DNA of 64,000 bases from Amoebophrya sp. A120 (lineage: Eukaryota > Protista > Dinoflagellata). Numbering within the stretch: position 1 is the first letter of the stretch; every line of letters begins with the position of its first letter. The stretch is from NCBI GenBank assembly GCA_905178155.1, contig CAJINV010000012.1:3475988-3539987 (forward strand). Reading direction: 5' to 3'. The notes beneath the pieces were generated by a model. It saw nothing but the letters and a program-made list of their open reading frames with translations, was not told the origin of the DNA and ran no database searches. Shown here piece by piece: positions 1 to 64,000 of the stretch. The position numbers were made by a program, and so were the translations under genes.

Positions 1-1742
1 ATTCTTTCACCCGATGTTCATATTACCATTTCTGCTTGTATCACCCAATGAGTTAGTTCGACGTATTTCTGCGCATTCATCTTGTTGTAGTTCTGAGAAG
101 TGATCTTCTACTTGTTCCCTAGTGCTAGTAACACTACCCGTAAAAACCGTTCACGACTACAGCTGAACAAAATTACATGACTCTTCAAGTCTAACCCATT
201 CCGGCGATTCTGCACAGCAACGGTGCTTTTCTATGTACAACTATAGCGACTCGACAAAAACAGGTAGAATTAGGATAGATGAAGTGCCAATCGATATGAA
301 CAAGAATTTTTTCGTAAATAAAATGTACCAACAACATCCCGCCCCAAAGAATTATCAAAGAAAACTATAACTCTGTTCTGCTTCTCCTATGAATTTTCTT
401 TGTATTATTGTGCTACCTAAGTTCTACTTCTATCTCCCACCCAGTCCGAAAGTTTTGAATTCTTCTAAATGACAGTAACTAAAAGCTGCAATTTGTATAG
501 CGGACGCTCGCTTTGGCGTTCGCTTGCGATGTCGCGTATTCCTCGGTCGCTTATAGTTCTTCGTCTCTTTCTTTCTAGGTTTTCTTGCAGATAGTAGCGA
601 TCTTCTAGATGTAGGAGCTTCGTCTAATACAAGATCGTGCTCTACTAGTGACTGTGGTGTCGAGAATTCAGCGCGAAGTTCAAATCATGACTCTAGACTC
701 TAGAGCACCCACGGACCCACCAGCACTGCAGTTTCACAAACAAAAACAAGCAGGAACGCCAACTTTCATGGATCGGCATTTCTTGCTCTACGACTACGAT
801 TTGTTTACCGCTAGCTTTCTGTAGTAGTCTCTCCAGTTTGTTTTCAGCTTTCCTTTTGCTCAGTACTGATTCAGTACAACAGAGGGAATTTATTAGCACA
901 ATCGACAACGACGACGAACACAAGTAACAGCCACAGCAATCAAAAAATATACCCTATCTATGAAGAAGAGTTTTTAATCCCGCCACCCTACCTGCGAAAC
1001 AATTCAACCGTTCTGCTGAGATACTTGCGAATGAACCCGAAAATTGACTCTGATGTAGATGTGTAGTAGCATCACGAGTACTCGTTCGAAGCCGAGGATT
1101 TTCACGTGACTGATATTTTCTCCGCCATTCGGCCTCTGGCAGTTACTACCTCCCAAGGGAGTTGCGCCAGGCTGTTGTCGTTAGTTGTTGTGTTTATTTC
1201 TTTGTGTTTCTTAGAAGTGGCCGGTGGGGCCGCGGTGCCTTTCTTTGCGCGTGGACGCGGCGGAGTAGGAGTGCGGTGGTATTTTGTGGTTGATACAACA
1301 GCAGAACAGACTGAAAAAACTTTTTCCTTTCCATGTTGAGAGCGGAGCAATTGACCTGTCGATATTCACTAGAGCATCAGCGAATATTTGTTGTTTCGGG
1401 AGCGAAATCTACTTTCTTCACTGTTACTCGTTTCACAGCTCGATTTTTTTCTGGAGCGCAGGACCGTTGAGTTGGCGCCGCACAGTTTCTGAGTTTTTGC
1501 GCTGGGATGTTTCTACTTCTTTGGAAAAAGTTGCACTCACTGCACCAGCGCCACGAGGGAGGATTGAGAATGACGCTGACGCACGGCATAGCTCTGGTTG
1601 CAGCCCCGGGTGTTGCACGAAATTCAAATTTGTTTGTGGTGAACCATGCAAAGGTTATTTCTTCATCGCTCGAACCTGCTGTAGATGCAATAAACACACG
1701 ACACGTAAATCTTCTAAAAAAATCTTTTGAATCTTCAACAAA

Positions 1743-4700
1743 ATGCCTGCACAGCAAGCTGCAGAGCACGACGATGGCGACGATTCTCCTAACGAAAACG
1801 ACGTGATTTTCTTCGCGAAGGAAACAAACACCTCGTCTGCAACGGAAGATGGGACGCAAATCCAGGTAAAGCAGCCACAACCGCATCAAGATTCTGCGGA
1901 TCACCGAGAAAACAACGAGCACCAATTCACCGCACAAGCAACCAGCTCGGATGACCAACAGGAAGGGCTCCCAGGTGTAGTTGGTTCTCGTGCAGCTGCT
2001 TCATCAGGTCGCGGTGGTCCACCCGCGCCACCGCCTGCACCGCCCGCGAGCCGGAGTACGGCTGGTGCGAGGATGATGAACTCTAGCGAAGGCGGGAGCA
2101 AAACTAAAGATGAGAAAGTACTTCGAGCAAACGACCTCGAAAAGGAACCAGAAGCGATTTCGCCAGAGGACGAAGACGTCAATGGTCTCAAGGAGCCGGA
2201 ACCGCCGCCAGAAGAAGGTGGAACGGCCCCCGAACAAGTTGGGGGTGGTGAAGCAGATAGAACAAATACCGCAGATCTAGTACTACCCGTTGCAAGCGGC
2301 GAAGAACTTCTGCAGCAAGGAGCTGCACACAGTAACAGCGATGACAATCCGACACTGGACGAACTACCTGCTTTGCCCGACGCAACCTCGGGGGCAGAAA
2401 TAAGAGCGAATCAGGTTTCGGTGTTGGCACAGGAGGAAAATGCGAAAGCGCTTGCGTCTTCCTCCCCACCTGCGATAAATGCTACGGCGGGACCGAGTGG
2501 AACCGCTGTTCGACTTCGAACAAGCACTGCTGTTCTCCGCACCGGCCCCAACTGGTACTGGACCTGCACACCGGAATTTGCGAAATGGTCTTCTGACCCT
2601 TTTACGAGAGGCAGAGGCCAAGAATCTACTGCAACTACAAACGTGCTACCAACGGCAGAGTTGTCGGCTTCTTCAGCAACTACGAACAACCTCTCTCTGC
2701 GGCTCTTCGTGACGATTTGGAATTTGCACGGGAAAACCCCGCCGGCGGATTTCTCCACCTGGATTCCGCATTCGAAGGAGAATCTGCATCACCTCTACGT
2801 GATCGGCACGTGCGAATCGTGTCAGACGATAAACCGGGCGATACTCCGCCCGAAACGGTCGAAATTGGCCAAATACGCCAGGGACTTTGAGACGTTTCTG
2901 AACTCGATAGAAGTGGAAGAAAACGGGGATGCAGAAAATCACGCCGAGTTGTCCCGATCTCCAGAAGGGCTAGGGTCAGCAGACCAGCAACTCCCACTGT
3001 ACACCCCGATCGTGATCAACTCGCTGGGGGCAACGCACTTGATGGTCTTCGCGCACAGGTCCATTTTGAAGATGATTTGGGACGTGAAAACCACGACGTG
3101 CGCCTTATGAAATGCAAAAGTGTCTGGGTCTGGAAGAATGCAACTTGTGATGCTGTATTTGGATTCCAAAAAAATCTGTATTGCATGAGTAGCAAACAGA
3201 ATGCAACTTTTTCTACGCTGAGAAGGCATTTGTTAGGCATCAAGAAGCCCTCAAAAAATCTGTATTGCTAGGGTATGCATCACAGACATCATCATGGCTC
3301 ATGCAAAACGTGCATGACAAGTGTCAGAATCTTCCAGACCCAGACACTTTTACAGTTGATACGCCTGCGGTTTCGGCAACTTGGTCGGGAACAAGGGCGG
3401 CGTTTTGCTGGGCATGAGTATCTATGCATTGCAAAAGTATGATCGTACTAGTATGATAATCGCGTGACAAATTTTCTCAAAGGGAGAAATGGAATTTGTA
3501 TATGCTTGCTCAACATCAACAGTTGATGTTGAACATCTAGTTTGCATACCTGCAATTTGTCTGTACGATAGTACTTGTGCAATGCATAGCATCGGGTCGA
3601 GTTCCTTTCTCTTCGTCTGCAGCCACCTGCCCGCGCACAAGTCCGGGATGAAGCAGCGGACCGCGGCGTTCAAGCGGATCATGAATTATTCGAAAGTGTA
3701 TTTGAAACCCGCGAAGAGAATGGCGAGCAATCATGGCGCGGAGGACGAAGAAGAGGGTCAGCGCTACGATGGCCACCGTGCTGGGCGGGGGACACCAGCT
3801 GTTGGAAAAAATACGGCGAACAGCCCAGCCTCGCGTGCTAGGCCGGCATGGCAAGCTGCTGATGGGGAAGCAGATCATGCTGGAAGATCTTCGACTGAAA
3901 GAGCTGGCACTACAGCATCTTCGCAGGAGAACAACCTCCTTCGTGACAGCACAGCAACAAACGGACCTTCCTCGTCCATGCGGGTTCAACTCCCGGGCGC
4001 GATTTTGGAAGAAGGAGCACACAGGAGCCATGCAGGGGAAGATGATGAATCGTCCTCGTCTCCAGATGTCGATCTTGATGCTGATGATGATCAAATAAAT
4101 CAGTCCCGAGAAATAATGCCTGCGCGAATAGTACTGACCGACGTCGATGAAGACGATCATTCTACTACGTTGATACAACCAGCAGCACCTCGAGGTGGAC
4201 AACTGCTGCGCCTGTCACCTACTTTGCCGGTTCGTCATATCAATCCAGGTACAACTAGCGGGCTACTGTGCGGTAGTAATGAAGATGATGCAGATCATCA
4301 GTTTCAAGATGCAGCTTCAGCTATCCTGTGCAAAAGTATCGTACTCGTAGTAATTGCAGTCATGCATTACAAATATCTTTGCTAAGGTAAATCCGCATGA
4401 CAAGTTTCATTTCTCATGCTGAGGAAATTTGTAATGCATTTATACGAGTGCGATGCTTTTGCAATGCATATCAGCTTCCTCCCCCTGCTCTCTCCTGTCG
4501 AGTAGATCCAGATCATCGTCGCGCGGTGCAGCAGCCGAATGTCTGCTCTACTCCAGTCGCAGTCCAACATCAGACGATGATGAAATAAACTCGAGTTCGT
4601 CGTCTTCTTCTGATGGGGTTCTGTTCTCGGAAGATGATGAGTTTTCTTCAGAGGAAGATGTTGCCGATGTTGAAAAGGGGGACTATCTGGAGCACTCCGG

Positions 4701-6760
4701 CAACTACCTGAATCTCTCATACCAGAGTCGGGAAGGCACGCACAACCGCGAAGAGTCTCCGAGCCTGTTCTCGCGGCTTTTCGGGGGAGGAGGCGGAGAC
4801 AAGAATCGGCCGAGAGTGCATCCGGTAGCTGCTCAACATGGGACCACGACGAGCACGCCAGCCTCCTCACAGCAACAGCAGCACCCAGGATCGAATTCCC
4901 AGGCAGATTTCGTTTTCTTTTTCGGCGACCTGAATTTTCGTTTGAACATGAAACGCGAGGCGGCCGATAATTGCATAGTGCAGTCGGATATCCTGTGCAA
5001 AAGTATCGTACTCATAGTAATCGCAACCATGCATTACAAATCTCCTTCTCAAGGACAAGGAGCTCAATCCGCATGACAAATTCTATTTTTCATGCTGAGG
5101 GAATTTGTCATGCGATTTCTACTACGTAGTAGTACGATACTTTTGCATTTCATATCGGACCACCGGAAACTACTCGCAAGTGACACGCTGCTGCCCATGC
5201 TCAGCATGTTTCAGCAGCCAAGAGCAGGGGCAGGGCCACCCCCTGTGGTCGTGGATGGGCACGAGCGCCAAACCAATGCAAGCAATTCTGCTCCTTCGTC
5301 ACAGCTACTACATCGACAAAGCTCCGAAGACAACGACAGTGCAACAGACGACATCCAACCGCGGGTCGTTTTACAGCAGCCGAATAGCAGTAGTGGAGTG
5401 GATAGGCACCGCGAAAGTATCGCACTACGTACAAATTGCATCACAAGTTTGATGTTCAGCATGAGAAATGGAATTTGCAATGTGGATTGACTTTGCAAAA
5501 GAGATTTGTAATGCATAAGAAGTGCGATTAGTACGAGTGCGGTAGTTCTTTTGCAGTGCATAGTGGAGGTGGGATCTCCAACCACGGGAATGAATTCCTC
5601 TCCGAACACAGGGTATGCAAGAAAAAAACTGTGTGAGTGTAAGTTTGTGAAGATGCAAAAAACGCAAGACGGTTTCCGAAGTGCAAGTTTACGAATCGCT
5701 CCTCACCCGTGGGGAGGCGTTTTTTTTGATTTTTTCGGTCGGTTTGAAAACGTCTGGCTCTGGCCAATTTTGAAAAATTGCAAGACTTTTGGTTTTTGCC
5801 TCAGCCGTTCCGCCACCTAGTACGAATCGCTCCTCACCCGTGGGGAGGCGGTTTTTTGGATTTTTTCGGTCTGTTTGCGAAAGACGGACGCTGGCCAATT
5901 TTGAAAAATTGCAAGACTTTTGGTTTTTGCCTCAGCCGTTCTGCCGCCTACGAATCGCTCCTCACCCGTGGGGAGGCGGTTTTTGTGATTTTTTCGGTCT
6001 GTTTGCAAAAGAGGGACGCTGGCCAATTTTGAAAAATTGCAAGACTTTTGGTTTTTGCCTTGGCCGTTCTGCCGCCTACGAAGCGCTCCTCACCCGTGGG
6101 GAGGCGGTTTTTTTTTTTCGGTCGGTTTGCAGAGACTGGAGGCTGGCCAATTTTCCAAAATTGCAAGATTTTTTGTGTTTGCCTCAGCCGTTCTGCCGCC
6201 TATGAATTCTCTCCACTGGTAGCTGCGCATGACAGGTTTTTACTGTATATGAAAAACGATCTGCTCTTTCTGCACGGTTACACACACTTTTTTCCTTGGA
6301 TACCGGAACCACGGCAGGGTACCAATCATCTTTCGGCGGTGTATCGGGAGCGGTCACGGATTTGTCGACACCAACTGGTGCCGGCTCCGGTGGAGCAGCT
6401 CCTTCGTGGTCCGAGTTTGCTGAGATGCCGATCAATTTTCCGCCGACGTACAAAATCAACGCGTTTACGAGGCTGGATTACGACACGTCCAAGAAAAAGC
6501 GCGTGCCAGCGTGGACCGACCGGATTTTGTACAAACCCAACAAAAATCTGAAACCCTTGTGCTACGACGCGATTTTTGACAACGAGCAACTCTACCTCTC
6601 TGACCACAGACCGGTGTACGCGCAATTTGAGGCGGAGCTGAAGAATGTGAACAGGTGGACGCCGCTTGGGGCCGCGGTGGACCAGGGGCAGAGTTTTGGA
6701 AGCAGTGTCTCCTCCTCTGCTGCGACTACCGGGGGAAGCTCAATGTGTGTGTTGATGTGA
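1743..6760 (+). CDS. Inositol polyphosphate 5-phosphatase (INPP5E-like), 7 exons, C-terminal CaaX
   Basis: Removing 6 introners joins IPPc motifs: FVTIWNLHGK, LYVIGTCE, CA|CGFGNLVGNKGGV, FLFVCSHLPAH, FFGDLNFRL, EMPINFPPTYK, KKRVPAWTDRILY, SDHRPV. Ends CVLM-stop. Confidence 0.9.
3106..3361. mobile_element. Introner family A (TIR ..AAAAnTGTCTGGGTCTGGAA)
   Basis: TATG..GATA, DR cgcct. Removal restores TTCA|CGFGNLVGNKGG. Confidence 0.9.
3423..3588. mobile_element. Introner family B (TIR ..GCAAAAGTATCGTACT)
   Basis: DR gtatc/gcatc, frame restored. Confidence 0.85.
4322..4470. mobile_element. Introner family B
   Basis: DR tcagc, frame restored. Confidence 0.9.
4989..5154. mobile_element. Introner family B
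   Basis: DR tcgga, restores QSD|HRKLL. Confidence 0.9.
5403..5562. mobile_element. Introner family B (degenerate)
   Basis: DR gtgga, frame restored. Confidence 0.85.
5614..6302. mobile_element. Introner family L containing a nested satellite array
   Basis: TIR tatgcaagaaaaaaactgtgtg / cacacacttttttccttggata, DR caggg/ccgga. Related to 39711-39920. Confidence 0.75.
5690..6204. repeat. ~128-bp satellite, ~4 units (inside an introner)
   Basis: acgaatcgctcctcacccgtggggaggcgg recurs at ~5691, 5822, 5950, 6078. Confidence 0.9.
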
Positions 6761-7164
6761 GTTTACACTTATTGACTATGCACAAGAAACGCAATCCCGA
6801 TCCATATCCACCTGACCAGTGATGGTTGAGATTGTGACTTTCCATAGGTCATACATGCGGCTTGCTTTCATTCTTGCCGCCGTGACGCAGACGTGGGTTC
6901 GGCTTTTTGGTGGTTCTTGCTACCACCTACTGGTGCGAGCCAGCAAGTTGACATTGGCCGTACAAGTTCTTAGCTCTCGGCATCTTTACTAACGGACGCA
7001 CGTCCGGCGCCATCATGTGAGGATGGAAAAAGGTGCGGTCGGCCGCACTGTTCGACAGCTTGAATGTCATAGCACGAGCAACAGAATATGAAGTGAAACT
7101 CCTGTCGGTACTTACATTGATTTTCCACTATCCCGTTTACGTTTTGGAGGTAGGTTGACGCTTA

Positions 7165-7661
7165 CCTCAGCCGTTCTGCCGCCTACGAATCGCTCCTCAC
7201 CCGTGGGAGGGCGGTTTTTCGGATTTTTTCAGTCGGTTTGCAAATGTCTGACGCTGGCCAATTTTCCAAAGTTGCAAGATTTTGATTTTTTGTGTTGCCT
7301 CAGCCATTCTGCCGCCTACGAATCGCTCCTCACCCGTGGGGAGGCGGTTTTTTTGATTTTTTCGGTCTGTTTGCGAGAGAGTGACGCTGGCCAATTTTAC
7401 AAAATTGCAAGATTTTTTGTGTTTGCCTCAGCCGTTCTGCCGCCTACCAATCGCTCCTCACCCGTGGGGAGGCGGCTTTTTGGATTTTTTCAGTCGGTTT
7501 GCAAACGCCTGACGCTCGCCAATTTTGAAAAATTGCGAGATTTTTTGTGTTTGCTTCGGCCGTTCTGCCGCCTACGAATCGCTCCTCACCCGTGGGGAGG
7601 CGGTTTTTTTGATTTTTTCGGTCTGTTTGCATAAGCGTGACGCTGGCCAATTTTGAAAAAT
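7165..7661. repeat. ~128-bp satellite, ~4 units (intergenic)
   Basis: Same unit as 5690-6204. Confidence 0.9.
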
Positions 7662-8082
7662 TCGCACAGTATCTATCATCATGTAGCGGCGACTTATACT
7701 AGCAGGAGGATGAGGCTCAAAGGACAAGCAGGAGGTGTAGATGTAGTGTCTGTGTCGAGAGATTTGATGTTCGCAAGGTGTTGACAAGAATTGAAGAGAT
7801 GCGAGAGAAGCTATTTACTATTTACTTTCTTAGTGGTCATCTTCACGTTCAATTTCTTTGCAAGTTGACCAGGTCCCAACGTTTGTGCACTACTTTATTT
7901 TTGCAAGGTACTACAGGTACAGCTGGACAATCGTTCATAAGTAGGACTGTCTTCTTGCGCGGCAGCTTCACGTTCACTTTCAATTTGAGTACTAGTTTCC
8001 GGCACGTTTCAGTAACGACTTGAATTCTACTGCATCGATATTGAACTGCTCTTTTGGTGTAGAAGTGCAAGAAAACCACGAC

Positions 8083-9256
8083 ATGGCCACACCGAGTAGA
8101 AGTGCAAGTCGTGCCAGCTCGCAGCGCTCCTCTGCGGGAGCGGGTCAATCCCGAACAGAGGAAGACTGCGAAAGGCTCGACGCGTGCCTGGACTTTCTCG
8201 TTCGAGTCGTTCCGCAAACAATTTTTGCTCCGTGCATAATGTTGACGGAAGCAGCGGCGGCGGGCGGTGGATCAACATCTTCTACAGCCGCGAGGAATTA
8301 TGCAACAGAGTCCGAGCGACAGGAGGCGGAACTCTACGCGAAGGTCCCGCAACTACTCTCCACCCAGTCGCACCTGCTAATTCCGAGACGCCGAATCATA
8401 TCGCAAGCTGTAGCACGACTGACGCTCCTCGGCCGAAGAGGTCCGCAAGGAGGAGGGGGAGCAAGAACCGCAACCACTTCTGGTTCTGAAGACGCGCCAC
8501 TAGTAGTAAACGAGTACGACGCAGATGAGGATATCAACGAAGCACTGAAGCAGATTGCCACGGTGCCGACCCTGCAGGCCGAGCTGTGGCGCCGGGACCC
8601 AGACGCGATTCCCGAACCGCTGCAAGCCGCGGTGTTGCACGTGTTTCTGCGGGATTTGGTCGCCAATTTTCAGAGGTTTGAGGACGAGTCGTTGATCAGG
8701 CGAGGGTCGGTTGGCAGCAAACAAACCAGCGACGCTGTGGACGAAGACGGGAAAATTTTTATTACAAGGAAAAATTATCACCCCTCCCCATATCGAAAAC
8801 GAAATTCAAATTTGTGATGCTGTATCTGAGAACACAACTCGACCTGTATTGCTAGAAGGCCAAGACCAAGAGCCACAGCTGTGGCCTCGTTTGCAGGCAA
8901 TTTGTCATGCTTCTTCCCACTTCCAGCTGCCTCCTGTCATGCTGAAGCTGCAAGGCTTGTTTCCCACGCCACCCAGCACTACAGGACTCCTGTAGTGCTG
9001 GGTGGCGTTCCAAGTAGTCCGCATCTTTTGCCTTCTAGCATGACAGAGCTGATTTCTTGTGGCCACACCCACAAATCTGCATCACAGATTTTCCCTTTCG
9101 TTTTGATACGGGGAGGGGGGATTTTTCTTCTTGATAGTTTTGATCGCGGGAACACGACCATCTCCACCACCACCTGTGGAGGTCGTAGACGAACAACCAG
9201 CTGAAGATCCTCCCCGCGCCGGCCCCCCGGCAGCACCTCGTCGAATCATCTGGTAA
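8083..9256 (+). CDS. Hypothetical protein, 2 exons
   Basis: ORF from ATG 8083 continues KIL|IAGTRPSPPPP..RRIIW* after removing element 8760-9136. No recognisable domain. Confidence 0.6.
8760..9136. mobile_element. Introner family C (TIR ..GGAAAAATCCCCCTCCCCATATC)
   Basis: DR atttt/gtttt, similar to 33485-33795. Confidence 0.85.
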
Positions 9257-9274
9257 CCAAAGCGTGCGCAAGCG

Positions 9275-9329
9275 CTCGCAAGAGCGCTTTGCGCGCGGGC
9301 TTGCCCGCGCGCAAAGCGCTCTTTGCGAG
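9275..9329. repeat. GC-rich hairpin, 21-bp perfect stem, TT loop
   Basis: aagagcgctttgcgcgcgggc-tt-gcccgcgcgcaaagcgctctt. Confidence 0.9.
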
Positions 9330-10103
9330 ATGCTCATCCATCGCAAACGCAGCGCGAAGGCTTTGCCGTTGCCATATGGGAGGGACTCGGGAGTATGCAA
9401 TCACTCGCAAAATCGGGCATTTCCAAGCGTGTTTTGCCGCCAGAAAGGGGATCTGAGAAAATTTGCGTAAGTTTTGCCGAAAGCAGCCAAAACAGTAATT
9501 ATCAAGCGGGGAGAGGGTAAAAAAGAGAAGTTTTATTGCTCCGCCCAGTCTGAATCTGAAAAAAGATATTGGCGTTTTCGGCTAGGGCCGACGGTGTGAT
9601 GCGTTTTATAGCGGAAAATGCGTCACGTGCAGGCAGCTCCGGCCGCTTAGAAATTGAAAAAAATTGCGAAAAAAACGCTATTTTTCGCAGCATGCAAGCG
9701 GCCGACTAAATTTACCGATTTTCTCCAGTTCCCGGAAACCGCTTGAAAATTGAAAATGACAATTTTTGCTGAAAAAGCAAAAGCCGCTTGAAAATTGCCG
9801 CTCAAAAGTGGTTTTCAAATTTGTCCGGAGGCCCGTGGCACCAGGATTGGACGACAAAAAAACAACTATCAAGCCTGTGGAGGTGTGTCCACCCCCCACG
9901 GTTTTCGACGTGTATGAAGGCCAGAATTGCGATCCTCCTCCCGCTTGGAAATGCCCGATCTGGGTGGCCCAAAAGGGCTGCCAGAAATGGCGAGAGTTGT
10001 TTAAATTTTTGAAGTTTGCGCATTTTCCCGGGCCAGCGTGCCGCCGTGCATAACGTTATGCGCGATGGAGTGCTGCTCGCCAAAAAACGCAGTCTTTTGC
10101 GCG

Positions 10104-10237
10104 CCCTTGCTTCCTGGTTAGAGGATGAGAGCGCGGCCCGAAGCGGGCTGCAGTGTTGGACCGCGGCCCTTGGGCCGCGGTCCAAGAGTGGTGCCCGCGA
10201 GGGCCGCGCTCTCATCCTCTAACCAGGAAGTCAAGGG
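10104..10237. repeat. Long imperfect palindrome (~65-bp arms), TT loop
   Basis: 10110-10139 is the reverse complement of 10201-10230. Inner stem ttggaccgcggccc-tt-gggccgcggtccaa. Confidence 0.9.
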
Positions 10238-10892
10238 ATGCGCGGTAGCCTTCGCGCTGATTGGGGCGCTTCGCACGCTTTTGGTTACCAATATCGCCCT
10301 CCGGGCGCGACCTTAATACGCCCGTCAGAAGCTTCTGATGCGGTCTTTTGCACACGCCTGCACATGTCCGAAAACGTTCCTGCCGGTTCCCTGCTGCTGG
10401 TGCTTGAGGAGTTACGAAATAAGCAGGTCCAGGCCATCGGTGCCTACGCGGAAACCACGGAGAACGACGGCGACGGGTCCACGTTTGTGCGCCGGTGCGG
10501 TCCGGACTGGCTTTCCTGTCCAGAAAAGTGTCCGAACAAACGCATCTATTACCTCACGACGGCAGGGTGAGGAGCAGGACCTGCTGGGTTAGCTGTAGCA
10601 GGAGGTGCTGGAGAAGGACTTACTTGGGAGCTGGAGAAGCAGACTGCGTGATCCATCTGGAGCGGTGAGGATGGGAAATGGGTTCATTTTCTGCAGCGCA
10701 ACGCGACCAAGATAGAAGAACACAGCTGCATCGCCTGAAATGATCATAATGCTGTGAAAATGTACAGTTGTTTATTGTATGACTACAGCAGGTTTGAAAT
10801 GAACAGAAACGACTTCACCTACGAGAAGATAATCACACACTGCAGCCGCGAAGAACATGATCTTTGCGAGGAGAATGAATTCTAACACTGCC

Positions 10893-11694
10893 ACATTTTT
10901 GTGTTTGCCTCAGCCGTTCTGCCGCCTACGAATCGCTGCTCACCCGTGGGGAGGCGTTTTTTCTGATTTTTTCGGTCGGTTTGCACAAATTGAACGCTGG
11001 CCAATTTTCGAAAAGTTCAAGATTTCTTGTCTTTGCCTCGCCGTTGGCCGCCTATGAATCGCTCCTCACCCGTGGGGAGGCGGTTTTTTTGATTTTTTCC
11101 GCCATTTTGCAAGCAGCTGACGCCGATTTTCTTCAAAAACTGCGACATTTTTGTCGTTTGTCTCAGCCGTTCTGCCAGCTACGAATCGCTCCTCAGCCGT
11201 GGAGGGGAGCTTTTTTTGATTTTTTCCGCCAGTTTGCAACCAGCTGACGCTGGCCGATTTTCAAAAACTGCGACATTTTTGTCGTTTGTCTCAGCTGTTC
11301 TACCAGCTGCGAATCGCTCCTCAGCCGTGGAGGGGAGCTTTTTTTGATTTTTTCCGCCAGTTTGCAGGCAGCTGACGCTGGCCGATTTTCAAAAACTGCG
11401 ACATTTTTGTCGTTTGTCTCAGCCGTTCTGCCAGCTACGACTCGCTCCTCAGCCGTGGAGGGGGGCTTTTTTTGATTTTTTCCGCCATTTTGCAAGCAGC
11501 TGATGCTGGCCGATTTTCAAAAACTGCGACATTTTTGTCGTTTGTCTCAGCCGTTCTGCCAGCTACGAATCGCTCCTCAGCCGTGGAGGGTAGCTTTTTT
11601 TGATTTTTTCCGCCCTTTTTCAAGCAGCTGACGCTGGCCGATTTTCAAAAACTGCGACATTTTTTTCGTTTGTCTTACCCGTTTTGCCGCCTAT
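10893..11694. repeat. ~128-bp satellite, ~6 units (variant subfamily)
   Basis: Same core. Later units carry ctcctcagccgtggagggg. Confidence 0.9.
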
Positions 11695-12785
11695 GGAGGC
11701 GTGCTGTTTTGAATTCGCATTATTCTCGTTCATTTTGCAAGTCCAAGCTGTTGACGCTGACCAATTTTCATGAATTGAGCGTTTCAAAAGATGCATGCAT
11801 GAAAAAAGGTGACAGAGCAGGAGGACCAAGACCTTCGGCTTCGCCGGGGGCAGGCGCTATCCAAACAAGCAACCAAACATGCGCGGCAATCAATCTTCTC
11901 TACCCAGGTGGCACATTTGCAGTTGACCGTTTATTTTCTACTCTTCACTAGCATTGTAGCTGCATGGAAAAACTATCGCGATCTAACATGCAGCGCAGGT
12001 TCTTGTGAAAGTCAAAAGACGTTGAAATGATGATCGCAGGCGATTTTCCGCTCCAGAAAATTGAAGAATGGCAAGGAGCCCTGCGGTGTTCTAAGGATCA
12101 GGCATTGACATTTCAAACCTGCTCTCATCCGCGTCTTTTTGTATGTGTGAGACTTCCCTGCCGATCCACTAATTGCTGTCGGCCACCTCGTTGCAAACAA
12201 AAGTTTTTTCACAGTCCCCAAACTGAAAAACGAAACGATCCCGGAACACAGCAAAATGATCTTGATCGCGATCCAGAAGAATAAATGAATCGATCCCGGA
12301 ACACCTACACAACCTTGAATCTCAGTCGGTAGAAAATGTATTGTGGAGCAACAAGGACAAGGAGCATCAAGAGTTTCACGATAGAAGACCTGCGCAAGAA
12401 TTTCCCGACCCTAGGTCTCCATCGATTGGAGCTGTTTCATCATCGGGCGGATTTGTCTACAAAGTTCTATCACATATTTTTTCAAGACATATGACATTGA
12501 CCACAACCAGAGACATCAATTACATACGTGTGATTGTGATTATACAAGTCCATCAACCTCCAAAATCCACTCGCCTACTCATTTTTCTACTTACAACGAG
12601 GTACTGAGCTGAAGTGGTACGTTGTCACCTGCATCAAAAAATCTCAATTTGCGTCGCTATATTCTTCAGCTATTTTGTCGTTGTCTCAGGCACACAGCCT
12701 CAAACTTTCATCATAATTCGGACAAGACTTCATTAGTCCTGTTGCTGTTTTTCCCGTTAGGGATAGTTACCTTGACAAAATCAAA

Positions 12786-13843
12786 ATGATGAAGCGTCTT
12801 TCCTCTTTCGAATCGAGCCCGTCTCGCTCTGTTGGTGCTCAGCTTGTGGCATTGCTGCAAGCGGTGTGCGTTTGGCTGCACCTGGAGACGATGGTGGGAG
12901 CTGCCGTGGGGTTGCAGTTGCGCATGAATCCGGGTGGTGCTGGTGGTGCGACTCGCCTAAGCACGGCTGATCGCCGCCCACCGATGAGGCAAAACGGCGT
13001 GGGTCAGAATGAGCTGCAGCTGGTATCTGTGATAAGCGGTGAAGACACGAACTCGCGAGGGTTCACCTCAATTGGTGGGAGCGTACCATGATAATCACGG
13101 CCGAAAAATTGGAGAAAAAGTTACTAGCCAAAGCCTCGGACGCAGTGAAGAACAAGCTTGCCTTCAAACCTGCGAAGTTTCTGATCTACCCTGACCCTGA
13201 GTTACGGTGGATTCGCGCTGATCCCCGAGTTTTTTACCATTCCAGGGGTGTCGAGACGCGGTACGGTATGGAGCTGCACAATAAGATTCCTCTCACCGAC
13301 AGCAGGCAGGTCCGGGATGAGAGGAAGCTGTTTGTCGAGATGGAAGATCCAACAGAGGCTGAGATGCAGGTGGAGATCGAAAACGCGAATCAAACCGACA
13401 GCGCATGGGCACGCATTCGTGATGGCCGCCGCGGATGCGCACGGGGCTCTGCTTGGGGGCTTGCCTCTCTCGCCTGTGTTCCCTGTGCTGGTGGGGTAGG
13501 GTGCGCCCTTGGTTGCATTGGCGCGGCATGTGAGTGTGCCCTGGCTGCCGAGAACTGCGGCACGGGAACCCGTGATCTTCTTCTTCGCCCGAGGCGCGTG
13601 CAGAGGTTGGAGACTGCGCGACGGGAACTCCGGCAACCACAGCAGCACGGGACCGCCGCAGCCGCGCCCCAGTCGCGTCCGCACAATCCCGACGGAGACG
13701 GAAACCGCCGCCGCCAAGGCGCCGCCACCGCGAGGGATGTGGCCCAACCCACGAATCAACGCGAAGCCGCGGCGTTTCAGGGCGTTTTGGCTCGCTTCCA
13801 GCCGGCATTACCAGGTAATGCCGGGTTTTTGCTGCAGGTATAG
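12786..13843 (+). pseudogene. Putative secreted protein, paralog of 21107-22542, with a 1-bp frameshift near 13047 (pseudogene or assembly error)
   Basis: Shares WxHLETMVGAAVGLQLRMN and ~170 bp of upstream sequence with the paralog. Homology (LARVxL..ITA..LE) continues in a shifted frame. Confidence 0.6.
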
Positions 13844-15443
13844 TAGTAGTAGTAGTAGGTAGTAGTTCTGAAAGCAGCAAGAAGTAATAGCAATACGTCC
13901 TAGTAGTAGAGCTGCAAAGAGTCCTCGAAGATTTACGTCTTCCTCTTACTTTCGCTTTCGCAGCAAATATCGCAGCGAGTTCATTATAGAAATTTAGCCA
14001 CATAGTTTGTGCGTTTTGCTTTTGCTTTTACAACGTAAAAACTCCATACTGAGGAGGACTTGTACAGGGGCGTTGTTTATTCGTAGCATTCTTGAACTCG
14101 TCGCGGCGCTGTTTTCAAGGCCAGCGCGCAAGTTCTTCCGAACCTTGCGTGGACTTTCGTCTACAAAGGCTGAAGGCTTGCCGCAAAGCCCGTTTTATCG
14201 AGACTGTCTCCTGGCGACACCTATGGGAGCAGAGCCAACAGATTTTTGCAGTATTTTATCCGTGTTGTAAGCCTAAGCTGGCCCAGTTTTGGATTTTTTC
14301 CTGTTATTTTCAAGCTCTGCACAGGCCCCCGGGCAATTTTTGTAACATTCGATGTTTGTTGTGTACGATTTTCCTTGTACTTTTTATTTTTGTGTAAAAG
14401 CAGTTTTATCATACTCAGGATAGATTGGGTTTTACCTTTCTCGTCTTCTCCAGCACAGTTTTGTTTATGTACAGCAGATTTTCAACTGGCCTCCAAGTTT
14501 GTCGTTCTGTAGTCCTTGCGCAACAGTAACCGACTTTATTTGAAAACACCTGCGTCCAGTGATTAGGTTTGGCATCGAGATAGTGCCTCTAATGCCTGCT
14601 ATTGTTACTATTTTTGTAGATCAGCTGTTTTTGGTATGTGGAGTCTCTTTCCTACCAGACCAGGCCGGCGCACATGTATGATTCAAAAGAAGAGCGGATC
14701 CGGATTCGTAGGACGATGGAGAAAAAATAATGAAAAGGAGAGGCGGGCGCCGCTCTATTGCTATGCACTTTCACTGGAAAGAACAAGCAGGAACTTGAAG
14801 TTGGAAAGCAGCGAAGCGTGTCTGAAGATCTGTTTCTGGCTGAGAAGTACTTATCTTGTTGGAGATACTCATTTTTTACGAATCTAGTTGCACCACTAGT
14901 GAAGTGTTCTTCCCGACGACGTTCTTCTGGTGCTACTACTCGCAAAAGAAGCAGCTCCTGCTACCTCGTGATGATCCTCCCAGCATGGTGCGACTCAGAA
15001 TGTCCGGAGGTTTTGCTGTAGTCCTCCTTGAACTTTCGAACTGGTTGAGGATTTATTACGTGTGGAAGATGATTTTTACGTGCGAATTTATTGAAGCAGT
15101 TTCTTACCGTCATCGTCGGCCTCGAACATGTACATGATCCAGCATCTCCATTATAATTGATGAAGCAGAAGTCCTTGTCCTGTTCGTAGTGTGTATTGTT
15201 GAGTATGTTGAGCAAGCTTCTTGATGATCTTATTCTTTGTCGTTCCTACTTCCATTTTCTTTTCATTCCCAGCATCAGAAGTTGTTAGAAGTTGAAGTTC
15301 TAGCGGATGGACGACTTTCTTGTGCTCCTGGGCGCTTGATGTAGAAATTGAAACCATACAACCACCTGAACGGCCACACCAATACCGTTTGCGCCATCTA
15401 TCTTCATCCCAATCTACTTCACTCGCCGAGTCGAGGACCTCTT

Positions 15444-18442
15444 ATGTTCACGAGTGAGATTTTGTCCTCGCGTTTAGGATGGAATCCGTTGCCGGTGCAT
15501 TTTGCTGAGGACAACGCGTTTCGGGTGTTGGAGGTGATCTCGTCCGAGACTACCGTGTTTGAGGTCTTGCAGGACCTCTTTCTGCTCGCTTGGTTCGGCA
15601 AGCAGGCCGACGGGTTTGATACTTTTACTATCTCCTGCTCGGGGCGGGTGGAAACAAGAACTACAAGTTGTCCAGCGTCTTCTACCTCTGCCACACAACA
15701 GGCAGTTTTACTCCACGAACAAGGGCCGCCGGGCGATAACAGTATAAAAACTTCTGCAGGTGAAGAACCAGCCCCAGCGGGAACATCAACTGCAAGAACT
15801 TCAGAACAGAGCGCTCCTCACAGTGTAGATTTAGTAGAGCACCATGCACATCATGCAGCTGTTGCTGTAGCAGATCCTGATCCTGCTTCAACATCCTCAA
15901 CATTTGGCGAAGATCCTCGACACCAGGGCCGCAAGGGCATCGACATCGCGGAAGTAGACCACGTGCTCCACACCGCGGCGCGCACGTCTGTAACGCACTA
16001 CAGCTATTTTCGCGACGAGGAGTTTCTTGTTCTACGGGAAGGTCCTCGTGCGAACTCCGATTGTCAAGATGAACGACCCAGCGGCACAAAAACAAGTCGG
16101 GGAAGTAGAAATCTAGGTGGCATCAGCACGACCATAACGACCCTGCAAAGTCAGCTTCTGAAAGCAGCCGGCGAACAAGAAGCTGGTAGTACGTACAACA
16201 AGAAGACCACTGCAGACACGACAGGACCACATCCTCAAGACGAGCCTCTTCTCGGTAGTACGGTACCCGCCACGACCCGTTTGCATTCGTCGAGTGCCTG
16301 CTTGACCCCTTTCTTCCGTCACGATGACGAGAAGTACCAGGCACTAGAGACCTTGGAAGCCCGCGAGCGGTTTCTCGAGCGGCAATACCGGTTATTGCTC
16401 CTCAGGATTCAGCAGGCGACGAAAACCTCGAACAAGCTTGTGGGATGTAGTAGTAGTACAACAACTTCTACTGCTTCTTCTACTACAGGGGTGCAACAAC
16501 TTCTAGCGGACGATAACTTTATCTCCAGTTGCGTGGATCCACTCTTCGCAGTCGTGCAACGAACCGATTCGAACGCAAATTGTAAAGCGACGAGCCGCAC
16601 CGGAGAACAAGTAGGCTCGTGTAGTTCATCCCCTGCTGCTGGTGCAGCTGACCACCTCCTGCAAGAACAGGACGACAGAGAGCAAAGGACCACCGCTGGT
16701 GCTGCTTTTTTCGAAAAAACCGTTCGGCTCTTCCTCCAGGGTCCGGGGTCTACCACCGTTTCGTCGACGAGAAGACTTCGGAATCGGAAAAAAGATCGTG
16801 TCCGCGACATAAACCTGCACGACCGGGAAGCTGCAGCCGGAGCTAGATCAAGATCTAGAGCAACGGTGGAAACAACTGCGGACCACAAGACGAGCTTTTT
16901 CCAGCGAGAGCTGTTTCTTTCTGAGCGCCCTCTGGAAATTTTGAAAAAAGCGGACGGTCACGGTGCTACCTTGAAGCTCGTGGTCGATCTCCGCCGGGTC
17001 TTCGAGTCGGAGAAACAAAAGCGGAGAAGTATCCTATGTAAAAACGTCCCCACCCCATAGTCAAGATGGGGAATCTGCTAGACAAATCAACCAGCTCTGG
17101 TTGCTACGCATGACAAGTTTATTTGCCTCGTAGTGTGATCCTGTTTAGCTAGCTCCAGCAGCATTACAGAGGACCTAGCGCATCGCACTGATTCGAGCAT
17201 CACAAGCACCGAAACACAACTAGAAAATAATGCCTGTGATGGGTCTCCGCATGAGAAACATTCGCAGCGTGCGCATTTGCATTTACAACTATGGGGTTGT
17301 GGAGGGGACGTTTTTACTCAGGATAAGAAGGTTTGAGTTCGTGCCCGATTTTGCGTTTTTGAAACAAGCCGAGCTGCTATCAAAGGAAAAAAGTTCGTCA
17401 CGATCACTCATGCGCATTTTCCCAATACAAAATTTTCTGTCATGCGTAAAAACGCATCAGAGCCACACTTCATAAGGGATTTCCCTAGTGTTTCTGCAAT
17501 ACAAGGAAAGGCTGCGATGCGAAAAAAATTTGTAATGCAAAACCTGCAAGTTAGTGACTGTGACAAACTTTTTTCTCTCCATAGCTGCCAGATGTGGATG
17601 TGGAAGACGACACTGTGCAGCTAATATGCATTGTAGAAGTACAATCCTCGTGCTCGTACTAGTTGTAACTATGCATGACATCAAATCTTGTCCTTAAGGT
17701 AAAACAGCATGACAAAATCCCGTTCTGATGCTGAAAAAATTTGTAATGCATTTGTACGAGTGCGATACTTTGCAGAGAATAGCTAACAAGCTTCAACAAC
17801 TCACCAGCAGGGGTGGACGAGCAAGAAGTGAATGATAATGATAGGGCCGCCGGCGCGAAGATAGAACTACGAGAGCCGCACCAGAATCAGGTTGTTCAAG
17901 CAGATCGATCGCAGGTGCACCTTATCAAGTGCAAAAATGTCTGGGTCTGGAAGAATTCATGTTTGTCATGCTTGTCTGGCATGACTCTTAAATCGGTCAT
18001 GCACGTTACCCAAGAGCTCCGTTTTTCTTTTTCTGTGATGCAGAAGCGCAGTTTGTTATGCAGAATCTGCAACACCTAGGAGCTCAGAAACTTGTCATGC
18101 TGAGCCAGCATTTGTAGCCTCATCATGAGACGCCACCCAGCATCACAAGTTTCCAGACCCAGACACTTTTGCATTTGATACACCTTTTTTCCACTCCGTC
18201 TCCGGCACCAGGGACTACACCAGAGGAAGTACGGACTAAAGCCCGTAGTTCACAGCATCATCAGGAGGAGTTCTTCGCGGATAATGAGTGCAAAGAACTA
18301 CGGGATAGAAGTAGCGCAGCTAGCGGCAAGACAAGAGCTGTTGACAAGAGTTGTGATCCACCCGCAGGAGCTGCGCCAGGAAGTAGAAGTACTAGGACTT
18401 CTGCAGCGCGGGGGGCCGACGAGGAACGGGACGAGAGGAGAA
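15444..18442 (+). CDS. Hypothetical protein; 3' end lost in repeat/gap, start uncertain
   Basis: 570-codon ORF stays in frame across 4 introners (RRR|FEFVPDF, EL|PDVDV, QL|TSFNN, HL|FSTP). Confidence 0.65.
17030..17325. mobile_element. Introner family E (TIR ..TAAAAACGTCCCCACCCCA)
   Basis: DR agaag. Confidence 0.9.
17378..17583 (+). mobile_element. Introner family D (206 bp)
   Basis: DR gctgc, near-identical to 26775 and 28373. Confidence 0.9.
17625..17781. mobile_element. Introner family B
   Basis: DR gctaa. Confidence 0.85.
17923..18180. mobile_element. Introner family A
   Basis: DR cacct. Confidence 0.9.
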
Positions 18443-18482
18443 TATCCTGTGCAAAAGTATCGTGCTGCTCGTAGTAATTGCA
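18443..18482. mobile_element. Introner family B, left end only
   Basis: tatcctgtgcaaaagtatcg followed by unrelated repeat DNA and a gap. Confidence 0.7.
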
Positions 18483-18619
18483 CGAGATTCGAATAGCTTC
18501 GCCCGCTGGGTGTGACGTCGCAAACTTGCGCTAGAAGGAACATCTTTCACAGAGTTCACCTGCCGCGACGGCGCGCAGGCGTTTTCGGTATCAACTGAGA
18601 AAGACACTGCCTCTGCTGT

Positions 18620-19341
18620 CGTGCCGCAGTGCGTTTCCAGCTGCAAGGAAGCCCAGCCGGAAGCACATTGAAAACGCATCCGCAGCGCATCCCAGCCGGA
18701 AATGCCTCTTCAGGGCATTTCTACCGAGCTGGTGGAGATCGAGCTAGAGACGCCCACTCAGACAGAGCGTTTGCGTTTCTAGCTGGAAATCCAGCCAGAG
18801 AGGCCCCCTCCGTGCGTTTCCAGCTGGAAGGAAATCTAGCCGGGAACGCAGTGGAAACGCACGCGCGACGCTTTTCCAGCTGGGAGCTCGGCTGGAGATG
18901 CCTGCTCAGCCCGTTTCTTCTAGCTGAAAGTAAATCCAGCCGGGGACGCAGCGAAAATGCATCCGCGGCCTAATGGATGCCTTTTCAAAGCATGCCGAGC
19001 TGGAAACCCGGCTAGAGACGCCGTCGCAGTGCGTTTCTGCTTGGGAATCTAGCTAGCGACGCCGTCTCAGTGCATTTCTAGCTGGAAACCCACCTAGGGA
19101 CGCCGTCTCAGTGCGTTTCTAGCTAGAAATCCAGCCAGCGACGCCGCCCCGGTGTGTGTCCAGCAGGGAATCCAGCTAGCAATGCCGTCTCAGTGCCTTT
19201 CTAGCTGGAAGGAAATACAGCCGGAAAGGCAGCGGCAGCGTGTTTCCGGCTAGAGACCCAGGCGGAAAGGCATCGCCAGCGCGTTCCCAGAACGAAATCC
19301 AGCCGGAGAGGCATCGCCAAAGCGCCCCCAGCTGGAAGAAA
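18620..19341. repeat. Degenerate ~40-bp tandem repeat
   Basis: Recurrent gacgccgtctcagtgcgtttctagctggaaatccagc units running into the gap. Confidence 0.8.
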
Positions 19342-19438
19342 NNNNNNNNNNNNNNNNNNNNNNNNNNNNNNNNNNNNNNNNNNNNNNNNNNNNNNNNNNN
19401 NNNNNNNNNNNNNNNNNNNNNNNNNNNNNNNNNNNNNN
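19342..19438. other. Assembly gap
   Basis: 97 N. Confidence 1.
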
Positions 19439-21106
19439 TTGAGCTCGGCGCGCTGGATGAAGGATTTCGTCCGGATTTCTATTGGATTTTTTTGTTTAAA
19501 AAAAATTTTTTTTTGTTTGGTTTTGTCATCCCTTTTGGTTTCGTTTTGGGCTGTTTCGTCGTTTTCGATCGTCGTGAGAGGCATACGCGTGGCCATCGTC
19601 TTTCTTTGTTTGTGTTCGATGGACTGCGTTATCGCCTTTCCAGTGTTCATTTCAATCCGCAAGAGCTCCATCGTCTTGCAGATTGACACTACATCCCCTG
19701 ACCTGCGTATGTGTTGAGTTTCGGCAGCGCGACGTCGAGAAGTGACGGACACGACTTGCAGTTAACGACGGCGGACGCAGCGACGGGTGTATCAAATAAA
19801 ATATGATTATGCATTTCGCAAGAGTTTTGTTTTCCTTTTCCCCCACCGACGCGGCGACGGTGGAGCCATGGGACGCGAACACCTCGAAGCTGCGATGCGG
19901 GGAGAAGTTTTATCATCGGCGAGAACGGGGACAAGCAGCTGCGACGGCCACAGTGTCGACGTTTATGCAAGTGGATGAAGATGATGATTGACGTCGTAGA
20001 TGTCAAAGAAGACTACCTGAAACGCATGCAAGTTGTTTGTTTTGATGATACAAAAACCATGTTCGAAATGAATGCAAAGCTTTTTTTTTTTGCGATGGTG
20101 CACGCACCATCGCATCGGTTTGTTTTTTGTGTTCAATCAATATAGAGTGCAGAATCTCAGCTGAAAGAACATCGAGTTACTTTCTTCGAGGGGCATTTGC
20201 TGGGTTTTTTTCTTATGTTTTAGCTTTCTATTGCGGAGAAGTCCTCTGTGTTTTGGTCGTGAGTGTTGCATACATACGAAATGCAAAAAGCAGTGACCCC
20301 ACTTTCACACTGTGCGCATTCCTGCCCTTTTTAGTTTTGTTTCGTAGAAGAACGACCTGTATAATTGTACATGTGTAATTTATTGTTGGAAAACGAAATG
20401 ACGACGTGACGCGCGTCTTCCACCTGCAAGTACAAAAGTAAACATCTTCTTCGGCGGTGAAGGGCAGCGAGACACTTGTATAATTGACGCCGCGCAGTCT
20501 TCGCTTCAAATGTTGAGCGGCACCCAGTCGACCTGTGCCGCGTCGACGCAGCAACTGTACCAGCCGGAAGAATGTACAACCTTCTTCGAAACGAAAAACA
20601 AGATGCAGCAGCGGAAACTATGGAGATGTGCTGGGTTGCTGGGAGAAGAATCAAAAAAAGCTGCTTTGAGCGCCGCCGCGAAGCAAAAAATAACCGTCGC
20701 GCACGCCCGAATCGAAACGGACGGCAGCACTTCGCAAGTGCTTAGCTGGCGGAACGCGACGGAAGGGAAAATCAGGATTTTCGGCCACCTGATATTCACG
20801 CGCGCTTGCATCGTCTTCTGTGTTGCGGGGACACAAGACGTCGGATCGCTCTTCATTCCGGCGCACACGATACTTTACCCGAACTCGGCCAACTACGGCG
20901 TGAAGCGGTGCAACGTTGTCACCTACATCAAAAAATCTCAATTTGCATCGCTACATTCTTCAATTATTTGTTGGTCGCTCTTGTCTCAGGCACAGTCACA
21001 GCCTGCTTTATTGGTTTATAATTCGGACATCAAGATCAAGACTTCATTAGTCCTGTTTTTCCCGTAGTTCGGGATAGTTACCTATACCTTCTTGAAAAAA
21101 ATCAAA

Positions 21107-22542
21107 ATGATGAAGCGTTTTTCTACTGCTTTCGTTTCGAGCCCGTCCAGCTCTGCTCAGCTGGTCATGATGTTGGTGCAAGCGATGTTTGTTTGGATGC
21201 ACCTGGAGACGATGGTGGGAGCTGCCGTGGGGCTCCAGTTGCGCATGAACAATGCCGCCGTCGGTGGTAGTGCTGCGGCTCCACTAACAGCGCCCTCGGG
21301 CTCGGCTGGTGGTCAACACGATCGAACGGTGGGTGAGAACGAGTTGCTACTGGTGTCGCTTGGCAACAACATCCTCGCGAGGGTTCAACTCACTCGCGTG
21401 GAGCGGCTTCGCGGTTCCATCACGGCCAAACGGTTGGAGACAGCGTTAGCCGAAGGCGGAGCCGTGCCCAATGAAGTTGCTGCCGCCTTTGAAGTCCATC
21501 CGCCGAAGTTTTTGATCACTCCTATGGCGTTCTCAAATGTTACATTCTCAACTGTTGCCTGATTTGTCATCCAAAATTCCAATCAGAATCGACACAACCA
21601 AGCTGGCTTTTGTATGTTGAGGTCGCCGAAAGTGCTTCCTCGCCCACCCGCCGGGGAGGGGGTCCTTGACCTGTGGCGCTGGGTGCGGGTGCCCAGTACA
21701 TGATGATGATGATGATGAAGCTGCTTCGCATGACAAATTCCCGAAGGGACAAACAGGTTGAGAATCTGTGCCAAATCTGTCATGCAAAAGGCGCAATCTT
21801 CCCATGCCATCCCCCTTTCAGTTTTGCCATTCTTGTATCACAAATCCGGGTCTTCACAGTTGAGAATGTAACAGTTGCGAACGCCATAACTCCAGATTCT
21901 GACGAGACGCCGGCTAATCAGACGCAAATCTATTCGCGTGATGCGCCGGGCAATAGCAGCATGTCGCTCCGCAATTACCGGCAGGTCCGGGAGGGGCGGA
22001 TGGTGACGGTCGTGATACAAACTCCAACAGAAGAGGAGCTGCAGCAAGAGATCCGAAACATGCAGGCGGCTGTAGACCGTGAGCGTCCACGTGCAGGTGA
22101 ATTCCTAGAGCCGGGATCTGTAAGCGCGGGATCTGTAAGGTGCTGCGCGGGATCTGTAAGCGCGGTTATCAGTGCGCGCTGCTGCTGTGCTGCTAGTGTT
22201 CACTTGCTGGGCCTTTGCGATCTTATTGGTGGCGTGGTTGGCGTGGCTGCTGGTGGCGTGGCTGGCGTGGCCGCGGTAGGGCAATGCTACAGGGGTACAC
22301 TTGACTGCTGGGCGGGGTGCTGTGCACGCAGGCAGCAGGGCGGGCTCTTGCGACGCAGAGAGCAACTGCAGGCGCTGCTGCGATTCCGCCAAGAAGGCCA
22401 ACCGCCACGACAGCAGCAGATGATGGAGCAGCCGCGGCAGCCGCAGCAGCTGATGCCGCGGCCAGAAGTACCGCCGCCGCAGCCGGTGATACGGCGAGGA
22501 GGATGGCGGCAGCAGCTGGAGGAGCCGCTGCCGCTGCCGTAA
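21107..22542 (+). CDS. Putative secreted/membrane protein (hydrophobic N-terminus, Cys/Gly-rich hydrophobic segment, Q/P-rich tail), 2 exons
   Basis: Removing 21523-21888 gives KFLITP|DSDE, colinear with the intron-less paralog KFLIYPDPE. Confidence 0.75.
21523..21888. mobile_element. Introner family F (TIR TATGGCGTTCTCAAnTGTTACATTCTCAACTG)
   Basis: DR actcc, absent from the paralog. Confidence 0.9.
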
Positions 22543-24607
22543 AAGCTGCAGCCGTTGCCGTAAAAGCTTTTTTTGATGTTTTCTATCCGATCGGTGTTGC
22601 AGAAGTTGCTGCCCACAGGCGATAGTCAGCGAGGACTGCAGCCACCCAGACCCATGTGAATGCGATCTGTACCCTACTAGTTTGAAGTAAAGAAATAGAA
22701 GTAGCGATTACGGATTTTATAAAGCAGAAGCGTTTATTGCTGAAGCTCGAGCGCGCGACTACTTTAACACGACTCGCTTTCTACTACAGCCCCAGGAGAT
22801 GGCAGCACGCGAGGACAACGTCGCAAGCTGAATACCGCGTCTTGCTTCACGTGTAGGCCATGTTGACCAGGAAAAAGCGCAGCTTCATGCAATATCTTCC
22901 TATGGGTTCTTGATGACACCAGACCCAGAGATTTAATTCTACGAAACTACGCCAATTTGGAATTGGCTGTAGTACGCTAACAAATTTGTATTTATTGAAA
23001 TCAGTGATTTATGTACATGGCACCAAAAGAACTCGAAGTGACCCATGGATTTGCATTCATGGAGGCTTTGATGTTCTTGTAGTAGCACGCGTCATTTCTT
23101 GTTGATCAGCTACAGCACAGCTATGCAGAAGATGAGTGAGACCACATTAGAACTACGACTTCTACTCAGCACTTCTAGGAAAAAAGACTTGTAGCTACCC
23201 CCCTAGAAGCAGGGCAAACAACAAAAAGCCGGATAATTAACAGAAGACTATAGAACGTTTATGATATTTCATTACAGCCCCCCCCCCAGTCAGGCAGCGG
23301 CATCCGCTAGAGTGCAGGATGCGCGAAGTGGAGTAATGTCAGCTCCAAGCCGACGACGCCCCACATCGAATGACCGCAGTACACCCAATCAAGTAGAACT
23401 GCACAACTTCTTCGCTTGCAGCGAAAACAGAAGCACTGAGACTGCCATGACTTTCAGGAACATCAAATCGAGCCTGCCATTGCGGCGCTCAACGACGTTC
23501 GCTCCTCTTGTGGGACGCAGCGGCGCCTCCTGATTCTTCCGTTGTTCGCCTCTGAAGTTGCTCGCAAGGTCTGCTCGGCAGATCCGGGACGGAGCTGCGA
23601 GTCACGGCACCACCACGCGGCTTCATTTTTCACCAAGACAGATCGTCTGATCTGTGGGCGTTGGTGTGGTTGTCGATCATGTGCAACTACTTGTGATGTT
23701 TCTGCTTCTCGTGCAGGACCTAATAGACTTGAGGCCTTTTATTTTCTACTTGCCATTTCAACACCAGCTTCTCTATGAGCTACACATCGGTCATGTTGTA
23801 GCTCCGTTCACTGGCTCGGTCGTTTTTTTTTCCCAGATCATTGATTTCCACATAGGAATGGAAGGATTTCGATTTTCATTTTTCGGTCTTTTGAGCGGGA
23901 CATGAAGAGCGCCATCGGTATATTCTTGTGTAGTTGCGTATAGATTGAGGATGAGGGCTGCGACATGAGCGCAAGCGTTTGAATATCGGTTTAGGGTAAG
24001 TAGATGGGAGCATGTAGCTACCTAAATTGTATACACTCGTCGGCTAACGCTTGCACAGCTGTTTTTTTGTTTTTTGAAACTGATGATGGCCTTCCGGCTT
24101 CCCTTGGTTGTGGTCTTTTCACCAGTCGGTTCTCGAAGTGTGTCATTGCTTTTCGACCTCCAGCATGTGCCCTGCATTTCCTTCGGTTAGTAATGTTTGC
24201 AGTCATTCTATGTCAATTCTGTAGCAAAAAAATGATTAATGCTAGCATCTTCACGAAACAGTTCCCAGTCCGAGCGTTTGCATTTCGCACTTTACACCAG
24301 CTAAGCTACCACATTTTTTGTAAACGAAACAAAGTCATGGCACATCTTTAGTTTTCATTGTCAAGTAGTGTAGTTGTACATTAATGTTTATTCGCTCCCA
24401 TTCTTGTTTACATTCCAGAATTTAGATTCTCTGGGTCGACACTTCGAGCCTATGCGACTCTAGTACTTCTAAAGACTCAACTCATCTTCATAGTGGCAAA
24501 AAGAAGATTCATGGTATGAAAGTCTGCCGACGTCGCACTGGCTCCGGCGCCAAATAAAACAAATACTACGGGCGACGGAACAACAAGCTGCAAGAGCAAG
24601 AGCCAAC

Positions 24608-27600
24608 ATGCTGCTGATGATGCCCGCTTCGCCGAGCACCGTCGCTGACGCAGGCGACACGCTCTCTTCCGGCACAACTGCAATGCCTTCCCAGCTACAG
24701 AAGTCCGCTGCGCACCGGTTTTGCCAATTCGCCATGAATTTGGTGAACCGGGAATTGGAGCCGCTGTTTGAATCCTGCATCCCGTATTTCGAGCAGGCCC
24801 AGAGCGAGTTAAACAACGGACAGGGGGAAACATTAGAGCAGTTATGCATCTTTGCAAATATGTCTGCTGTCTGGGTCATCGATCTGGAAAAATCCAAGGT
24901 TTGGCAACATGCGGGTTTTCAGGTTTTCCATGACTTCCCATGAGGGCTGGAAATGGAATGCAGGACCTAGCATGACAGATTCCGTGCTGGGATCTCTATC
25001 ATGTTCATGGTACCTGTCCTGCATCATGAGGAGCGTCCTCCTCTCAGTTTGCGCTTGGTCAAGGGAAAAAGTTACCAACTTTTGGCAATCTACTATCGTG
25101 CAACACAGATTTATTTTGCATGATCATCCGGAACTAGCATGACAAGTTGCACCAGTCGTGTTCCAGACGGAGATGACATATTTGCATTTGATAGCAGTAC
25201 AGCTGCTACCAAAAGTACATCGAAGTGCTTGAACAAAAGCTCTATGGATTGTAAAAATGTCCGGGTCTCGAAAAATGCAACCTGTGATGCTGTTTTTGGA
25301 TTCTAAAAAGATTTGTATTGCATGAGCAGCAAAAGAGGTCCAGTTTTTGCCATTGCGAGAGGGAATTTCTCATGCGGTATAGGCATTAGACAGCCCTCAC
25401 GTAATCTGTGACGCTAGGGCATGCATCACATACATCAGGACTAATGCAAAATGTGCATGACAAACCTTGCATCCTTCCAGACCCAGACATTTTTACATTT
25501 GATAAGCTCACGGAGTTCGTGAAGACAGAGCTGAATTTATGCAACACAAATCTTTGATATTCCGCGCCCGTGCAAATAAATGCATGGCAAATTACGCTAC
25601 CCTACGGTGCTAGAACATTTTACTTGTTATGCTGAGAAGTGGGATAAGAATAAGAAATTGCTATTGAAGGAAGGTTTCTGCATGATGCAGAAACCGCGTT
25701 TGATATTCCTGTACGCGCGCGGAAAGGTGTTTTTATTTACGGTGGATAGAATTACGACACGGAGCAGAACCCAAACGCAGCAGCGGATATGAATTGCAAA
25801 AGTACCGTACTAGTATAAATTGCATGACAAATTCGCTCAGCAAGACAAAAGTAGGGTGGGGGACTGGGGAGCGCCCGTAGGCCCACTGCCTCTAGGAATC
25901 AGTGGATGCTCTTCCTTCGTCTGGTCCTCTCGCCAGGTCTCACGAACGCCACCTGGGTCTCTAAACCCACCTAGGTCTGTTCTGCGTTGCATGCAAAAGA
26001 AATCTGGTTTTTTCGCAGGACGGTGTAACAGTGCCAGGATCTCTGTCTACGAGGGCGCCAGCTTCGGAAAGGAGATCTTTTGAACTTCACTTCACTTCAC
26101 TTCAAGACAAAAGTAGTTTGTAATGCTGTTTTACCTTGAGAAAAACATGCATATTTGCAATTGGTACGAGTGCGATACTTTTGCACAGGATAGCGGAGTT
26201 CCTCCAGCAACTGCAGGCCGCCATGGAGAAAGACAAAGAGGAAGTTTCGCGTATCAAATGCAAATATGTCTGGGTCTGGAAATTTGTGATGCTAAAATGT
26301 GCATGACGAAAACGCTCCCTCATGCGGGAGAGCATGACAAGTTTATTGCAGAACGCTTCTTCATACGCGCTCCGCATGAGAAAGTGCGTTTTTGTATGAC
26401 AAGATCAAGGGACGAGCAGGCTGCGACTTTTGTTGGTCATGCAATACAGATCTCACAGGAATGCAAGACTAGCATTACAAGTTACAACTTTCCAGACCCA
26501 GACATATTTGCAATGCATATCGCGGGAATTCGAGCAATTCCTGGCTGACTACAAGCAGCAGGTGTTAGCCCAGTTATGCATTGCAAAAGTATCGTACTAG
26601 TATAAATTGCAATACAAATTTTCTCAGCATGAGAAAGAAAATGTGTAATGCGGATTTACCTTAAGACAAAGATTTGTAATGCAAGACTTGCATTTATACG
26701 AATGCGATACTTTTGCACAGGATACCAGTTCGGCTACAACAACGACACGGACGGAGTGACAGGCGGAGCTGCTTTATCAAACAAAAAAAGTTCGTCACGA
26801 TCACTCATGCGCATTTTTGCAATACAAAACTGCTTGCCATGCGTAAAAATGCATCACAGCCAAACTTTATTAGGGATTTCCCTAGTGTTTCTGCAATACA
26901 AGGAAAATTTGTGATGCTAAGAAAATTTGTAATGCAAACCCTGCAAATTAGTGACTGTGATAAACTTTTTTCTCTCCATATGCTTCAGCTGGTTATGAGA
27001 GTACACACCTCCCCCTCGTCCCCCTCGTTTGTCATGCAAAATTCCAAATCCACCCTTTGCCTCTTAGTACTGTTCGCATGACAGATTTATTCGGACTCCG
27101 AAACAGCACTAAAATCCCCTAGAGATTTGTCATGCAAAAGTTGCATCTTTGCCAGCGCTTGTGCTGTTGTTCATGCAACACAAATGAGGGGGAGGGGGAG
27201 TTGGGCACTGTCATACTGCTGGGCACCAGTTGAGAACGGCGTTTAACGACGCGTCCGATGACGACCAATTGGAAGAGGAGGTTGCGCTGATGCGGATGCT
27301 ATCCTGTACAAAAGTATCTTACTCGTACTATTGCAATCATGCGTTACAAATCTTTTTTTTAAGGTAAATTCGCATTACAAATTTTACTTCTCATGCTGAG
27401 GAAATTTGTAATGCATTCATACGAGCACGATACTTTTGCAGTTCATAGGTGCTGTTCAAGCCCGAGTCTGTGGAAGATCTTTTCCATGCGGTCTTGAACA
27501 TGACGGAATACTCCTTCTTTTCCCAACTCATGCGCGAACGTGTGCGGCAAAAGCAGCTGGAGCAGAAAGCGAAGGAGGCATTGCAGCTGATCGAGAACCG

Positions 27601-29917
27601 CAAACGAAAGATCATCGAGGTATGCGAGTGCCAGGATCGAAATCGACAAAATCGAAAAAATTGTAAATGCGTATAAATGTAGGGCACGCATGGCCTGCGT
27701 TGGGGAGCACGAGCAGGCAAATGAGACCGACATCTGTACTTAGTCATGCGTCACTTGGAAGTTGGAACAAACTGAGGCTCCAACTGGTATCGGTTTTATG
27801 CGTCGCAAATTATTTCGATTTTGTTGATTTCGATTTTGGCACTCGGATACGAGGGCGAGTTCGGTCTCGCCTTTCGGTTTGTGGAGTTCGCCGTGGAGTT
27901 GTTAAATGACAAACTGTATGCTGTGCAAAAGTATCGTACTCGTAGTAATGGCAGATATGCATGACAAATCTTCCTCCTAAAGTAAAAGAGCATTACAAAT
28001 CCCACTTTTCTCCTTGCCAAAACTTGTAATGCAATTTATACCAGTGCGTTCTTACTTTTGCAATGCATAAACTGGATCCGTTTTACCACAGAACCACACC
28101 GCTCTTTGACCAGGATTATAACCAGGATAACGAACCGGCGGGACGAACATTAAAGGACTCCGACGAGTTCTCGCATTTGCACTATGCGGCCTTCAAGGAG
28201 TATGAAGAAATTGTCGAAACTGAACTACGGCAGTTTATTCTGGAGAAGGAACAATTCCCCTCGGTGGAAGCGTTTTTCGTCAACTTGCAGGACTTGATCG
28301 CGAAAGACGAGAAAAATCAGATCGACAATCGGTTGATTCAGGAAAACGAGCTGTTAGCGGAAGACCAGCTGCTATGGAGAGAAAAAAGTTTGTCACAGTC
28401 ACTAACTTGCAGGCTTTGCATTACAAATTTTCTCAGCATCACAACTTTCCTCTGTATTGCAGAAACACTAGGGAAATCCCTAATAAAGTTTGGCTGTGAT
28501 GCATTTTTACGCATGACAGAAAATTTTGTATTGCAAGAATGCGCATGAGTGATCGTGACGAACTTTTTTTGTTTGATAGCTGCGGAGATTTGGGTCGGTG
28601 CAGGACTTGATCTCGGGGGTCTTATATCCTGTGCAAAAGTTGTACTATCGTACTCGTAGTAATTGCATTTATGCAATACAAATCTCGGAGTCTCAAGGTA
28701 AAACAGCATTACAAATTCCATTTCCAAGAATGCTGGGCTAATTTGTAATGCAATTCATACTAGAAGTGCGTTAGCGTTACTTTTGCAATGCATATCTTAG
28801 ACCAAGTGGAGTTCAACTTTTTCGCGGAGATGATGCGGTTTCGGGCCCAACAGGAGAAAGTGTTTGGACTGTTCTTCCGAAGCGAGGATTTGGTTGGTAA
28901 AGATGAACTAGTACAGCCGACGACTAGTGCTAGTACTTCTGCAGGAGGAGCCACTCCGGGGACCAACTCTTCAAGTAGTCGGGGACCAACATCTACTTCA
29001 TCAATCCCCGAGCCCGAGCCGATTCCGGGCAGTGCGAATTTGTCACCGGCCGGCAGCGTGGTCGCTGGTCCCTCTTCTACTTCTGCTTCGCTTTCAGCAT
29101 CAAGTTACTTGCAAATGACGTTGCTTGTGCCGGAAAATTGCCTTGGCGGCTCCACGGTGGCGTTTGAAACGCCCGACGGGCAGAACCTCACCGCAGTGGT
29201 TCCCGAAGGATTGCAGCCCGGTGCTGCATTCACGGTAGAGTACCAACCGCTTCAGATGATGGTGATGACCTCTACGACCCCCGGTGCAGCAGCTCCTACT
29301 TCAGTTCTTGGAGACCACGATGCTGCAAGAACAAGCACAACAACCTTCACAGTGCAGGTGCCGGAAAATTGTGGCCCGGGAACGGTGCTGCTCGTAACCG
29401 CTATGGATTGCAAAAATGTCTGGGTTGTCTGGAAGGATGCAACTTGTGATGCTGCATTTGGATTCTACAAAAATCTGCATTACATGAACAGCAAAAGAGG
29501 TCCAGTTTTTACGACGGCGAGAGGGCATTTCTCATGCGGTATAGGCATCAGGTTCAGGGAGCCCTGATAAAATCTGCGATGCTACTAGGGCATGCATCAC
29601 AGACATCAGGGGTCATGCCAAAGCTGCATCACAAATCTCTGCATCCTTCCAGACCCAGACACTTTTGCATTTGATAACCGCGCCGAGCGGACAACAGGTG
29701 AATGTCGAGGTGCCGGCTGGGGTTTATCCTGTGCAAAAGTATCGTAGTCGTACTAATTCATTGCAGTATATGCATGACAAATCTTCTTTTCAAAGTAAGA
29801 CAGCATGACAAATTCCATTTCTCATGCTGAGCAAATTTGTAATGCAATTTGTACTAGTACGATACTTTTGCAGTTCATAGGGTTGTGTCGGGGATGAATT
29901 TCGAGGTGAGTATGTAG
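24608..29917 (+). CDS. Protein with two BART (ARL2-binding/CFAP36-like) domains and two C-terminal VPxG repeats, 16 exons
   Basis: Reassembled domain 1: FESCIPYFEQ..ETLEQYSCYQKYIEVLEQKLTEFV..AEFLQQL..VLNMTEYSFFSQLM. Domain 2: TTPLFDQ..EFSHLHYAAFKEYEEIVETELRQFI..EAFF..VLDQVEFNFFAEMM. Domain call is by eye. Confidence 0.7.
24843..25193. mobile_element. Introner family A (degenerate)
   Basis: DR gcagt. Confidence 0.85.
25243..25504. mobile_element. Introner family A
   Basis: DR agctc. Confidence 0.9.
25538..25748. mobile_element. Introner, family I-like (degenerate TIR)
   Basis: TATG..GATA, DR gaatt, frame restored. Confidence 0.75.
25788..26192. mobile_element. Introner family B with nested retroelement fragment
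   Basis: DR gcgga. An empty sister copy lies at 34621-34770. Confidence 0.85.
25855..26102 (+). mobile_element. 5'-truncated non-LTR retrotransposon-like insertion
   Basis: 14-bp TSD caagacaaaagtag (25841-54, 26103-16). A stop codon is followed directly by an (ACTTC)n tail. Confidence 0.75.
26252..26519. mobile_element. Introner family A
   Basis: DR tcgcg. Confidence 0.9.
26575..26724. mobile_element. Introner family B
   Basis: DR ccagt. Confidence 0.9.
26775..26980 (+). mobile_element. Introner family D (206 bp)
   Basis: DR tgctt. Confidence 0.9.
26994..27215. mobile_element. Introner family J
   Basis: TIR tatgagagtac..ctccccctc / gagggggag..gcactgtcata, DR ctggt/ctgct. Confidence 0.8.
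27300..27447. mobile_element. Introner family B
   Basis: DR gatgc/ggtgc. Confidence 0.85.
27621..27849. mobile_element. Introner family K (GT-AG compatible)
   Basis: ~37-bp TIR tatgcgagtgccaggatcgaaatcgacaaaatcgaaa, DR cgagg. Confidence 0.9.
27917..28069. mobile_element. Introner family B
   Basis: DR aactg. Confidence 0.9.
28373..28578 (-). mobile_element. Introner family D (206 bp, reverse orientation)
   Basis: DR gctgc, reverse complement of 26775-26980. Confidence 0.9.
28625..28794. mobile_element. Introner family B
   Basis: DR tctta. Confidence 0.9.
29402..29676. mobile_element. Introner family A
   Basis: DR accgc. Confidence 0.9.
29725..29879. mobile_element. Introner family B
   Basis: DR gggtt. 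Confidence 0.9.
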
Positions 29918-31481
29918 AGAAATACTAAGTTGTGGAGTAAATAAGCTCGTCCTGCTGGAGCTGCTGCTGTACCTCTACCTGGAGGTTTATCTGGAGTTCG
30001 TCTATCAACGAAGAGATGGTGGTCGTGAAGCCTACCTCGTCTTCTCTGACAATAAACCACACGAGCATGTTAACCGAGGTTGTTTGTACTTGTTTTCCAA
30101 GAAAAAATCTCGAAACTCGACCTGTATTGTACATGTACAACGAACATCAAACCACGTCAGCCGAATTTTTTTTCAACAGCAAATAGAAGAAGTACAACTG
30201 GGAAGATTTCTAGGCTTCCTCACCTGTAAATATATTACGCAAACTTCTAGAAGTAGAATGAATACAGAATCACACGACGACAGCATGTGCATGCGAGAGG
30301 ACAAAGATCCGAGATCAGAAGCACAAACATAGGGCGTTGAAAAAGCGTAGGGTCCGCACCTCCAGCATTTCCTGGGATGTAGCAGCGGAAAACACTTTTT
30401 GGATTTTATAATATCATTGCAAAGACGAGTGGATTTATAAAAAAAACTTTCGCGCATGGTCCTTTTCCTACAACACACTGCGCACCAACCAAACCGGATT
30501 TTTTGAATCATTTCAATAAAACATGAACACTATTCAAATTCTCGCGCTCCTAGATCCTATTTATTGGGCAGACAAATTTTCACGTAATAAAAAAAGACAA
30601 AAGGCACCAGCTTAGGCGGGTATTATTTCGCTTGCTCCGCGGGGAAACCCTGGTGCATTTTTCGACATCTGCGATGTAAATTGTAATATATAAACTGAAT
30701 AAGAAATAATTCTGAGGCAATAATGCGTCGCCATCTTCAACATCAACACGTTCTTGGCGTGACCTGCTATCCCTAACGACGTCCAGGAGATCTTCAGACT
30801 TGGTCGCAGGTACCCTGTGTATCAGGATCAAAAGCGGCCGCTCAGTCAGGGAACTACACAGTCGATGGTAAACCGAAAGATCTTCGATGCCATGAACATG
30901 AAAATGATCACAGCATCAGTCGTTCCTGCTGTTTCATCCTTCTCTTTCGGTCGTCGGGTCTTGTGTCATGGTAAGTACTATACCTTTACATCTTCTAACT
31001 TTTGACTACAGCGACACCAAAACAAACACATTCGAGGTGAGATTGTTTTTAGTTAGTGGTTTAAGTTTAACTTCGTTCATCTAAGAGTATGACTCCCCAC
31101 GAGCACGTCGACTTCATCGTTTGGAGAGATGAACATATGTGATCATCATCATCGTCTGACCTCAATCCCCGCACGATTGAGACTGATATGTTGTTCTGAT
31201 ACAAACAAAATATGATTGGAAGACCAAAGATCGATCATGTTGGCCAACAAGTACTCTGCTCGAGGACCACGGGGTGACAACATTTTTCCCACGACAAAAT
31301 TCCAACCTCCACAGGGGTACTTCTATAAGCAGTCGGAGCAGTAGTTACTAAACACAACACGACCTTCAACATCTTCGCTCTCCTGACAGTATACCTGGCA
31401 GGGGGAGAAGCGAAGAACTGTCGAGCAGCAAGACAAGACATTATACCAATAGGACCCTGACCACATCCGGAACGTCGCAAG

Positions 31482-34400
31482 ATGCTTTCCGACGACGGGG
31501 GCCAACAAAAGCTCTACCTGTTGGAGCAGGCAATCGTGCTCCTTTTCGGGCCGCACACGCCCCAGCGACAAGAAGCCGAGAACTTCGTGAACACGTATGC
31601 ACTGCAGCAAAAGTTGTATCGTCCTAGTAGTGAACTGCCCTTATTAGAACAAATTTGCTCAGCATGAAGATGACAACTGGAAGCGGCCGTAATGTTGTTT
31701 TAGGTTAGGAAGGCAATTTGTCATCCATATTATCTGCAATTAGAAGTATAGCACGGGTGCGATATTACAACTTTTGCACAGGATAACACGCACCACTTAG
31801 CTACTTTCACAAGTCTTTTCGAGCAAACGAAATCGGAGCAGATTCAGTACTATCAAATGCAAAAATGTCTGGGTCTGGAAACTTGTGATGCTGAATTGCG
31901 CATGATTGAAGCGCTTCCAATGGCAGCCAAGCATGACAAGTTTTTGAGAGGCCTGCTGAAGCTGATGCCTAGCACGCATTACAAATTGTGCTATTGCATG
32001 ACAAAGAAAGCTTCTCTTTTGCTGCTTATGCAACACAGATTTTCCAGGAATGCATGACACGCACTACAAGTTCCACTTTTTCAGACCCAGACATTTTTAC
32101 ATTTGATAAGTACTACTGCCTCATGCGGCTGGACCAGAACGTGGAGCAGTCGGTGGAGCTACGAAGGGATGTGATCGTGCCGTTTATTCTAACCCAGTGC
32201 TGTTCGGAGAAGTTCGATTTGAGTCTGTTATGAAATGCAAAAGTATCGTACTCGTTGTATAAATGCATGACAACTTCCCTGCTCAGCATGAGAAATAAAA
32301 TTTGCAATGCGGATTTGACTTGAGAAAGAAATTTGTAATGCATGATCGCAATTACTACGAGGACGATACTTTTGCACAGGATATCTGTCCAAAGCGAACA
32401 AGAACAAATTGTCCTTCATCTACTACTATCAGATGCAAAAGTGTCTGGGTCCTCTGGAAGACTGCAACTTGTGATGCTGCGTTTGGATTCCAAAAAATTC
32501 TGTATTGCATGAGCAGCAAAGGGAATGCGATTTCTGCTACGCGGAGAGGGCATTTGCCATGCGGAATAGGCATCAAGATGCCCTCAAAAATCTGTGATGC
32601 TAGGGCACGCATCACAGACGAGACATCATGGCTCATGCTGCAAAACGTGCATCACAAGGCTGAGAAAAATCTTCCAGACCCAGACACTTTTGTAATCCAT
32701 AACTACAAATGCGTTGTGCTGGACTACTGCCACGACGATCATGGAGGACACGTACAAAACCAGCATCAGCGCGAGATTTATTTCTGGGCAACGGCCTTCT
32801 CCGACATTTTCGACCACTCTGTTTGCAGAGTGGCCATACAGGAAGCGGAGTGCCAGGATCGACAGCGGGTGGAGATGTTGAAAGCTAATGCAGTACTGAA
32901 GATGTCCTCTGGCAGCTCAGGAGGTGGCGGCAGCACTAGTTCCTCCTCAACATCCGCGGTCGCAAACAACATTACCGCTCCTAGTTCCCTGGCATCTTTA
33001 GCCTCCTCTCACTCCACCGCGGACGCGGTAAAGTACCGGTTGGTGGAGTTAATGAACCGCGTGTTGTTCGAGTTATCCGAGAACCTTCTCTGCGAAGACG
33101 CGGCCTTCCGGTTGGACACTATGGATTGCAAAAATGTCTGGGTCTGGAAGGTTGCAACTTGTCATGCTGTTTTTGGACTCTAAAAAAATTTGTATTGCTT
33201 GACCAGCAAGAGGAGCCCAGACTGTGCTACGCGGAGAGGGCATTTGTCATGCGGAATAGGCATCAGGAAGCCTTCCAAAAATCTGTGATGCTAAATCATA
33301 CACTACAGGCATCATGGGTCATGCAAAATATGCATGACAAACCTGGCACTCTTCCAGACCCAGACAGTTTTGCACTTGATAGACACGGCGGAAAAGCGAA
33401 ATCGAGCGAGTGTCTGCAAGGAACGGATCAAGCAGAAGGAGTGGGATTTCTTTGTCAACATCTGGATGAATGTGCTGGGAAAGCTATCGAAAGGAAAAAT
33501 CCCCCCTCCCCATATCGAAAACGAAATTTGTGATGCTGTATTTGAGGTCACAAATCGACTCGTCATGCTAGAAGGCCAAGAGCCGCAGTCGTGGCCTCGT
33601 TTGCAGGCAATTTGTCATGCTGTTTCCCACTCTCAGCTGCCTCCTATCATGCTGAAGATGCAAGGCTTCCCCACGCCACCCAGCACTGCAGTCCGCATCT
33701 TTTCCCGTGTAGCATGACAAAGCTGATTTGTGACAACAAATCTGCATCACAGATTTCCGTTTTGATATGGGGAGGGGGGATTTTTCCTTTTGAGAAAAGC
33801 CGTTGGTGGAAAGTAGCTCGAGCAGTAGTTGCACAACTAGTTCAACGTCGACCCAAAACAGCAGTACAACAAACTCTTCTGCAACAAATTCAAATCATCA
33901 ACCACTGCTGTACCAGTTTGGTGGTCACCAGCACCGCGCTGCTGACCACCAGCAGCAGGAGTATCAGGTAATCGCGGCCAACAACGCAATATGAACTGCA
34001 AAAGTATCGTACTCGTATAAATGCATCGAATTTTCTCAGCATGCGAAATGAAATTTCAATTTGTCATGCTGATTTACTTTAAGAAAAAAATTTGTAATGT
34101 TGCAAGACCTGCATTTATACGAATGCGATACTTTTGCACAGGATACGCAAGACTGCTGAATCTGCAGTCGGACTGTCTCCTGGCGATGAAGGAATTCATT
34201 CCCTGGGTTGAGTATCAAAAGGAAAAATCCCCCCTCCCCATATCAAAACGAAATTTCTGATGCTGGATTTGGATACACAAATCAAATTTGTGTTGCAGTA
34301 GAGGAAGGCACGCAGATCCTGAGCCTAGGCGGGGGCCTTTTGTTGTAGGCGCCTAGCATGGTAGACGGCTACCCTGTAGGCCTTACAGCGTTACAAATCG

Positions 34401-37400
34401 CCGGCATAACCACGTGGCGGGCAGCCTGAGCGTGCCTTCTTGCAAGACAGACCCGGCCTGTGGTCAAAAATCAGCAACACAAATTAGCGGAGGCATACCT
34501 TTTCGATATGGGGAGGGGGGATTTTTTCTTTTCATATTGAGGCGGTCAAGGTTTGGAACCAAACCACGATCCAAACGCTGCAGAGGCTCATGCTGTCCGC
34601 TATTGAGCGGAGGAAAAAAATATGAATTGCAAAAGTATCGTACTAGGCTAAATTGCATGACAAATTCGCTCAGCAAGACAAAAGTAATTTGTAATGCTGT
34701 TTTACCTTGAGAATAACATTTGTCATGCATATTTGCAATTGGTACGAGTGCGATACTTTTGCACAGGATAAAAAAACGAAGAGCAGTCGCTGAGACTGTC
34801 CGACGCTTCTGTTTCCACCTGTGTATCAAATGTAAAAATGTCTGGGTCTGGAACAAGAATGCAAGATTTGCGATGCAGTTTTTCCATGACCCATGAGGCC
34901 TGGAATGCAGCGCCTAGCATGACAAACGCCGTGAGGTGTCTACCATGCTTATCCTGCATGAGAAACTCCCTGTCAAACAGGTCAAAAGTGGACATCTTTT
35001 GGTAATCATGCAACACAAGTTTTTGCATGCTTCAGATTCAGCATCACAAGTTGCATTCTTCCAGACCCAGACACTTTTGCACTTGATATTGTGGAAGCGA
35101 GAACAACCCGGGGTTCCCGCACTCCGGGAACCAAACCACTTCCCTTATGCCAGCCTCAGAATGGAAATCCTCAAAGTGGAAATGATTTGTAATGCAAAAA
35201 AACGACTCCAGTTGAAGCGCCATTTCTAGTCGGCGCATGACAAATTTACCGGGCACTCAAAGCATGTCTGTCATGCTAGTTAGGGCAAAAGGGTGCCCTT
35301 CTCTCGTGCTGATCAGCAACACAGTTCTGAACCCGGAGAAGCACAATAGCCGGCCTCCATTGCGTCCTCTGCAATGCAGTTTTTTTGGTGTCGCATTTCA
35401 TGCATCACAAATTATTTCCACTTTGAGAATTTCCATTCTGAGGCTTTCATATCCCTGTTCCCCGTCTGCTGCGACGTGTTCGACGCGCTGTTGAAACGGA
35501 AGTTCTCGTCGGAGAACCAGATCGACAAGTTGAAAGCGTTGTCCGTTTTTCGCATCACCGAGTTCTTTTTGGAGCAGCTGGCGGACAGCGATCTGGTGCC
35601 AACAGTTGGTGGAATATCAAACACTTCTAGCGATGTTGGTGCCAACATGACAGGTAATCAACAGCTCGGTGTGATTTATTCCGCCGCGAACTCCACAGCG
35701 ACGACGCCAAATGTGGTGGCGAGCAGCGAAACCGCCGGGATGATCATGAACGGCAGCCAGCAAGAACACGGGATGCACCACCTCCGTTTGATCCAGAGCC
35801 AAAACCCTTTCGAGGAAGACAGCGATTTGTGGCTGGATATGAATTGCAAAGGCATTGTACTATTATGAATTGCATTACAAAGTTCCTTGGCATGAGAAAT
35901 GGAATTTGTAATGCTGATTGACCTTAGGAAAAAGTCTTGTAATGCATGACTGCAATTACTACGAGTGCGATGCTTGTTTTGCACTGGATACTGGAGAAAA
36001 AAGTCGAAGTCGTCGACTCTTTAGCGGAAGCGGTGCTGGAAATTATTACAATGAAAAATGCCCCCTCCCCATATCAAAACGGAAATCTGTGATGCAGATT
36101 TGTGGTCACAAATCTGCTTTGTGATGCTAGAAGGCAAAAGATGAGGACTGTAGCGCTGCCTAGCGTGGGAAAGCCTTGCAGCTCCAGGATGACAGGATGC
36201 AACTGGAAGTGGGAAACAGCATGACAGATTGCCTGCAATTTAGGCCGCAGCTTCGTCTCTTGGCCTTCTAGCAATACAAGTCGACTTGTGTATTCAAATA
36301 CAGCATCACAAATTCGCGCATCTTCCGTTTCCGATATGGGGTTGGGGCTTTTTTCACTTTGATAGAAATCTACGTGAATTTACGGAAAAAACTGGGCACG
36401 TACAACACGAACGTTGTGGAGAATAAACACAAGGCGTCGAAGAAATCGAAACCCAGCACTTCCGCGAAGATGCACCCCAATAATTCGGAGCAAAATCTCA
36501 GCCAGCAGCTGCGGGAGAGGGACAGAGCCAATAATAATGACATTAATTTACAGCATCTACTCGACGCGGAAGGCGAGGCGTTGCGGCTACTTGGGGTGTT
36601 GCTGCCCCAGATCAGCAATTATTTCGCGCACCCAAGGTTTGCGATTGCCAACTCGGTGGAGGTATCAAATGTAAAAGTGTCTGGGTCCTCTGGAAGAATG
36701 CCAGACTTGTCATGCAGGTTTTCCATGACTCATGAAGTCTGGTATCGAGGACATAGCATGACAGATTCTGTGAGAGTTCTATCGTGCCTATCCTGCATGA
36801 GAAACTGCCGCTCGATTAGGTCAAAAGTGGGCAGCTTTTGGCAATCATGCAACACAGATTTTTACATGATTCAGATTTAGCATGACAAGCTGCTTTGTTC
36901 CAGACCCAGACACTTTTGCATTCCATAGGAGGAGTTTCTGTCTGAGTTTTTCCGCGAGGTGGAGCATTTGATCGTTCCAGAAATAAACTACGCACAGAAT
37001 GCTGGTGATCATCTTCCCCAAGGTGCTGGACCTCAACAAAGCAGTAGTAGTAGTTCTACCACAACAGCAGGCCAGCAACCACCACCAGCTCGTCGCAGTG
37101 GACCTCTTATCAAGTGCAAATATGTCTGGGTCTGCAAACTTGTAATGCTGAATGGTCATGATTGACTGCGTTTTTAAGTGCAGAAGTGCAGCATGACAAA
37201 TTTTTCAAACGGTTTCTCATGCGCAGAACGCATTACGAAGTCCGCTTTGGTATGACGAAAGTGTGGCACTTTGTGCGCTGCTTATGCAATACAGATTTTT
37301 TAGATATGCGAAACGCGCGATACAACAGTTTCAACCTTTGTCATTGTCCAGACACAGAGATATTTGCGGTTGATCCCTCTGTTCACCAGACAACTCCTGC

Positions 37401-40400
37401 GACCGGTGTTCGAGTCGCTGCTGTCCTCGTTTGTCATGCGCATGGCGCTATGCATTGCAAAAGTATCGTACTCGTATAAATGCATTACAAATTTGCTCAG
37501 CATGAGAAATGAAATTTGTAATGCGGATGTACTTTATGAGAAAGATCTGTAATGCATGACTCCATGACTCCAATTACTACGAGTGCGATACTTTTGCACA
37601 GGATAGGGGCTGCCGAGCTGGTTTTCGGTCCACGACGAAGACGATAAGGACCACGTGGAATTTCTGGAGTACCAGAAACACTTGAAGAACTATCTGAAAG
37701 TTCTGTTAAAGGTTGACGAATATGCATTGCAAAAGTATCGTACTAGTATGAATTGCATATACAAATTTGCTCAACCTGACTAAATTACCGATAGAAACCG
37801 GATTTGTCTTGCTAGTCTGGCATTTATAGTACGAGTACGACGCTTTTGCATTGCATAGCGAACAGATTGTGTTTCGCTGGATCCAGCAGGAATGCGAAAA
37901 TGTGGGCACGAAATACCTCCAGCACTTGATCTATTTTAGTACTTCGAATGCAGCTGGCGGAACGCCGACACCAGCAGCCACTCTGCATCAACAGCAGCCC
38001 CTCCCGGCGGCATTGCTAGTCGCGCCACACCATCCGGAGGCTGCGACGAATGTGTTCTGTGGGGCGGGGGGTCGTGGTGAATACAACAGCATCGGCGGGA
38101 TGATTTCTTCTTACCAACAACTGCAATACCTCACCGACCCGTCTGTGCTGTTGGTCTCCTCCTGTGCTGCAGTAGCTGCCACGACGGCTAACAAGTCTAA
38201 AGACCACGCTATGATCAATCAGTACGAAGCCTCGCCGAGTTACCTCCGCGCCCGGCAGAAGGAATTTCGACAAAGAGCGAATTACGACTGCGTTCCGGCA
38301 CACGTGGTGAGTTTCTGTGTGTGGCTCGAGACCCTCGCAGATTTGCGGGCAAAGGAGATACCGACGTATCAGACAAGCCACCCGCTGGTGCAAGTGGTAA
38401 CGTACCTCTTCTCAGAGCAGTTTCTGCAGAAATTGCCCAATGGAAGTTGTACTAGCGAAATAAATTTCGTCTCGACGTCGCGGTCACACTCAGCAGGTGT
38501 AGAGAACAACGCTGTTGTCCACGCCGATAATAATCACGACCAGATCCGATCCTCCAGCGAACGAGGCGGGTCAGCGTCTTCGTCCTCTTCCTACGCGAAA
38601 CTCCTTGACCAAGTGAAGCTGGCGATTTCAGATTTGATATGAAGTGCAAAAGTATCGTACTCGTATAAATGCATGACAAATTTCCTTAGCATGAGAAACA
38701 AAATTTGCAATGCGGATTTGCCTTGAGAAAAAAACTTGTAATGCATGATTGCAATTACTACGAGTACGATACTTTTGCACAGGATATTTGATCGTGAAGT
38801 ACAAAGTCATCGTGGAGAAAGACAACGGTAATAGTACCGGTAAGAGTCTGTTGAATATGCATTGCAAATATGTCTGGGTCTGGGAGGATCCAAACTTGTC
38901 ATGCTTCTATTTTTGGACTCTCAAAAATTTGTGTTGCATGAGCAGCAATAGCAATAGGAGTCCAGAAATTCCCCGTCCAAGTCTTGGACGGGGCATTTCT
39001 CATGCAGGATAGGCATCAAGAAGCACTCGGAAGATGCTAGGACATACATCACAGACGTCATGGGTGATGTAAGGCGTGCATGACAAATCTTCCAGTCTTC
39101 CAGACCCAGACATATTTGCAGTTGATATTGAAGAACGTGCTGCAATTTTTCGTCGAGAACCTCCAGAATCTGCGGATCCGGAAACGTGTGGCCTACAACT
39201 TCAACAAATTCGTGAAGAAAATCCGGTCCAGTCTCTCCACCGCGAGCCCGACCGCGGGTTTGTCGATAGAGATGGTGAACCACATTGCGTCCGCGAAATT
39301 GCTTCAAGTGCCGTTGGAGGTGGTCACCGACGACGCGGACGACTCGCAGGAGAACATCTTCGAGGCGTTGGGCGTGGTGACATGCGGCGTGGACGGAAAG
39401 TTCACCCGGGATTTTTTCCAAAAAATCCTCTCGGTACCAGTCCAGCAGCTGCAGGAACTAGTGATTTCGGAGAAGTTTGGCGGCAACGAACAGCAATTTT
39501 TCACCGCGTTACGGGATCGACATTTGGACTCCCCGTCGAAACTAGGATTGTCCCAGATCCAGCTCGATCCGGTCACCGCGGCGCACCAATTGGAACCCTT
39601 GCTCGGCAGTTACTGCTGCAGACTCTTTTCCTGCTTGTCTACCTTTTCCAAACCGTTCACCCAACTCCGACCGGATCTGGTCGCGGAATGGAGAGAACTC
39701 CTGGTTTTAATATCCAAGAAAAAAACATTGTAGGTGTAACTTTTTTGGAGGAACAGCATCACAAATTTGTCTGGCATGACAGCAAAAACCTGTCATGCGC
39801 AGATAGCACGTGAAAACGCCCTTTAATGGATCTTACGATGCATGCCAAGCATGACAGACGCCATCATCTTGCATGTTGCGCATCACAAATTTACATATAA
39901 CAGCGTTTTTTTCTTGGATATTTAACCGAGAAAGTGCACTCCCAGTTCGAGGCGGCGCACAAACCCGAGGTAAAGTCCGCCTTTCGGGTCTTTCTGCGGC
40001 AGATGATGCGGGTCCTGGACGCGCAGACCCTGTTCGAAGCTCTGTCGGTACTATTGCCGAAAATGTACGGCGTGGAGTTGAAACGGCTGGGCAATGTGGA
40101 AGAGGGAATCAGAAATAGTTGTCAGAGTGGTGGTGGACGAGGAGGTTCTTCATCTGCAAGCAGCTCTTCGTTCAACAGCGCAACGAATCAAAATCATAAT
40201 CAGGCCCCACAACAGCAGCAGGGTGGGCCTCTAATGATCGATAGCAGGAACAGAGAAGCCATATCGGACTTTACGAGCTGCAAAAGTATCGTACTCGTAG
40301 TGATTGCTGCTATGCATGACAAATCTCTTTCCTAAGGTAAAACAGCATTACAAATTTCAATTGTAATGCTGAGCTAATTTGTGATGCAATTTGTGCTAGT

Positions 40401-41798
40401 ACGATGCTTTTGCATTCGATAGACTTCATGGCGACGCAATTTGATGACATCCGCGACTTGACCAATTTCTCCAGTCACTTGACAGGTATAGAGTAGAACA
40501 TAATGATAATAGCGAACGATTGATCATGGTGCGACGCGGCTGATATGTTTTATGGAGCTCTTTTTTTTTAGTTGGAATTGTACTCCTTTACGCTCCTGCA
40601 CATAAATCATTCTCAACATCGTTCAAAATCCAGAGTGAATCAAACTTCCCCACAGCTACCAAGGAGATCCACGCGCCACCAGGCTCGGCGAACCCAGAGC
40701 AACAGCTCACAAGCCTCCAGGAGACCTTCTGGGCACAGAATCTGAGAACCGTGTTTTCTCTCCCCGCTCGGTACCTGAATTTCCAGAAGGAAGCACTGAT
40801 CCTTCCGGATCTCGGGTCTTCGTCAGCTGCTTCCGCATTCGTTTTGTCGTCCTCTAGTTCCGGCGGCGGCGACTTGATCTTCATCCGGCAAGAGATCATT
40901 GACCAACTATTGGACTTCTTCAAAAACTTGGCCCTCCGCTGTCCGGGTATCAAAAGCAAATGTGTCTGGGTCTGGAAAGTAGACCTCGTGATGCTACAGT
41001 ATGCTGGATAGGCTAGGGGCTCTCAAGTGCAGCAAAGCATGACAAGTTTATTTTACCTGACGCCATTTTATGCGTAGCACGCATGAAAAACTGCGTTTTT
41101 GCATGACGAAAAACAAAGTGGCGCCTTTGCTGGCCGTGCAATACAGATTTATTTTCAGGGCTACAAGACATGCAACAAAAATTCAACTTTTCATCCAGAC
41201 CCAGACATATTTGCAATGCATACCGGGCGTTTTGTCGCAGTTCCTGTCCGCGTATCCAGAGGATGTCTTCCGTATCATCGGCGCCATGCGGCTGGGCGAA
41301 ACCGCAACAAACCACGAAGCCGTGATGAAGCAAACGAACACGTTTTTGGAGCTTTGCGTGCAGGTGGTGATGAGGGGGGGAGAAACAGAAAGTGAAAGTA
41401 GAGAAACGCCGCTTGATGCAAGAACTCCAGGAGAGCAGGGCGCCGGCGAGCAGGACCGAAATCAGAAAGCAGCTTGTTGGTGGAAAACAGACGTGTTTCT
41501 GAGACACTGTTTCGCCCCGATATTCCAGCGGCTGTTGGCAGAAACCACGACGGGGACAACCGTTGTAGGCAGCACGACGAATAACAGCAGCAAAACCCCG
41601 GACGCAAAACGCGCATACACGGAAATCGGGGTGTTGGTGGCGCGGGATGCGGGCATTTGGGGAATCGCGAACGAGATTTTGACTGCAGCTGGGCTGAATG
41701 TCAGCGGGTTTTTGGAAAAATACCGGATTTTCGAAGCTGGAAGTAGAGACTACGTGCCTATTGGAAAACATTTTGCGGACGAAATGTTTCGGCTGTAG
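31482..41798 (+). CDS. XPOT: Exportin-T (tRNA exportin, Los1/PAUSED family, importin-beta superfamily), 24 exons
   Basis: Reassembled blocks resembling exportin-T: RQEAENF, NKNKLSFIY, RNRASVCKERIK..FFVNIW, DCLLAMKEFIPWVE, CCDVFDALLKRK, EFLEYQKHLKNYL, RIRKRVAYNFNKFVK, NIFEALGVV, VKSAFRVFLRQMMRVL. Confidence 0.75.
31596..31785. mobile_element. Introner family B (degenerate)
   Basis: DR acacg. Confidence 0.85.
31851..32108. mobile_element. Introner family A
   Basis: DR agtac. Confidence 0.9.
32229..32383. mobile_element. Introner family B
   Basis: DR tctgt. Confidence 0.9.
32427..32701. mobile_element. Introner family A
   Basis: DR actac. Confidence 0.9.
33120..33381. mobile_element. Introner family A
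   Basis: DR gacac. Confidence 0.9.
33485..33795. mobile_element. Introner family C
   Basis: DR aaagc. Confidence 0.9.
33990..34145. mobile_element. Introner family B
   Basis: DR cgcaa. Confidence 0.9.
34213..34536. mobile_element. Introner with family C TIRs and a different core
   Basis: DR ttgag. Confidence 0.9.
34621..34770. mobile_element. Introner family B
   Basis: DR aaaaa. Confidence 0.9.
34824..35088. mobile_element. Introner family A
   Basis: DR ctgtg/ttgtg. Confidence 0.85.
35146..35451. mobile_element. Introner family H
   Basis: ~50-bp TIR tatgccagcctcagaatggaaatcctcaaagtggaaatgatttg, DR tccct. Confidence 0.9.
35838..35990. mobile_element. Introner family B
   Basis: DR ctgga. 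Confidence 0.85.
36044..36364 (-). mobile_element. Introner family C (core reversed relative to 33485)
   Basis: DR gaaat. Confidence 0.9.
36663..36927. mobile_element. Introner family A (GT-AG compatible)
   Basis: DR ggagg. Confidence 0.9.
37108..37375. mobile_element. Introner family A (degenerate right TIR)
   Basis: DR cctct. Confidence 0.85.
37449..37605. mobile_element. Introner family B
   Basis: DR ggcgc/ggggc. Confidence 0.85.
37721..37857. mobile_element. Introner family B
   Basis: DR acgaa/gcgaa. Confidence 0.85.
38638..38786. mobile_element. Introner family B
   Basis: DR tttga. Confidence 0.9.
38856..39127. mobile_element. Introner family A
   Basis: DR ttgaa. Confidence 0.9.
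39711..39920. mobile_element. Introner family L
   Basis: TIR tatccaagaaaaaaac / gtttttttcttggata, DR tttaa. Confidence 0.9.
40272..40421. mobile_element. Introner family B
   Basis: DR gactt. Confidence 0.85.
40486..40571 (+). other. Canonical GT-AG spliceosomal intron (86 bp)
   Basis: CAG|GTATAG ... poly-T tract TAG|. The phase-1 join keeps the XPOT frame. No TIR or DR. Confidence 0.8.
40948..41222. mobile_element. Introner family A
   Basis: DR ccggg. Confidence 0.9.
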
Positions 41799-42579
41799 AT
41801 CATGGTGGATTTTGTTGTAGGAGGTGTTGAATGTTTTAGTCGCGAAGCCTGTTTTCCCGGCACCAGTGTAGTTTGACAACGTCTAATATGCGACGGCGAT
41901 TCCACCCGGCGCGAGTAACAACAACAACAAGACATAGTGCAGCAGCTGCACACGAAGATGCGTCCAGCTGTTCCTTCACCCCAATTATTCGCCCGAAGAC
42001 AGAAGTGGCATTGCTCTCTACTTCTGGTGACTGTTGGTAATAAGTTTATAATCCTCGGAACGAAACAAGTTGTAAGATCCAGATCATCACGCTAAAATCT
42101 CAATGGGGCATCACGACCTTTGAAGATGCCATGGATGAAAAACCCGGAGGTATTCTTCCCTCATCTAGTACTTGCTTTGGATGAAATGCCACTTTGTCCC
42201 CGTTGTTCCACCAGATCGCGATAGCTGTTTTTTGGTTCTCCTGCCCAGAAATACCAAACCCATGTCGGATTCCTTTTTCCTCGTCATCCTCGGTGTGCAA
42301 ATTTGCGAGCAGGAAGAGTGAGAGTGTTGATATTGTCGAGCAGGGTTTCGTGCAGCTACATGCCTACGGCTCGTACTACGACAGTCGTGATCCGAACAAG
42401 AAGAAGTGCGGTCAGCAATTCGAATTCTTTTTCTTGAACGACTCTTTCTGTGAACGGCACTGCTTAATACCTGATTCAACGTCCGTTGAGGACTCGAAGA
42501 AAAGTAGTACAATAGTTCATTGCAGAGAGCATGCAGGAGCATGGTATCCTTTGATAAAATGAAAGCGTCAACCGTATGA

Positions 42580-43690
42580 AAAGGACAGCAGGAGCACAAC
42601 TTTCTTCCTCCTGCCAATTTTCTGTGTCTTCCTCTTTTGGTGAAGTGGATCTTTGCTAAAATCGGCTTGCACATCCAGTCGAACTTTTTGCGGAAACAAA
42701 TTCGATCGGTTCTTCCATATCGCTGCACTTAATCCGCCTGAGAAGATGAAATATCAAATGAGGATCTTAAAAATAGCTCGGCTCACACGAAGATGGGCAG
42801 TTCCTCATCGGTTTAATCCAGGACCCTCAGCCTCAAAATTGTGTCTTCTAGTACTAGCTGTTATCCGTGTGACCGCAGTATATGTACACGAGCGCAGCCG
42901 TGCCGCTTGCTGTAGCAAGGGCCACAGACTCTAGAGCAGGGGAAGGAGGTGAGTGGGAAAGGAGGGAAAGGGGAAGGGAGCGAGCGGGAGAGGGGGGACG
43001 CAGAAAAGAGGGGGGGAGCCCGAAAGGGGGGGGGGAGGGGCAGGAAGGTGGAAGGAGGGGGGGAGCCGGGAAGGCGCTGCCAAAGAGAAGGAGAGAAAGC
43101 AGCAACGGGCTAAAAGGAAAGGGAGAAGAGGAGCAAAGACAAAGACGTGGAAACAGGGGAAAACGCTTTAAAGAGGGGTGAGCAGCAGGGGGGAAACGGG
43201 GGGTAATGCGAAAAAAGACGGGCATGCCAGGGCAGAGAGGTAGAGAGAAGAGCGGAAATAGGAAGCAGGCGGCATTGATGGGAATTCGGGGGGTTTGTTC
43301 CTCACGGTAGAAGGAATTCTCCGGACATGAGGTTCCCAGATGATTTCTGATAAGCAGTCTACGGCGTACTGCTCCACAGGAGGAAGCTTTTAGTAGAATT
43401 CCGTGCTCCGTCGGGTCATGAATCTTATCGTATCTAGTATGTTCCACATCGGTTTAACACGATGCGCAGTCCCTCATCAGTTTACTCCAGGATCCTCAGC
43501 CTCAAAATGGTGTCTTCTCGTATAAACCAAAGAAGAAATCGGCTTGGAAAAAGTTACGCACACGACGACCCCACGCAAGGATCCATCTCGGAAATGAATT
43601 CGATCAACGAAGATAAGATCTGCGCAAGAAGTATACTCAAAGGCTTTGCCATCTGTCGGTCAAGCAAGTACAACGAAGCATCGGTATAGA
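42580..43690. repeat. Diverged copy of 51421-51890 interrupted by an ~0.6-kb insert containing a purine tract
   Basis: Shared gtggatctt..catccagtcgaac..aatccgcctgagaag. The block ccaggayc(c/t)cagcctcaaaat is duplicated at ~42818 and ~43486. Confidence 0.7.
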
Positions 43691-43967
43691 AAGATGAATA
43701 AGCTTAAGCTGCAGAATGATCCATCGCTATCAGGAACGAGTGACAACATTTAGAGCTGTAGAGCCCTTGGCTCCTACGATTAGCCTCTCATCCTTCAGTT
43801 AGTTTATTTTGGTGCATTGGAAGCGAATCTGATTTAACGCAAAGAATAAGTATTCTTTCTTGTCTTGTGCTACGCTGGATCGAAATCATTTGTAAAAAAA
43901 AGCAACACTACTTTTTTTCCTACCACGGAAGCTACGAACTCAGACTCTGAAGCCATCGACAGTTTTG

Positions 43968-46382
43968 ATGTCTACGAAGGCAGTTGCAGTTCGTTCCAGT
44001 GAAAGTAGAATGTTGGTTACCACGAAAAACAAGGCGTCTGGCGGCCACGTCATGCTCTCGGCTCTGGCCGTGTTGGGGGCCGCGTACTCCGCGCCCGGCC
44101 TTGTGAACGGTGCGGGCTTGCGCCCCGCAGGTGCGACATCTAATTCTGAAGATCCGCCAGCAATCCGCGTATATCTTGGACTTGGCGGAAGCGTCGGTGG
44201 GACCTTGCCCAGGAGGCTCGACGCCTCTACGGCGGCACGTATGCTACACGACATGGCTTCGGGGCTAGCGCTAGTGCCAGCAAATGACAAAATCGTTTAC
44301 AACGGCCTTGCATGTCAGACTCAGACAGTTGATAGTTTGTTGCAGGGCCGTGCGGAGGATTTGGGCACTATCCTCCCACCCGGCACTGAGGAGATTAACT
44401 TATTCGCTGGAATGCCGGACTTGCTTGAGGAGATGCCTGCCGAAGGTGCGAGCCTTGGCCTTCCTGTCGATGGTGCAATGGATGATGAAGGCCAACTGGA
44501 GCAAATCTGCGAGGTCTTGCAAATCAACGCGGAGGACTTGCTCGAGGATCGGTACGCCGCACGGGCTAGAAAGAAGCACAAGCTCTCGGGAACTAAACTC
44601 GAGGACTATCTCGCGCATCTGCGCACGCAAGCGGAAGAGCACGTGAAGCGCACTCTTCCGGCCATCGGCAAGGAGAAAAACCCGGAACGCAAATTGGACC
44701 ACCAGCGCAAGTTGGTCAAGCTCATTTTTGCTTGGCGGAATTTAAACGGGTCCAAGGGCTGGGCGGGGTTTCCGGATATTGAGGAAACTAGACTGATTCA
44801 GATTAGCGCCTTTGCGATTATGGCGCTCTTCGGACACGCGCGAGCCAGCGAGCACGGCCAGAGCTACCCTTTTTTGTCGCCAACCCAGCTCGCGTTCAGC
44901 CACTTGTGTAGGTACTACGTCTTAGTGAAAGGGGAGTTTCGCGACGCTTTGAAGTCTGCCTGGGTCGCCCCGTTACCGGAATTCCCTCGCGCGGATCTTC
45001 AGGCATCGGATCATCCCCGTCGGATCTTCAGGCATCTAATAACCAACGTAGGTGGAATCGACATGAGCATGGCTGCCCTCGAACGATCCGCGAAGCGCTT
45101 AATGGAGAACGCAGCCCCCCCTCTCTCCCCTGCTGCTGACTGGGAATCACTACTACTACTAACGAAACAGGATCAAGCGAGGGTAGCAAGCTATCTAGAG
45201 GACATCGAAGCGCTGGCGTCCAGAGTCGAGCTTGGCGGTCCCGTCCGCTTTTTTGATGTCGATGGCATACTGATAACGGCAACCCGAGTGGGTTGGTCCG
45301 AAGAGCAAGAAGACGTCGACGAGTTTGCGGAAAAGTTCCACTTGGATGCTACCGGGTTTGGGGATCAACATAGTGAACATTTGCTCACATATGACCAGAT
45401 CCAGTCCGCGCGCGCGCACGCCGTAGAAGTAGAGTATGGATCTGTCAGGATTGAAATCGTCAAAGTTGAAATGATTTGCGGCCATGCATAAAATGCAAGG
45501 CATAAAGTGCCTGCCTTGCCGGGATGGCAAGGGGGGCAGATTGTGAGCCTATTTAGGGTTTGGGATAGAGCTGCTAAAAGAGCATGACAAAAGCAGTCTT
45601 CTGTGCCCAAACAGCATGACAAATTGGATTCCGGTGCTCCGAAGATTTGTCATGCGCCGCTTGAAAATTGGGCTTCCAACTGGTATCCATTTTATGCATG
45701 GCAAATCATTTCAACTTTGACGATTTCAAGCCTGACGCTTCCATATAGAACAAGGCAAGTCTAAGTTCGGCCAGTTTGTGCTCGAGAAGCTGAAGAGCGA
45801 TCTGGATGAGAAGGTGGAAATCATCATGAGAGCGGAGAAGGCTCGTCGCTGCGCTTCTTCGACCCATGAGCCAAACCGGGAAGCTACAACTACAAGTGAA
45901 GCGAATACGCAGCCCGCCGGTCGTACGGCGAGTACTACCGTGCTGTCCCAGACCAAGGCCGCTGTCAAGTTCAGGGCCAAGCGTGAGCGACGGCGTCGGG
46001 TTCGGCAGTACGCTTCTTCGCGCCGTGCGGTATGGATTGTAAAAATGTCTGGGTCTGGAAGAGTGCGCGATTTGTCATGCAGCTTTTCCATGACCCATGA
46101 GATGACCATGAGGTCTGGAATGCAGGTTCTAGCATGACAGATTCTGTGCGATCTCTCTCATGCCTCTCCTGCATGAGAAACTTCCTCCCGACTTGCTCTG
46201 GTAATCATGCAGCACAGATTTTTGCATGCTTTTTACTTCAATTCAATTCAATTCAGATTTAGCATGACAAGTTGCAATCTTCCAGACCCAGACACTTTTA
46301 CATTTGATACGCAGGTCCTCCGAGCACTTCTCGTGAAGCGGTTATTTCCCCAAGCGGGTCAACGTCTGAAGCCTTCCTTTGA
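43968..46382 (+). CDS. Hypothetical protein with hydrophobic N-terminal segment, 3 exons
   Basis: 508-codon ORF continues VEVE|QGKSKF and RRA|G after removing 2 introners. Stop is 46382, or 46389 if the GT-AG junction is used. Confidence 0.7.
45435..45745. mobile_element. Introner family G
   Basis: ~55-bp TIR tatggatctgtcaggattgaaatcgtcaaagttgaaatgatttg, DR tagag/tagaa. Confidence 0.9.
46031..46309. mobile_element. Introner family A
   Basis: DR tgcgg/cgcag. Confidence 0.8.
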
Positions 46383-46751
46383 GGCGTAGGCCTTCGGAAA
46401 GCCTCTCTTATTTGAACTTGTTACGCGATCTATCTCCTTTCGAAGAATTTCCTTTTGTTTCCGCACAACAACCAAAAGAGCACTGCGCCACTCATTGCAG
46501 AGCTTTGTAGGTTTATGGTCAGGCCGTAGCAAGAAGTCATGGCGTTCTGAAGAAGGAAAGAGTTGTGATGTTTGCGAGGAGCTCGCGATGAAGAGCTGGC
46601 GAATGGAGGAGAGTTCTTTTGATCTTGATCGAGAATTACTAAACATTCATCTCGTCTTAGGCGACGAGGACGCCGACGAAAAAGAAGAACGACGAACAAA
46701 AAAGTAGCTTCCAGCCCTCCGCAATTTTTTGCCGATCACGAAAAACAGTTT

Positions 46752-47326
46752 GACGCACTACCGAACCACGAACGCAGCGCCGTTTTTGCGTTTTTTGCCT
46801 TCTTCAGGATATTGATATATATTATAAGGAGCAGCTACTAAAGATAAAGAAAATCAGTTAGCAAGATATTGCAGTGCCTGAAGTTCAGGCAACAGGTACA
46901 GCGTAGCTCAGGTAGCGCCAGTGACTAAAAAAGTCAGCGCCTGAAGTTCAGGTAACAGATAGCAAGCTAGCAGCAGTTAGTTTACTAAAAGAAATTCTGT
47001 GACGGTGCCGTTGCGTGTCCCGATCATGTTCAAGAACTGCCAGCACTAAGGACGCGCGACGCACCACCGAACCACGAACGCAGCGCCGTTTTTGCGTTTT
47101 TTCCCTTCAGGATAAGGGGCAGCTACTAAAAAAAAATCAGTTCGCAGGATACTTCAACGCCTGAAGTTCAGGCAACAGGACAGGATAACTCTGCAGGTAG
47201 CAGCAGTTACTAAAAAAAAATCAGCACCTGAAGTTCAGGTAACAGGATAAGCAGAAGTTAGTTACTAAAAGAATTCCTTCGATGTCGTTGCGTGTCCCGA
47301 TGTTCAAGAACTACCAGCGCTAAGGA
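46752..47326. repeat. Tandem duplication of a ~300-bp unit with internal cctgaagttcagg palindromes
   Basis: Copies start at 46752 and 47058 (gacgcac.accgaaccacgaacgcagcgccg). Confidence 0.85.
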
Positions 47327-47346
47327 TATGATCAATGTGTCGTCGT

Positions 47347-48163
47347 CGTAGAAGTTTATCGGAAATTTCGAATTTTCCATGGCTCGGAACCTCCCAATAG
47401 AATAGCTCGCCAGAAAATTTTAGTTGATTTCACTGGGGAATGATTTTCCTTTCCGGGCACCTGACCGCGTCCGACACAGCTACATCGCCGGGCAAAGCGG
47501 TCCGACTACACCTGCGGAGAAGTTGATGTCCCACCTTTGGGCCGCCCAAAAGTGAAAGCTAAAGCTTCAGGTTGAAAAAGTGAAATCTCGCTCAGATTTC
47601 ACTTTCTGAGAAGTTGAGGCAGTCGTAGTTTTGGTCGTTTGTCAAAAAGTGAAACTTCACTGAGATTTCACTTTTTGAGCGCATTTTTTGAAAGATCTCA
47701 CTTTTGGGCCACCCCGCCCAAGCGTGAGATTCCGAAAAAAGTGAAATCTCACTGAGATTTCACTTTTTTTCAGTGCCGCACTGAAAAAGGGGTGAAATCT
47801 CACTGAGATTTCACTTTCTGCACTGGAGCCCAGTGCGCCATGGAAAGTGAAATTTTTCAAAAAGTGAAATTCCAGTGAAGTTTCACTTTTGGAAAGTGAA
47901 ATTTTGGAAAAAGTGAAATTTCACTGGAAAGTGAATTTTTTCAAAAAGTGAAGTTTCACTTTTTGAAGGTCTCATGTTTTAGCCGCCCAAAAGTGAAATT
48001 TTTCAAAAAGTGAAACTCCACTGGAATTTCAGCCATTTCTCAGTGGCGCACTGGGCTCCAGTGCGGCACTGGAGCCCAGTGCGCCACTGGGAAATGGGTG
48101 AAATTCCAGTGGAATTTCACTTGCGTCGCCGGCGTAGAAGTTTATCGGAAATTTTGAATTTTC
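47347..48163. repeat. Array of palindromic AAAAGTGAAA..TTTCACTTTT units bracketed by a 31-bp direct repeat
   Basis: cgtagaagtttatcggaaattt[c/t]gaattttc at 47347-77 and 48133-63. Units such as aaaagtgaaatctcactgagatttcactttt. Confidence 0.85.
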
Positions 48164-48831
48164 TTCAGGCGAAAATTTTCTGAATGCCAGCCCAGCATCG
48201 TGAGTTGAAAAAATGACGACCAGGATCGAGAAGCGTACAAAGGTCCTCTAATCAATCGAGATGATCAGATCCACCTCGCGCACTTCACAAAGGAGCGAAA
48301 TTGAAAATCGCGGTCAATAAAAAAAGAAGTATAATTCGAAAATGAACTTGAACCCACCTTTGAAACAAATGCAAAATCCTTGAAGCTGCATCGAGAATTA
48401 ATTTCAAGTCAAAAGAAGTAAAAGATCAAGCTCAAGATCCTTTTTGTATGTTGCGATCTCTAACACATGGCACACATGACCACAAACCTTGAGTATCTAT
48501 GAGTGGTTGTGCGCTGTGATCTCCATGTATGATGTTTTTTCAAGAGATTTTCCATAGCTTTATAAAATCCAAAGTTGAAGCTTCCTCGCACAAGAAAATG
48601 AAAAACGAACCTGCTTCAGTTTCAGTAAACTTTTGCGTAGCTGCTTCTAGCTCTATTCACAAGACCACTTTCACATAATCAAATTAGATTTTTTGTTCGT
48701 ATCATACACGTGCTTCTTCATCTTCTCGAGTATTCTTTCATTACAACTCTGAACTTTCCTCTCCTTGTGTTACTCAATATTTACTTCGGACTCGCTCGTT
48801 CGTGTCGCAAAGAAACACCAGATCGCCCACC

Positions 48832-49981
48832 ATGGTCGTCGCAACAGACAACAAATCGGAGCTGATTGTCAACACGGCAGGCAAGAAACTCATTTCTTTT
48901 GCCGAGGTGGAGCAGTTGATGAAGAACTTCGAAGACAACTACAACAAGGGCGACTACGCCGGGGCGGTTGACGCCTACAAGAAAACCTGCGACGTGAAGG
49001 TGAACGGCGGGACGGAGTGCGGCGGGGTGTTTTCGGGGAAGACGAAAGACGAATTTGCCGCTTTTTTGAAGTACATGCGCGAGGAGTTGTATGGAAGTGT
49101 CAGGTTTGCGATCGACAAAGTTGAAATCATGATTTGCCATGCATAAAATGCCAGGCATGAAGTGCCTGTGTTGCCGGGATGGCAAGTGAGGCCGATAATT
49201 GTGAGCCTGTTTAGGGTTTATTGACATAGAGCTGCTAAACTAGCATGACAAAAACAGTCTTCTGTGCTCAAACAGCATGACAAATTGGATTCCGGTGCTC
49301 GGAAAATTTGTCATGCGCCGCTTGATAAGTGGGCTTCCGACTGGTGTCGGTTTTATGCATGGCAAACTATTTCAGCTTTGACGGTTTCGATCCTGACACA
49401 TCCATAAGTTGAATGCGAAGGACATGCAGTTTCTCGTCACGTCGGTGAATTCCCTGAAAGCCAACGTGCACACGGACACCTTCACCACCACCGCGGGTGT
49501 TGGGAGCTGCGTGGCCACCTGGGCGTTTGATGAGGAGCAGCAGAAGTGGGAAACTATCAAGGACCAAATCACGTTTGCCTTCCACGAGAAGCCGTTCATC
49601 TCTCACGAGGTTGTGTGCGAAAAGATGCTCGAATTCGAACAATGCTACAACAAGGGCGATTTCCCCGGCGCGGCGAAGGCGTATGCCGACAACTGTTTTG
49701 TCACGGTGAATGGCGGGAAGGAGCAAAACGGGCCTTTCACTGGGAAGACTAAAGAGGAATTCGAAGGGTTCTTGCAGTTTATGTACGAAACGGTGGGCGC
49801 GAGGGACATGCATTTTACCGTCACCTCCGTGAAGGACAACGTGCACACAGACACTTTTGTCACCACGAAGGGCAACGGGGCCTGTATCGCGAAGTGGGCA
49901 CTGGTGGAGGAGGAGTGGAAAACGGTGCAAGATCAGATCACCTGGGTGCCGTTTGAGGAGGTGGACGAGGCGGCCGCGTAA
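48832..49981 (+). CDS. Protein with two tandem NTF2/SnoaL-like domains, 2 exons
   Basis: Two ~125-aa repeats (FEdnYNKGDyaGA..AY...VNGG...GKTKdEF..FL..M...AkDMqF.VTSV...VHTDTF.T..G.G.C.A.WA). The join EL|NAKDMQF matches VGARDMHF in repeat 2. Confidence 0.8.
49090..49406. mobile_element. Introner family G
   Basis: DR agttg, highly similar to 45435-45745. Confidence 0.9.
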
Positions 49982-50152
49982 ACAACGGGGTTTTTCGGAG
50001 TCTTCGACATCTTCGATTTTTATGTTGCGGCACGGTAGAAGAAGAAGTAGTGGATCTTCCATTAGATCGACAATTTTTCTCGGGATGCACTAGGTCGTGA
50101 TTCCGGATGCACGTACTTTCTTCGAAGTGTTGTAATATCTCTGTCTCAGTAA

Positions 50153-51000
50153 ACATACAAGTTGTTTAATGGGACTAGTAAGTACTCGATAGAGCAGGAG
50201 GATAGTCGTCCCTTAACTGAGCAGCAAGATTTATGATCGTGAAATACCTGGAACAGGCTAGTGCAAAGAACAAGAAATAAACCAATTTTCTAGAGGTACT
50301 ACAGAAGATACATTCCCAGAGACCGCCCCGTAGTGTTTTGATCATAACAAACGAACATATACATAGATTTATAGAAGTAGAAGGGAACTTCAGGGTAAAA
50401 GGTTGCTATGAACGACACTGCGTGTGGTCGCCTTGTAAGATGAAGGTCGGAGTTCGTGCAAATTTTGGACTTCGCTGAATAATATACAACTATGTCGTGT
50501 GGTGATGGTTGAACGTCAACACAAAAGCGCTCGTGCTTGTCGATCTGCTCCCATATGTCTTCATATTGGCAGCCTTCGTACAGGAACAGGCACGCAATGT
50601 GGTCAGTAAACAAGGAGAAGCTCATTCACGCTAGCAATCAAACATCAGCCTAGCCCAAGCACTTTCATTAATTTTTTGTACTCCCCCACCTCTCAAAAAA
50701 ATTCTACATTGCAAAACTTGCAGAGACGAGGACGTCTGCCGATATTTATTTCCACCGCTAGCACTAATTCTTGTTGAGACCACACGATAATCGTGGCCTA
50801 CCAATTATTAGATATGAAACAAGGCAGCTCCTACTACGCATCTTCACCTCAGGTGGAAAAGACCATGACTAGCGGTATGCTGGTGAAGCTAGTAAGAAGA
50901 CCGCTTGCGCGTGGTTCTTCCTTTTTCCATTTGGTTCTTGATTATCATCTGGTAATCAGCATTAAAGCGTCCTTGAGCTCTTGCTCGTCCGAATCGCGAT
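50153..51000. repeat. Diverged local duplication (second copy at ~52338-52990 plus ~55115-55300)
   Basis: Colinear matches, e.g. aacatacaagtt..gactagtaag..tactcgatagagcagga and gctcgtgcttgtcgatctgctcc. Confidence 0.8.
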
Positions 51001-52994
51001 GAATGAAGAAACTCTATCGCCCACTCGAAGTAGAAGAAACTTTACTGACCCTTTATTGCTTCACGTCGCCACGACTTCCCTCCCCATGCCCAGGCGTGGT
51101 GTTAGTTGTGGGAGCCAGGCGTCGTGGATGCCAGCCACCACTTTTGAAAAAACCGCAAAAATATAGGCAGAGAAAGAAACTCTCCCTAGAATGGGATGAG
51201 TACTTGACTACCCCCTTCGTGGACGTGGTCCTGCTCAAACAGATCGTAGCTGTTCACTCCGTCGTGGTAATCGCACCTCGAGGAAATGTTTCCTCGTTAA
51301 TATTTCCACCAAGAATGAACAACAAGAAATGGTCTGCAGCAAGGACGATTATACTCGATAAAATGATAATCTGAATCTGAAAGAGAAAGCGTCTGCCTAT
51401 AATCTATCATCTGCTGGGCGGAAAAGGATAGCAGCACAACTTACTTTCGTCCTGCTGCCAACTACTTCCCTGTGTCACTGTCTAGCCCTCTTCTGTTGAT
51501 GAAAGTGGATCTTTCATAGTGCCAAAAATCGGTTTATTGCGCATCCAGTCGAACGCTTTGCCAGAAAAAACAAATCCGATCGCCGGTCCTTCCATAGATA
51601 CCGGTGCACGTAATCCGCCTGAGAAGGTGAGATATCAAATCAGGATCTGGGCTTGATTTACCCGATGGGCAGTTCTTCGGTTTAATCCAGGATCTTCAGC
51701 CTCAAGTTTGTGCTTTCTAGTAGGAGAAATCGGTGCAAGTAGAGTTCCTCACGTGAAGACCGCAATCGCGAAGGATCCTCGGAAAAAAATGCGATCGCCG
51801 ATTATAGATCTGCGCGAGTTCCAGTTCTTGTACACTCAAAGGCTTTACTATTGCCATCTGTCGATTAAGCAAGTCCAACAAGTAAGTACACCAAGACACC
51901 ATCAGCGAATACGTACTTTTTTGTTTTGAAGCAACTGCTTTGATCATTTTTATCCTGCTGGTTTGTACGACAAACTTGATTTGAATTTTCAGTTTTGCCT
52001 TTGTTGACAGTTTATTTGTTGGCTACCCATTTCATTCTGTTCACCCTGCGCCTGCCGGTTCTCAAAAAGCACAAAAATGTCCGTCCATCCAGGCAACCAG
52101 GTCGTCTATGCCCATCAGCAACCGGCTGGGCCCCCCGGCCACTACGAACAACAAGGAGAGCGTGACCCTCTGGTCTATACTACTAATGATTCCAGCTGGC
52201 AAGAACATGGAGCCCTCCAAGCGTAGGAGGCGGAGAAGAAGAAGAAGTTTTGTTGTGCGATCACGGCGATTATCATCGTAGTTTGTGTGGTGCCTCTCGT
52301 TTTTTTTCCGACATATCGTATCTCTGTCTAACTTGGAACATACAAGTTCTGGTTCAATCGGACTAGTAAGTTGTACTCGATAGAGCAGGATTTATTTCGT
52401 CTCTTAAAATAAAACTGAGCAGCAAGACTTCACTTGTTGTGATCGTGAACAAATACCTGGAGCAGCACCAGCAGGCACGTGCAAAGAAAAAGAACAAGAA
52501 GTAGGCCAATTATTTGCTAGAGGAACTACAAAAAAAAAGATATATTCCCAGAGACCACGACCCCGTAGTGTCGTTGTGATAACAAACTAAGTACATACTT
52601 ACTAGGCTTTTAGAAGTACAAGAGCAGGGTACAAGTTTCAGTTTGGTATGAACGACACTGCGTTACTTTGGTCGACGTGTATGATGAAGGTGGTCGGAGT
52701 TCGTGCAAATTTTGAATAATTTTCAAGTATGTCGTGTGGTGATGGTTCAACGTCAACAAAAACGCGCTCGTGCTTGTCGATCTGCTCCAATATGTTTTGA
52801 TATTGGCAGCCTTCGTACAGCAGGAACAGGCGCGCAATGTTGTAAGGAGCAAGAAGCTTATAACTCACATTAACAAACTCAAACATCAGTCTAACTCAAC
52901 CACTTTCATTGATTTATTTGATGTATTCCCCCACCTGCACCTCTCCAAAGATTTCTAAGTTGCAGGGAGGAGGACGTCTGCCGAGATTCTTTTT

Positions 52995-55080
52995 CAAAAT
53001 CTCTGGTTAATTCACTCCGGTCCGCCTTGCTCTTTGAAGATCCGTGCGAAAAAGCACATGAAAAGCTGCTGCCATGGTGAAGAACGGTTAGTACAAGCGC
53101 AGGCCCTAGAGTGTAACATGAACGGAATCGGGCTACAAGGCCACAGGTAAATCACCCCTGCGTCTTCCGGTCGGCCTTTACGAAACTGACTACAAAAAAC
53201 CGCGACGGTAGAAAGGGGGCGGTCTAGTCTACGGTCTAGATCGTCTCCACTACCATTCGAAAAAACGCAAGTCCCAGCTATAGTACAACAGGAGCGGCAT
53301 CCGACCCGAGTGTAGTCAGCCGGACCATTTTTAGAAGACGTTGCGAGGTGGGCGGAGAGGCATCACGCGTGCAGTGGAACGAGAGGAAGGCCAGCGTTCA
53401 ACTGTGTGACGTTCGTCGTATACTGTCGTCGCCAGGACAGTGGCACCTGCACTGCAGCTGCGTGCAGCGAGTTTTGTTCGTATATTAATTTCCCATATGT
53501 ACAAGGCCACAGGTAAACTATCCCAGTGTCTTCCGGCCGGCCTTCTTCTGTGTGATGTCCGCGCACCACTGCTTTGTATCACTAGCTTGTATCACTAGCT
53601 ACTGCTTTGTATCACTGCTTTGTATCACTAGCGTGTATTCACTAGTTCACTAGCGTTTGTCCGCGCACAGCGATGTGACCTCTGGTTACTCGCTCGCTGC
53701 TTTGTATGCTTGCTTTTGTATGCTCGTGGCCCGCCAGCTTTGTCTGGTGGTCGTCTATTGGTTGTATCCGTATTTGATGTTCTCGTTAAAAGTTGTCCGC
53801 TCGTATCGTATCTCCCTGTGTGTCGGTTCGTACATTTGTGTCTCGTTTTCCTGGAGCCTGATCGCAAATTCGTATGCTCCTTCCATGCCGTTGCATGCTT
53901 AAATCTGATCTTTCCTGCTTCGCTTCCCCTTGTATCCGCCCCTGTAGAATCAGGTCTATACCCCTTTTACTTTTCTTCAGTCGTTTATATTATGTTATGT
54001 TGTTTTCTTACTCGCTGTTGCTTACTACTGGACTGCCCGTTCCTTTTACCCCCTCTTGCATGCGTCCCTGTAGGCTTAGATCCCTACCCTTTTATCCTGC
54101 TTCTTCCCTCTAAGTCTGATCGCTTTACTTTTGCAACCTTTGTAGCGCTAGTTGCGGATCCCGCGTACTCGCAGGGGCTTTGTTTTTTCCGCCTTGCCAG
54201 CGGGTTTGTCCGGGGGGGCGCGACAGTCTTTGGGGATTCTGGCACTTGACGTTCACCAACGAGTTGCCGGCGGGGCGTTGCACAACTTTTCCTACTACAC
54301 CCCTGCGGTCCGACGACCAACTTCGTGTTGATTTTCCCCGATTCAGATGGGCGCTTTTTTCTGCTGCTGTCTTTCCGGCGAACACCTCTTGGTGCTCGTC
54401 AGTCTGCCAGAGCTTGTTTACATGCGCGCGCTATCTGGTGGCGGTGAAAATGTGCCACGAACGCGGTGCTCGCGACCTCATCTATTCGTTCTTTCTCACT
54501 CGGGTTCCGCAGTTGATATGAATGACATTTATATGTTTGTCGGAGGCTGGTTCGTTGTCTGCGGAGTTCCATTATGGCGTCAATCTGTAGATAGTTTTGG
54601 GTCAGGTCTGCTAATCCTGGCAAGTAGTTTCATTCGGCGCCGGGGCTCTAAACAACTTACCTGTTCCTCAGCGCTATTGCGCTCGCTACAGCTCTGCTTG
54701 GAAAAAATATTTTACAGTTTGGCCTCCGCTTGTGGAAGGTCGACGATTCGCGCCTGCTCTGCTCTGCTAGCCGCGCGGTACTCTTCAAGTTCGTGTGGGC
54801 TCCTGGTGCTGCGATCACCGTCGGGAGCTAAACAACATGAGAACATAAGGACGTCGGTGCTTGAGAGCTATTTAGTATTCGACTTCTTACTACGTTTTGA
54901 TCCTTTTGCATCCCTCACGCACGACCAGGATCTTTGTGTAGTTCGAAGCCCGCCGAAATTTTGCGAGCGGATTTAGCTTTCTCACCCCCTCGAAAAAAGG
55001 GGAGTCTCCTGACCCTTATGGTCGTCCCTGCCGCCGGTGGTAGCGTGCGCGTCGCCACTCTGATCTGATCTGATCTGATC
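52995..55080 (+). mobile_element. ~2.1-kb insertion ending in a (CTGAT)n tail; possible degenerate or non-autonomous non-LTR element
   Basis: Absent from the paralogous segment at ~50740-50770. 3' ctgatctgatctgatctgatc. No clear RT ORF or TSD. Confidence 0.45.
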
Positions 55081-55715
55081 TATGTAGGTTATCTCTCTCT
55101 CTCTCTCTTTTCTAACTCTTGTTCAGACCACACGATAACTGCACGTCGTGGTCTACGAGTTAGTTTTAGATATTTTTGAACAAGGCGGCTGCTACGCATC
55201 TTCATCTATGGGTGGAGAAGATTATGACTGGCTGCATGATGTTGAAGCTAAGAAGACCGATGGCGCGTGTTTCTTCCTAAAGCACAGCGTCGCTTGATGT
55301 CATGGATGAAAAACTACATCCCGGAAAGTGAGCAAGTCTCTTCTCCTTCATCTCCCCCGGCTTTGGAGGCTTTACCAAATTTTGCTGTTGTTCCAGGAGG
55401 TCGCGCCAGCTGTTTATGTTTTTTTGGTTACACCCCCGAAGTCTAGCATCAAGCGCGAACGCAACCTCAAGCTGTTTGCGGTACTAGTTCTCTTCTTTGC
55501 ACGACCGAATTCTATCTTGTTCTTACGGAGACCTTTCGCTTGGTTTCGTCCGTCGTTCGTGAAGATGAAAATGCAAATGGCTGCCGGCTAGTGTTGTTTG
55601 CGTCGTTCGTACAAATGCAAGGCTGTTCTTCACTTTCTGGAACGGTGTTATTTCCAGCATGAGCATCGCCTGCAAAAGATAAACATTTACATTTTTGCGG
55701 CGCGTACAGCGCTGA

Positions 55716-58700
55716 ATGACCGGCGCACCAGAAGATGCAATGGAAAAGATGCTGCCTCAACAACCAGCACCGAGGACGTGGTCCGCCGTGCAAGGACTTG
55801 GTGCTAGTACCAAAAAGCCCAAGAAAAATAATAAAAACCCTCTTTCTGCTCACAACAAGGAAGTACTACGTCAGGCCACGACGACACTGCATGCGGATGC
55901 CGCAACCAGCACGGAAACCCTCTCTGAGACCCTGCCCAGCCTCGCGGTGCAGCGCGAGCAGGCGGAGCAGGAGATGCTGCTGGATTTCCCTTTTGATTTA
56001 CGGAGAACGCAGTTAATCGCCAGGTTGTTCGAGCTGGTGCAAGACCACGCGGAAGAGAAGTCCACGGTGGTGCAACAAGATGTCGCGCAACTCTTTCTCT
56101 GTATTCACAGGAAATAATTTCCCCTGCACGTACAAATGCTATTTCCGCATGACAAAACTTGCCTCCAATCTGAGTCAGCATGACAGGAAGTTGGTTCGGC
56201 ACACTCCAAGTGAAAAATAGCGCAACCTGTCATGCATTTTGCACATGTGCCGCAGGAAATTGGTATGGCATACTCTCCGCCGGGATTCTCGAGGCCAACG
56301 TGTACTTCTACCAGAGTGAAGAGATTGACCAGGGGTGCGTGATCGGCCCCAGTGTCTCCTTACAGGAAGTCGTGCAGCAGTTTATGAAATGTAAAAATGT
56401 CTGGGTCTGGAAGAATGCACGTTTGTCATGCTTGTCTGGCATGACTCGGGAATCTGTGTTGCATAGGCACGAAAAAGCCTTCTTACCTGTCATGCAAAAA
56501 CGCAGTTTGCCATGCGGAATACGTAAGACATGGCAGCCAAAAAATTTGTGATGCATAGCTGTGTATTGCAGTACGTCTATCATTCATTTTTAGCATTACA
56601 AGTTTCCAGACCCAGACATTTTTACATTTGATACAGTTGTTGGTACAGCAGAACGAGAGCAGCAGCTTTCAAGGCCTAGAAAATATCCTGTGCAAAAGTA
56701 TCGTATTCGTATAAATGCAAGTCTTGCATTACAAATCTTCTTCTTGAGGCAAATCCGCATTACAAATTTTATTTCTCATGCTGAGGAAATTTGTGATGCA
56801 TTTATACGAGTACGATACTTTTGCAATTCATAGAAAATGGTGGTGGTGAGCAAAATGACCCCCTAGATCACGATCCTTTCGTGTTAGACGACCGCTTATG
56901 TATCACCCAGGAGCTCTTCGAGTCCTTACTGCAAGAGATGACAAACCTCGAGCTGGCACAATGCGTCGACGCGGTACTGGATCACGCATTGCAAATGGAG
57001 ACCAGTTGGGGGATCAGCTGTCCGATCCACAACAGCGGTCATCTTCCAGGTGGTCAACACGGGACCACGACGAGTTCATCGCTGAAGCTAAAAGGTGCAA
57101 ACGGGATCGCCCTCTATGAAAACGACCTTTTCCTGGCGGACTCGATGTCGCATGCCATATTTCGCATCAGAAACTGGAGCGGAAATAATAATGGGGGAGC
57201 GAGTTCTTTGGGAAATAACCTGACGAATCGAAATAGCAGTACTGCTGGAGTGACCGGGTTGGCGGGAGGAGGTGGTGTTGGGAACAACAATCTTCCTGGT
57301 ATTCTTGCACTTGCTGAATCCACCATCAATGCGGTCCTCATCACGTTGAGAGTTCTTGTTGTAGTCAGAGTCTCTGTACGAGAACGAGTACGACCTGCTG
57401 CGCTTAAAAATCTACTGGTGATGTTGTAGACTGTTGACTACGTCGTACTGCCGCGTTACTTGTTCGTCAAACATAGTTCTTTACTTCATCGATGATCTTT
57501 CAGTAGAAAAATCTCGCCGCTTATGTTTTCCTATTATCCTATCTAAATCAGGCCCCACGTCCTACCAGTTGCACCAGCACGACCACTATCAAGTGTAAAA
57601 GTGTCTGGGTCTGGAAACTTGTAATGCTGGGCGGCGTATCATGAGGAGGCTACAAGTGCTGGCTCAGCATGACAAGTTTCTGAGCTTCTTGGTGTTGCCT
57701 ATTCTGCATGACAAACTGCGTTTCTGCATGACAGAAAAATGGGGGTCTTGGGTAATGTGCATGACAAATTTAAGAGTCATGTGAGACAAGCATGACAAAC
57801 TTGCATTCTTCCAGACCCAGACATTTTTACAGTTGATAACCACCGGTCGGGCTCTACCACGACCAGCGGGGGCAGCAGCGCGACCGGCAGCATTGTGTAT
57901 ATGAAATGCAAAAGCATCGTACTAGTAGAAATCGCATGACAAATTCTCTCAGCATGAAAAATGGAATCTGTAATGTGGATTTAGGTAAAGAAGGAAATTT
58001 GTAATGCATGACAGCGATTACTACGAGTGCGATACTTTTGCACAGCATTGTGTACAACCCGCACCAGCAATACAGCCCGACGAGCGGGGGCGGGGGCGGT
58101 TCTTTCGGCGGGGGCAACAGCACGTCGAACGCGGCGGCCAATAGTTCGTCGTCACCTTCTCGAGGAGGCGGACATCACCAGCAGCACCCTTTTGCCCACC
58201 AGAATTCTACTACTTCCTCATCCGCAAGCCAGAACCTCGAGCTTTTCGCGGGTAAACTGAAAAACCCGGGTTTCCGGGACGGCCCGAGAGCCCTGGCCCA
58301 GTTCAACGGCCCCTCTGGGCTGTGCATCTGCCGCAGAACCGAGCAGCTTTACGTCGCGGACACGAGGAACGACAGCATCCGCGCGATCGATTTGATCTCC
58401 GGCCTGGTGCAAACCTTGACGGTGCAGTCGGTGGATTTTATTGGCTTGTCCAACCCAGTGGACATTTGCATAGTGTACGGTGACTTCGACTACGAAGACA
58501 ATGAGTCCTCCGACAACAACAGTTCTGGAGATGAGGAAAATAACCGGCTGAATGGAAACAACTCCGATGGTGGCAACATACGAGAAGGTACAACCGCTCC
58601 CCCTACTGCTACCGCTCATTTGTCATGCAAAATCCCAATATATGCAGTCGCTCTCGCTGCCTCATAGTCATATCACTACAGTTTGCGTAACAAATTCCGG

Positions 58701-61700
58701 AACAAGCCGAAACAGTACTACACTGGGCGCACCAAATTTGTCATGCGTAGGCTTTACGCGTGCTGGTGTTTGTATTCGTATTGCTGTACATGCTAAAAAA
58801 ATGATGGGGAGGCGGGGAAGTCCGAGTTGTGCATCTTCATACAAGAATTCTGACGACGAGAACGATAACGCGAACAAACCGAGGCTGGAGCAGATCCAGG
58901 AGGAGGACTCCGCCGAAGTGGAACTGGAAGACGCGTCCGAGCAATTCGCGAACGCTGGGGGGGCTGGCGGGTTATCCGGGTCGATTATGGAAGCGGCTAG
59001 CAGCAGGCGGAGAATGATGTCGGACTTGTACAACATATCAAATGCAAATATGTCTGGATCTGGAAAGGAGGAACTTGTAATGCGTGTCATGCATACCAAT
59101 ACCTGGAAAATCTGTGTTGCATGAGCAGCAAATGGGCTCCTGCTTCCCTTGTCATGCAAAAACGCAGTTTGTAATGCGTGTTAGGCATTAGTGGCGCTTG
59201 CTTCGGAAGCTTGTCATGCTTCGCTGCCATTGAAAGCGTTGCAATCATGCGCAACTCAGCATGACAGGGTTCCAGACCCAGACATATTTACATTTCGTAC
59301 AACAGGCGGCGGTCCGCGAGGTTCAGCTTAGCGGATGAGTACGGCATTACGCCTATCGTATTTAAAAACGTTCCCAACCCATAGGATAGTCGTAATGCAA
59401 ATCTGCATGCTGGAAATGTTTCTCATGCGGAGCCCCATGCGAAGCATTCTCTAGCCACGTTTTGGAATTTGTCATGCTCCAATCAGCATGATATACTAAA
59501 TCTGTAATGCTGCTGAGCTAGCTCAAACAGCACGACACTACGACTCCAAATTTGTCATGCGAAACAGCCAAAGCTTGTGGATTTGTCTAGCCGATTCCCC
59601 ATCTTGACCATGGGGTGGGGACGTTTTTACGTAGGATAACGCCGAGTGGGAAGTCGTCTGTCCGGACGAGCCGGAGGACCTCCCGGGCGTACACCTCTTA
59701 TCCTGTGCAAAAGTATCGTATTCGTAGTAATCCCATTCATGCATTACAAATTTCTTTCTCAAGTTAAATCCGCATTACAAATTTCCTTTCTCATGCTGAG
59801 GAAATTTGTATTGCAATTCATACTTACTAGTACGATACTTCTCCACAGGATACCTCTGATTCGATGACAACGACGAGAAGAACGTCTCTCAATCTATTAG
59901 ACCACACGAGCGGGAACGTGATCGACAGTCTGCGAGAGTTGTCCGGGGTTATCAAGTGTAAATAGTGTCTGGGTCTGGAAGAGTGCATGTTTGTCATGCT
60001 TGTCTGCCATGACTCTCAAATCTGTCACGCACGTTACCCAAGAGCGCCATTTTTCTGTGATGTAGAAACGCAGTTTGTCATGCAGAATAGGCAACACATA
60101 GAAGAAGCTCAGAAACTTGTCATGCTGAGCGAGCACTTGTGGCCTCCTCACGATACGCCACCCAGCAGCACAAGTTTCCAGACCCAGACGCATTTGCATT
60201 TGATAGGAGTGGCGAATTCCCAATTCGACAAGCTGCCCGTATGGGATTCTCAATTGTTACATTCTCAACTGTTACAGGAATTTGTCATGCAAAAGCACCA
60301 TCATCATCCTCACGATCAAGCTACTCCGCATGACAAATTTGGCAAGGCCTAAAGCGCGCCTAAATCTGTGCGGAATTCGTAATGCTACAGGTGCAACCTT
60401 CCCCCTTGTACTTTTCCAATTCTTGCATCACAAGTTCATGTAACAGTTCTTGAGAATGTAACAGTTGAGAACGCCATAGCCCGACCTGGCGATTGCTTGC
60501 GACCACTCGGTTTTTGTGATTAAACGGTCTGGCACTTTGGAAATGTCCTTCGTCGCGGGGAACATTTTATCCAGGAGAAAACACCCATCCCCCCATCCAT
60601 TGGTTGCATGACAAACAAAGGAGCTTATTCATGTTTTGCATGACAAATTGGATGGGGATGGGTGTTTTTTTCTGGATGCGTTTCCGAATACGGCTACAAG
60701 GACGCGGCGAAGGGTTCGGACGCGCGGTTTAGCCAGATCCGGGGAATTTGCTCGATTCGGAATTCTATCAACTGCAACCTTATCGTACTAGTTAATGAAT
60801 TGCAATACTTACAAAGTGACTCCGCATTAAGGATATCCGATATTCAAGTTTGTAGTTTGGATTTACCTTAGCAGCGTAGAGTTGAGTTGTAGTGCATAAG
60901 TGGAACTACTACGAGTACGACTACGTCGGTACTTTTGCATTGGATAAGTTCCGTCTTCGTCGCTGACCATTGGAACAACGCGGTCCGGTGTATCTATCCA
61001 GTGAAAATATGTCTGGGTCTGGAAACTTGTGATGCTGGCTTGGGAATGGTGGACACACTGCAATACGCAGCCAAACATGACAAATTCTTAAGCTGCTATG
61101 TGTTCTTGCGAGGTCTGCATGTGCAGGGCAAACTGCGGCTGCGAGTTCTGCATGGCAGACTGGGGTTTTGCACGGGAGGCAAGAGACTCTCATCCTGCTC
61201 ATGCATCACAGAGGTAGGAGTCATGAGAGACAAGCATGACAAACTTCTACTCTTCCAGACCCAGCAGATCGATATTTGCAATGCATAGCATCAATTTGAA
61301 AACCACGGGGGTCGACACGGTCATGGACTTTGAGCCAAACGGGCCGCTTATCTTGAGTAAAAATGTCCTCATACCAGAGTTGTCATGCAAATGCGCAATG
61401 AGAGCAACATTTGTAATGCGCGTCTCCATGAAAGGCACTTCCACTCGTGTTTTGGACTTTGTAATGCTGTAGGCAGGATGGGAGGCTGGATTTCTCATCC
61501 GGCTTCCCTTGCTAACCAGCACTACACTGCAGATGGAAGCTTTTCATGCGCAGCGCCCAAAACTTGGAGATTTGTGTTGCTGATTTACCAACTTGACTAT
61601 GGGGTGGGGACGTTTTTACACAGAATACCGCTGAAACTGACAGCCTCCGACTCTGGGTATTTGTACGTTCTGGACTCCGACACAATTCACATGTGCAACA

Positions 61701-64000
61701 TTTTGAAAATCTGTTCGGTGCAGCGGGAAAATCTGAGCACGTCCGGAGTTATCCACAGTAAATTTCCCGTACACGTGCAAATGCGGTCTCTGCATGGCAA
61801 GACTTGGCTTCGATCCTAGTTTAATAGCATGACAAGTTTCACACTCCAAATTGGGGAAATTTGTGATGCATCTTGTACATGTACGGGAATGGGAAATTTG
61901 TATTGCATAGGAGTGAATGGAAGCTCACTGGGCACCTTGTCGTTCCAGAACTTGCAGAAGCAAACGCTTTCTGGCATCGGAAATCATGCTGCTGGTGCAA
62001 GCAATACAAGAAGCAGCATCGGTGGAGCTGCCGGTGGTCCTGTGCCGCCGACAACTGGAGCTGTATCTACTGCATCGCCCGCCGTCGGTGGTGGTGTGAG
62101 CAAGGGCACTTTGCTGGGGGGAAAGAGTCCCATTCTCTCCGCTAGGAAGCTTTCCTTCACACCGAACCTGAACACGAAGACCGAGAATAACGAGAACACC
62201 TCCTCCGCCAGCAGCTCTAGCGGCGGTGCAGAGACGACCAGTGCTGACAGCAACCAACTTAACGTCAACAGGAACCAACCCCGGTCCGGGTCCTTCTTAG
62301 ACGCGAATTGGCGCACTGTATGATGATTTGCAAATATGTCTGGGTCTGGAAGATCCTAAACTTGTGATGCTGTCTCTGGATTCTAAACAAAATTGTGTAG
62401 CATGACCAGCAAGATGAGGGCTCCAGTTTGATGTCCTACGCGGAGAGGGCATTTCTCATGCGGTAGAGGCATCGCATAGCCGTCTGAAAATCTGTGATGC
62501 TAGGACATGCATCACAGACATCATGGGTCATGCAAAATGTGCATGTTGACAAACCTGGCAATCTTCCAGACACAGACATATTTGTAGTTGACACACTGCC
62601 ACGGATCACAAGAGTTTTCAGGATATGCTGTGCCAAAGTATCGTACTCGTAGTAATCGCAGTCATGCATTACAAATTTTTTTGTCAATGTAACTCCGCAT
62701 TACAAATTTCATTTCTCATGCTGAGGGAATTTGTCATGCATTTATACGAGTACGATACTTTTGCAATTCATACAGGAAGAACGGAAACGAAAGCTGTCCG
62801 CGGCTGCAGTGGAGTTCAATTTTGCCGCGGCGGCCGCGGGCACCATGGTAGCAGGTGGTGGACGAGGAGTTCCTCTTGGTGCGTCAACTTCTTCTACGGG
62901 AAAAATATATGCTGGTACTTCGACTTCCTTTCCCACCCCATGCACAGTGCCCAAAGTCGTCGTATCGGTACTACCCGCAGGATCAGCAGCTGCATCTACT
63001 TTCCATGCCGGAGCGACCGGCGCAGGAGCAGGTTCACAAACTGCGCCCCACGGCGCAGCTGTGGTTGGTTTCTCACTGGACGACGATGATGACGATGATG
63101 AAGAAGACAGCGAGACGGAAAACGATTCGCGTTCGGAATCCGCGGTAAGCTCCAGAACATCCAAGACAACCTCCACTACAAACAAGAACAACCAAGGAAT
63201 AAATGGTAATGGAAATGAAAGCTCGACGTCCACCTCCAAGGTCGTCGTGGATACCGATACCAAGAACAATCCACCGAATGGAGCGGTCGTTTCGATTGTG
63301 CAAGTGCAGGTGCCCGGGTCACCGGTGAAAAGCAAGAGTCATTTATCGGCGTCGGCGGAAGTAGGCTCAGCTGGCTCATCTAGTACGGGCAAAAGCGCCA
63401 GCTGCAATGGTCCTCTACTACAGGACGTCGCAGGAGATCAGCATAGTCCTCGCGATGCATCTTCATCAAAGACTGTTCAAAATAACCTGAACCTCCTTCA
63501 ACCTGTCAACTCCTCCGCGTCCAATGCCTCCAGTTCCCGCCGTGGCAGTTTTTCCGATCCTTCGATTCTCAACGCCCCGAACCTCCCCGGTTTCAACCCA
63601 AACAACTTGACCAATATGAACTGCAAAAGTATCGTACTCGTATAAATGCATTACAAATCTTCTCAGCATGAGAAATAAAATTTGCAATGCGGATTTGACT
63701 TAGCGAAAAGATTTGTAATGCTTGATTGGAATACGAGTACGATACTTTTGCACAGGATAACCAACCACGGGGACCAAAACGCGAATTTGCTCATGATGCC
63801 AAATCATCAAATGTAAAAATGTCTGGGTCTGGAAGAATGCAACTTGTAATGCGTATTTCAGAACACAGAAAAGTCTCTCATGCATACGTAGCAAAAGCTG
63901 CCCACTTTCTGTCAGCAAAGTAGGGGACTTGTCATGCGGATTCGGCATTGCGGAAGCTTCTCGAAACCTGTGATGCTAGAGCTTCCATGCCAGACCTTCT
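55716..64000 (+). CDS. Large NHL-repeat (beta-propeller) protein with low-complexity linkers; partial, continues beyond window
   Basis: NHL motifs: ANGIALYENDLFLADSMSHAIFRI; GFRDGPRALAQFNGPSGLCI..LYVADTRNDSIRAID; reassembled GYKDAAKGSDARFSQIRGICSIRNS|VFVADHWNNAVRCI|NL. Confidence 0.85.
56102..56272. mobile_element. Introner family I
   Basis: DR ctctg/ctctc, related to 61750. Confidence 0.8.
56383..56633. mobile_element. Introner family A
   Basis: DR cagtt. Confidence 0.9.
56684..56832. mobile_element. Introner family B
   Basis: DR gaaaa. Confidence 0.9.
57299..57551 (+). other. Probable canonical GT-AG intron (donor position uncertain)
   Basis: A phase-1 join G|GC restores the frame. Pyrimidine-rich acceptor ending tcag. 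Confidence 0.55.
57587..57838. mobile_element. Introner family A
   Basis: DR accac. Confidence 0.9.
57900..58049. mobile_element. Introner family B
   Basis: DR gtgta (extends to 12 bp). Confidence 0.85.
58579..58841. mobile_element. Introner, family J-like (degenerate)
   Basis: DR caaca/caaga, frame restored. Confidence 0.7.
59036..59299. mobile_element. Introner family A
   Basis: DR caaca. Confidence 0.85.
59354..59638. mobile_element. Introner family E
   Basis: DR acgcc. Confidence 0.9.
59699..59852. mobile_element. Introner family B
   Basis: DR cctct. Confidence 0.9.
59950..60205. mobile_element. Introner family A
   Basis: DR ggggt/ggagt. Confidence 0.85.
60240..60478. mobile_element. 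Introner family F
   Basis: DR gcccg. Confidence 0.9.
60568..60678. mobile_element. Introner family M (111 bp, shortest)
   Basis: TIR tatccaggagaaaacacccatcccc / ggggatgggtgtttttttctggatg, DR cattt/cgttt. Confidence 0.85.
60766..60946. mobile_element. Introner family B (degenerate)
   Basis: DR aattc/agttc. Confidence 0.8.
60995..61287. mobile_element. Introner family A
   Basis: DR gtatc/gcatc. Confidence 0.85.
61349..61627. mobile_element. Introner family E
   Basis: DR ccgct. Confidence 0.85.
61750..61909. mobile_element. Introner family I
   Basis: DR ggagt. Confidence 0.85.
62319..62593. mobile_element. Introner family A
   Basis: DR cactg. Confidence 0.85.
62624..62772. mobile_element. 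Introner family B
   Basis: DR cagga. Confidence 0.9.
63615..63759. mobile_element. Introner family B
   Basis: DR accaa. Confidence 0.9.
63805..64000. mobile_element. Introner family A (cut by window edge)
   Basis: catcaaatgtaaaaatgtctgggtctggaag. Confidence 0.8.

What the first reader, a model, noticed from the sequence alone, without database searches (positions are those of the whole stretch)
3106..64000. A non-GT-AG intron system: 73 TAT...ATA inverted-repeat elements with 5-bp direct repeats interrupt the genes
Seen: 73 elements in ~13 sequence families (A 22, B 27, C 4, D 3, E 3, I 3, F/G/J/L 2 each, H/K/M 1 each). They have TIRs, nearly all have TAT..ATA ends, and a site-specific 5-bp DR. 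For all 71 complete ones, deleting the element plus one DR restores the frame, often inside conserved motifs (GNKGG, NHL, exportin-T). Only 27621 and 36663 can be slid to GT-AG. Known: transposon-derived introners and IR/DR-bounded non-canonical introns have been reported in Amoebophrya, so the phenomenon itself is not new; to my knowledge the removal mechanism and the transposase are unresolved. Inference: a precise excision machinery reads a terminal stem plus the DR rather than splice dinucleotides.
Basis: partly seen in the sequence, partly recalled or inferred. Interest (0 to 1): 0.92.

Follow-up and report, generated by a model that had tools for sequence, protein, structure and literature searches.

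The report
Amoebophrya transposon introns lacking GT-AG
In a marine parasite, 71 small transposon-like inserts interrupt protein-coding genes without normal splice signals, and 29 of the 37 examined are missing cleanly from a likely messenger-RNA assembly; the system is already published, and the new part is a likely fixed cut position that would make its unknown removal machinery testable.

Summary
The window is Amoebophrya sp. A120 (100% match to deposited proteins), and these are its published introner elements (Farhat 2021). I recover 71 complete and 2 truncated elements with TAT..ATA inverted ends and a 5-bp target duplication. All 71 lie in coding exons, and only 2 can slide to GT-AG. 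One assembled contig that also lacks two GT-AG introns lacks 29 of 37 examined elements, each as element plus 5 nt (10 direct joints, 19 by length sums). The duplications show no GT or AG bias in 289 oriented copies. Added here: mismatched duplications suggest the cut falls after base 4, so the intron would start N-TAT, a donor-like GTAT with position +1 free, and end 4 nt past the hairpin. This rests on few sites, and one contig row points the other way. All families share a conserved internal TGT-V-ATGC motif. Selection for RNA stem pairing did not replicate. No transposase, lariat data or DNA-run control was obtained. Best guess: a relaxed, U1-less spliceosome guided by the hairpin (0.5). 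This scan noted similar introns on other DNA before.

The parts
3106..3361 (.). element, ~260-nt family; DR CGCCT/CGCCT
   Evidence: ORF restored
3423..3588 (.). element, ~150-nt family; DR mismatch at position 2
4322..4470 (.). element, ~150-nt family
4989..5154 (.). element, ~150-nt family
5403..5562 (.). element, ~150-nt family, starts TAG
5614..6302 (.). element, 689 nt, swollen by a 128-bp tandem repeat; DR with 2 mismatches
8760..9136 (.). element, ~320-nt family; DR mismatch at position 1
17030..17325 (.). element, ~285-nt family
17378..17583 (.). element, 206-nt family
17625..17781 (.). element, ~150-nt family
17923..18180 (.). element, ~260-nt family
18443..18480 (.). truncated element: left end only, followed by a 41-bp repeat array and an assembly gap
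21523..21888 (.). element, 2-member family; the paralogous gene near 13180 has the empty site
24843..25193 (.). element, singleton
   Evidence: residue-exact in P0004
25243..25504 (.). element, ~260-nt family
25538..25748 (.). element, singleton
25788..26192 (.). element, ~150-nt family with an internal insert (405 nt)
26252..26519 (.). element, ~260-nt family
26575..26724 (.). element, ~150-nt family
26775..26980 (.). element, 206-nt family; an 8-nt micro-exon follows
   Evidence: joint in contig
26994..27215 (.). element, singleton; DR mismatch at position 4 (contig row and public model disagree)
27300..27447 (.). element, ~150-nt family; DR mismatch at position 2, 5' copy kept
   Evidence: joint 27296>27450
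27621..27849 (.). element, singleton; can slide to GT-AG
27917..28069 (.). element, ~150-nt family; the public model keeps its first 39 nt
28373..28578 (.). element, 206-nt family
   Evidence: joint in contig
28625..28794 (.). element, ~150-nt family
   Evidence: joint in contig
29402..29676 (.). element, ~260-nt family
   Evidence: length sum
29725..29879 (.). element, ~150-nt family
   Evidence: length sum
30971..31314 (+). canonical GT-AG intron (344 nt), absent from the same contig
31596..31785 (.). element, singleton
31851..32108 (.). element, ~260-nt family
32229..32383 (.). element, ~150-nt family
32427..32701 (.). element, ~260-nt family
33120..33381 (.). element, ~260-nt family
33485..33795 (.). 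element, ~320-nt family, ends AGA
33990..34145 (.). element, ~150-nt family
34213..34536 (.). element, ~320-nt family
34621..34770 (.). element, ~150-nt family
34824..35088 (.). element, ~260-nt family; DR mismatch at position 1
35146..35451 (.). element, ~310-nt family
35838..35990 (.). element, ~150-nt family
   Evidence: joint in contig
36044..36364 (.). element, ~320-nt family
   Evidence: joint in contig
36663..36927 (.). element, ~260-nt family; can slide to GT-AG
37108..37375 (.). element, ~260-nt family, ends ATC
37449..37605 (.). element, ~150-nt family; DR mismatch at position 3, public model has the 5' copy
37721..37857 (.). element, ~150-nt family; DR mismatch at position 1, 5' copy kept
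38638..38786 (.). element, ~150-nt family
   Evidence: joint in contig; fold
38856..39127 (.). element, ~260-nt family
39711..39920 (.). element, singleton
40272..40421 (.). element, ~150-nt family, starts TAC
   Evidence: joint in contig
40486..40655 (+). canonical GT-AG intron (170 nt), absent from the same contig
   Evidence: joint 40481>40652
40948..41222 (.). element, ~260-nt family
   Evidence: joint in contig
45435..45745 (.). element, ~310-nt family; DR mismatch at position 5
46031..46309 (.). element, ~260-nt family; DR with 2 mismatches
49090..49406 (.). element, ~310-nt family
56102..56272 (.). element, 2-member family; DR mismatch at position 5
56383..56633 (.). element, ~260-nt family
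56684..56832 (.). element, ~150-nt family
57587..57838 (.). element, ~260-nt family
57900..58049 (.). element, ~150-nt family, ends ATT
58579..58841 (.). element, singleton, starts TAC; DR mismatch at position 4
59036..59299 (.). element, ~260-nt family, ends GTA
59354..59638 (.). element, ~285-nt family
59699..59852 (.). element, ~150-nt family
59950..60205 (.). element, ~260-nt family; DR mismatch at position 3
60240..60478 (.). element, 2-member family with 21523
60568..60678 (.). element, shortest (111 nt), ends ATG; DR mismatch at position 2
60766..60946 (.). element, singleton; DR mismatch at position 2
60995..61287 (.). element, ~260-nt family; DR mismatch at position 2
61349..61627 (.). 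element, ~285-nt family
61750..61909 (.). element, 2-member family with 56102
62319..62593 (.). element, ~260-nt family, ends ACA
62624..62772 (.). element, ~150-nt family; read through in public model P0006
63615..63759 (.). element, ~150-nt family; read through in P0005 and P0007
63805..64000 (.). element cut by the window end, ~260-nt family, starts CAT
1743..6757 (+). host gene, inositol-phosphatase type (PF22669), 6 elements
24608..29914 (+). host gene with a weak BART match (E 0.01), 15 elements; public model P0004
31482..41798 (+). host gene, exportin-T (PF19282), 22 elements and 1 coding-region GT-AG intron; identical to P0003

Best explanation
These are the published introner elements of Amoebophrya A120: short non-coding inverted-repeat inserts with a 5-bp duplicated target, likely mobilised as non-autonomous DNA transposons, and likely cut out of the pre-mRNA by a relaxed spliceosome at a predicted fixed register. 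SHOWN: the anatomy, the location in coding exons, exact loss of element plus 5 nt in an assembled contig, and no GT or AG preference in the duplications. INFERRED: the cut falls after base 4 of the duplication. The intron then begins one base before the inverted repeat (N-U-A-U-G/C, the canonical GUAU donor with +1 free) and ends four bases after it. The hairpin between the two inverted repeats would bring the ends together and set the acceptor by distance, with no AG. Because both ends read TAT, either orientation works, and because exactly one duplication's worth is removed, the protein is unchanged, so any exonic insertion is tolerated. The shared TGT-V-ATGC motif is likely a binding site for a common transposase, or for a splicing adaptor.
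For: Identity: an exon hits an A120 protein at 100%. The A120 repeat motif, TAT + 7 loose bases + at least 3 A, matches. Exact removal: 10 direct joints and 19 more by length sums with zero residual, in a contig that also lacks two GT-AG introns. The 1675-aa public protein equals my model over 22 elements. Duplication: 213 of 269 copies chosen without any repeat criterion have a perfect 5-bp repeat, against 1 for 4 bp and 0 for 6 bp. A paralogue has the empty site with no codon gained. Register: the 5' copy is kept at positions 1 and 2 (contig) and at positions 3 and 4 (public models). A Rab-like gene needs the 5' copy at position 4 (Ala 18 of 48, Asp 0 of 48). A sugar dehydratase needs the 3' copy at position 5 (Arg 5 of 40, Pro 0 of 40) and the 5' copy at position 1 (Met 29 of 40, Val 0 of 40). 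The first T is invariant at the transcript 5' end (289 of 289) but not its mirror at the 3' end (281 of 289; p 0.007). All 9 predominant A120 motifs in Table S4 have T at +2. Both orientations occur. The spliceosome is nearly complete and U1 snRNA was not found.
Against: The contig row 26774>27216, taken at face value, gives the 3' copy at position 4 and so a cut at or before base 3. I read it as possible extension through one mismatch but could not verify that. My advance prediction of a cut after base 3 failed, and the base-4 model was fitted afterwards. Positions 3, 4 and 5 each rest on one or two sites, from annotation or homology rather than reads. Public models come from BLAT alignments, which may favour the 5' copy, and aligner sliding could also produce the Table S4 pattern (recalled behaviour). 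G at +1 is at background level (89 of 289), as is AG at the acceptor (28 of 289). The first-T asymmetry is one of 16 positions examined, falls to p 0.02 with the CAT-starting truncated element, and 5 of its 8 exceptions are U-G wobbles, which also fits a stem. G-U over A-C excess appears in the window (61:35) but not in the second assembly (115:116). There is no lariat, branch-point or inhibitor evidence. The run's RNA status is the tool's guess.
Confidence: 0.5

Rival explanations
1. A spliceosome-independent endonuclease and ligase reads the terminal hairpin and cuts at fixed distances from its base, as suggested for euglenid nonconventional introns. This is closest to the first reader's idea.
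For: There is no dinucleotide bias at any cut position. Removal works in either orientation, and conservation is almost symmetric between the two ends. 64 of 70 elements fold with the two ends paired, with z about -7.7 for two examples. An 8-nt exon is handled. U1 snRNA was not detected.
Against: Selection for RNA pairing did not replicate. Stem positions 4 and 7 are Watson-Crick paired in only 134 and 93 of 289 copies. The inferred 5' end resembles a donor, and GT-AG introns in the same genes begin GTAAGT or GTATAG. In the tunicate Fritillaria a comparable class is reported as spliceosomal (review and abstract).
Confidence: 0.25
2. The machinery is as in the best explanation or the first rival, but the cut lies elsewhere in the duplication (after base 2, 3 or 5) or varies between introns.
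For: The contig alone only requires a cut after base 2 or later, and one row suggests base 3 or earlier. The source paper draws the splice position as variable or unknown. No transcript evidence was obtained for position 5.
Against: Public models give base 4 or later. Homologue residue counts bracket the cut at base 4.
Confidence: 0.18
3. The elements are excised from the DNA at some life stage, like ciliate internal eliminated sequences, and the RNA is copied from cleaned DNA.
For: They have DNA-transposon anatomy with a precise duplication. No DNA run was laid as a control.
Against: The assembly retains all of them. The joined contig also lacks GT-AG introns, so it behaves as mRNA. The source study validated such junctions by RNA-seq against the genome.
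Confidence: 0.05
4. The elements are retained in transcripts, or spliced at ordinary GT-AG sites nearby.
For: 33 of 71 have some in-frame GT..AG within about 12-17 nt of both ends. The public model P0004 keeps 39 nt of element 27917.
Against: All 10 visible joints and all 7 length sums remove exactly element plus 5 nt. P0003 is residue-exact over 22 elements. 60 of 71 elements have stops in all three frames.
Confidence: 0.02

Closest known systems
Introner elements among the non-canonical introns of Amoebophrya sp. A120 (Farhat et al. 2021, PMC7789003; sections 10-12, 16, 25, 32 and part of the supplement read)
   Same: Same strain and same objects: inverted repeats starting TAT and ending in an A run, short direct repeats over the boundaries (a 5-bp example is in the legend of Fig. 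S19), repeated families, mean length about 234 nt here against 240 nt there, removal from RNA without GT-AG.
   Different: The text gives repeats of 3-5 nt and leaves the splice position unknown. Here the repeat is strictly 5 bp, a register after base 4 is inferred, and the shared internal motif and 30-69-nt exon spacing are noted. Figures S19-S25 could not be seen and may already show part of this.
Non-canonical MITE-derived introns of the tunicate Fritillaria borealis (seen through the review PMC11282704 section 6 and the abstract of PMC13326754)
   Same: Inverted repeats plus target duplication, non-GT-AG ends, coexistence with canonical introns.
   Different: There the ends are mostly AG-AC or AG-AT, and removal is attributed to a spliceosome with divergent U2AF and altered snRNA methylation. 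Here neither end dinucleotide is fixed, apart from the inferred +2 U and +3 A, and U1 snRNA was not found.
Euglenid nonconventional introns (review PMC11282704 section 6)
   Same: Ends joined by a hairpin, duplication-like repeats at the junctions, mechanism unresolved.
   Different: They show a pyrimidine|purine junction consensus, which is absent here, and they are released as circles, which is untested here.
Algal introners of the Micromonas and Aureococcus type (passages of PMC9860276)
   Same: Non-autonomous DNA transposons that create introns, enriched in genes, with linker-like spacing.
   Different: They carry or co-opt GT and AG, and some add codons. These co-opt neither and add none.

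Membership tests
Amoebophrya A120 introner elements (Farhat 2021) | host is strain A120 | tested here: met
   100% identity to deposited A120 proteins
Amoebophrya A120 introner elements (Farhat 2021) | 8-20-nt inverted repeat starting TAT, seven loose bases, at least three A | tested here: met
   position tables, against the text
Amoebophrya A120 introner elements (Farhat 2021) | 3-5-nt direct repeat over the exon-intron boundaries | tested here: met
   5 bp: 55 of 71 perfect in the window; 213 of 269 in an unbiased set
Amoebophrya A120 introner elements (Farhat 2021) | repeated families, removed from RNA at non-GT-AG ends | tested here: met
   clusters; joints and length sums; only 2 of 71 can be GT-AG
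MITE / non-autonomous TIR DNA transposon | terminal inverted repeats, constant-length target duplication, no coding capacity, either orientation | tested here: met
MITE / non-autonomous TIR DNA transposon | empty site without the duplication | tested here: met
   one case: the paralogue of the 21523 site aligns without a gap
MITE / non-autonomous TIR DNA transposon | cognate autonomous element with a transposase | tested here: inconclusive
   9 candidates over 600 nt in 147 loci; ORFs of 6 long candidates read by eye, none transposase-like, not scanned against Pfam; 0 viral hits; no genome held
U2 spliceosomal intron | GT (GC) donor and AG acceptor | tested here: not met
   background frequencies at every possible cut
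U2 spliceosomal intron | lariat with a branch adenosine; dependence on U2/U6 | not testable with these tools
   the internal motif holds UnAy on both strands but is equally conserved near both ends, so it is no evidence of a branch point
Euglenid nonconventional introns | hairpin joining both ends | tested here: inconclusive
   predicted in 64 of 70; selection for pairing not replicated
Euglenid nonconventional introns | pyrimidine|purine junction consensus | tested here: not met
   no base bias at any duplication position in 289 copies
Euglenid nonconventional introns | excised as full-length circles | not testable with these tools
   no excised-intron data
Micromonas/Aureococcus-type introners | carry or co-opt GT and AG from the element or the duplication | tested here: not met
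   GT 89 of 289 and AG 28 of 289 at the best register, equal to background

The most novel reading that the evidence does not exclude
A120 has a second, sequence-blind splicing route. A protein that recognises the transposon's own signals in RNA (the TAT-ended hairpin and the TGT-V-ATGC boxes shared by all families) cuts one base before and four bases after the hairpin. This undoes the transposase's 5-base stagger exactly, so the transposon family supplies both its DNA-insertion code and its RNA-removal code, with no lariat.
Probability: 0.2. Interest if true: 0.85.

Novelty: already known. Interest (0 to 1): 0.45.

Why it matters
The class is published for this strain, so its existence is no surprise. 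What remains open is how tens of thousands of introns without GT or AG are removed. This work narrows that question. Removal is exactly element plus one duplication, the duplication's sequence is not read, and 16 of 71 elements carry a mismatched duplication that marks the true cut in existing RNA reads. A fixed cut after base 4 would mean the donor keeps only +2 U and +3 A while the acceptor is set by distance alone, a further relaxation of spliceosome rules than reported for Fritillaria. Circles or inhibitor-resistant removal would instead reveal a new splicing enzyme. A fixed rule would also correct gene models in this genome.

Tried and rejected
Run search: no RNA holder listed. Raw RNA runs X9 and X10 covered only element sequence from other loci (5 and 3 of 30 bins), so they say nothing on these junctions. 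X3 and X7 are one study and may be the source of the public models, so they are not independent support; no silent stretch was laid. A cut after base 3 was predicted in advance and failed against P0004. A symmetric cut one base outside each end (N|TAT..ATA|N) would leave 3 extra nt and is excluded by the length sums. A cut after base 1 (TAN acceptor) is excluded for 27300. The G-U versus A-C test was positive in the window, null in the second assembly and 176:151 pooled (p 0.18); private changes gave 22:21. A mutation spectrum to polarise mismatches was too flat to use. The idea that the CAT-starting element 63805 is unspliced came from P0005 and was contradicted by P0007. The public model for the last gene came back only as pieces that cover no mismatched repeat. 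One search used the wrong frame and found nothing. The 80 dehydratase homologues were discarded because the seed pattern contained the Arg; the counts come from 54 loci found with a query starting after it, 40 of them scorable. The enoyl-CoA hydratase site was uninformative. Of 23 second-assembly sites with amino-acid-changing mismatches, I tested only these three. No Rfam match was found, no viral copy, and no locus orthologous to the window among the top 30 rows. Five paper searches showed no later work on the A120 cut position or mechanism; subscription papers and figures are not covered.
Full report
1. Observation. Scans blind to reading frames find the elements far above chance. There are 43 pairs with a perfect 5-bp direct repeat and at least 14 of 20 inverted matches, against 0.0 per shuffle, and 39 hits against 0-3 in a motif-free scan. 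Rescue with an end profile gives 71 complete and 2 truncated elements. All 71 start TA, 55 have perfect repeats and 16 have one or two mismatches. Removing element plus 5 nt places all 71 in 11 long + strand ORF segments, and the control with 1 or 2 nt more or less destroys these. Only 27621 and 36663 slide to GT-AG.

2. What it is. An exon matches a deposited Amoebophrya sp. A120 protein at 100%, and so does an exon of a second gene. My element-free exportin-T model is identical to the 1675-aa public protein across 22 elements and one GT-AG intron. Farhat et al. 2021 (PMC7789003; I read the abstract, sections 10-12, 16, 25 and 32, supplement passages and part 3 of 5, but no figures) describe exactly these elements. 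In A120 the inverted repeats start TAT and end in an A run, and the direct repeats are 3-5 nt. They count 29,850 repeated introns, found no U1 snRNA and no A120 transposase, and leave the border position unknown. Gozashti et al. 2025 (passages) assign A120 introners to several transposon classes, including an integrase-like family with inverted repeats. The system is therefore already known.

3. Removal is exact. In window 24500-41800 (37 elements), one 8793-nt contig of run X3 shows 9 joints that remove 10 elements, each exactly length plus 5; run X7 shows the same joints. Seven gaps between listed pieces account for 19 further elements with no residual other than two GT-AG introns of 344 and 170 nt. 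Eight elements were not displayed. The loss of GT-AG introns argues that the contig is mRNA, although the tool only guesses the run type and grouped sums could hide compensating errors. Five removed elements have mismatched repeats, so repeat identity is not required. No DNA run was laid, so excision at the DNA level is not formally excluded.

4. Transposon anatomy in a larger sample. A motif scan found the same families in a second assembly (147 loci; up to 98.7% identity). Of 269 copies chosen on inverted repeats alone, 213 have a perfect 5-bp repeat, 1 a 4-bp and none a 6-bp repeat. I oriented 218 of 369 by restored frame; 87 of 87 neighbouring pairs agree in strand. Pooled with the window (n = 289), the duplications have no base bias, and GT or AG occur at background frequency at every possible cut. 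Both orientations are common. A paralogue shows the empty site of 21523 without a gained codon. All families share internal TGT-V-ATGC boxes. I did not see them mentioned in the sections read. No autonomous element turned up.

5. Where is the cut? With identical repeats the position is invisible; mismatches reveal it. The contig keeps the 5' copy at position 1 (37721) and position 2 (27300). For position 4 (26994) its row starts at the first base of the 3' copy, which suggested a cut after base 2 or 3. With the public exportin model keeping the 5' copy at position 3, I predicted base 3. That prediction failed: the public model of the other gene has the 5' copy at position 4. The contig row may reflect extension through one mismatch three bases from a piece end, which I could not check. 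Two conserved genes in the second assembly then bracket the cut. At a Rab-like site the position-4 alternatives are Ala (5' copy) or Asp, and 48 distinct homologues have Ala 18 times and Asp never (53 of 80 loci scorable). At a dehydratase site the position-5 alternatives are Pro (5' copy) or Arg, and 40 of 54 scorable homologues have Arg 5 times and Pro never. Together these favour a cut after base 4, on few sites and partly after the fact.

6. Mechanism. A cut after base 4 makes the intron start N-T-A-T-(G/C), the canonical GTAT donor with +1 free, and end four bases after the inverted repeat with no AG. The first T is the only position more constrained at the transcript 5' end than at the 3' end (0 of 289 against 8 of 289 deviations, p 0.007, weak after counting positions). 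The ends pair in 64 of 70 predicted folds, but selection for RNA pairing is not shown: G-U against A-C is 61:35 in the window and 115:116 elsewhere. I therefore favour a relaxed U2-type spliceosome that uses the start of the repeat as donor and the hairpin as a ruler for the acceptor (0.5). A spliceosome-independent hairpin-cutting enzyme (0.25), another or variable register (0.18), DNA-level excision (0.05) and retention or GT-AG use (0.02) follow. Shown: anatomy, exact removal, absence of dinucleotide choice. Inferred: transposon mobility, register, spliceosome involvement, role of the boxes.

7. Comparison. It is a member of the A120 introner class (all tested features met) and fits a MITE except for the missing transposase. 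It fails the GT-AG test for U2 introns, which lowers membership but not the claim that it may be spliced by that machine, as reported for Fritillaria (review section and abstract only). It lacks the euglenid junction consensus and does not co-opt GT or AG as algal introners do (passages). Five searches found no later paper on the A120 cut or mechanism; the unseen figures S19-S25 could hold part of it. Four earlier notes of this scan describe similar hairpin-bounded introns in other genomes; I did not test them.

8. Verdict. The feature is real and already known. It keeps moderate interest (0.45) because the removal mechanism is open, and the mismatched duplications give a cheap, decisive test of the inferred register.

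Noticed in passing
window, elements throughout; also loci L001-L147: The motif TGT-V-ATGC (V = A, C, G; T in only 4 of 835) occurs 145 times in 16.6 kb of elements against 3 times in 47.4 kb outside. The first copy usually sits 30-45 nt from an end, and it deviates from the family majority at 3-6% against 16% for other interior bases.
   Followed up: partly
window coding exons: All 71 elements lie in coding sequence, which is 44% of the non-element DNA. 26 of 60 exons between elements are 30-69 nt (9.7 expected from uniform placement), and element lengths peak near 150, 205, 260 and 320 nt, which suggests chromatin-phased insertion.
   Followed up: partly
window 24500-41800: One 8793-nt contig runs through both the BART-like and the exportin-T genes, including the DNA between them. 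This could be overlapping untranslated regions or a two-gene precursor; a contig cannot tell.
   Followed up: no
window 35338-35451, run X9: 171 reads from another copy of the 35146 family have a loose end at 35338 that looks like a template-switch adaptor (identity recalled) and run out through the repeat into unique sequence. This suggests a transcript start or a reverse-transcriptase stop about 113 nt before an element end.
   Followed up: no
window 27917-27956: Public model P0004 keeps 39 nt of this element and starts the intron at an internal TATGCA, either a cryptic second start or an annotation error.
   Followed up: no
window 5690-6207, 7165-7662, 10880-11688: A 128-bp tandem repeat family sits inside element 5614 and in two intergenic arrays.
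   Followed up: no
window 12600-13840 and 20900-22539: These are paralogous genes with a shared upstream region (76% over 361 nt); only the second carries an element.
   Followed up: yes
window and loci, mismatched duplications: 33 of 71 mismatches are synonymous against about 30% expected, as expected if half of each pair is exonic. The 5 amino-acid-changing mismatches at positions 1-2 in the window are all A in the 5' copy and G in the 3' copy.
   Followed up: partly
   Followed up: partly
PMC7789003, strain A25: A25 repeats start TTA-R-R, and all 9 of its predominant motifs start TT. Both strains may therefore keep +2 T and +3 A of a donor, although aligner sliding could mimic this.
   Followed up: no

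What the first reader, a model, noticed from the sequence alone, without database searches (positions are those of the whole stretch)
3106..64000. One internal motif, GCAT(G/T/C)ACAA / TTGT(C/A/G)ATGC, is shared by otherwise unrelated element families
Seen: families with no TIR or core similarity usually carry several copies of this ~9-mer, in both orientations. Examples: B 4322 (gcattacaaa, gcatgacaag, tttgtaatgc), G 45435, L 39711, F 21523, J 26994, H 35146, C 33485, I 61750. Even the 111-bp minimal element M (60568) is essentially TIRs plus two gcatgacaaa copies. By eye the motif is scarce in exons and intergenic DNA, and family K shows little of it. Inference: a common recognition code, such as a binding site for a shared transposase, a host DNA-binding protein or a splicing factor that licenses excision. 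This is the best handle on the unknown machinery.
Basis: partly seen in the sequence, partly recalled or inferred. Interest (0 to 1): 0.85.

Follow-up and report, generated by a model that had tools for sequence, protein, structure and literature searches.

The report
Shared conserved motif in hairpin introners
A nine-letter DNA word, GCAT(G/T/C)ACAA, occurs only inside the small hairpin-shaped mobile elements that interrupt this parasite-like genome's genes, is kept unchanged by selection in nearly all their families, and is likely the docking site of the unknown protein that moves them.

Summary
GCATBACAA occurs 148 times in the window, against about 2 expected. All 148 sites lie in 15.7 kb of TIR elements and none in the other 48.3 kb. 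Twelve of 13 TIR-defined families carry it.

The elements fit the published Amoebophrya A120 introner elements: TAT termini, a 5-bp target duplication, and exact non-GT-AG removal from RNA-like contigs.

The pattern repeats in 438 kb of independent contigs: 937 sites, in 20 of 23 element clusters.

The eight fixed letters change about half as fast as neighbouring internal letters, even on terminal branches. The centre letter changes freely but is almost never A.

"Otherwise unrelated families" is overstated. All families share TAT ends and the 5-bp duplication, and many share an A-run.

Best reading (0.45): a double-strand DNA binding site for the unknown mobilising protein. Copies peak 30-49 nt from the ends, there is no strand bias, and motif-free hairpin introns are still removed.

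Main rival (0.27): an RNA-level cue for the unusual splicing. No transposase was found.

Neither paper I searched nor the full-text searches showed the motif in print.

The parts
3106..3361 (.). Family A element (about 260 bp; TIR ...GTCTGGGTCTGGAA). It has 5-bp TSD CGCCT and 2 exact motif copies. It sits at the end of an Exo_endo_phos2 exon.
4322..4470 (.). Family B element (149 bp) with TSD TCAGC. It carries three motif copies in the recurrent +31+34- arrangement, at 4364-4372 (+), 4395-4403 (+) and 4429-4437 (-).
5614..6302 (.). 689-bp TAT-ended element with four internal tandem repeats and only one one-mismatch motif copy. Contig arithmetic shows it is still removed from RNA-like contigs.
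8760..9136 (.). Family C element with 2 exact copies. The 382-nt skip 8755>9138 is seen in three RNA-like runs.
9252..10295 (+). 1,044-nt hairpin intron of another class. It starts GGTAACC... and ends ...ATC, has no TAT end, no 5-bp repeat and no exact motif. It is removed in three RNA-like runs.
17030..17325 (.). Family E element with TSD AGAAG and 2 exact copies, both in the same orientation.
17378..17583 (.). Family N element with TSD GCTGC and 1 exact copy plus degenerate copies.
21523..21888 (.). Family F element with 1 exact copy plus degenerate copies.
26994..27215 (.). Family J element with 2 exact copies, both antisense to the + strand. It is removed together with the neighbouring N element (joint 26774>27216).
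27621..27849 (.). Family K element with 0 exact copies and 1 one-mismatch copy. Degenerate copies sit at the subterminal places that align with family G.
34213..34536 (.). Family C copy with no exact motif. The arithmetic on X3 record 1 fits only if it is removed.
35146..35451 (.). Family H element with 3 exact copies. The outer two are mirror-placed just inside the TIRs.
39711..39920 (.). Family L element with 2 exact copies in the same orientation. Record arithmetic shows a 215-nt removal (210 + 5).
40482..40651 (+). Canonical GT..AG intron with no motif. It sets the gene's strand as +.
45435..45745 (.). Family G element with 3 exact copies in a B-like +32+33- arrangement but different spacers.
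60568..60678 (.). Minimal 111-bp family M element. It consists of TIRs plus two same-orientation GCATGACAA copies, at 60606 and 60638.
61750..61909 (.). Family I element with 2 exact copies. Its right terminus reads TAT followed by a one-mismatch motif (GCAATACAA).
1731..6757 (+). Host gene. Exo_endo_phos2 (phosphatase-type) domain pieces run in collinear order across ORFs, which are separated by A and B elements.

Best explanation
GCAT(G/T/C)ACAA, usually followed by R-T-T, is a selectively conserved multi-copy repeat carried by nearly all TAT-ended, 5-bp-duplication introner families here, and it is likely the double-strand DNA site where the still unknown mobilising protein (a transposase or its cofactor) binds.

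Shown:
- The motif is confined to these elements.
- It sits mostly 30-49 nt inside each end, in either orientation, at about 2 to 3 exact copies per element.
- Its eight fixed letters evolve about half as fast as their neighbours, while the centre letter drifts among G, T and C.
- The elements are removed from RNA exactly (element plus one 5-nt repeat), at non-GT-AG ends.
- The TIR arms carry a sense-strand G-U bias, as expected of an RNA hairpin.

Inferred:
- The TIR stems serve RNA-level removal. This would explain why their sequences differ so much between families.
- The shared TAT end plus the shared motif would be what one mobilising enzyme recognises on DNA.
- In this it would work like the subterminal repeats of Ac/Ds and En/Spm, or the inner and outer sites of IR/DR elements (these analogies are recalled, not tested).
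For: 1. Class specificity. All 148 exact sites are in elements and none in 48.3 kb of other DNA. The motif is absent from the one canonical intron seen and from a 1,044-nt non-TAT hairpin intron.

2. Present across families. It occurs in 12 of 13 window families. In independent contigs it occurs in 20 of 23 clusters and 250 of 263 elements. Masking the motif removes all cross-family BLAST hits.

3. Subterminal placement. Exact copies start no closer than 30 nt to an end and peak at 30-49 nt, in both orientations. Thirteen of 118 termini read TAT followed directly by a one-mismatch copy.

4. Strand symmetry. Counts are 74 + and 74 - in a window transcribed mostly on +, and 473 of 937 in the loci. 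Motif transition variants show no strand bias (48 against 37, p=0.28).

5. Sequence is kept, not structure. The centre letter is free (G 519, C 243, T 175) but rarely A (12). In family B the centre is unpaired in the consensus fold, and only 2 of 30 pairs covary.

6. Selection. Private terminal-branch changes are depleted at the fixed letters. In family A the rate is 0.030 against 0.053 (156 observed, 266.6 expected after base and CpG control). In family B it is 0.027 against 0.073 (18 observed, 51.2 expected).

7. Removal from RNA does not need the motif.
Against: - No transposase or long TAT-ended element was found in the window. None was found in 438 kb of related contigs either: 70 of the 117 ORFs of 230 aa or more were scanned.
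- Farhat et al. report no transposase in A120 and argue against transposase-mediated mobilisation (passage read).
- The depletion of private changes is what selection on already inserted copies would give, and that favours a function in place such as RNA processing. I could not separate changes before insertion from changes after it.
- Motif orientation relative to the ends differs between families. In A the reverse form is at the left end; in B the forward form is.
- 81% of motif letters are paired in predicted single-strand folds, the same as the TIRs, and 62 of 141 sites pair with another copy. A stem-level role is therefore possible.
Confidence: 0.45

Rival explanations
1. The motif is an RNA-level cue. 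It would be read in the folded transcript, probably as a stem segment GCAUNACAA paired with UUGUNAUGC, by a factor that helps the U1-less, non-GT-AG removal of these introns.
For: - All elements are introns removed with single-nucleotide precision.
- 81% of motif letters are paired in predicted folds, and 62 of 141 sites pair with another copy.
- In 30 in-register motif-motif stems, the centre letters form 18 Watson-Crick and 2 G-U pairs.
- Private changes are depleted 2- to 3-fold at the fixed letters, as expected if inserted copies stay under host selection.
- The TIR arms show a sense-strand G-U excess of 176 against 121 (p=0.0017). The internal control shows none (141 against 176). RNA-level selection does therefore act on these elements.
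- Farhat et al. report that U1 snRNA is missing and the splicing route is unknown (passage).
Against: - A 1,044-nt hairpin intron with no motif is removed in three RNA-like runs.
- A 689-nt TAT element with a single one-mismatch copy is removed, as are two copies with no exact motif.
- There is no strand bias.
- Families E, L, M and J carry copies in one orientation only, and asymmetric family B is removed in both orientations.
- The distance to the ends is not fixed.
- Motif variants show no G-U-type strand asymmetry (low power).
Confidence: 0.27
2. The motif is the site of a host DNA-binding protein acting in place, for example in chromatin, silencing or control of cruciforms. It would serve neither mobilisation nor splicing.
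For: Strand symmetry and sequence-specific constraint on inserted copies fit a double-strand DNA reader.
Against: Nothing explains why only this element class would carry it, or why it sits just inside the TIRs. No candidate protein was found.
Confidence: 0.1
3. The motif is a passive relic: all families descend from one element or exchange modules, and the motif is simply what is left.
For: - G, H and K are alignable (66% identity over 247 nt for G and H).
- B, G and I share a three-copy layout with similar spacing.
- All families share TAT ends.
Against: - The fixed letters change at about half the rate of their neighbours in every identity class, while the centre letter, lying between them, changes at the neighbour rate.
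- Copy number and position differ between families.
- No similarity is left once the motif is masked.
Confidence: 0.05

Closest known systems
Introner elements of Amoebophrya sp. A120 (Farhat et al. 2021, PMC7789003; classed as 'TIR DNA, unknown' in Gozashti et al. 2025, PMC12130899)
   Same: Inverted repeats start with TAT, followed by about 7 variable letters and an A-run. Direct repeats are 5 bp. Intron ends are non-canonical. Elements are roughly 150-320 nt long, fall into many families, and are exactly absent from RNA.
   Different: Neither paper's text or held supplements, as far as I searched them, mentions a conserved internal motif shared across families. I could not check that the window is that genome, because no genome is held.
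Subterminal repeats of Ac/Ds (hAT) and En/Spm (CACTA) elements, bound by the transposase or TnpA (recalled, not tested here)
   Same: A short motif occurs in several copies and both orientations just inside the TIRs. It is shared by non-autonomous relatives.
   Different: The target duplication here is 5 bp, not 8 or 3. The TIR bodies differ completely between families. No autonomous partner or binding protein is known. The elements also act as introns.
IR/DR ends of Tc1-like elements such as Sleeping Beauty and Tc3 (recalled)
   Same: A terminal site is paired with a similar inner site. Here, 13 of 118 ends read TAT followed by a one-mismatch motif.
   Different: There is no TA target duplication. 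The inner copies are 30-49 nt in rather than about 160-200 nt. There are further central copies.
Introners of Micromonas, Aureococcus and Polarella (Huff 2016 as cited; Gozashti 2022 and 2025, seen as search listings and passages)
   Same: These are MITE-like elements that create introns on insertion.
   Different: According to the passage, Aureococcus introners always have canonical splice motifs, whereas the elements here are removed at non-GT-AG ends set by the hairpin.
Non-conventional hairpin introns of euglenids (recalled), and hairpin-bounded odd introns noted in other dinoflagellates by this scan (e1-7695377, e1-7626498; unchecked)
   Same: Intron ends are brought together by pairing, and there is no GT-AG.
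   Different: No shared internal sequence word is known for them. The window's own non-TAT hairpin intron lacks the motif.

Membership tests
Amoebophrya A120-type introner elements | Terminal inverted repeats beginning TAT, then about 7 variable letters, then an A-run | tested here: met
   T1 118/118, A2 118/118, T3 115/118. A at positions 11-14 in 94 to 114 of 118 ends. Families F, G, H, J and K lack the A-run.
Amoebophrya A120-type introner elements | Short direct repeats (3-5 nt) flanking the element | tested here: met
   45 of 55 auto-detected elements have an exact 5-bp repeat and 10 have 4 of 5 matching.
Amoebophrya A120-type introner elements | Removed from RNA at non-canonical boundaries | tested here: met
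   joints skip the element plus 5 nt (for example 38631>38786, 40942>41223, 8755>9138), with ends such as AT..AT and CC..TA. The runs are labelled only as 'RNA?'. They also skip a GT..AG intron.
Amoebophrya A120-type introner elements | Lies in that organism's genome | not testable with these tools
   No genome is held for the window. Identity is inferred from the published description only.
Transposase-binding subterminal repeats | Several copies, in both orientations, near both ends | tested here: met
   plus 2.1-2.5 exact copies per element in families A and B.
Transposase-binding subterminal repeats | Shared by the autonomous element | not testable with these tools
   No autonomous element was found in the window or the loci.
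Transposase-binding subterminal repeats | Bound by the transposase | not testable with these tools
   This needs EMSA or pull-down.
Spliceosomal cis signal (branch site, splice-site mimic or enhancer) | Orientation bias towards the sense strand | tested here: not met
   74 + against 74 -. 473 of 937 in the loci, where the strand is unknown.
Spliceosomal cis signal (branch site, splice-site mimic or enhancer) | Present in all introns removed by the same route | tested here: not met
   It is absent from the 1,044-nt hairpin intron and nearly absent from the 689-nt TAT element, and both are removed.
Spliceosomal cis signal (branch site, splice-site mimic or enhancer) | Fixed distance to a splice site | tested here: inconclusive
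   There is a broad peak 30-49 nt from the ends, with many copies elsewhere.
Tc1/mariner IR/DR elements | TA target-site duplication | tested here: not met
   The duplication is 5 bp with no composition preference.
One ancestral element (common descent only) | Cores align outside the motif and the motif decays neutrally | tested here: not met
   No hits remain after masking. The fixed letters are constrained.

The most novel reading that the evidence does not exclude
The motif is the address label of a dedicated, sequence-specific factor that acts on the folded transcript. That factor would license exact, U1-independent removal of TAT-type hairpin introns. It might be the same transposon-derived protein that also recognises the DNA for mobilisation, so that one code would serve both spreading and harmless excision from mRNA.
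Probability: 0.18. Interest if true: 0.9.

Novelty: new variant of a known kind. Interest (0 to 1): 0.62.

Why it matters
These introner elements make up a large share of the introns in an Amoebophrya-type genome. Neither the enzyme that spreads them nor the route that removes them from mRNA is known (Farhat et al., passages).

A 9- to 12-letter word that is present in nearly all families, under clear selection and absent elsewhere gives a concrete bait for pull-downs. It comes with a built-in negative control: centre letter A, or changes to G1 or C2.

It also gives a search key for the autonomous element, and a variable to test against intron retention.

Finally, it suggests a division of labour. 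The variable TIR stems would serve RNA removal, and the shared TAT end plus motif would serve mobilisation. This would explain how very many TIR families (1,954 in A120 by Farhat's count) could depend on one machinery.

Tried and rejected
- No whole genome is held, so no genome-wide counts, snRNA search or autonomous-element search could be run.
- Earlier findings by place and by sequence gave nothing.
- Full-text search for the motif strings returned only unrelated primer-type hits.
- Rfam gathering scan of the window: 0 matches.
- Viral contigs scanned with the family A TIR pattern: 0 matches.
- Pfam on 8 plus 48 window ORFs and 70 locus ORFs found host domains only and no transposase.
- A search for TAT-ended elements of 0.7-15 kb with an exact 5-bp duplication gave one chance pair in the window, and an 834-bp and a 1,104-bp element in the loci.
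- PNAS 2025 supplements give family classes but no sequences. File 14 was not searched.
- The look-up of sequencing runs listed no holder on record as RNA. The 'RNA?' labels are guesses.
- Raw RNA runs X9 and X10 laid almost nothing on this locus (128 and 2 reads).
Splicing of E2, E3, F2, M, I and G is therefore untested.
- Splicing of K is also unseen, because 36 joints were not listed.
- The pairwise divergence test with motif columns defined from the query is biased by ascertainment. One search replaced it.
- A last script was meant to infer transcription strand from ORFs and repeat the G-U and motif-variant strand tests on the loci. It gave no result.
- A branch-point reading was considered and dropped. 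The centre letter would have to pair as A, yet A is the one excluded letter, and there is no sense-strand bias. This rests on recalled U2 pairing rules.
- Likenesses to U6 and U4 snRNA, Sox-Oct and PUF sites were recalled, judged unconvincing and not tested.
Full report
**What the window is**

The window has 45-52% G+C and no whole genome is held for it. It is eukaryotic and packed with short TIR elements.

An automatic search looked for TA...TA ends with at least 15 of 24 complementary letters and a 5-bp flanking repeat with at most one mismatch. It gave 55 non-overlapping elements, 45 of them with an exact 5-bp repeat. With hand-added and degenerate copies I annotated 70 elements and remnants, totalling 15,725 bp.

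Of 118 scored ends, 118 begin TA and 115 begin TAT. The fourth letter is C (59) or G (56). Positions 11-14 are A in 94-114 ends.

This matches the published description of Amoebophrya sp. A120 introner elements. That description gives inverted repeats starting TAT, then about seven less conserved letters and an A-run. It also gives direct repeats of 3-5 nt, non-canonical splice sites, 1,954 families, no U1 snRNA and no transposase found (Farhat et al. 2021, PMC7789003; passages read, supplement legends).

Gozashti et al. 2025 (PMC12130899; passages, table rows) class 58 A120 families, mostly as "TIR DNA, unknown". That the window is this organism is an inference from the description, not a sequence test.

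**The elements are introns**

- **Collinear host gene.** An Exo_endo_phos2 domain is split in collinear order over + strand ORFs that end and begin at elements (profile positions 3-105, 122-162, 159-195 and 216-288).
- **Precise skips.** Contigs of runs labelled "RNA?" (a guess by the tool) skip element plus 5 nt, with 4-7 letters ambiguous at the joint. Examples are 25236>25504 (267), 28366>28578 (211), 36038>36365 (326), 38631>38786 (154), 40266>40422 (155) and 40942>41223 (280).
- **Strand.** The same contigs skip one GT..AG intron (40481>40652), which puts that gene on the + strand.
- **More runs.** A second lay shows 8755>9138 (382) in three such runs.
- **DNA control.** Contigs of the DNA-like run X1 run from unique sequence into the elements.
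- **Limits.** Only 15 of 51 joints and 15 of 400 joints were listed.

**The observation**

GCATBACAA has 148 exact sites against 2.11 expected. GCATGACAA is the commonest 9-mer in the window. All 148 sites lie in annotated elements. None lies in the other 48,275 bp, where 1.2 are expected. One-mismatch copies are enriched inside elements (146 against 28.7) and not outside (34 against 38.9).

Twelve of 13 TIR-defined families carry exact copies, at 5-18 per kb. Family K has none. The consensus extends to H-GCAT-B-ACAA-R-T-T.

With TIRs trimmed, cross-family BLAST hits are weak and motif-centred, except G with H (66% over 247 nt) and G with K. With the motif masked there are none.

So the families are not alignable as one element. 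They are still not unrelated, because they share the TAT end, the 5-bp duplication and often the A-run. Some A and B copies share the first 13 letters.

**Replication elsewhere**

None overlaps the window by 800 bp or more.

In 437,646 non-redundant bases there are 937 exact sites, 473 of them on the given strand. The centre letter is G in 519, C in 243, T in 175 and A in 12.

A strict search (exact 5-bp repeat, at least 16 of 24 TIR letters) found 263 elements in 23 clusters. Of the elements, 250 hold at least one exact copy. Of the clusters, 20 hold exact copies. The other three are single elements with 2-7 one-mismatch copies.

The loci were chosen through family A, so they are element-rich by design.

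**Anatomy**

- Exact copies never start closer than 30 nt to an end and peak at 30-49 nt, in both orientations.
- Thirteen of 118 ends read TAT followed at once by a one-mismatch copy, mostly TATGCATTGCAA.
- Family B has a fixed +31+34- triple. Families G and I share the layout but not the spacers.
- Families E, L, M and J carry copies in one orientation only.
- In predicted single-strand folds, 81% of motif letters are paired. The figure is 81% for TIR letters and 62% for other internal letters.
- Of 141 sites, 107 are paired at 7 or more of their 9 letters, 62 of them with another copy.
- In 30 in-register motif-motif stems, the centre letters form 18 Watson-Crick pairs, 2 G-U pairs and 10 mismatches.
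- The family B consensus fold leaves the centre unpaired and shows compensatory change in only 2 of 30 pairs.

**Selection**

*Window copies.* The majority-letter fraction is shown below.

| Class | Family A (20 copies) | Family B (25 copies) |
|---|---|---|
| TIR | 0.885 | 0.871 |
| Eight fixed motif letters | 0.819 | 0.913 |
| Centre letter | 0.583 | 0.685 |
| Other internal letters | 0.616 | 0.754 |

*Close pairs.* In 11 independent close pairs, with motif columns set from the family consensus, divergence is 8.9% at fixed letters and 18.8% at other internal letters (p=3e-6). It is 7.4% in TIRs and 27.5% at the centre.

*Larger sets.* With 165 A copies and 54 B copies, the fixed letters diverge at about half the internal rate or less in every identity class. 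In the closest A pairs the figures are 3.3% against 6.7% (13 pairs, p=7e-4). The centre changes as fast as other internal letters or faster, except in the closest A pairs (4.1% against 6.7%).

*Terminal branches.* Changes private to one copy, against its two nearest relatives, are depleted at fixed letters:

- Family A: 0.030 against 0.053 (odds ratio 0.55).
- Family B: 0.027 against 0.073 (odds ratio 0.35).
- The depletion holds without CpG sites, for transversions alone and after standardising for base. That gives 156 observed against 266.6 expected in A, and 18 against 51.2 in B.

Per-letter rates are G1 0.017, C2 0.013, A3 0.034, T4 0.024, centre 0.062, A6 0.038, C7 0.042, A8 0.025 and A9 0.048.

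A centre letter that drifts inside a protected word argues against a mere low mutation rate in stems.

I could not separate changes made before insertion (selection on mobile lineages) from changes made after it (selection on the host gene).

**RNA-level selection acts on the TIRs**

Mismatches between the two arms are G-U-compatible in the + strand RNA 176 times and in the - strand RNA 121 times (p=0.0017). As a control, transitions away from the family consensus show the same bias in TIR columns (70 against 40) but not in internal columns (141 against 176).

This assumes + strand transcription across the window. The support is, plus 31 of 45 ORFs of 150 aa or more lying on +.

Motif transition variants show no significant strand asymmetry (48 against 37, p=0.28). 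The power of that test is low.

**Is the motif needed for removal from RNA?**

Four cases say it is not strictly needed:

1. A 1,044-nt intron (9252-10295; GG..TC ends, a 17-nt terminal stem, no TAT, no 5-bp repeat) has no exact motif and one chance-level one-mismatch site. It is skipped in three RNA-like runs.
2. X4 record 15 lacks 1,030 nt between 4984 and 6304. That equals two B elements plus the 689-nt TAT element 5614-6302, each with 5 nt added. The 689-nt element has a single one-mismatch copy.
3. X3 record 1 lacks 3,140 nt between 33115 and 37858. I expect 3,150 if all 13 annotated elements there are removed. Two of them have uncertain ends.
4. That interval includes a C copy (34213-34536) and a B copy (37721-37857) with no exact motif. 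Keeping either in the RNA would not fit.

These copies still hold degenerate versions, so a weak requirement is not excluded.

Asymmetric family B is removed in both orientations. The canonical intron has no motif.

**Weighing the readings**

A sequence-specific reader is implied. A double-strand DNA reader tied to mobilisation best fits the class specificity, subterminal placement, strand symmetry, motif-like termini and motif-independent splicing.

It also explains an oddity. The TIR bodies can differ freely between families if they serve only as RNA stems, while the TAT end and the motif are what the enzyme sees.

Against this reading, no enzyme is known or was found. The terminal-branch depletion could also mean selection on inserted copies, which favours an RNA-level role.

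I put the DNA mobilisation reading at 0.45, the RNA cue at 0.27, another in-place DNA-binding host factor at 0.10, and a passive relic at 0.05.

**Comparison with what is known**

The elements themselves are known (Farhat 2021; Gozashti 2022 and 2025). I found no mention of a shared internal motif in the following:

- Farhat main text: terms motif, internal, loop, hairpin and transposase.
- Farhat's held supplement.
- The PNAS 2025 text: terms subterminal, internal motif and binding site.
- Full-text searches.

Figures and bioRxiv supplements could not be seen. In function the closest known things are subterminal transposase-binding repeats (recalled). Hence my rating: a new variant of a known kind.

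Noticed in passing
window 9252-10295: A 1,044-nt hairpin intron of a different class. It has GG..TC ends, a terminal stem GGTAACCAAAGCGTGCG, no TAT end and no 5-bp repeat. It is removed in three RNA-like runs and contains a perfect 30-nt inverted repeat at 10110-10230.
   Followed up: partly
window 5614-6302: A 689-bp TAT-ended element with L-like TIRs. Its interior is four tandem repeats of about 120 bp. It has almost no motif yet is removed from RNA.
   Followed up: partly
window 25533-25748: A single-copy TAT-ended intron with 5-bp repeat GAATT, removed in RNA-like contigs (joint 25532>25749). It has only degenerate motif copies. One is at its very terminus (TATGCAACACAAAT) and one has the rare centre A.
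   Followed up: partly
window 17378, 26775, 28373: All three family N copies sit in an AGCTGC context. Two have the identical duplication GCTGC. This could be a target preference or a repeated exon motif.
   Followed up: no
window 47560-48125: A dense cluster of inverted and tandem repeats built on AAAGTGAAATCTCACTGAGATTTCACTTTTT, including a 57-nt near-perfect palindrome. It has no motif and is not a TAT element.
   Followed up: no
window, family B ends (e.g. 4322-4470): The two ends of family B differ consistently in letters 4-9: TATCCTGTG at one end and TATG(C/A)AWTG at the other. The outermost letters are therefore not complementary.
   Followed up: no
window 25474-25504 and 36845-36889: Raw RNA reads of a run with the same species label (X9) match only parts of family A elements, at 95-99% identity, and continue into unrelated flanks. 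This suggests a different strain whose transcripts contain element fragments.
   Followed up: no
window 19342-19438: An assembly gap of 97 N.
   Followed up: no

What the first reader, a model, noticed from the sequence alone, without database searches (positions are those of the whole stretch)
26775..36364. Elements function in either orientation
Seen: the 206-bp family D is forward at 17378 and 26775 but reverse-complemented at 28373, in the same gene as 26775. The family C core is reversed at 36044 versus 33485. Family B puts its TATCCTG end first (4322, 28625) or last (32229, 38638). All restore the frame. Known: branch points and polypyrimidine tracts are strand-specific. Inference: removal depends on symmetric features (stem, DR, bidirectional motif), so it is either structure-guided RNA splicing as in euglenid nonconventional introns or DNA-level excision like ciliate IESs.
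Basis: partly seen in the sequence, partly recalled or inferred. Interest (0 to 1): 0.72.

Follow-up and report, generated by a model that had tools for sequence, protein, structure and literature searches.

The report
Transposon introns spliced either way round
In a parasitic dinoflagellate, small jumping-gene copies sit in coding sequence facing either way and are missing from the spliced messages both ways round, likely because their two ends pair into an RNA stem that is cut at fixed distances; the elements are already published, but this rule was not found in the papers searched.

Summary
Observation confirmed. The window holds at least 68 TAT...ATA inverted-repeat elements with 5-bp direct repeats, all in + strand genes. 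Family copies face the genes 29:27. Spliced contigs lack forward and reverse D and B copies, each joint removing the element plus 5 nt; family C agrees by gap sums and protein. The contigs also lack GT-AG introns and a DNA-like run keeps the elements, so removal is at RNA level; IES-type excision is unlikely. Matching proteins are labelled Amoebophrya sp. A120: these are the published introner elements (PMC7789003). Not found in the papers searched: orientation independence; the upstream repeat copy is kept in 7 of 7 informative cases, putting the cuts 0-1 nt before TAT and 4-5 nt after ATA; arm mismatches favour G-U over A-C on the transcribed strand (93:49, p=0.0003). Only 2 of 68 can be read as GT-AG. 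Orientation alone does not exclude a spliceosome, since the inverted repeats give the same pyrimidine tract both ways. Catalyst unknown.

The parts
17378..17583 (+). Family D element, 206 bp, reference orientation, direct repeat GCTGC
   Evidence: ORF restoration; no reads laid
26775..26980 (+). Family D element, forward, direct repeat TGCTT
   Evidence: skipped together with 26994 in the 441-nt joint with 3 letters between, X3, X4, X7
28373..28578 (-). Family D element, reversed, direct repeat GCTGC
   Evidence: 211-nt joint in X3, X4, X7
33485..33795 (+). Family C element, forward; 3' end mutated to GAGA; direct repeat AAAGC
   Evidence: X3 gap sum exact; P0001 continuous
36044..36364 (-). 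Family C element, reversed; direct repeat GAAAT
   Evidence: X3 gap sum exact; P0001 continuous
8760..9136 (+). Family C element with imperfect direct repeat; upstream copy kept in P0003
34213..34536 (-). Divergent family C element; reversed call is weak (margin 0.06)
4322..4470 (-). Family B element, TATCCTG end first
   Evidence: ORF restoration; no reads laid
26575..26724 (+). Family B element, TATCCTG end last
   Evidence: 155-nt joint in X3, X4, X7
26994..27215 (.). Singleton element; imperfect repeat at position 4 places the cut at repeat position 4 or 5
27300..27447 (-). Family B element, TATCCTG end first; imperfect repeat, upstream copy kept
   Evidence: 153-nt joint 27296 to 27450 in X3, X4, X7
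27917..28069 (-). Family B element; gene model P0002 uses an internal TATG as 5' cut, contigs remove the whole element
   Evidence: 158-nt joint in X3, X4
28625..28794 (-). Family B element, TATCCTG end first
   Evidence: 175-nt joint in X3, X4, X7
32229..32383 (+). Family B element, TATCCTG end last
   Evidence: P0001 continuous
37449..37605 (+). Family B element; imperfect repeat, upstream copy kept
37721..37857 (+). Family B element; imperfect repeat, upstream copy kept
   Evidence: X3 piece resumes at 37859
38638..38786 (+). Family B element, TATCCTG end last
   Evidence: X3 gap sum 431 exact
24608..29917 (+). Host gene 1 (P0002, 620 aa; faint BART-domain hit below the Pfam cut-off), interrupted by 15 elements
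31482..41798 (+). Host gene 2 (P0001, 1675 aa; Exportin-T family hit PF19282, E 1.2e-07), interrupted by 22 elements and a GT-AG intron
30971..31011 (+). GT-AG intron with CTAAC branch motif, absent from the X3 contig (end inferred from gap sum)
40486..40655 (+). GT-AG intron, 170 nt, absent from an X7 contig and from P0001

Best explanation
These are transposon-like inserts (TAT...ATA inverted ends, 5-bp direct repeats) that face their host genes either way and are absent from spliced transcripts in both orientations, likely because the two arms pair into an RNA stem that a splicing machine would cut by distance rather than by GT-AG. Steps: (1) inferred: a non-autonomous DNA transposon inserts in random orientation and duplicates 5 bp; (2) predicted: the arms (positions about 8-20 and often 1-3) pair in the pre-mRNA whichever strand is read; (3) shown: exactly the element plus 5 nt is removed and the upstream repeat copy is kept, so the cuts lie 0-1 nt before TAT and 4-5 nt after ATA; (4) shown for four junctions: the ancestral protein length is restored; (5) inferred: the catalyst is slightly more likely a dedicated cut-and-ligate activity, as proposed for euglenid nonconventional introns, than the U2 spliceosome (about 55:45).
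For: Seven joints covering 8 elements in X3 and X4, 5 of the 7 also in X7, each of size element+5. X3 contig gap lengths over 35 elements match element+5. GT-AG introns are also absent from the contigs. Upstream repeat copy kept in 7 of 7 informative cases, in both orientations of family B. 2 of 68 elements can be read GT/GC-AG in any equivalent register; all 16 dinucleotides occur at the 3' cut. Terminal stem predicted in 63 of 67 sense and 61 of 67 antisense folds. Arm mismatches G-U:A-C on the transcribed strand 93:49 for positions 8-30 (sign-flip p 0.0003), positive in both orientations of family B; sense folds more stably in 42 of 67, p 0.03. Homologue P0008 aligns without gaps across four junctions. 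U1 snRNA was not detected in this organism (PMC7789003).
Against: No excised intron, lariat, circle or intermediate was seen. The G-U excess weakens with window length (138:91, 161:125, 200:169 with p 0.14; four windows tried), is absent in family A forward, C and D forward, and the polarised substitution test showed nothing (paired 76:68, unpaired 52:50). Positions 4 and 7 of the arms are mostly unpaired yet position 4 is C or G in 132 of 136 ends, which points to sequence reading as well as pairing. The RNA contigs are of one study and are labelled RNA only by guess; four of the seven register cases rest on protein records only. No raw reads cover the exons, so splicing efficiency by orientation was not measured.
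Confidence: 0.78

Rival explanations
1. An adapted U2 spliceosome reads the terminal repeats as linear sequence signals (TAT as donor substitute, an A 16-18 nt from the element end as branch point, then a U tract, 3' site by distance); pairing is incidental.
For: The inverted repeat gives the same A-Y-TTTT stretch at the 3' end in both orientations. The 5' TAT carries 1 change against 6 in the 3' ATA (too few to be significant). Nearly all spliceosomal proteins and U2, U4, U5, U6 are reported present. Fritillaria splices transposon-derived non-canonical introns with its spliceosome (PMC11282704 section 6).
Against: No dinucleotide constraint at the 3' cut; the putative branch A and U tract lie inside the predicted stem; G-U excess on the transcribed strand; classical branch motifs are not enriched in elements.
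Confidence: 0.16
2. The elements are cut out of DNA in a somatic or stage-specific genome, like ciliate IESs.
For: Transposon-like ends with TA at each terminus and precise loss of one direct repeat fit DNA excision; only one DNA-like sample was examined and its life stage is not known.
Against: Eight listed X1 contigs run without a difference across exon-element borders at depth 40-46, the same as the contig over the intergenic stretch; X6 shows none of the 7 joints; the element-free contigs also lack GT-AG introns; the kept repeat copy follows the gene direction in both orientations of family B.
Confidence: 0.03
3. The elements are self-splicing ribozymes.
For: Strong folding (median z about -7) and a shared internal motif GCAT[TGC]ACAA (72 + and 68 - inside elements against 2 and 6 outside).
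Against: A catalytic core working on both strands of many unrelated families of 111-689 nt is implausible; no Rfam match.
Confidence: 0.03

Closest known systems
Amoebophrya A120 introner elements (Farhat et al. 2021, PMC7789003)
   Same: Non-canonical introns with 8-20 nt inverted repeats starting TAT, seven looser bases, then AAA; 3-5 nt direct repeats; hairpin model; RNA-seq supported. Window exons match proteins labelled A120 at 99-100%. These are those elements.
   Different: The paper leaves the splice position relative to the hairpin as variable or unknown (Fig. 3 legend); its 'orientation' passages concern genes only. Two-way insertion, the fixed register and the G-U strand bias were not seen in the sections and supplement text read; its figures could not be seen.
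Euglenid nonconventional introns (Nomura et al. 2025, PMC12501133; review PMC11282704)
   Same: No GT-AG, paired inverted ends, direct repeats at borders, longer unpaired 3' overhang than 5', MITE origin proposed, catalyst unknown.
   Different: Euglenid code is N3CDG...CH'G N5-6 followed by an exonic purine; here TAT...ATA N4-5 with no exonic preference. Circular excised RNA is reported there and untested here. Unrelated lineage: it works like them but is not a member.
Canonical TIR/TSD introners (Aureococcus, Micromonas, Symbiodinium; Gozashti et al. 2022, PMC9860276)
   Same: TIR, TSD, precise restoration of the mRNA.
   Different: Those carry or co-opt GT/GC and AG sites; here 2 of 68 could.
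Fritillaria borealis non-canonical introns (review PMC11282704; PMC13326754)
   Same: TIR/TSD transposon origin, non GT-AG ends, spliced genome-wide.
   Different: They keep preferred ends (AG-AC, AG-AT) and U1 is conserved; here the 3' dinucleotide is free and U1 was not detected.
IS3EU/GingerRoot DNA transposons (PMC10045372)
   Same: TA..TA termini.
   Different: Their TSD is usually 6 bp, here 5; no transposase was identified.
Ciliate internal eliminated sequences (recalled, no call)
   Same: Transposon-derived inserts in coding sequence with precise loss of one repeat.
   Different: Removed from DNA in a separate somatic nucleus; here the DNA-like run keeps them.

Membership tests
Amoebophrya A120 introner elements | Inverted repeat starting TAT, seven looser bases, then at least three A | tested here: met
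   TAT at 67 of 68 5' ends; A at positions 11-13 in 58, 58 and 63 of 68; TAT was part of the search rule
Amoebophrya A120 introner elements | 3-5 nt direct repeat at the exon/intron borders | tested here: met
   5-bp repeat perfect in 54 of 68, one or two mismatches in 14; the repeat was part of the search rule
Amoebophrya A120 introner elements | Repeated, non-canonical, removed from transcripts | tested here: met
   56 of 68 in six families; 2 of 68 GT-AG compatible; joints
Amoebophrya A120 introner elements | Host organism | tested here: met
   Window exons match P0001-P0003, labelled Amoebophrya sp. A120, at 99-100%
Euglenid nonconventional introns | N3CDG...CH'G N5-6 | purine signature | tested here: not met
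   Ends are TAT...ATA; no base preference in repeats or flanks (signature)
Euglenid nonconventional introns | Paired terminal stem | tested here: met
   Predicted in 63 of 67 folded elements; G-U bias; not probed experimentally
Euglenid nonconventional introns | Excised as full-length circles without lariat | not testable with these tools
   No raw reads of this genotype
Canonical U2 introner | GT/GC donor and AG acceptor carried or co-opted from the TSD | tested here: not met
   2 of 68
Ciliate-type IES | Element-free somatic DNA | tested here: inconclusive
   X1 contigs carry the elements at full depth and X6 shows none of 7 joints, but X1's joint table was cut, contigs drop rare forms and life stages were not sampled
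Ciliate-type IES | Element-free molecules keep spliceosomal introns | tested here: not met
   X3 and X7 contigs lack the GT-AG introns
IS3EU/GingerRoot | TA..TA termini | tested here: met
IS3EU/GingerRoot | Usually 6-bp TSD | tested here: not met
   5 bp removed and duplicated
IS3EU/GingerRoot | Cognate DDE transposase in an autonomous copy | not tested
   No whole genome held; no transposase search was run

The most novel reading that the evidence does not exclude
Amoebophrya has a second, spliceosome-independent mRNA splicing system: a nuclease-ligase that recognises the paired transposon ends as a ruler, cuts at the foot of the 5' arm and 4-5 nt past the 3' arm, and so erases any insertion of this transposon clan in either orientation at any sequence. 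It would be a convergent twin of the euglenid system and a sequence-independent, scarless RNA excision tool.
Probability: 0.4. Interest if true: 0.88.

Novelty: already known. Interest (0 to 1): 0.5.

Why it matters
How Amoebophrya removes tens of thousands of introns without GT-AG ends is an open question since 2021. Two-way insertion explains why these transposons can invade any coding position at little cost. A fixed, transcript-polarised cut register and a G-U bias turn the vague hairpin idea into testable rules: where to look for the branch point or cut ends, and which mutations should kill and rescue splicing. If the catalyst is not the spliceosome, it is a new mRNA splicing pathway.

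Tried and rejected
No RNA holder was listed as such by the run search; X3, X4, X7 are RNA by guess, upheld here by loss of GT-AG introns. Contig depth inside elements (about 1-4 in clean bins against 64 for the spliced X3 contig) cannot measure splicing efficiency and was not used. A net gain of one codon (GT and AG co-opted from the two repeats) was rejected: gap lengths are element+5 and P0008 is ungapped. The CACAG inside family B's end is not used as acceptor at 26575 (155-nt joint). Register 4 versus 5 could not be split: both mismatches at repeat position 5 (5614, 45435) are synonymous. Seven of 14 imperfect repeats are synonymous and were left out of the 7 of 7. Polarised substitution test was negative. 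Rfam: no match. Earlier scan notes: none. Huff et al. 2016 is not held, so whether Aureococcus elements splice both ways rests on uncertain recall; Roy et al. 2023 and Henriet et al. 2019 were seen only as cited. Catalogue handling: 70 candidates, 4 overlapping alternatives dropped, 2 added by eye; 4 further similar stretches were not catalogued; the two elements over 420 nt were treated as follows: one (5614) left out of folding, 25788 (405 nt) kept.
Full report
Observation. Self-comparison and an end search found elements that begin TAT, end ATA, have inverted arms and sit between 5-bp direct repeats. The working catalogue is 68 elements: 70 candidates, 4 overlapping alternatives dropped, 2 added by eye. 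Four more similar stretches were left out. Because TAT/ATA and the repeat were search criteria, their frequency is not an independent test. Clustering on both strands put 56 elements in six families. Orientation counts are B 12:11, A 11:9, C 2:2, D 2:1 and 1:2 twice; in B the nearest relative faces the other way for 14 of 23 copies.

Host genes. Removing each element plus 5 nt gives long + strand ORFs throughout the window, among them 645 aa at 24494-29914 and 1398 aa at 31461-40493. All host ORFs are on the + strand, so orientation on the window is orientation to the transcript. Element length plus 5 falls evenly in the three frames (20, 25, 23), so retention would break two thirds of the frames. 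Exon searches returned one protein each, labelled Amoebophrya sp. A120. The reconstruction matches P0001 over 1388 aligned residues and P0002 over 607 without a difference for the best registers; P0002 has 13 extra residues at one element. P0001 has an Exportin-T hit, P0002 a BART hit below the cut-off.

Removal is at RNA level. One 8793-nt contig of X3 maps in pieces over 24500-40266. Of its 7 listed gaps, spanning 35 elements, 5 equal the sum of element+5 exactly, one was off by 1 through my own start error at 25538 (corrected), and one leaves 344 nt, which two GT-AG introns can supply (30971-31011 and 31087-31389; other GT-AG choices also sum to 344). An X7 contig skips 325 nt, equal by hand calculation to element 40272 plus 5 and the 170-nt GT-AG intron 40486-40655. 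In 26525-29000, X3 and X4 (one sample) show 7 joints covering 8 elements and X7 (another sample, same study) shows 5 of them: 155 (B, TATCCTG last), 441 with 3 letters between (D forward plus a singleton), 153 (B, TATCCTG first), 234, 158, 211 (D reversed) and 175. X6 shows none of the 7. Family C forward and reversed are covered by gap sums and by P0001, not by a listed joint. In X1, eight listed contigs cross exon-element borders without differences at depth 40-46; its joint table was cut, it may be the source of the assembly, and contigs hide rare forms.

Cut register. Fourteen repeats are imperfect; 7 differ non-synonymously. In all 7 the product has the upstream copy: 8760 (P0003), 26994 and 27300 (P0002), 37449 and 37721 (P0001), 60568 and 60766 (P0004, source unnamed). 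For 27300 and 37721 the contigs show it at nucleotide level, and for 26994 a one-letter difference in the next piece fits. The 26994 case forces the cut to repeat position 4 or 5: the intron is (N)TAT...ATA plus 4-5 nt. Family B keeps the upstream copy in both orientations, so polarity follows the gene. Homologue P0008 aligns to P0004 without gaps over residues 35-136, across junctions after residues 41, 68, 82 and 101, so splicing restores the ancestral length. P0002's extra 13 residues correspond to a 5' cut at an internal TATG (27955/27956) with the same 3' cut and no repeat: a single gene-model case that suggests the repeat is not the signal.

Signals. Only 2 of 68 elements can be read GT/GC-AG in any equivalent register, all 16 dinucleotides occur at the 3' cut, and the repeats have no base preference. 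Arm positions 1-3 and 8-20 are complementary in 51-66 of 68, positions 4 and 7 in 24 and 19. Folding predicts the terminal stem in 63 of 67 sense and 61 of 67 antisense strands, median z -6.9 and -6.0 against 15 shuffles each. Because orientation is random, G-U and A-C arm mismatches should balance unless the transcribed strand matters. Counts are 93:49 (positions 8-30, sign-flip p 0.0003), 138:91 (p 0.005), 161:125 (p 0.03) and 200:169 (p 0.14); isolated mismatches give p 0.02-0.05; family B is positive both ways, family A forward is not. A consensus-polarised test was negative, and unpaired positions showed no strand-biased mutation (52:50). I read this as moderate support for selection on an RNA stem. 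The arms also put an A-Y-TTTT stretch near the 3' end in both orientations (pyrimidine fraction 0.74 and 0.74), so orientation independence by itself does not exclude a spliceosome.

Comparison. PMC7789003 (abstract, sections 5, 10, 11, 12, 16, find passages, supplement part 2 of 5 and a search of the supplement; figures not visible) describes these elements, the TAT...AAA motif for A120, 3-5 nt repeats, the hairpin model, a missing U1 and unknown borders. PMC9860276 (passages, section 7) allowed for opposite-orientation insertion in its method and describes introners that carry or co-opt splice sites. PMC12130899 (passages) required the same orientation and reports an A120 TIR family with LTR-integrase-like ORFs. 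PMC12501133 (passages, Discussion) gives the euglenid code. PMC11282704 (passages, section 6) reviews Fritillaria and euglenids. PMC8469720 (passages) reports symmetrical fungal introns that work on one strand only. PMC13326754, PMC11453091 and PMC10045372 were read as passages. Searches found no statement of two-way splicing for Amoebophrya; subscription papers, among them Huff 2016 and Roy 2023, are not covered, so absence from print is not proven.

Verdict. A real feature of a published class of elements. The session adds orientation independence, a transcript-polarised register and a strand bias for G-U, all from one window and one RNA study. Structure-guided RNA splicing 0.78, linear-signal spliceosome 0.16, DNA excision 0.03, ribozyme 0.03. 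Interest 0.5.

Noticed in passing
whole window: 68 of 68 elements lie within coding gene spans, which hold 22987 of 47654 non-element bases (p 3e-22); the shared internal motif is nearly absent outside elements. Spans were drawn after splicing, so partly circular. Suggests targeting of genes or loss of intergenic copies.
   Followed up: partly
25788-26192: A family B element carrying a roughly 250-nt secondary insert between 14-nt direct repeats and ending in short tandem repeats, like a SINE; the whole 405 nt plus 5 fits the spliced gap.
   Followed up: partly
27917-28074: Gene model P0002 keeps the first 39 nt of the element and cuts at an internal TATG that can pair 7 bp with the 3' end; possible alternative splice site or annotation artefact.
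   Followed up: partly
all families: Internal motif GCAT[TGC]ACAA, a degenerate echo of the terminal repeat, occurs on both strands of most elements (72 and 68 hits); candidate transposase or splicing-factor site.
   Followed up: partly
imperfect direct repeats: Five of the 7 non-synonymous differences are A upstream versus G downstream, and 7 of 14 imperfect repeats are synonymous.
   Followed up: no
35338-35451, run X9: Several hundred reads of another genotype start inside a copy of this element behind a 22-letter loose end that I recall as a template-switch adapter, and run on into foreign flank: a transcript that begins within the element and keeps its single arm.
   Followed up: no
29917-31482: The X3 contig runs from host gene 1 through the intergenic stretch into host gene 2; read-through, overlapping untranslated regions or an assembly join.
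   Followed up: no
5614-6302, 7162-7662, 10880-11695: Tandem arrays of a unit of about 125-130 bp; one array lies inside a 689-bp TAT...ATA element within a gene that looks like an inositol polyphosphate 5-phosphatase (label recalled, not searched).
   Followed up: no
17378 and 28373: Two of the three family D copies, in opposite orientation, have the same direct repeat GCTGC on the + strand; chance or target preference.
   Followed up: no
26981-26993: An 8-nt exon (after removal of one repeat) between two elements is spliced correctly.
   Followed up: partly
5403-5562, 18443-18482, 56102-56272, 63806-64000: Further degenerate, partial or window-cut element copies not in the catalogue.
   Followed up: no
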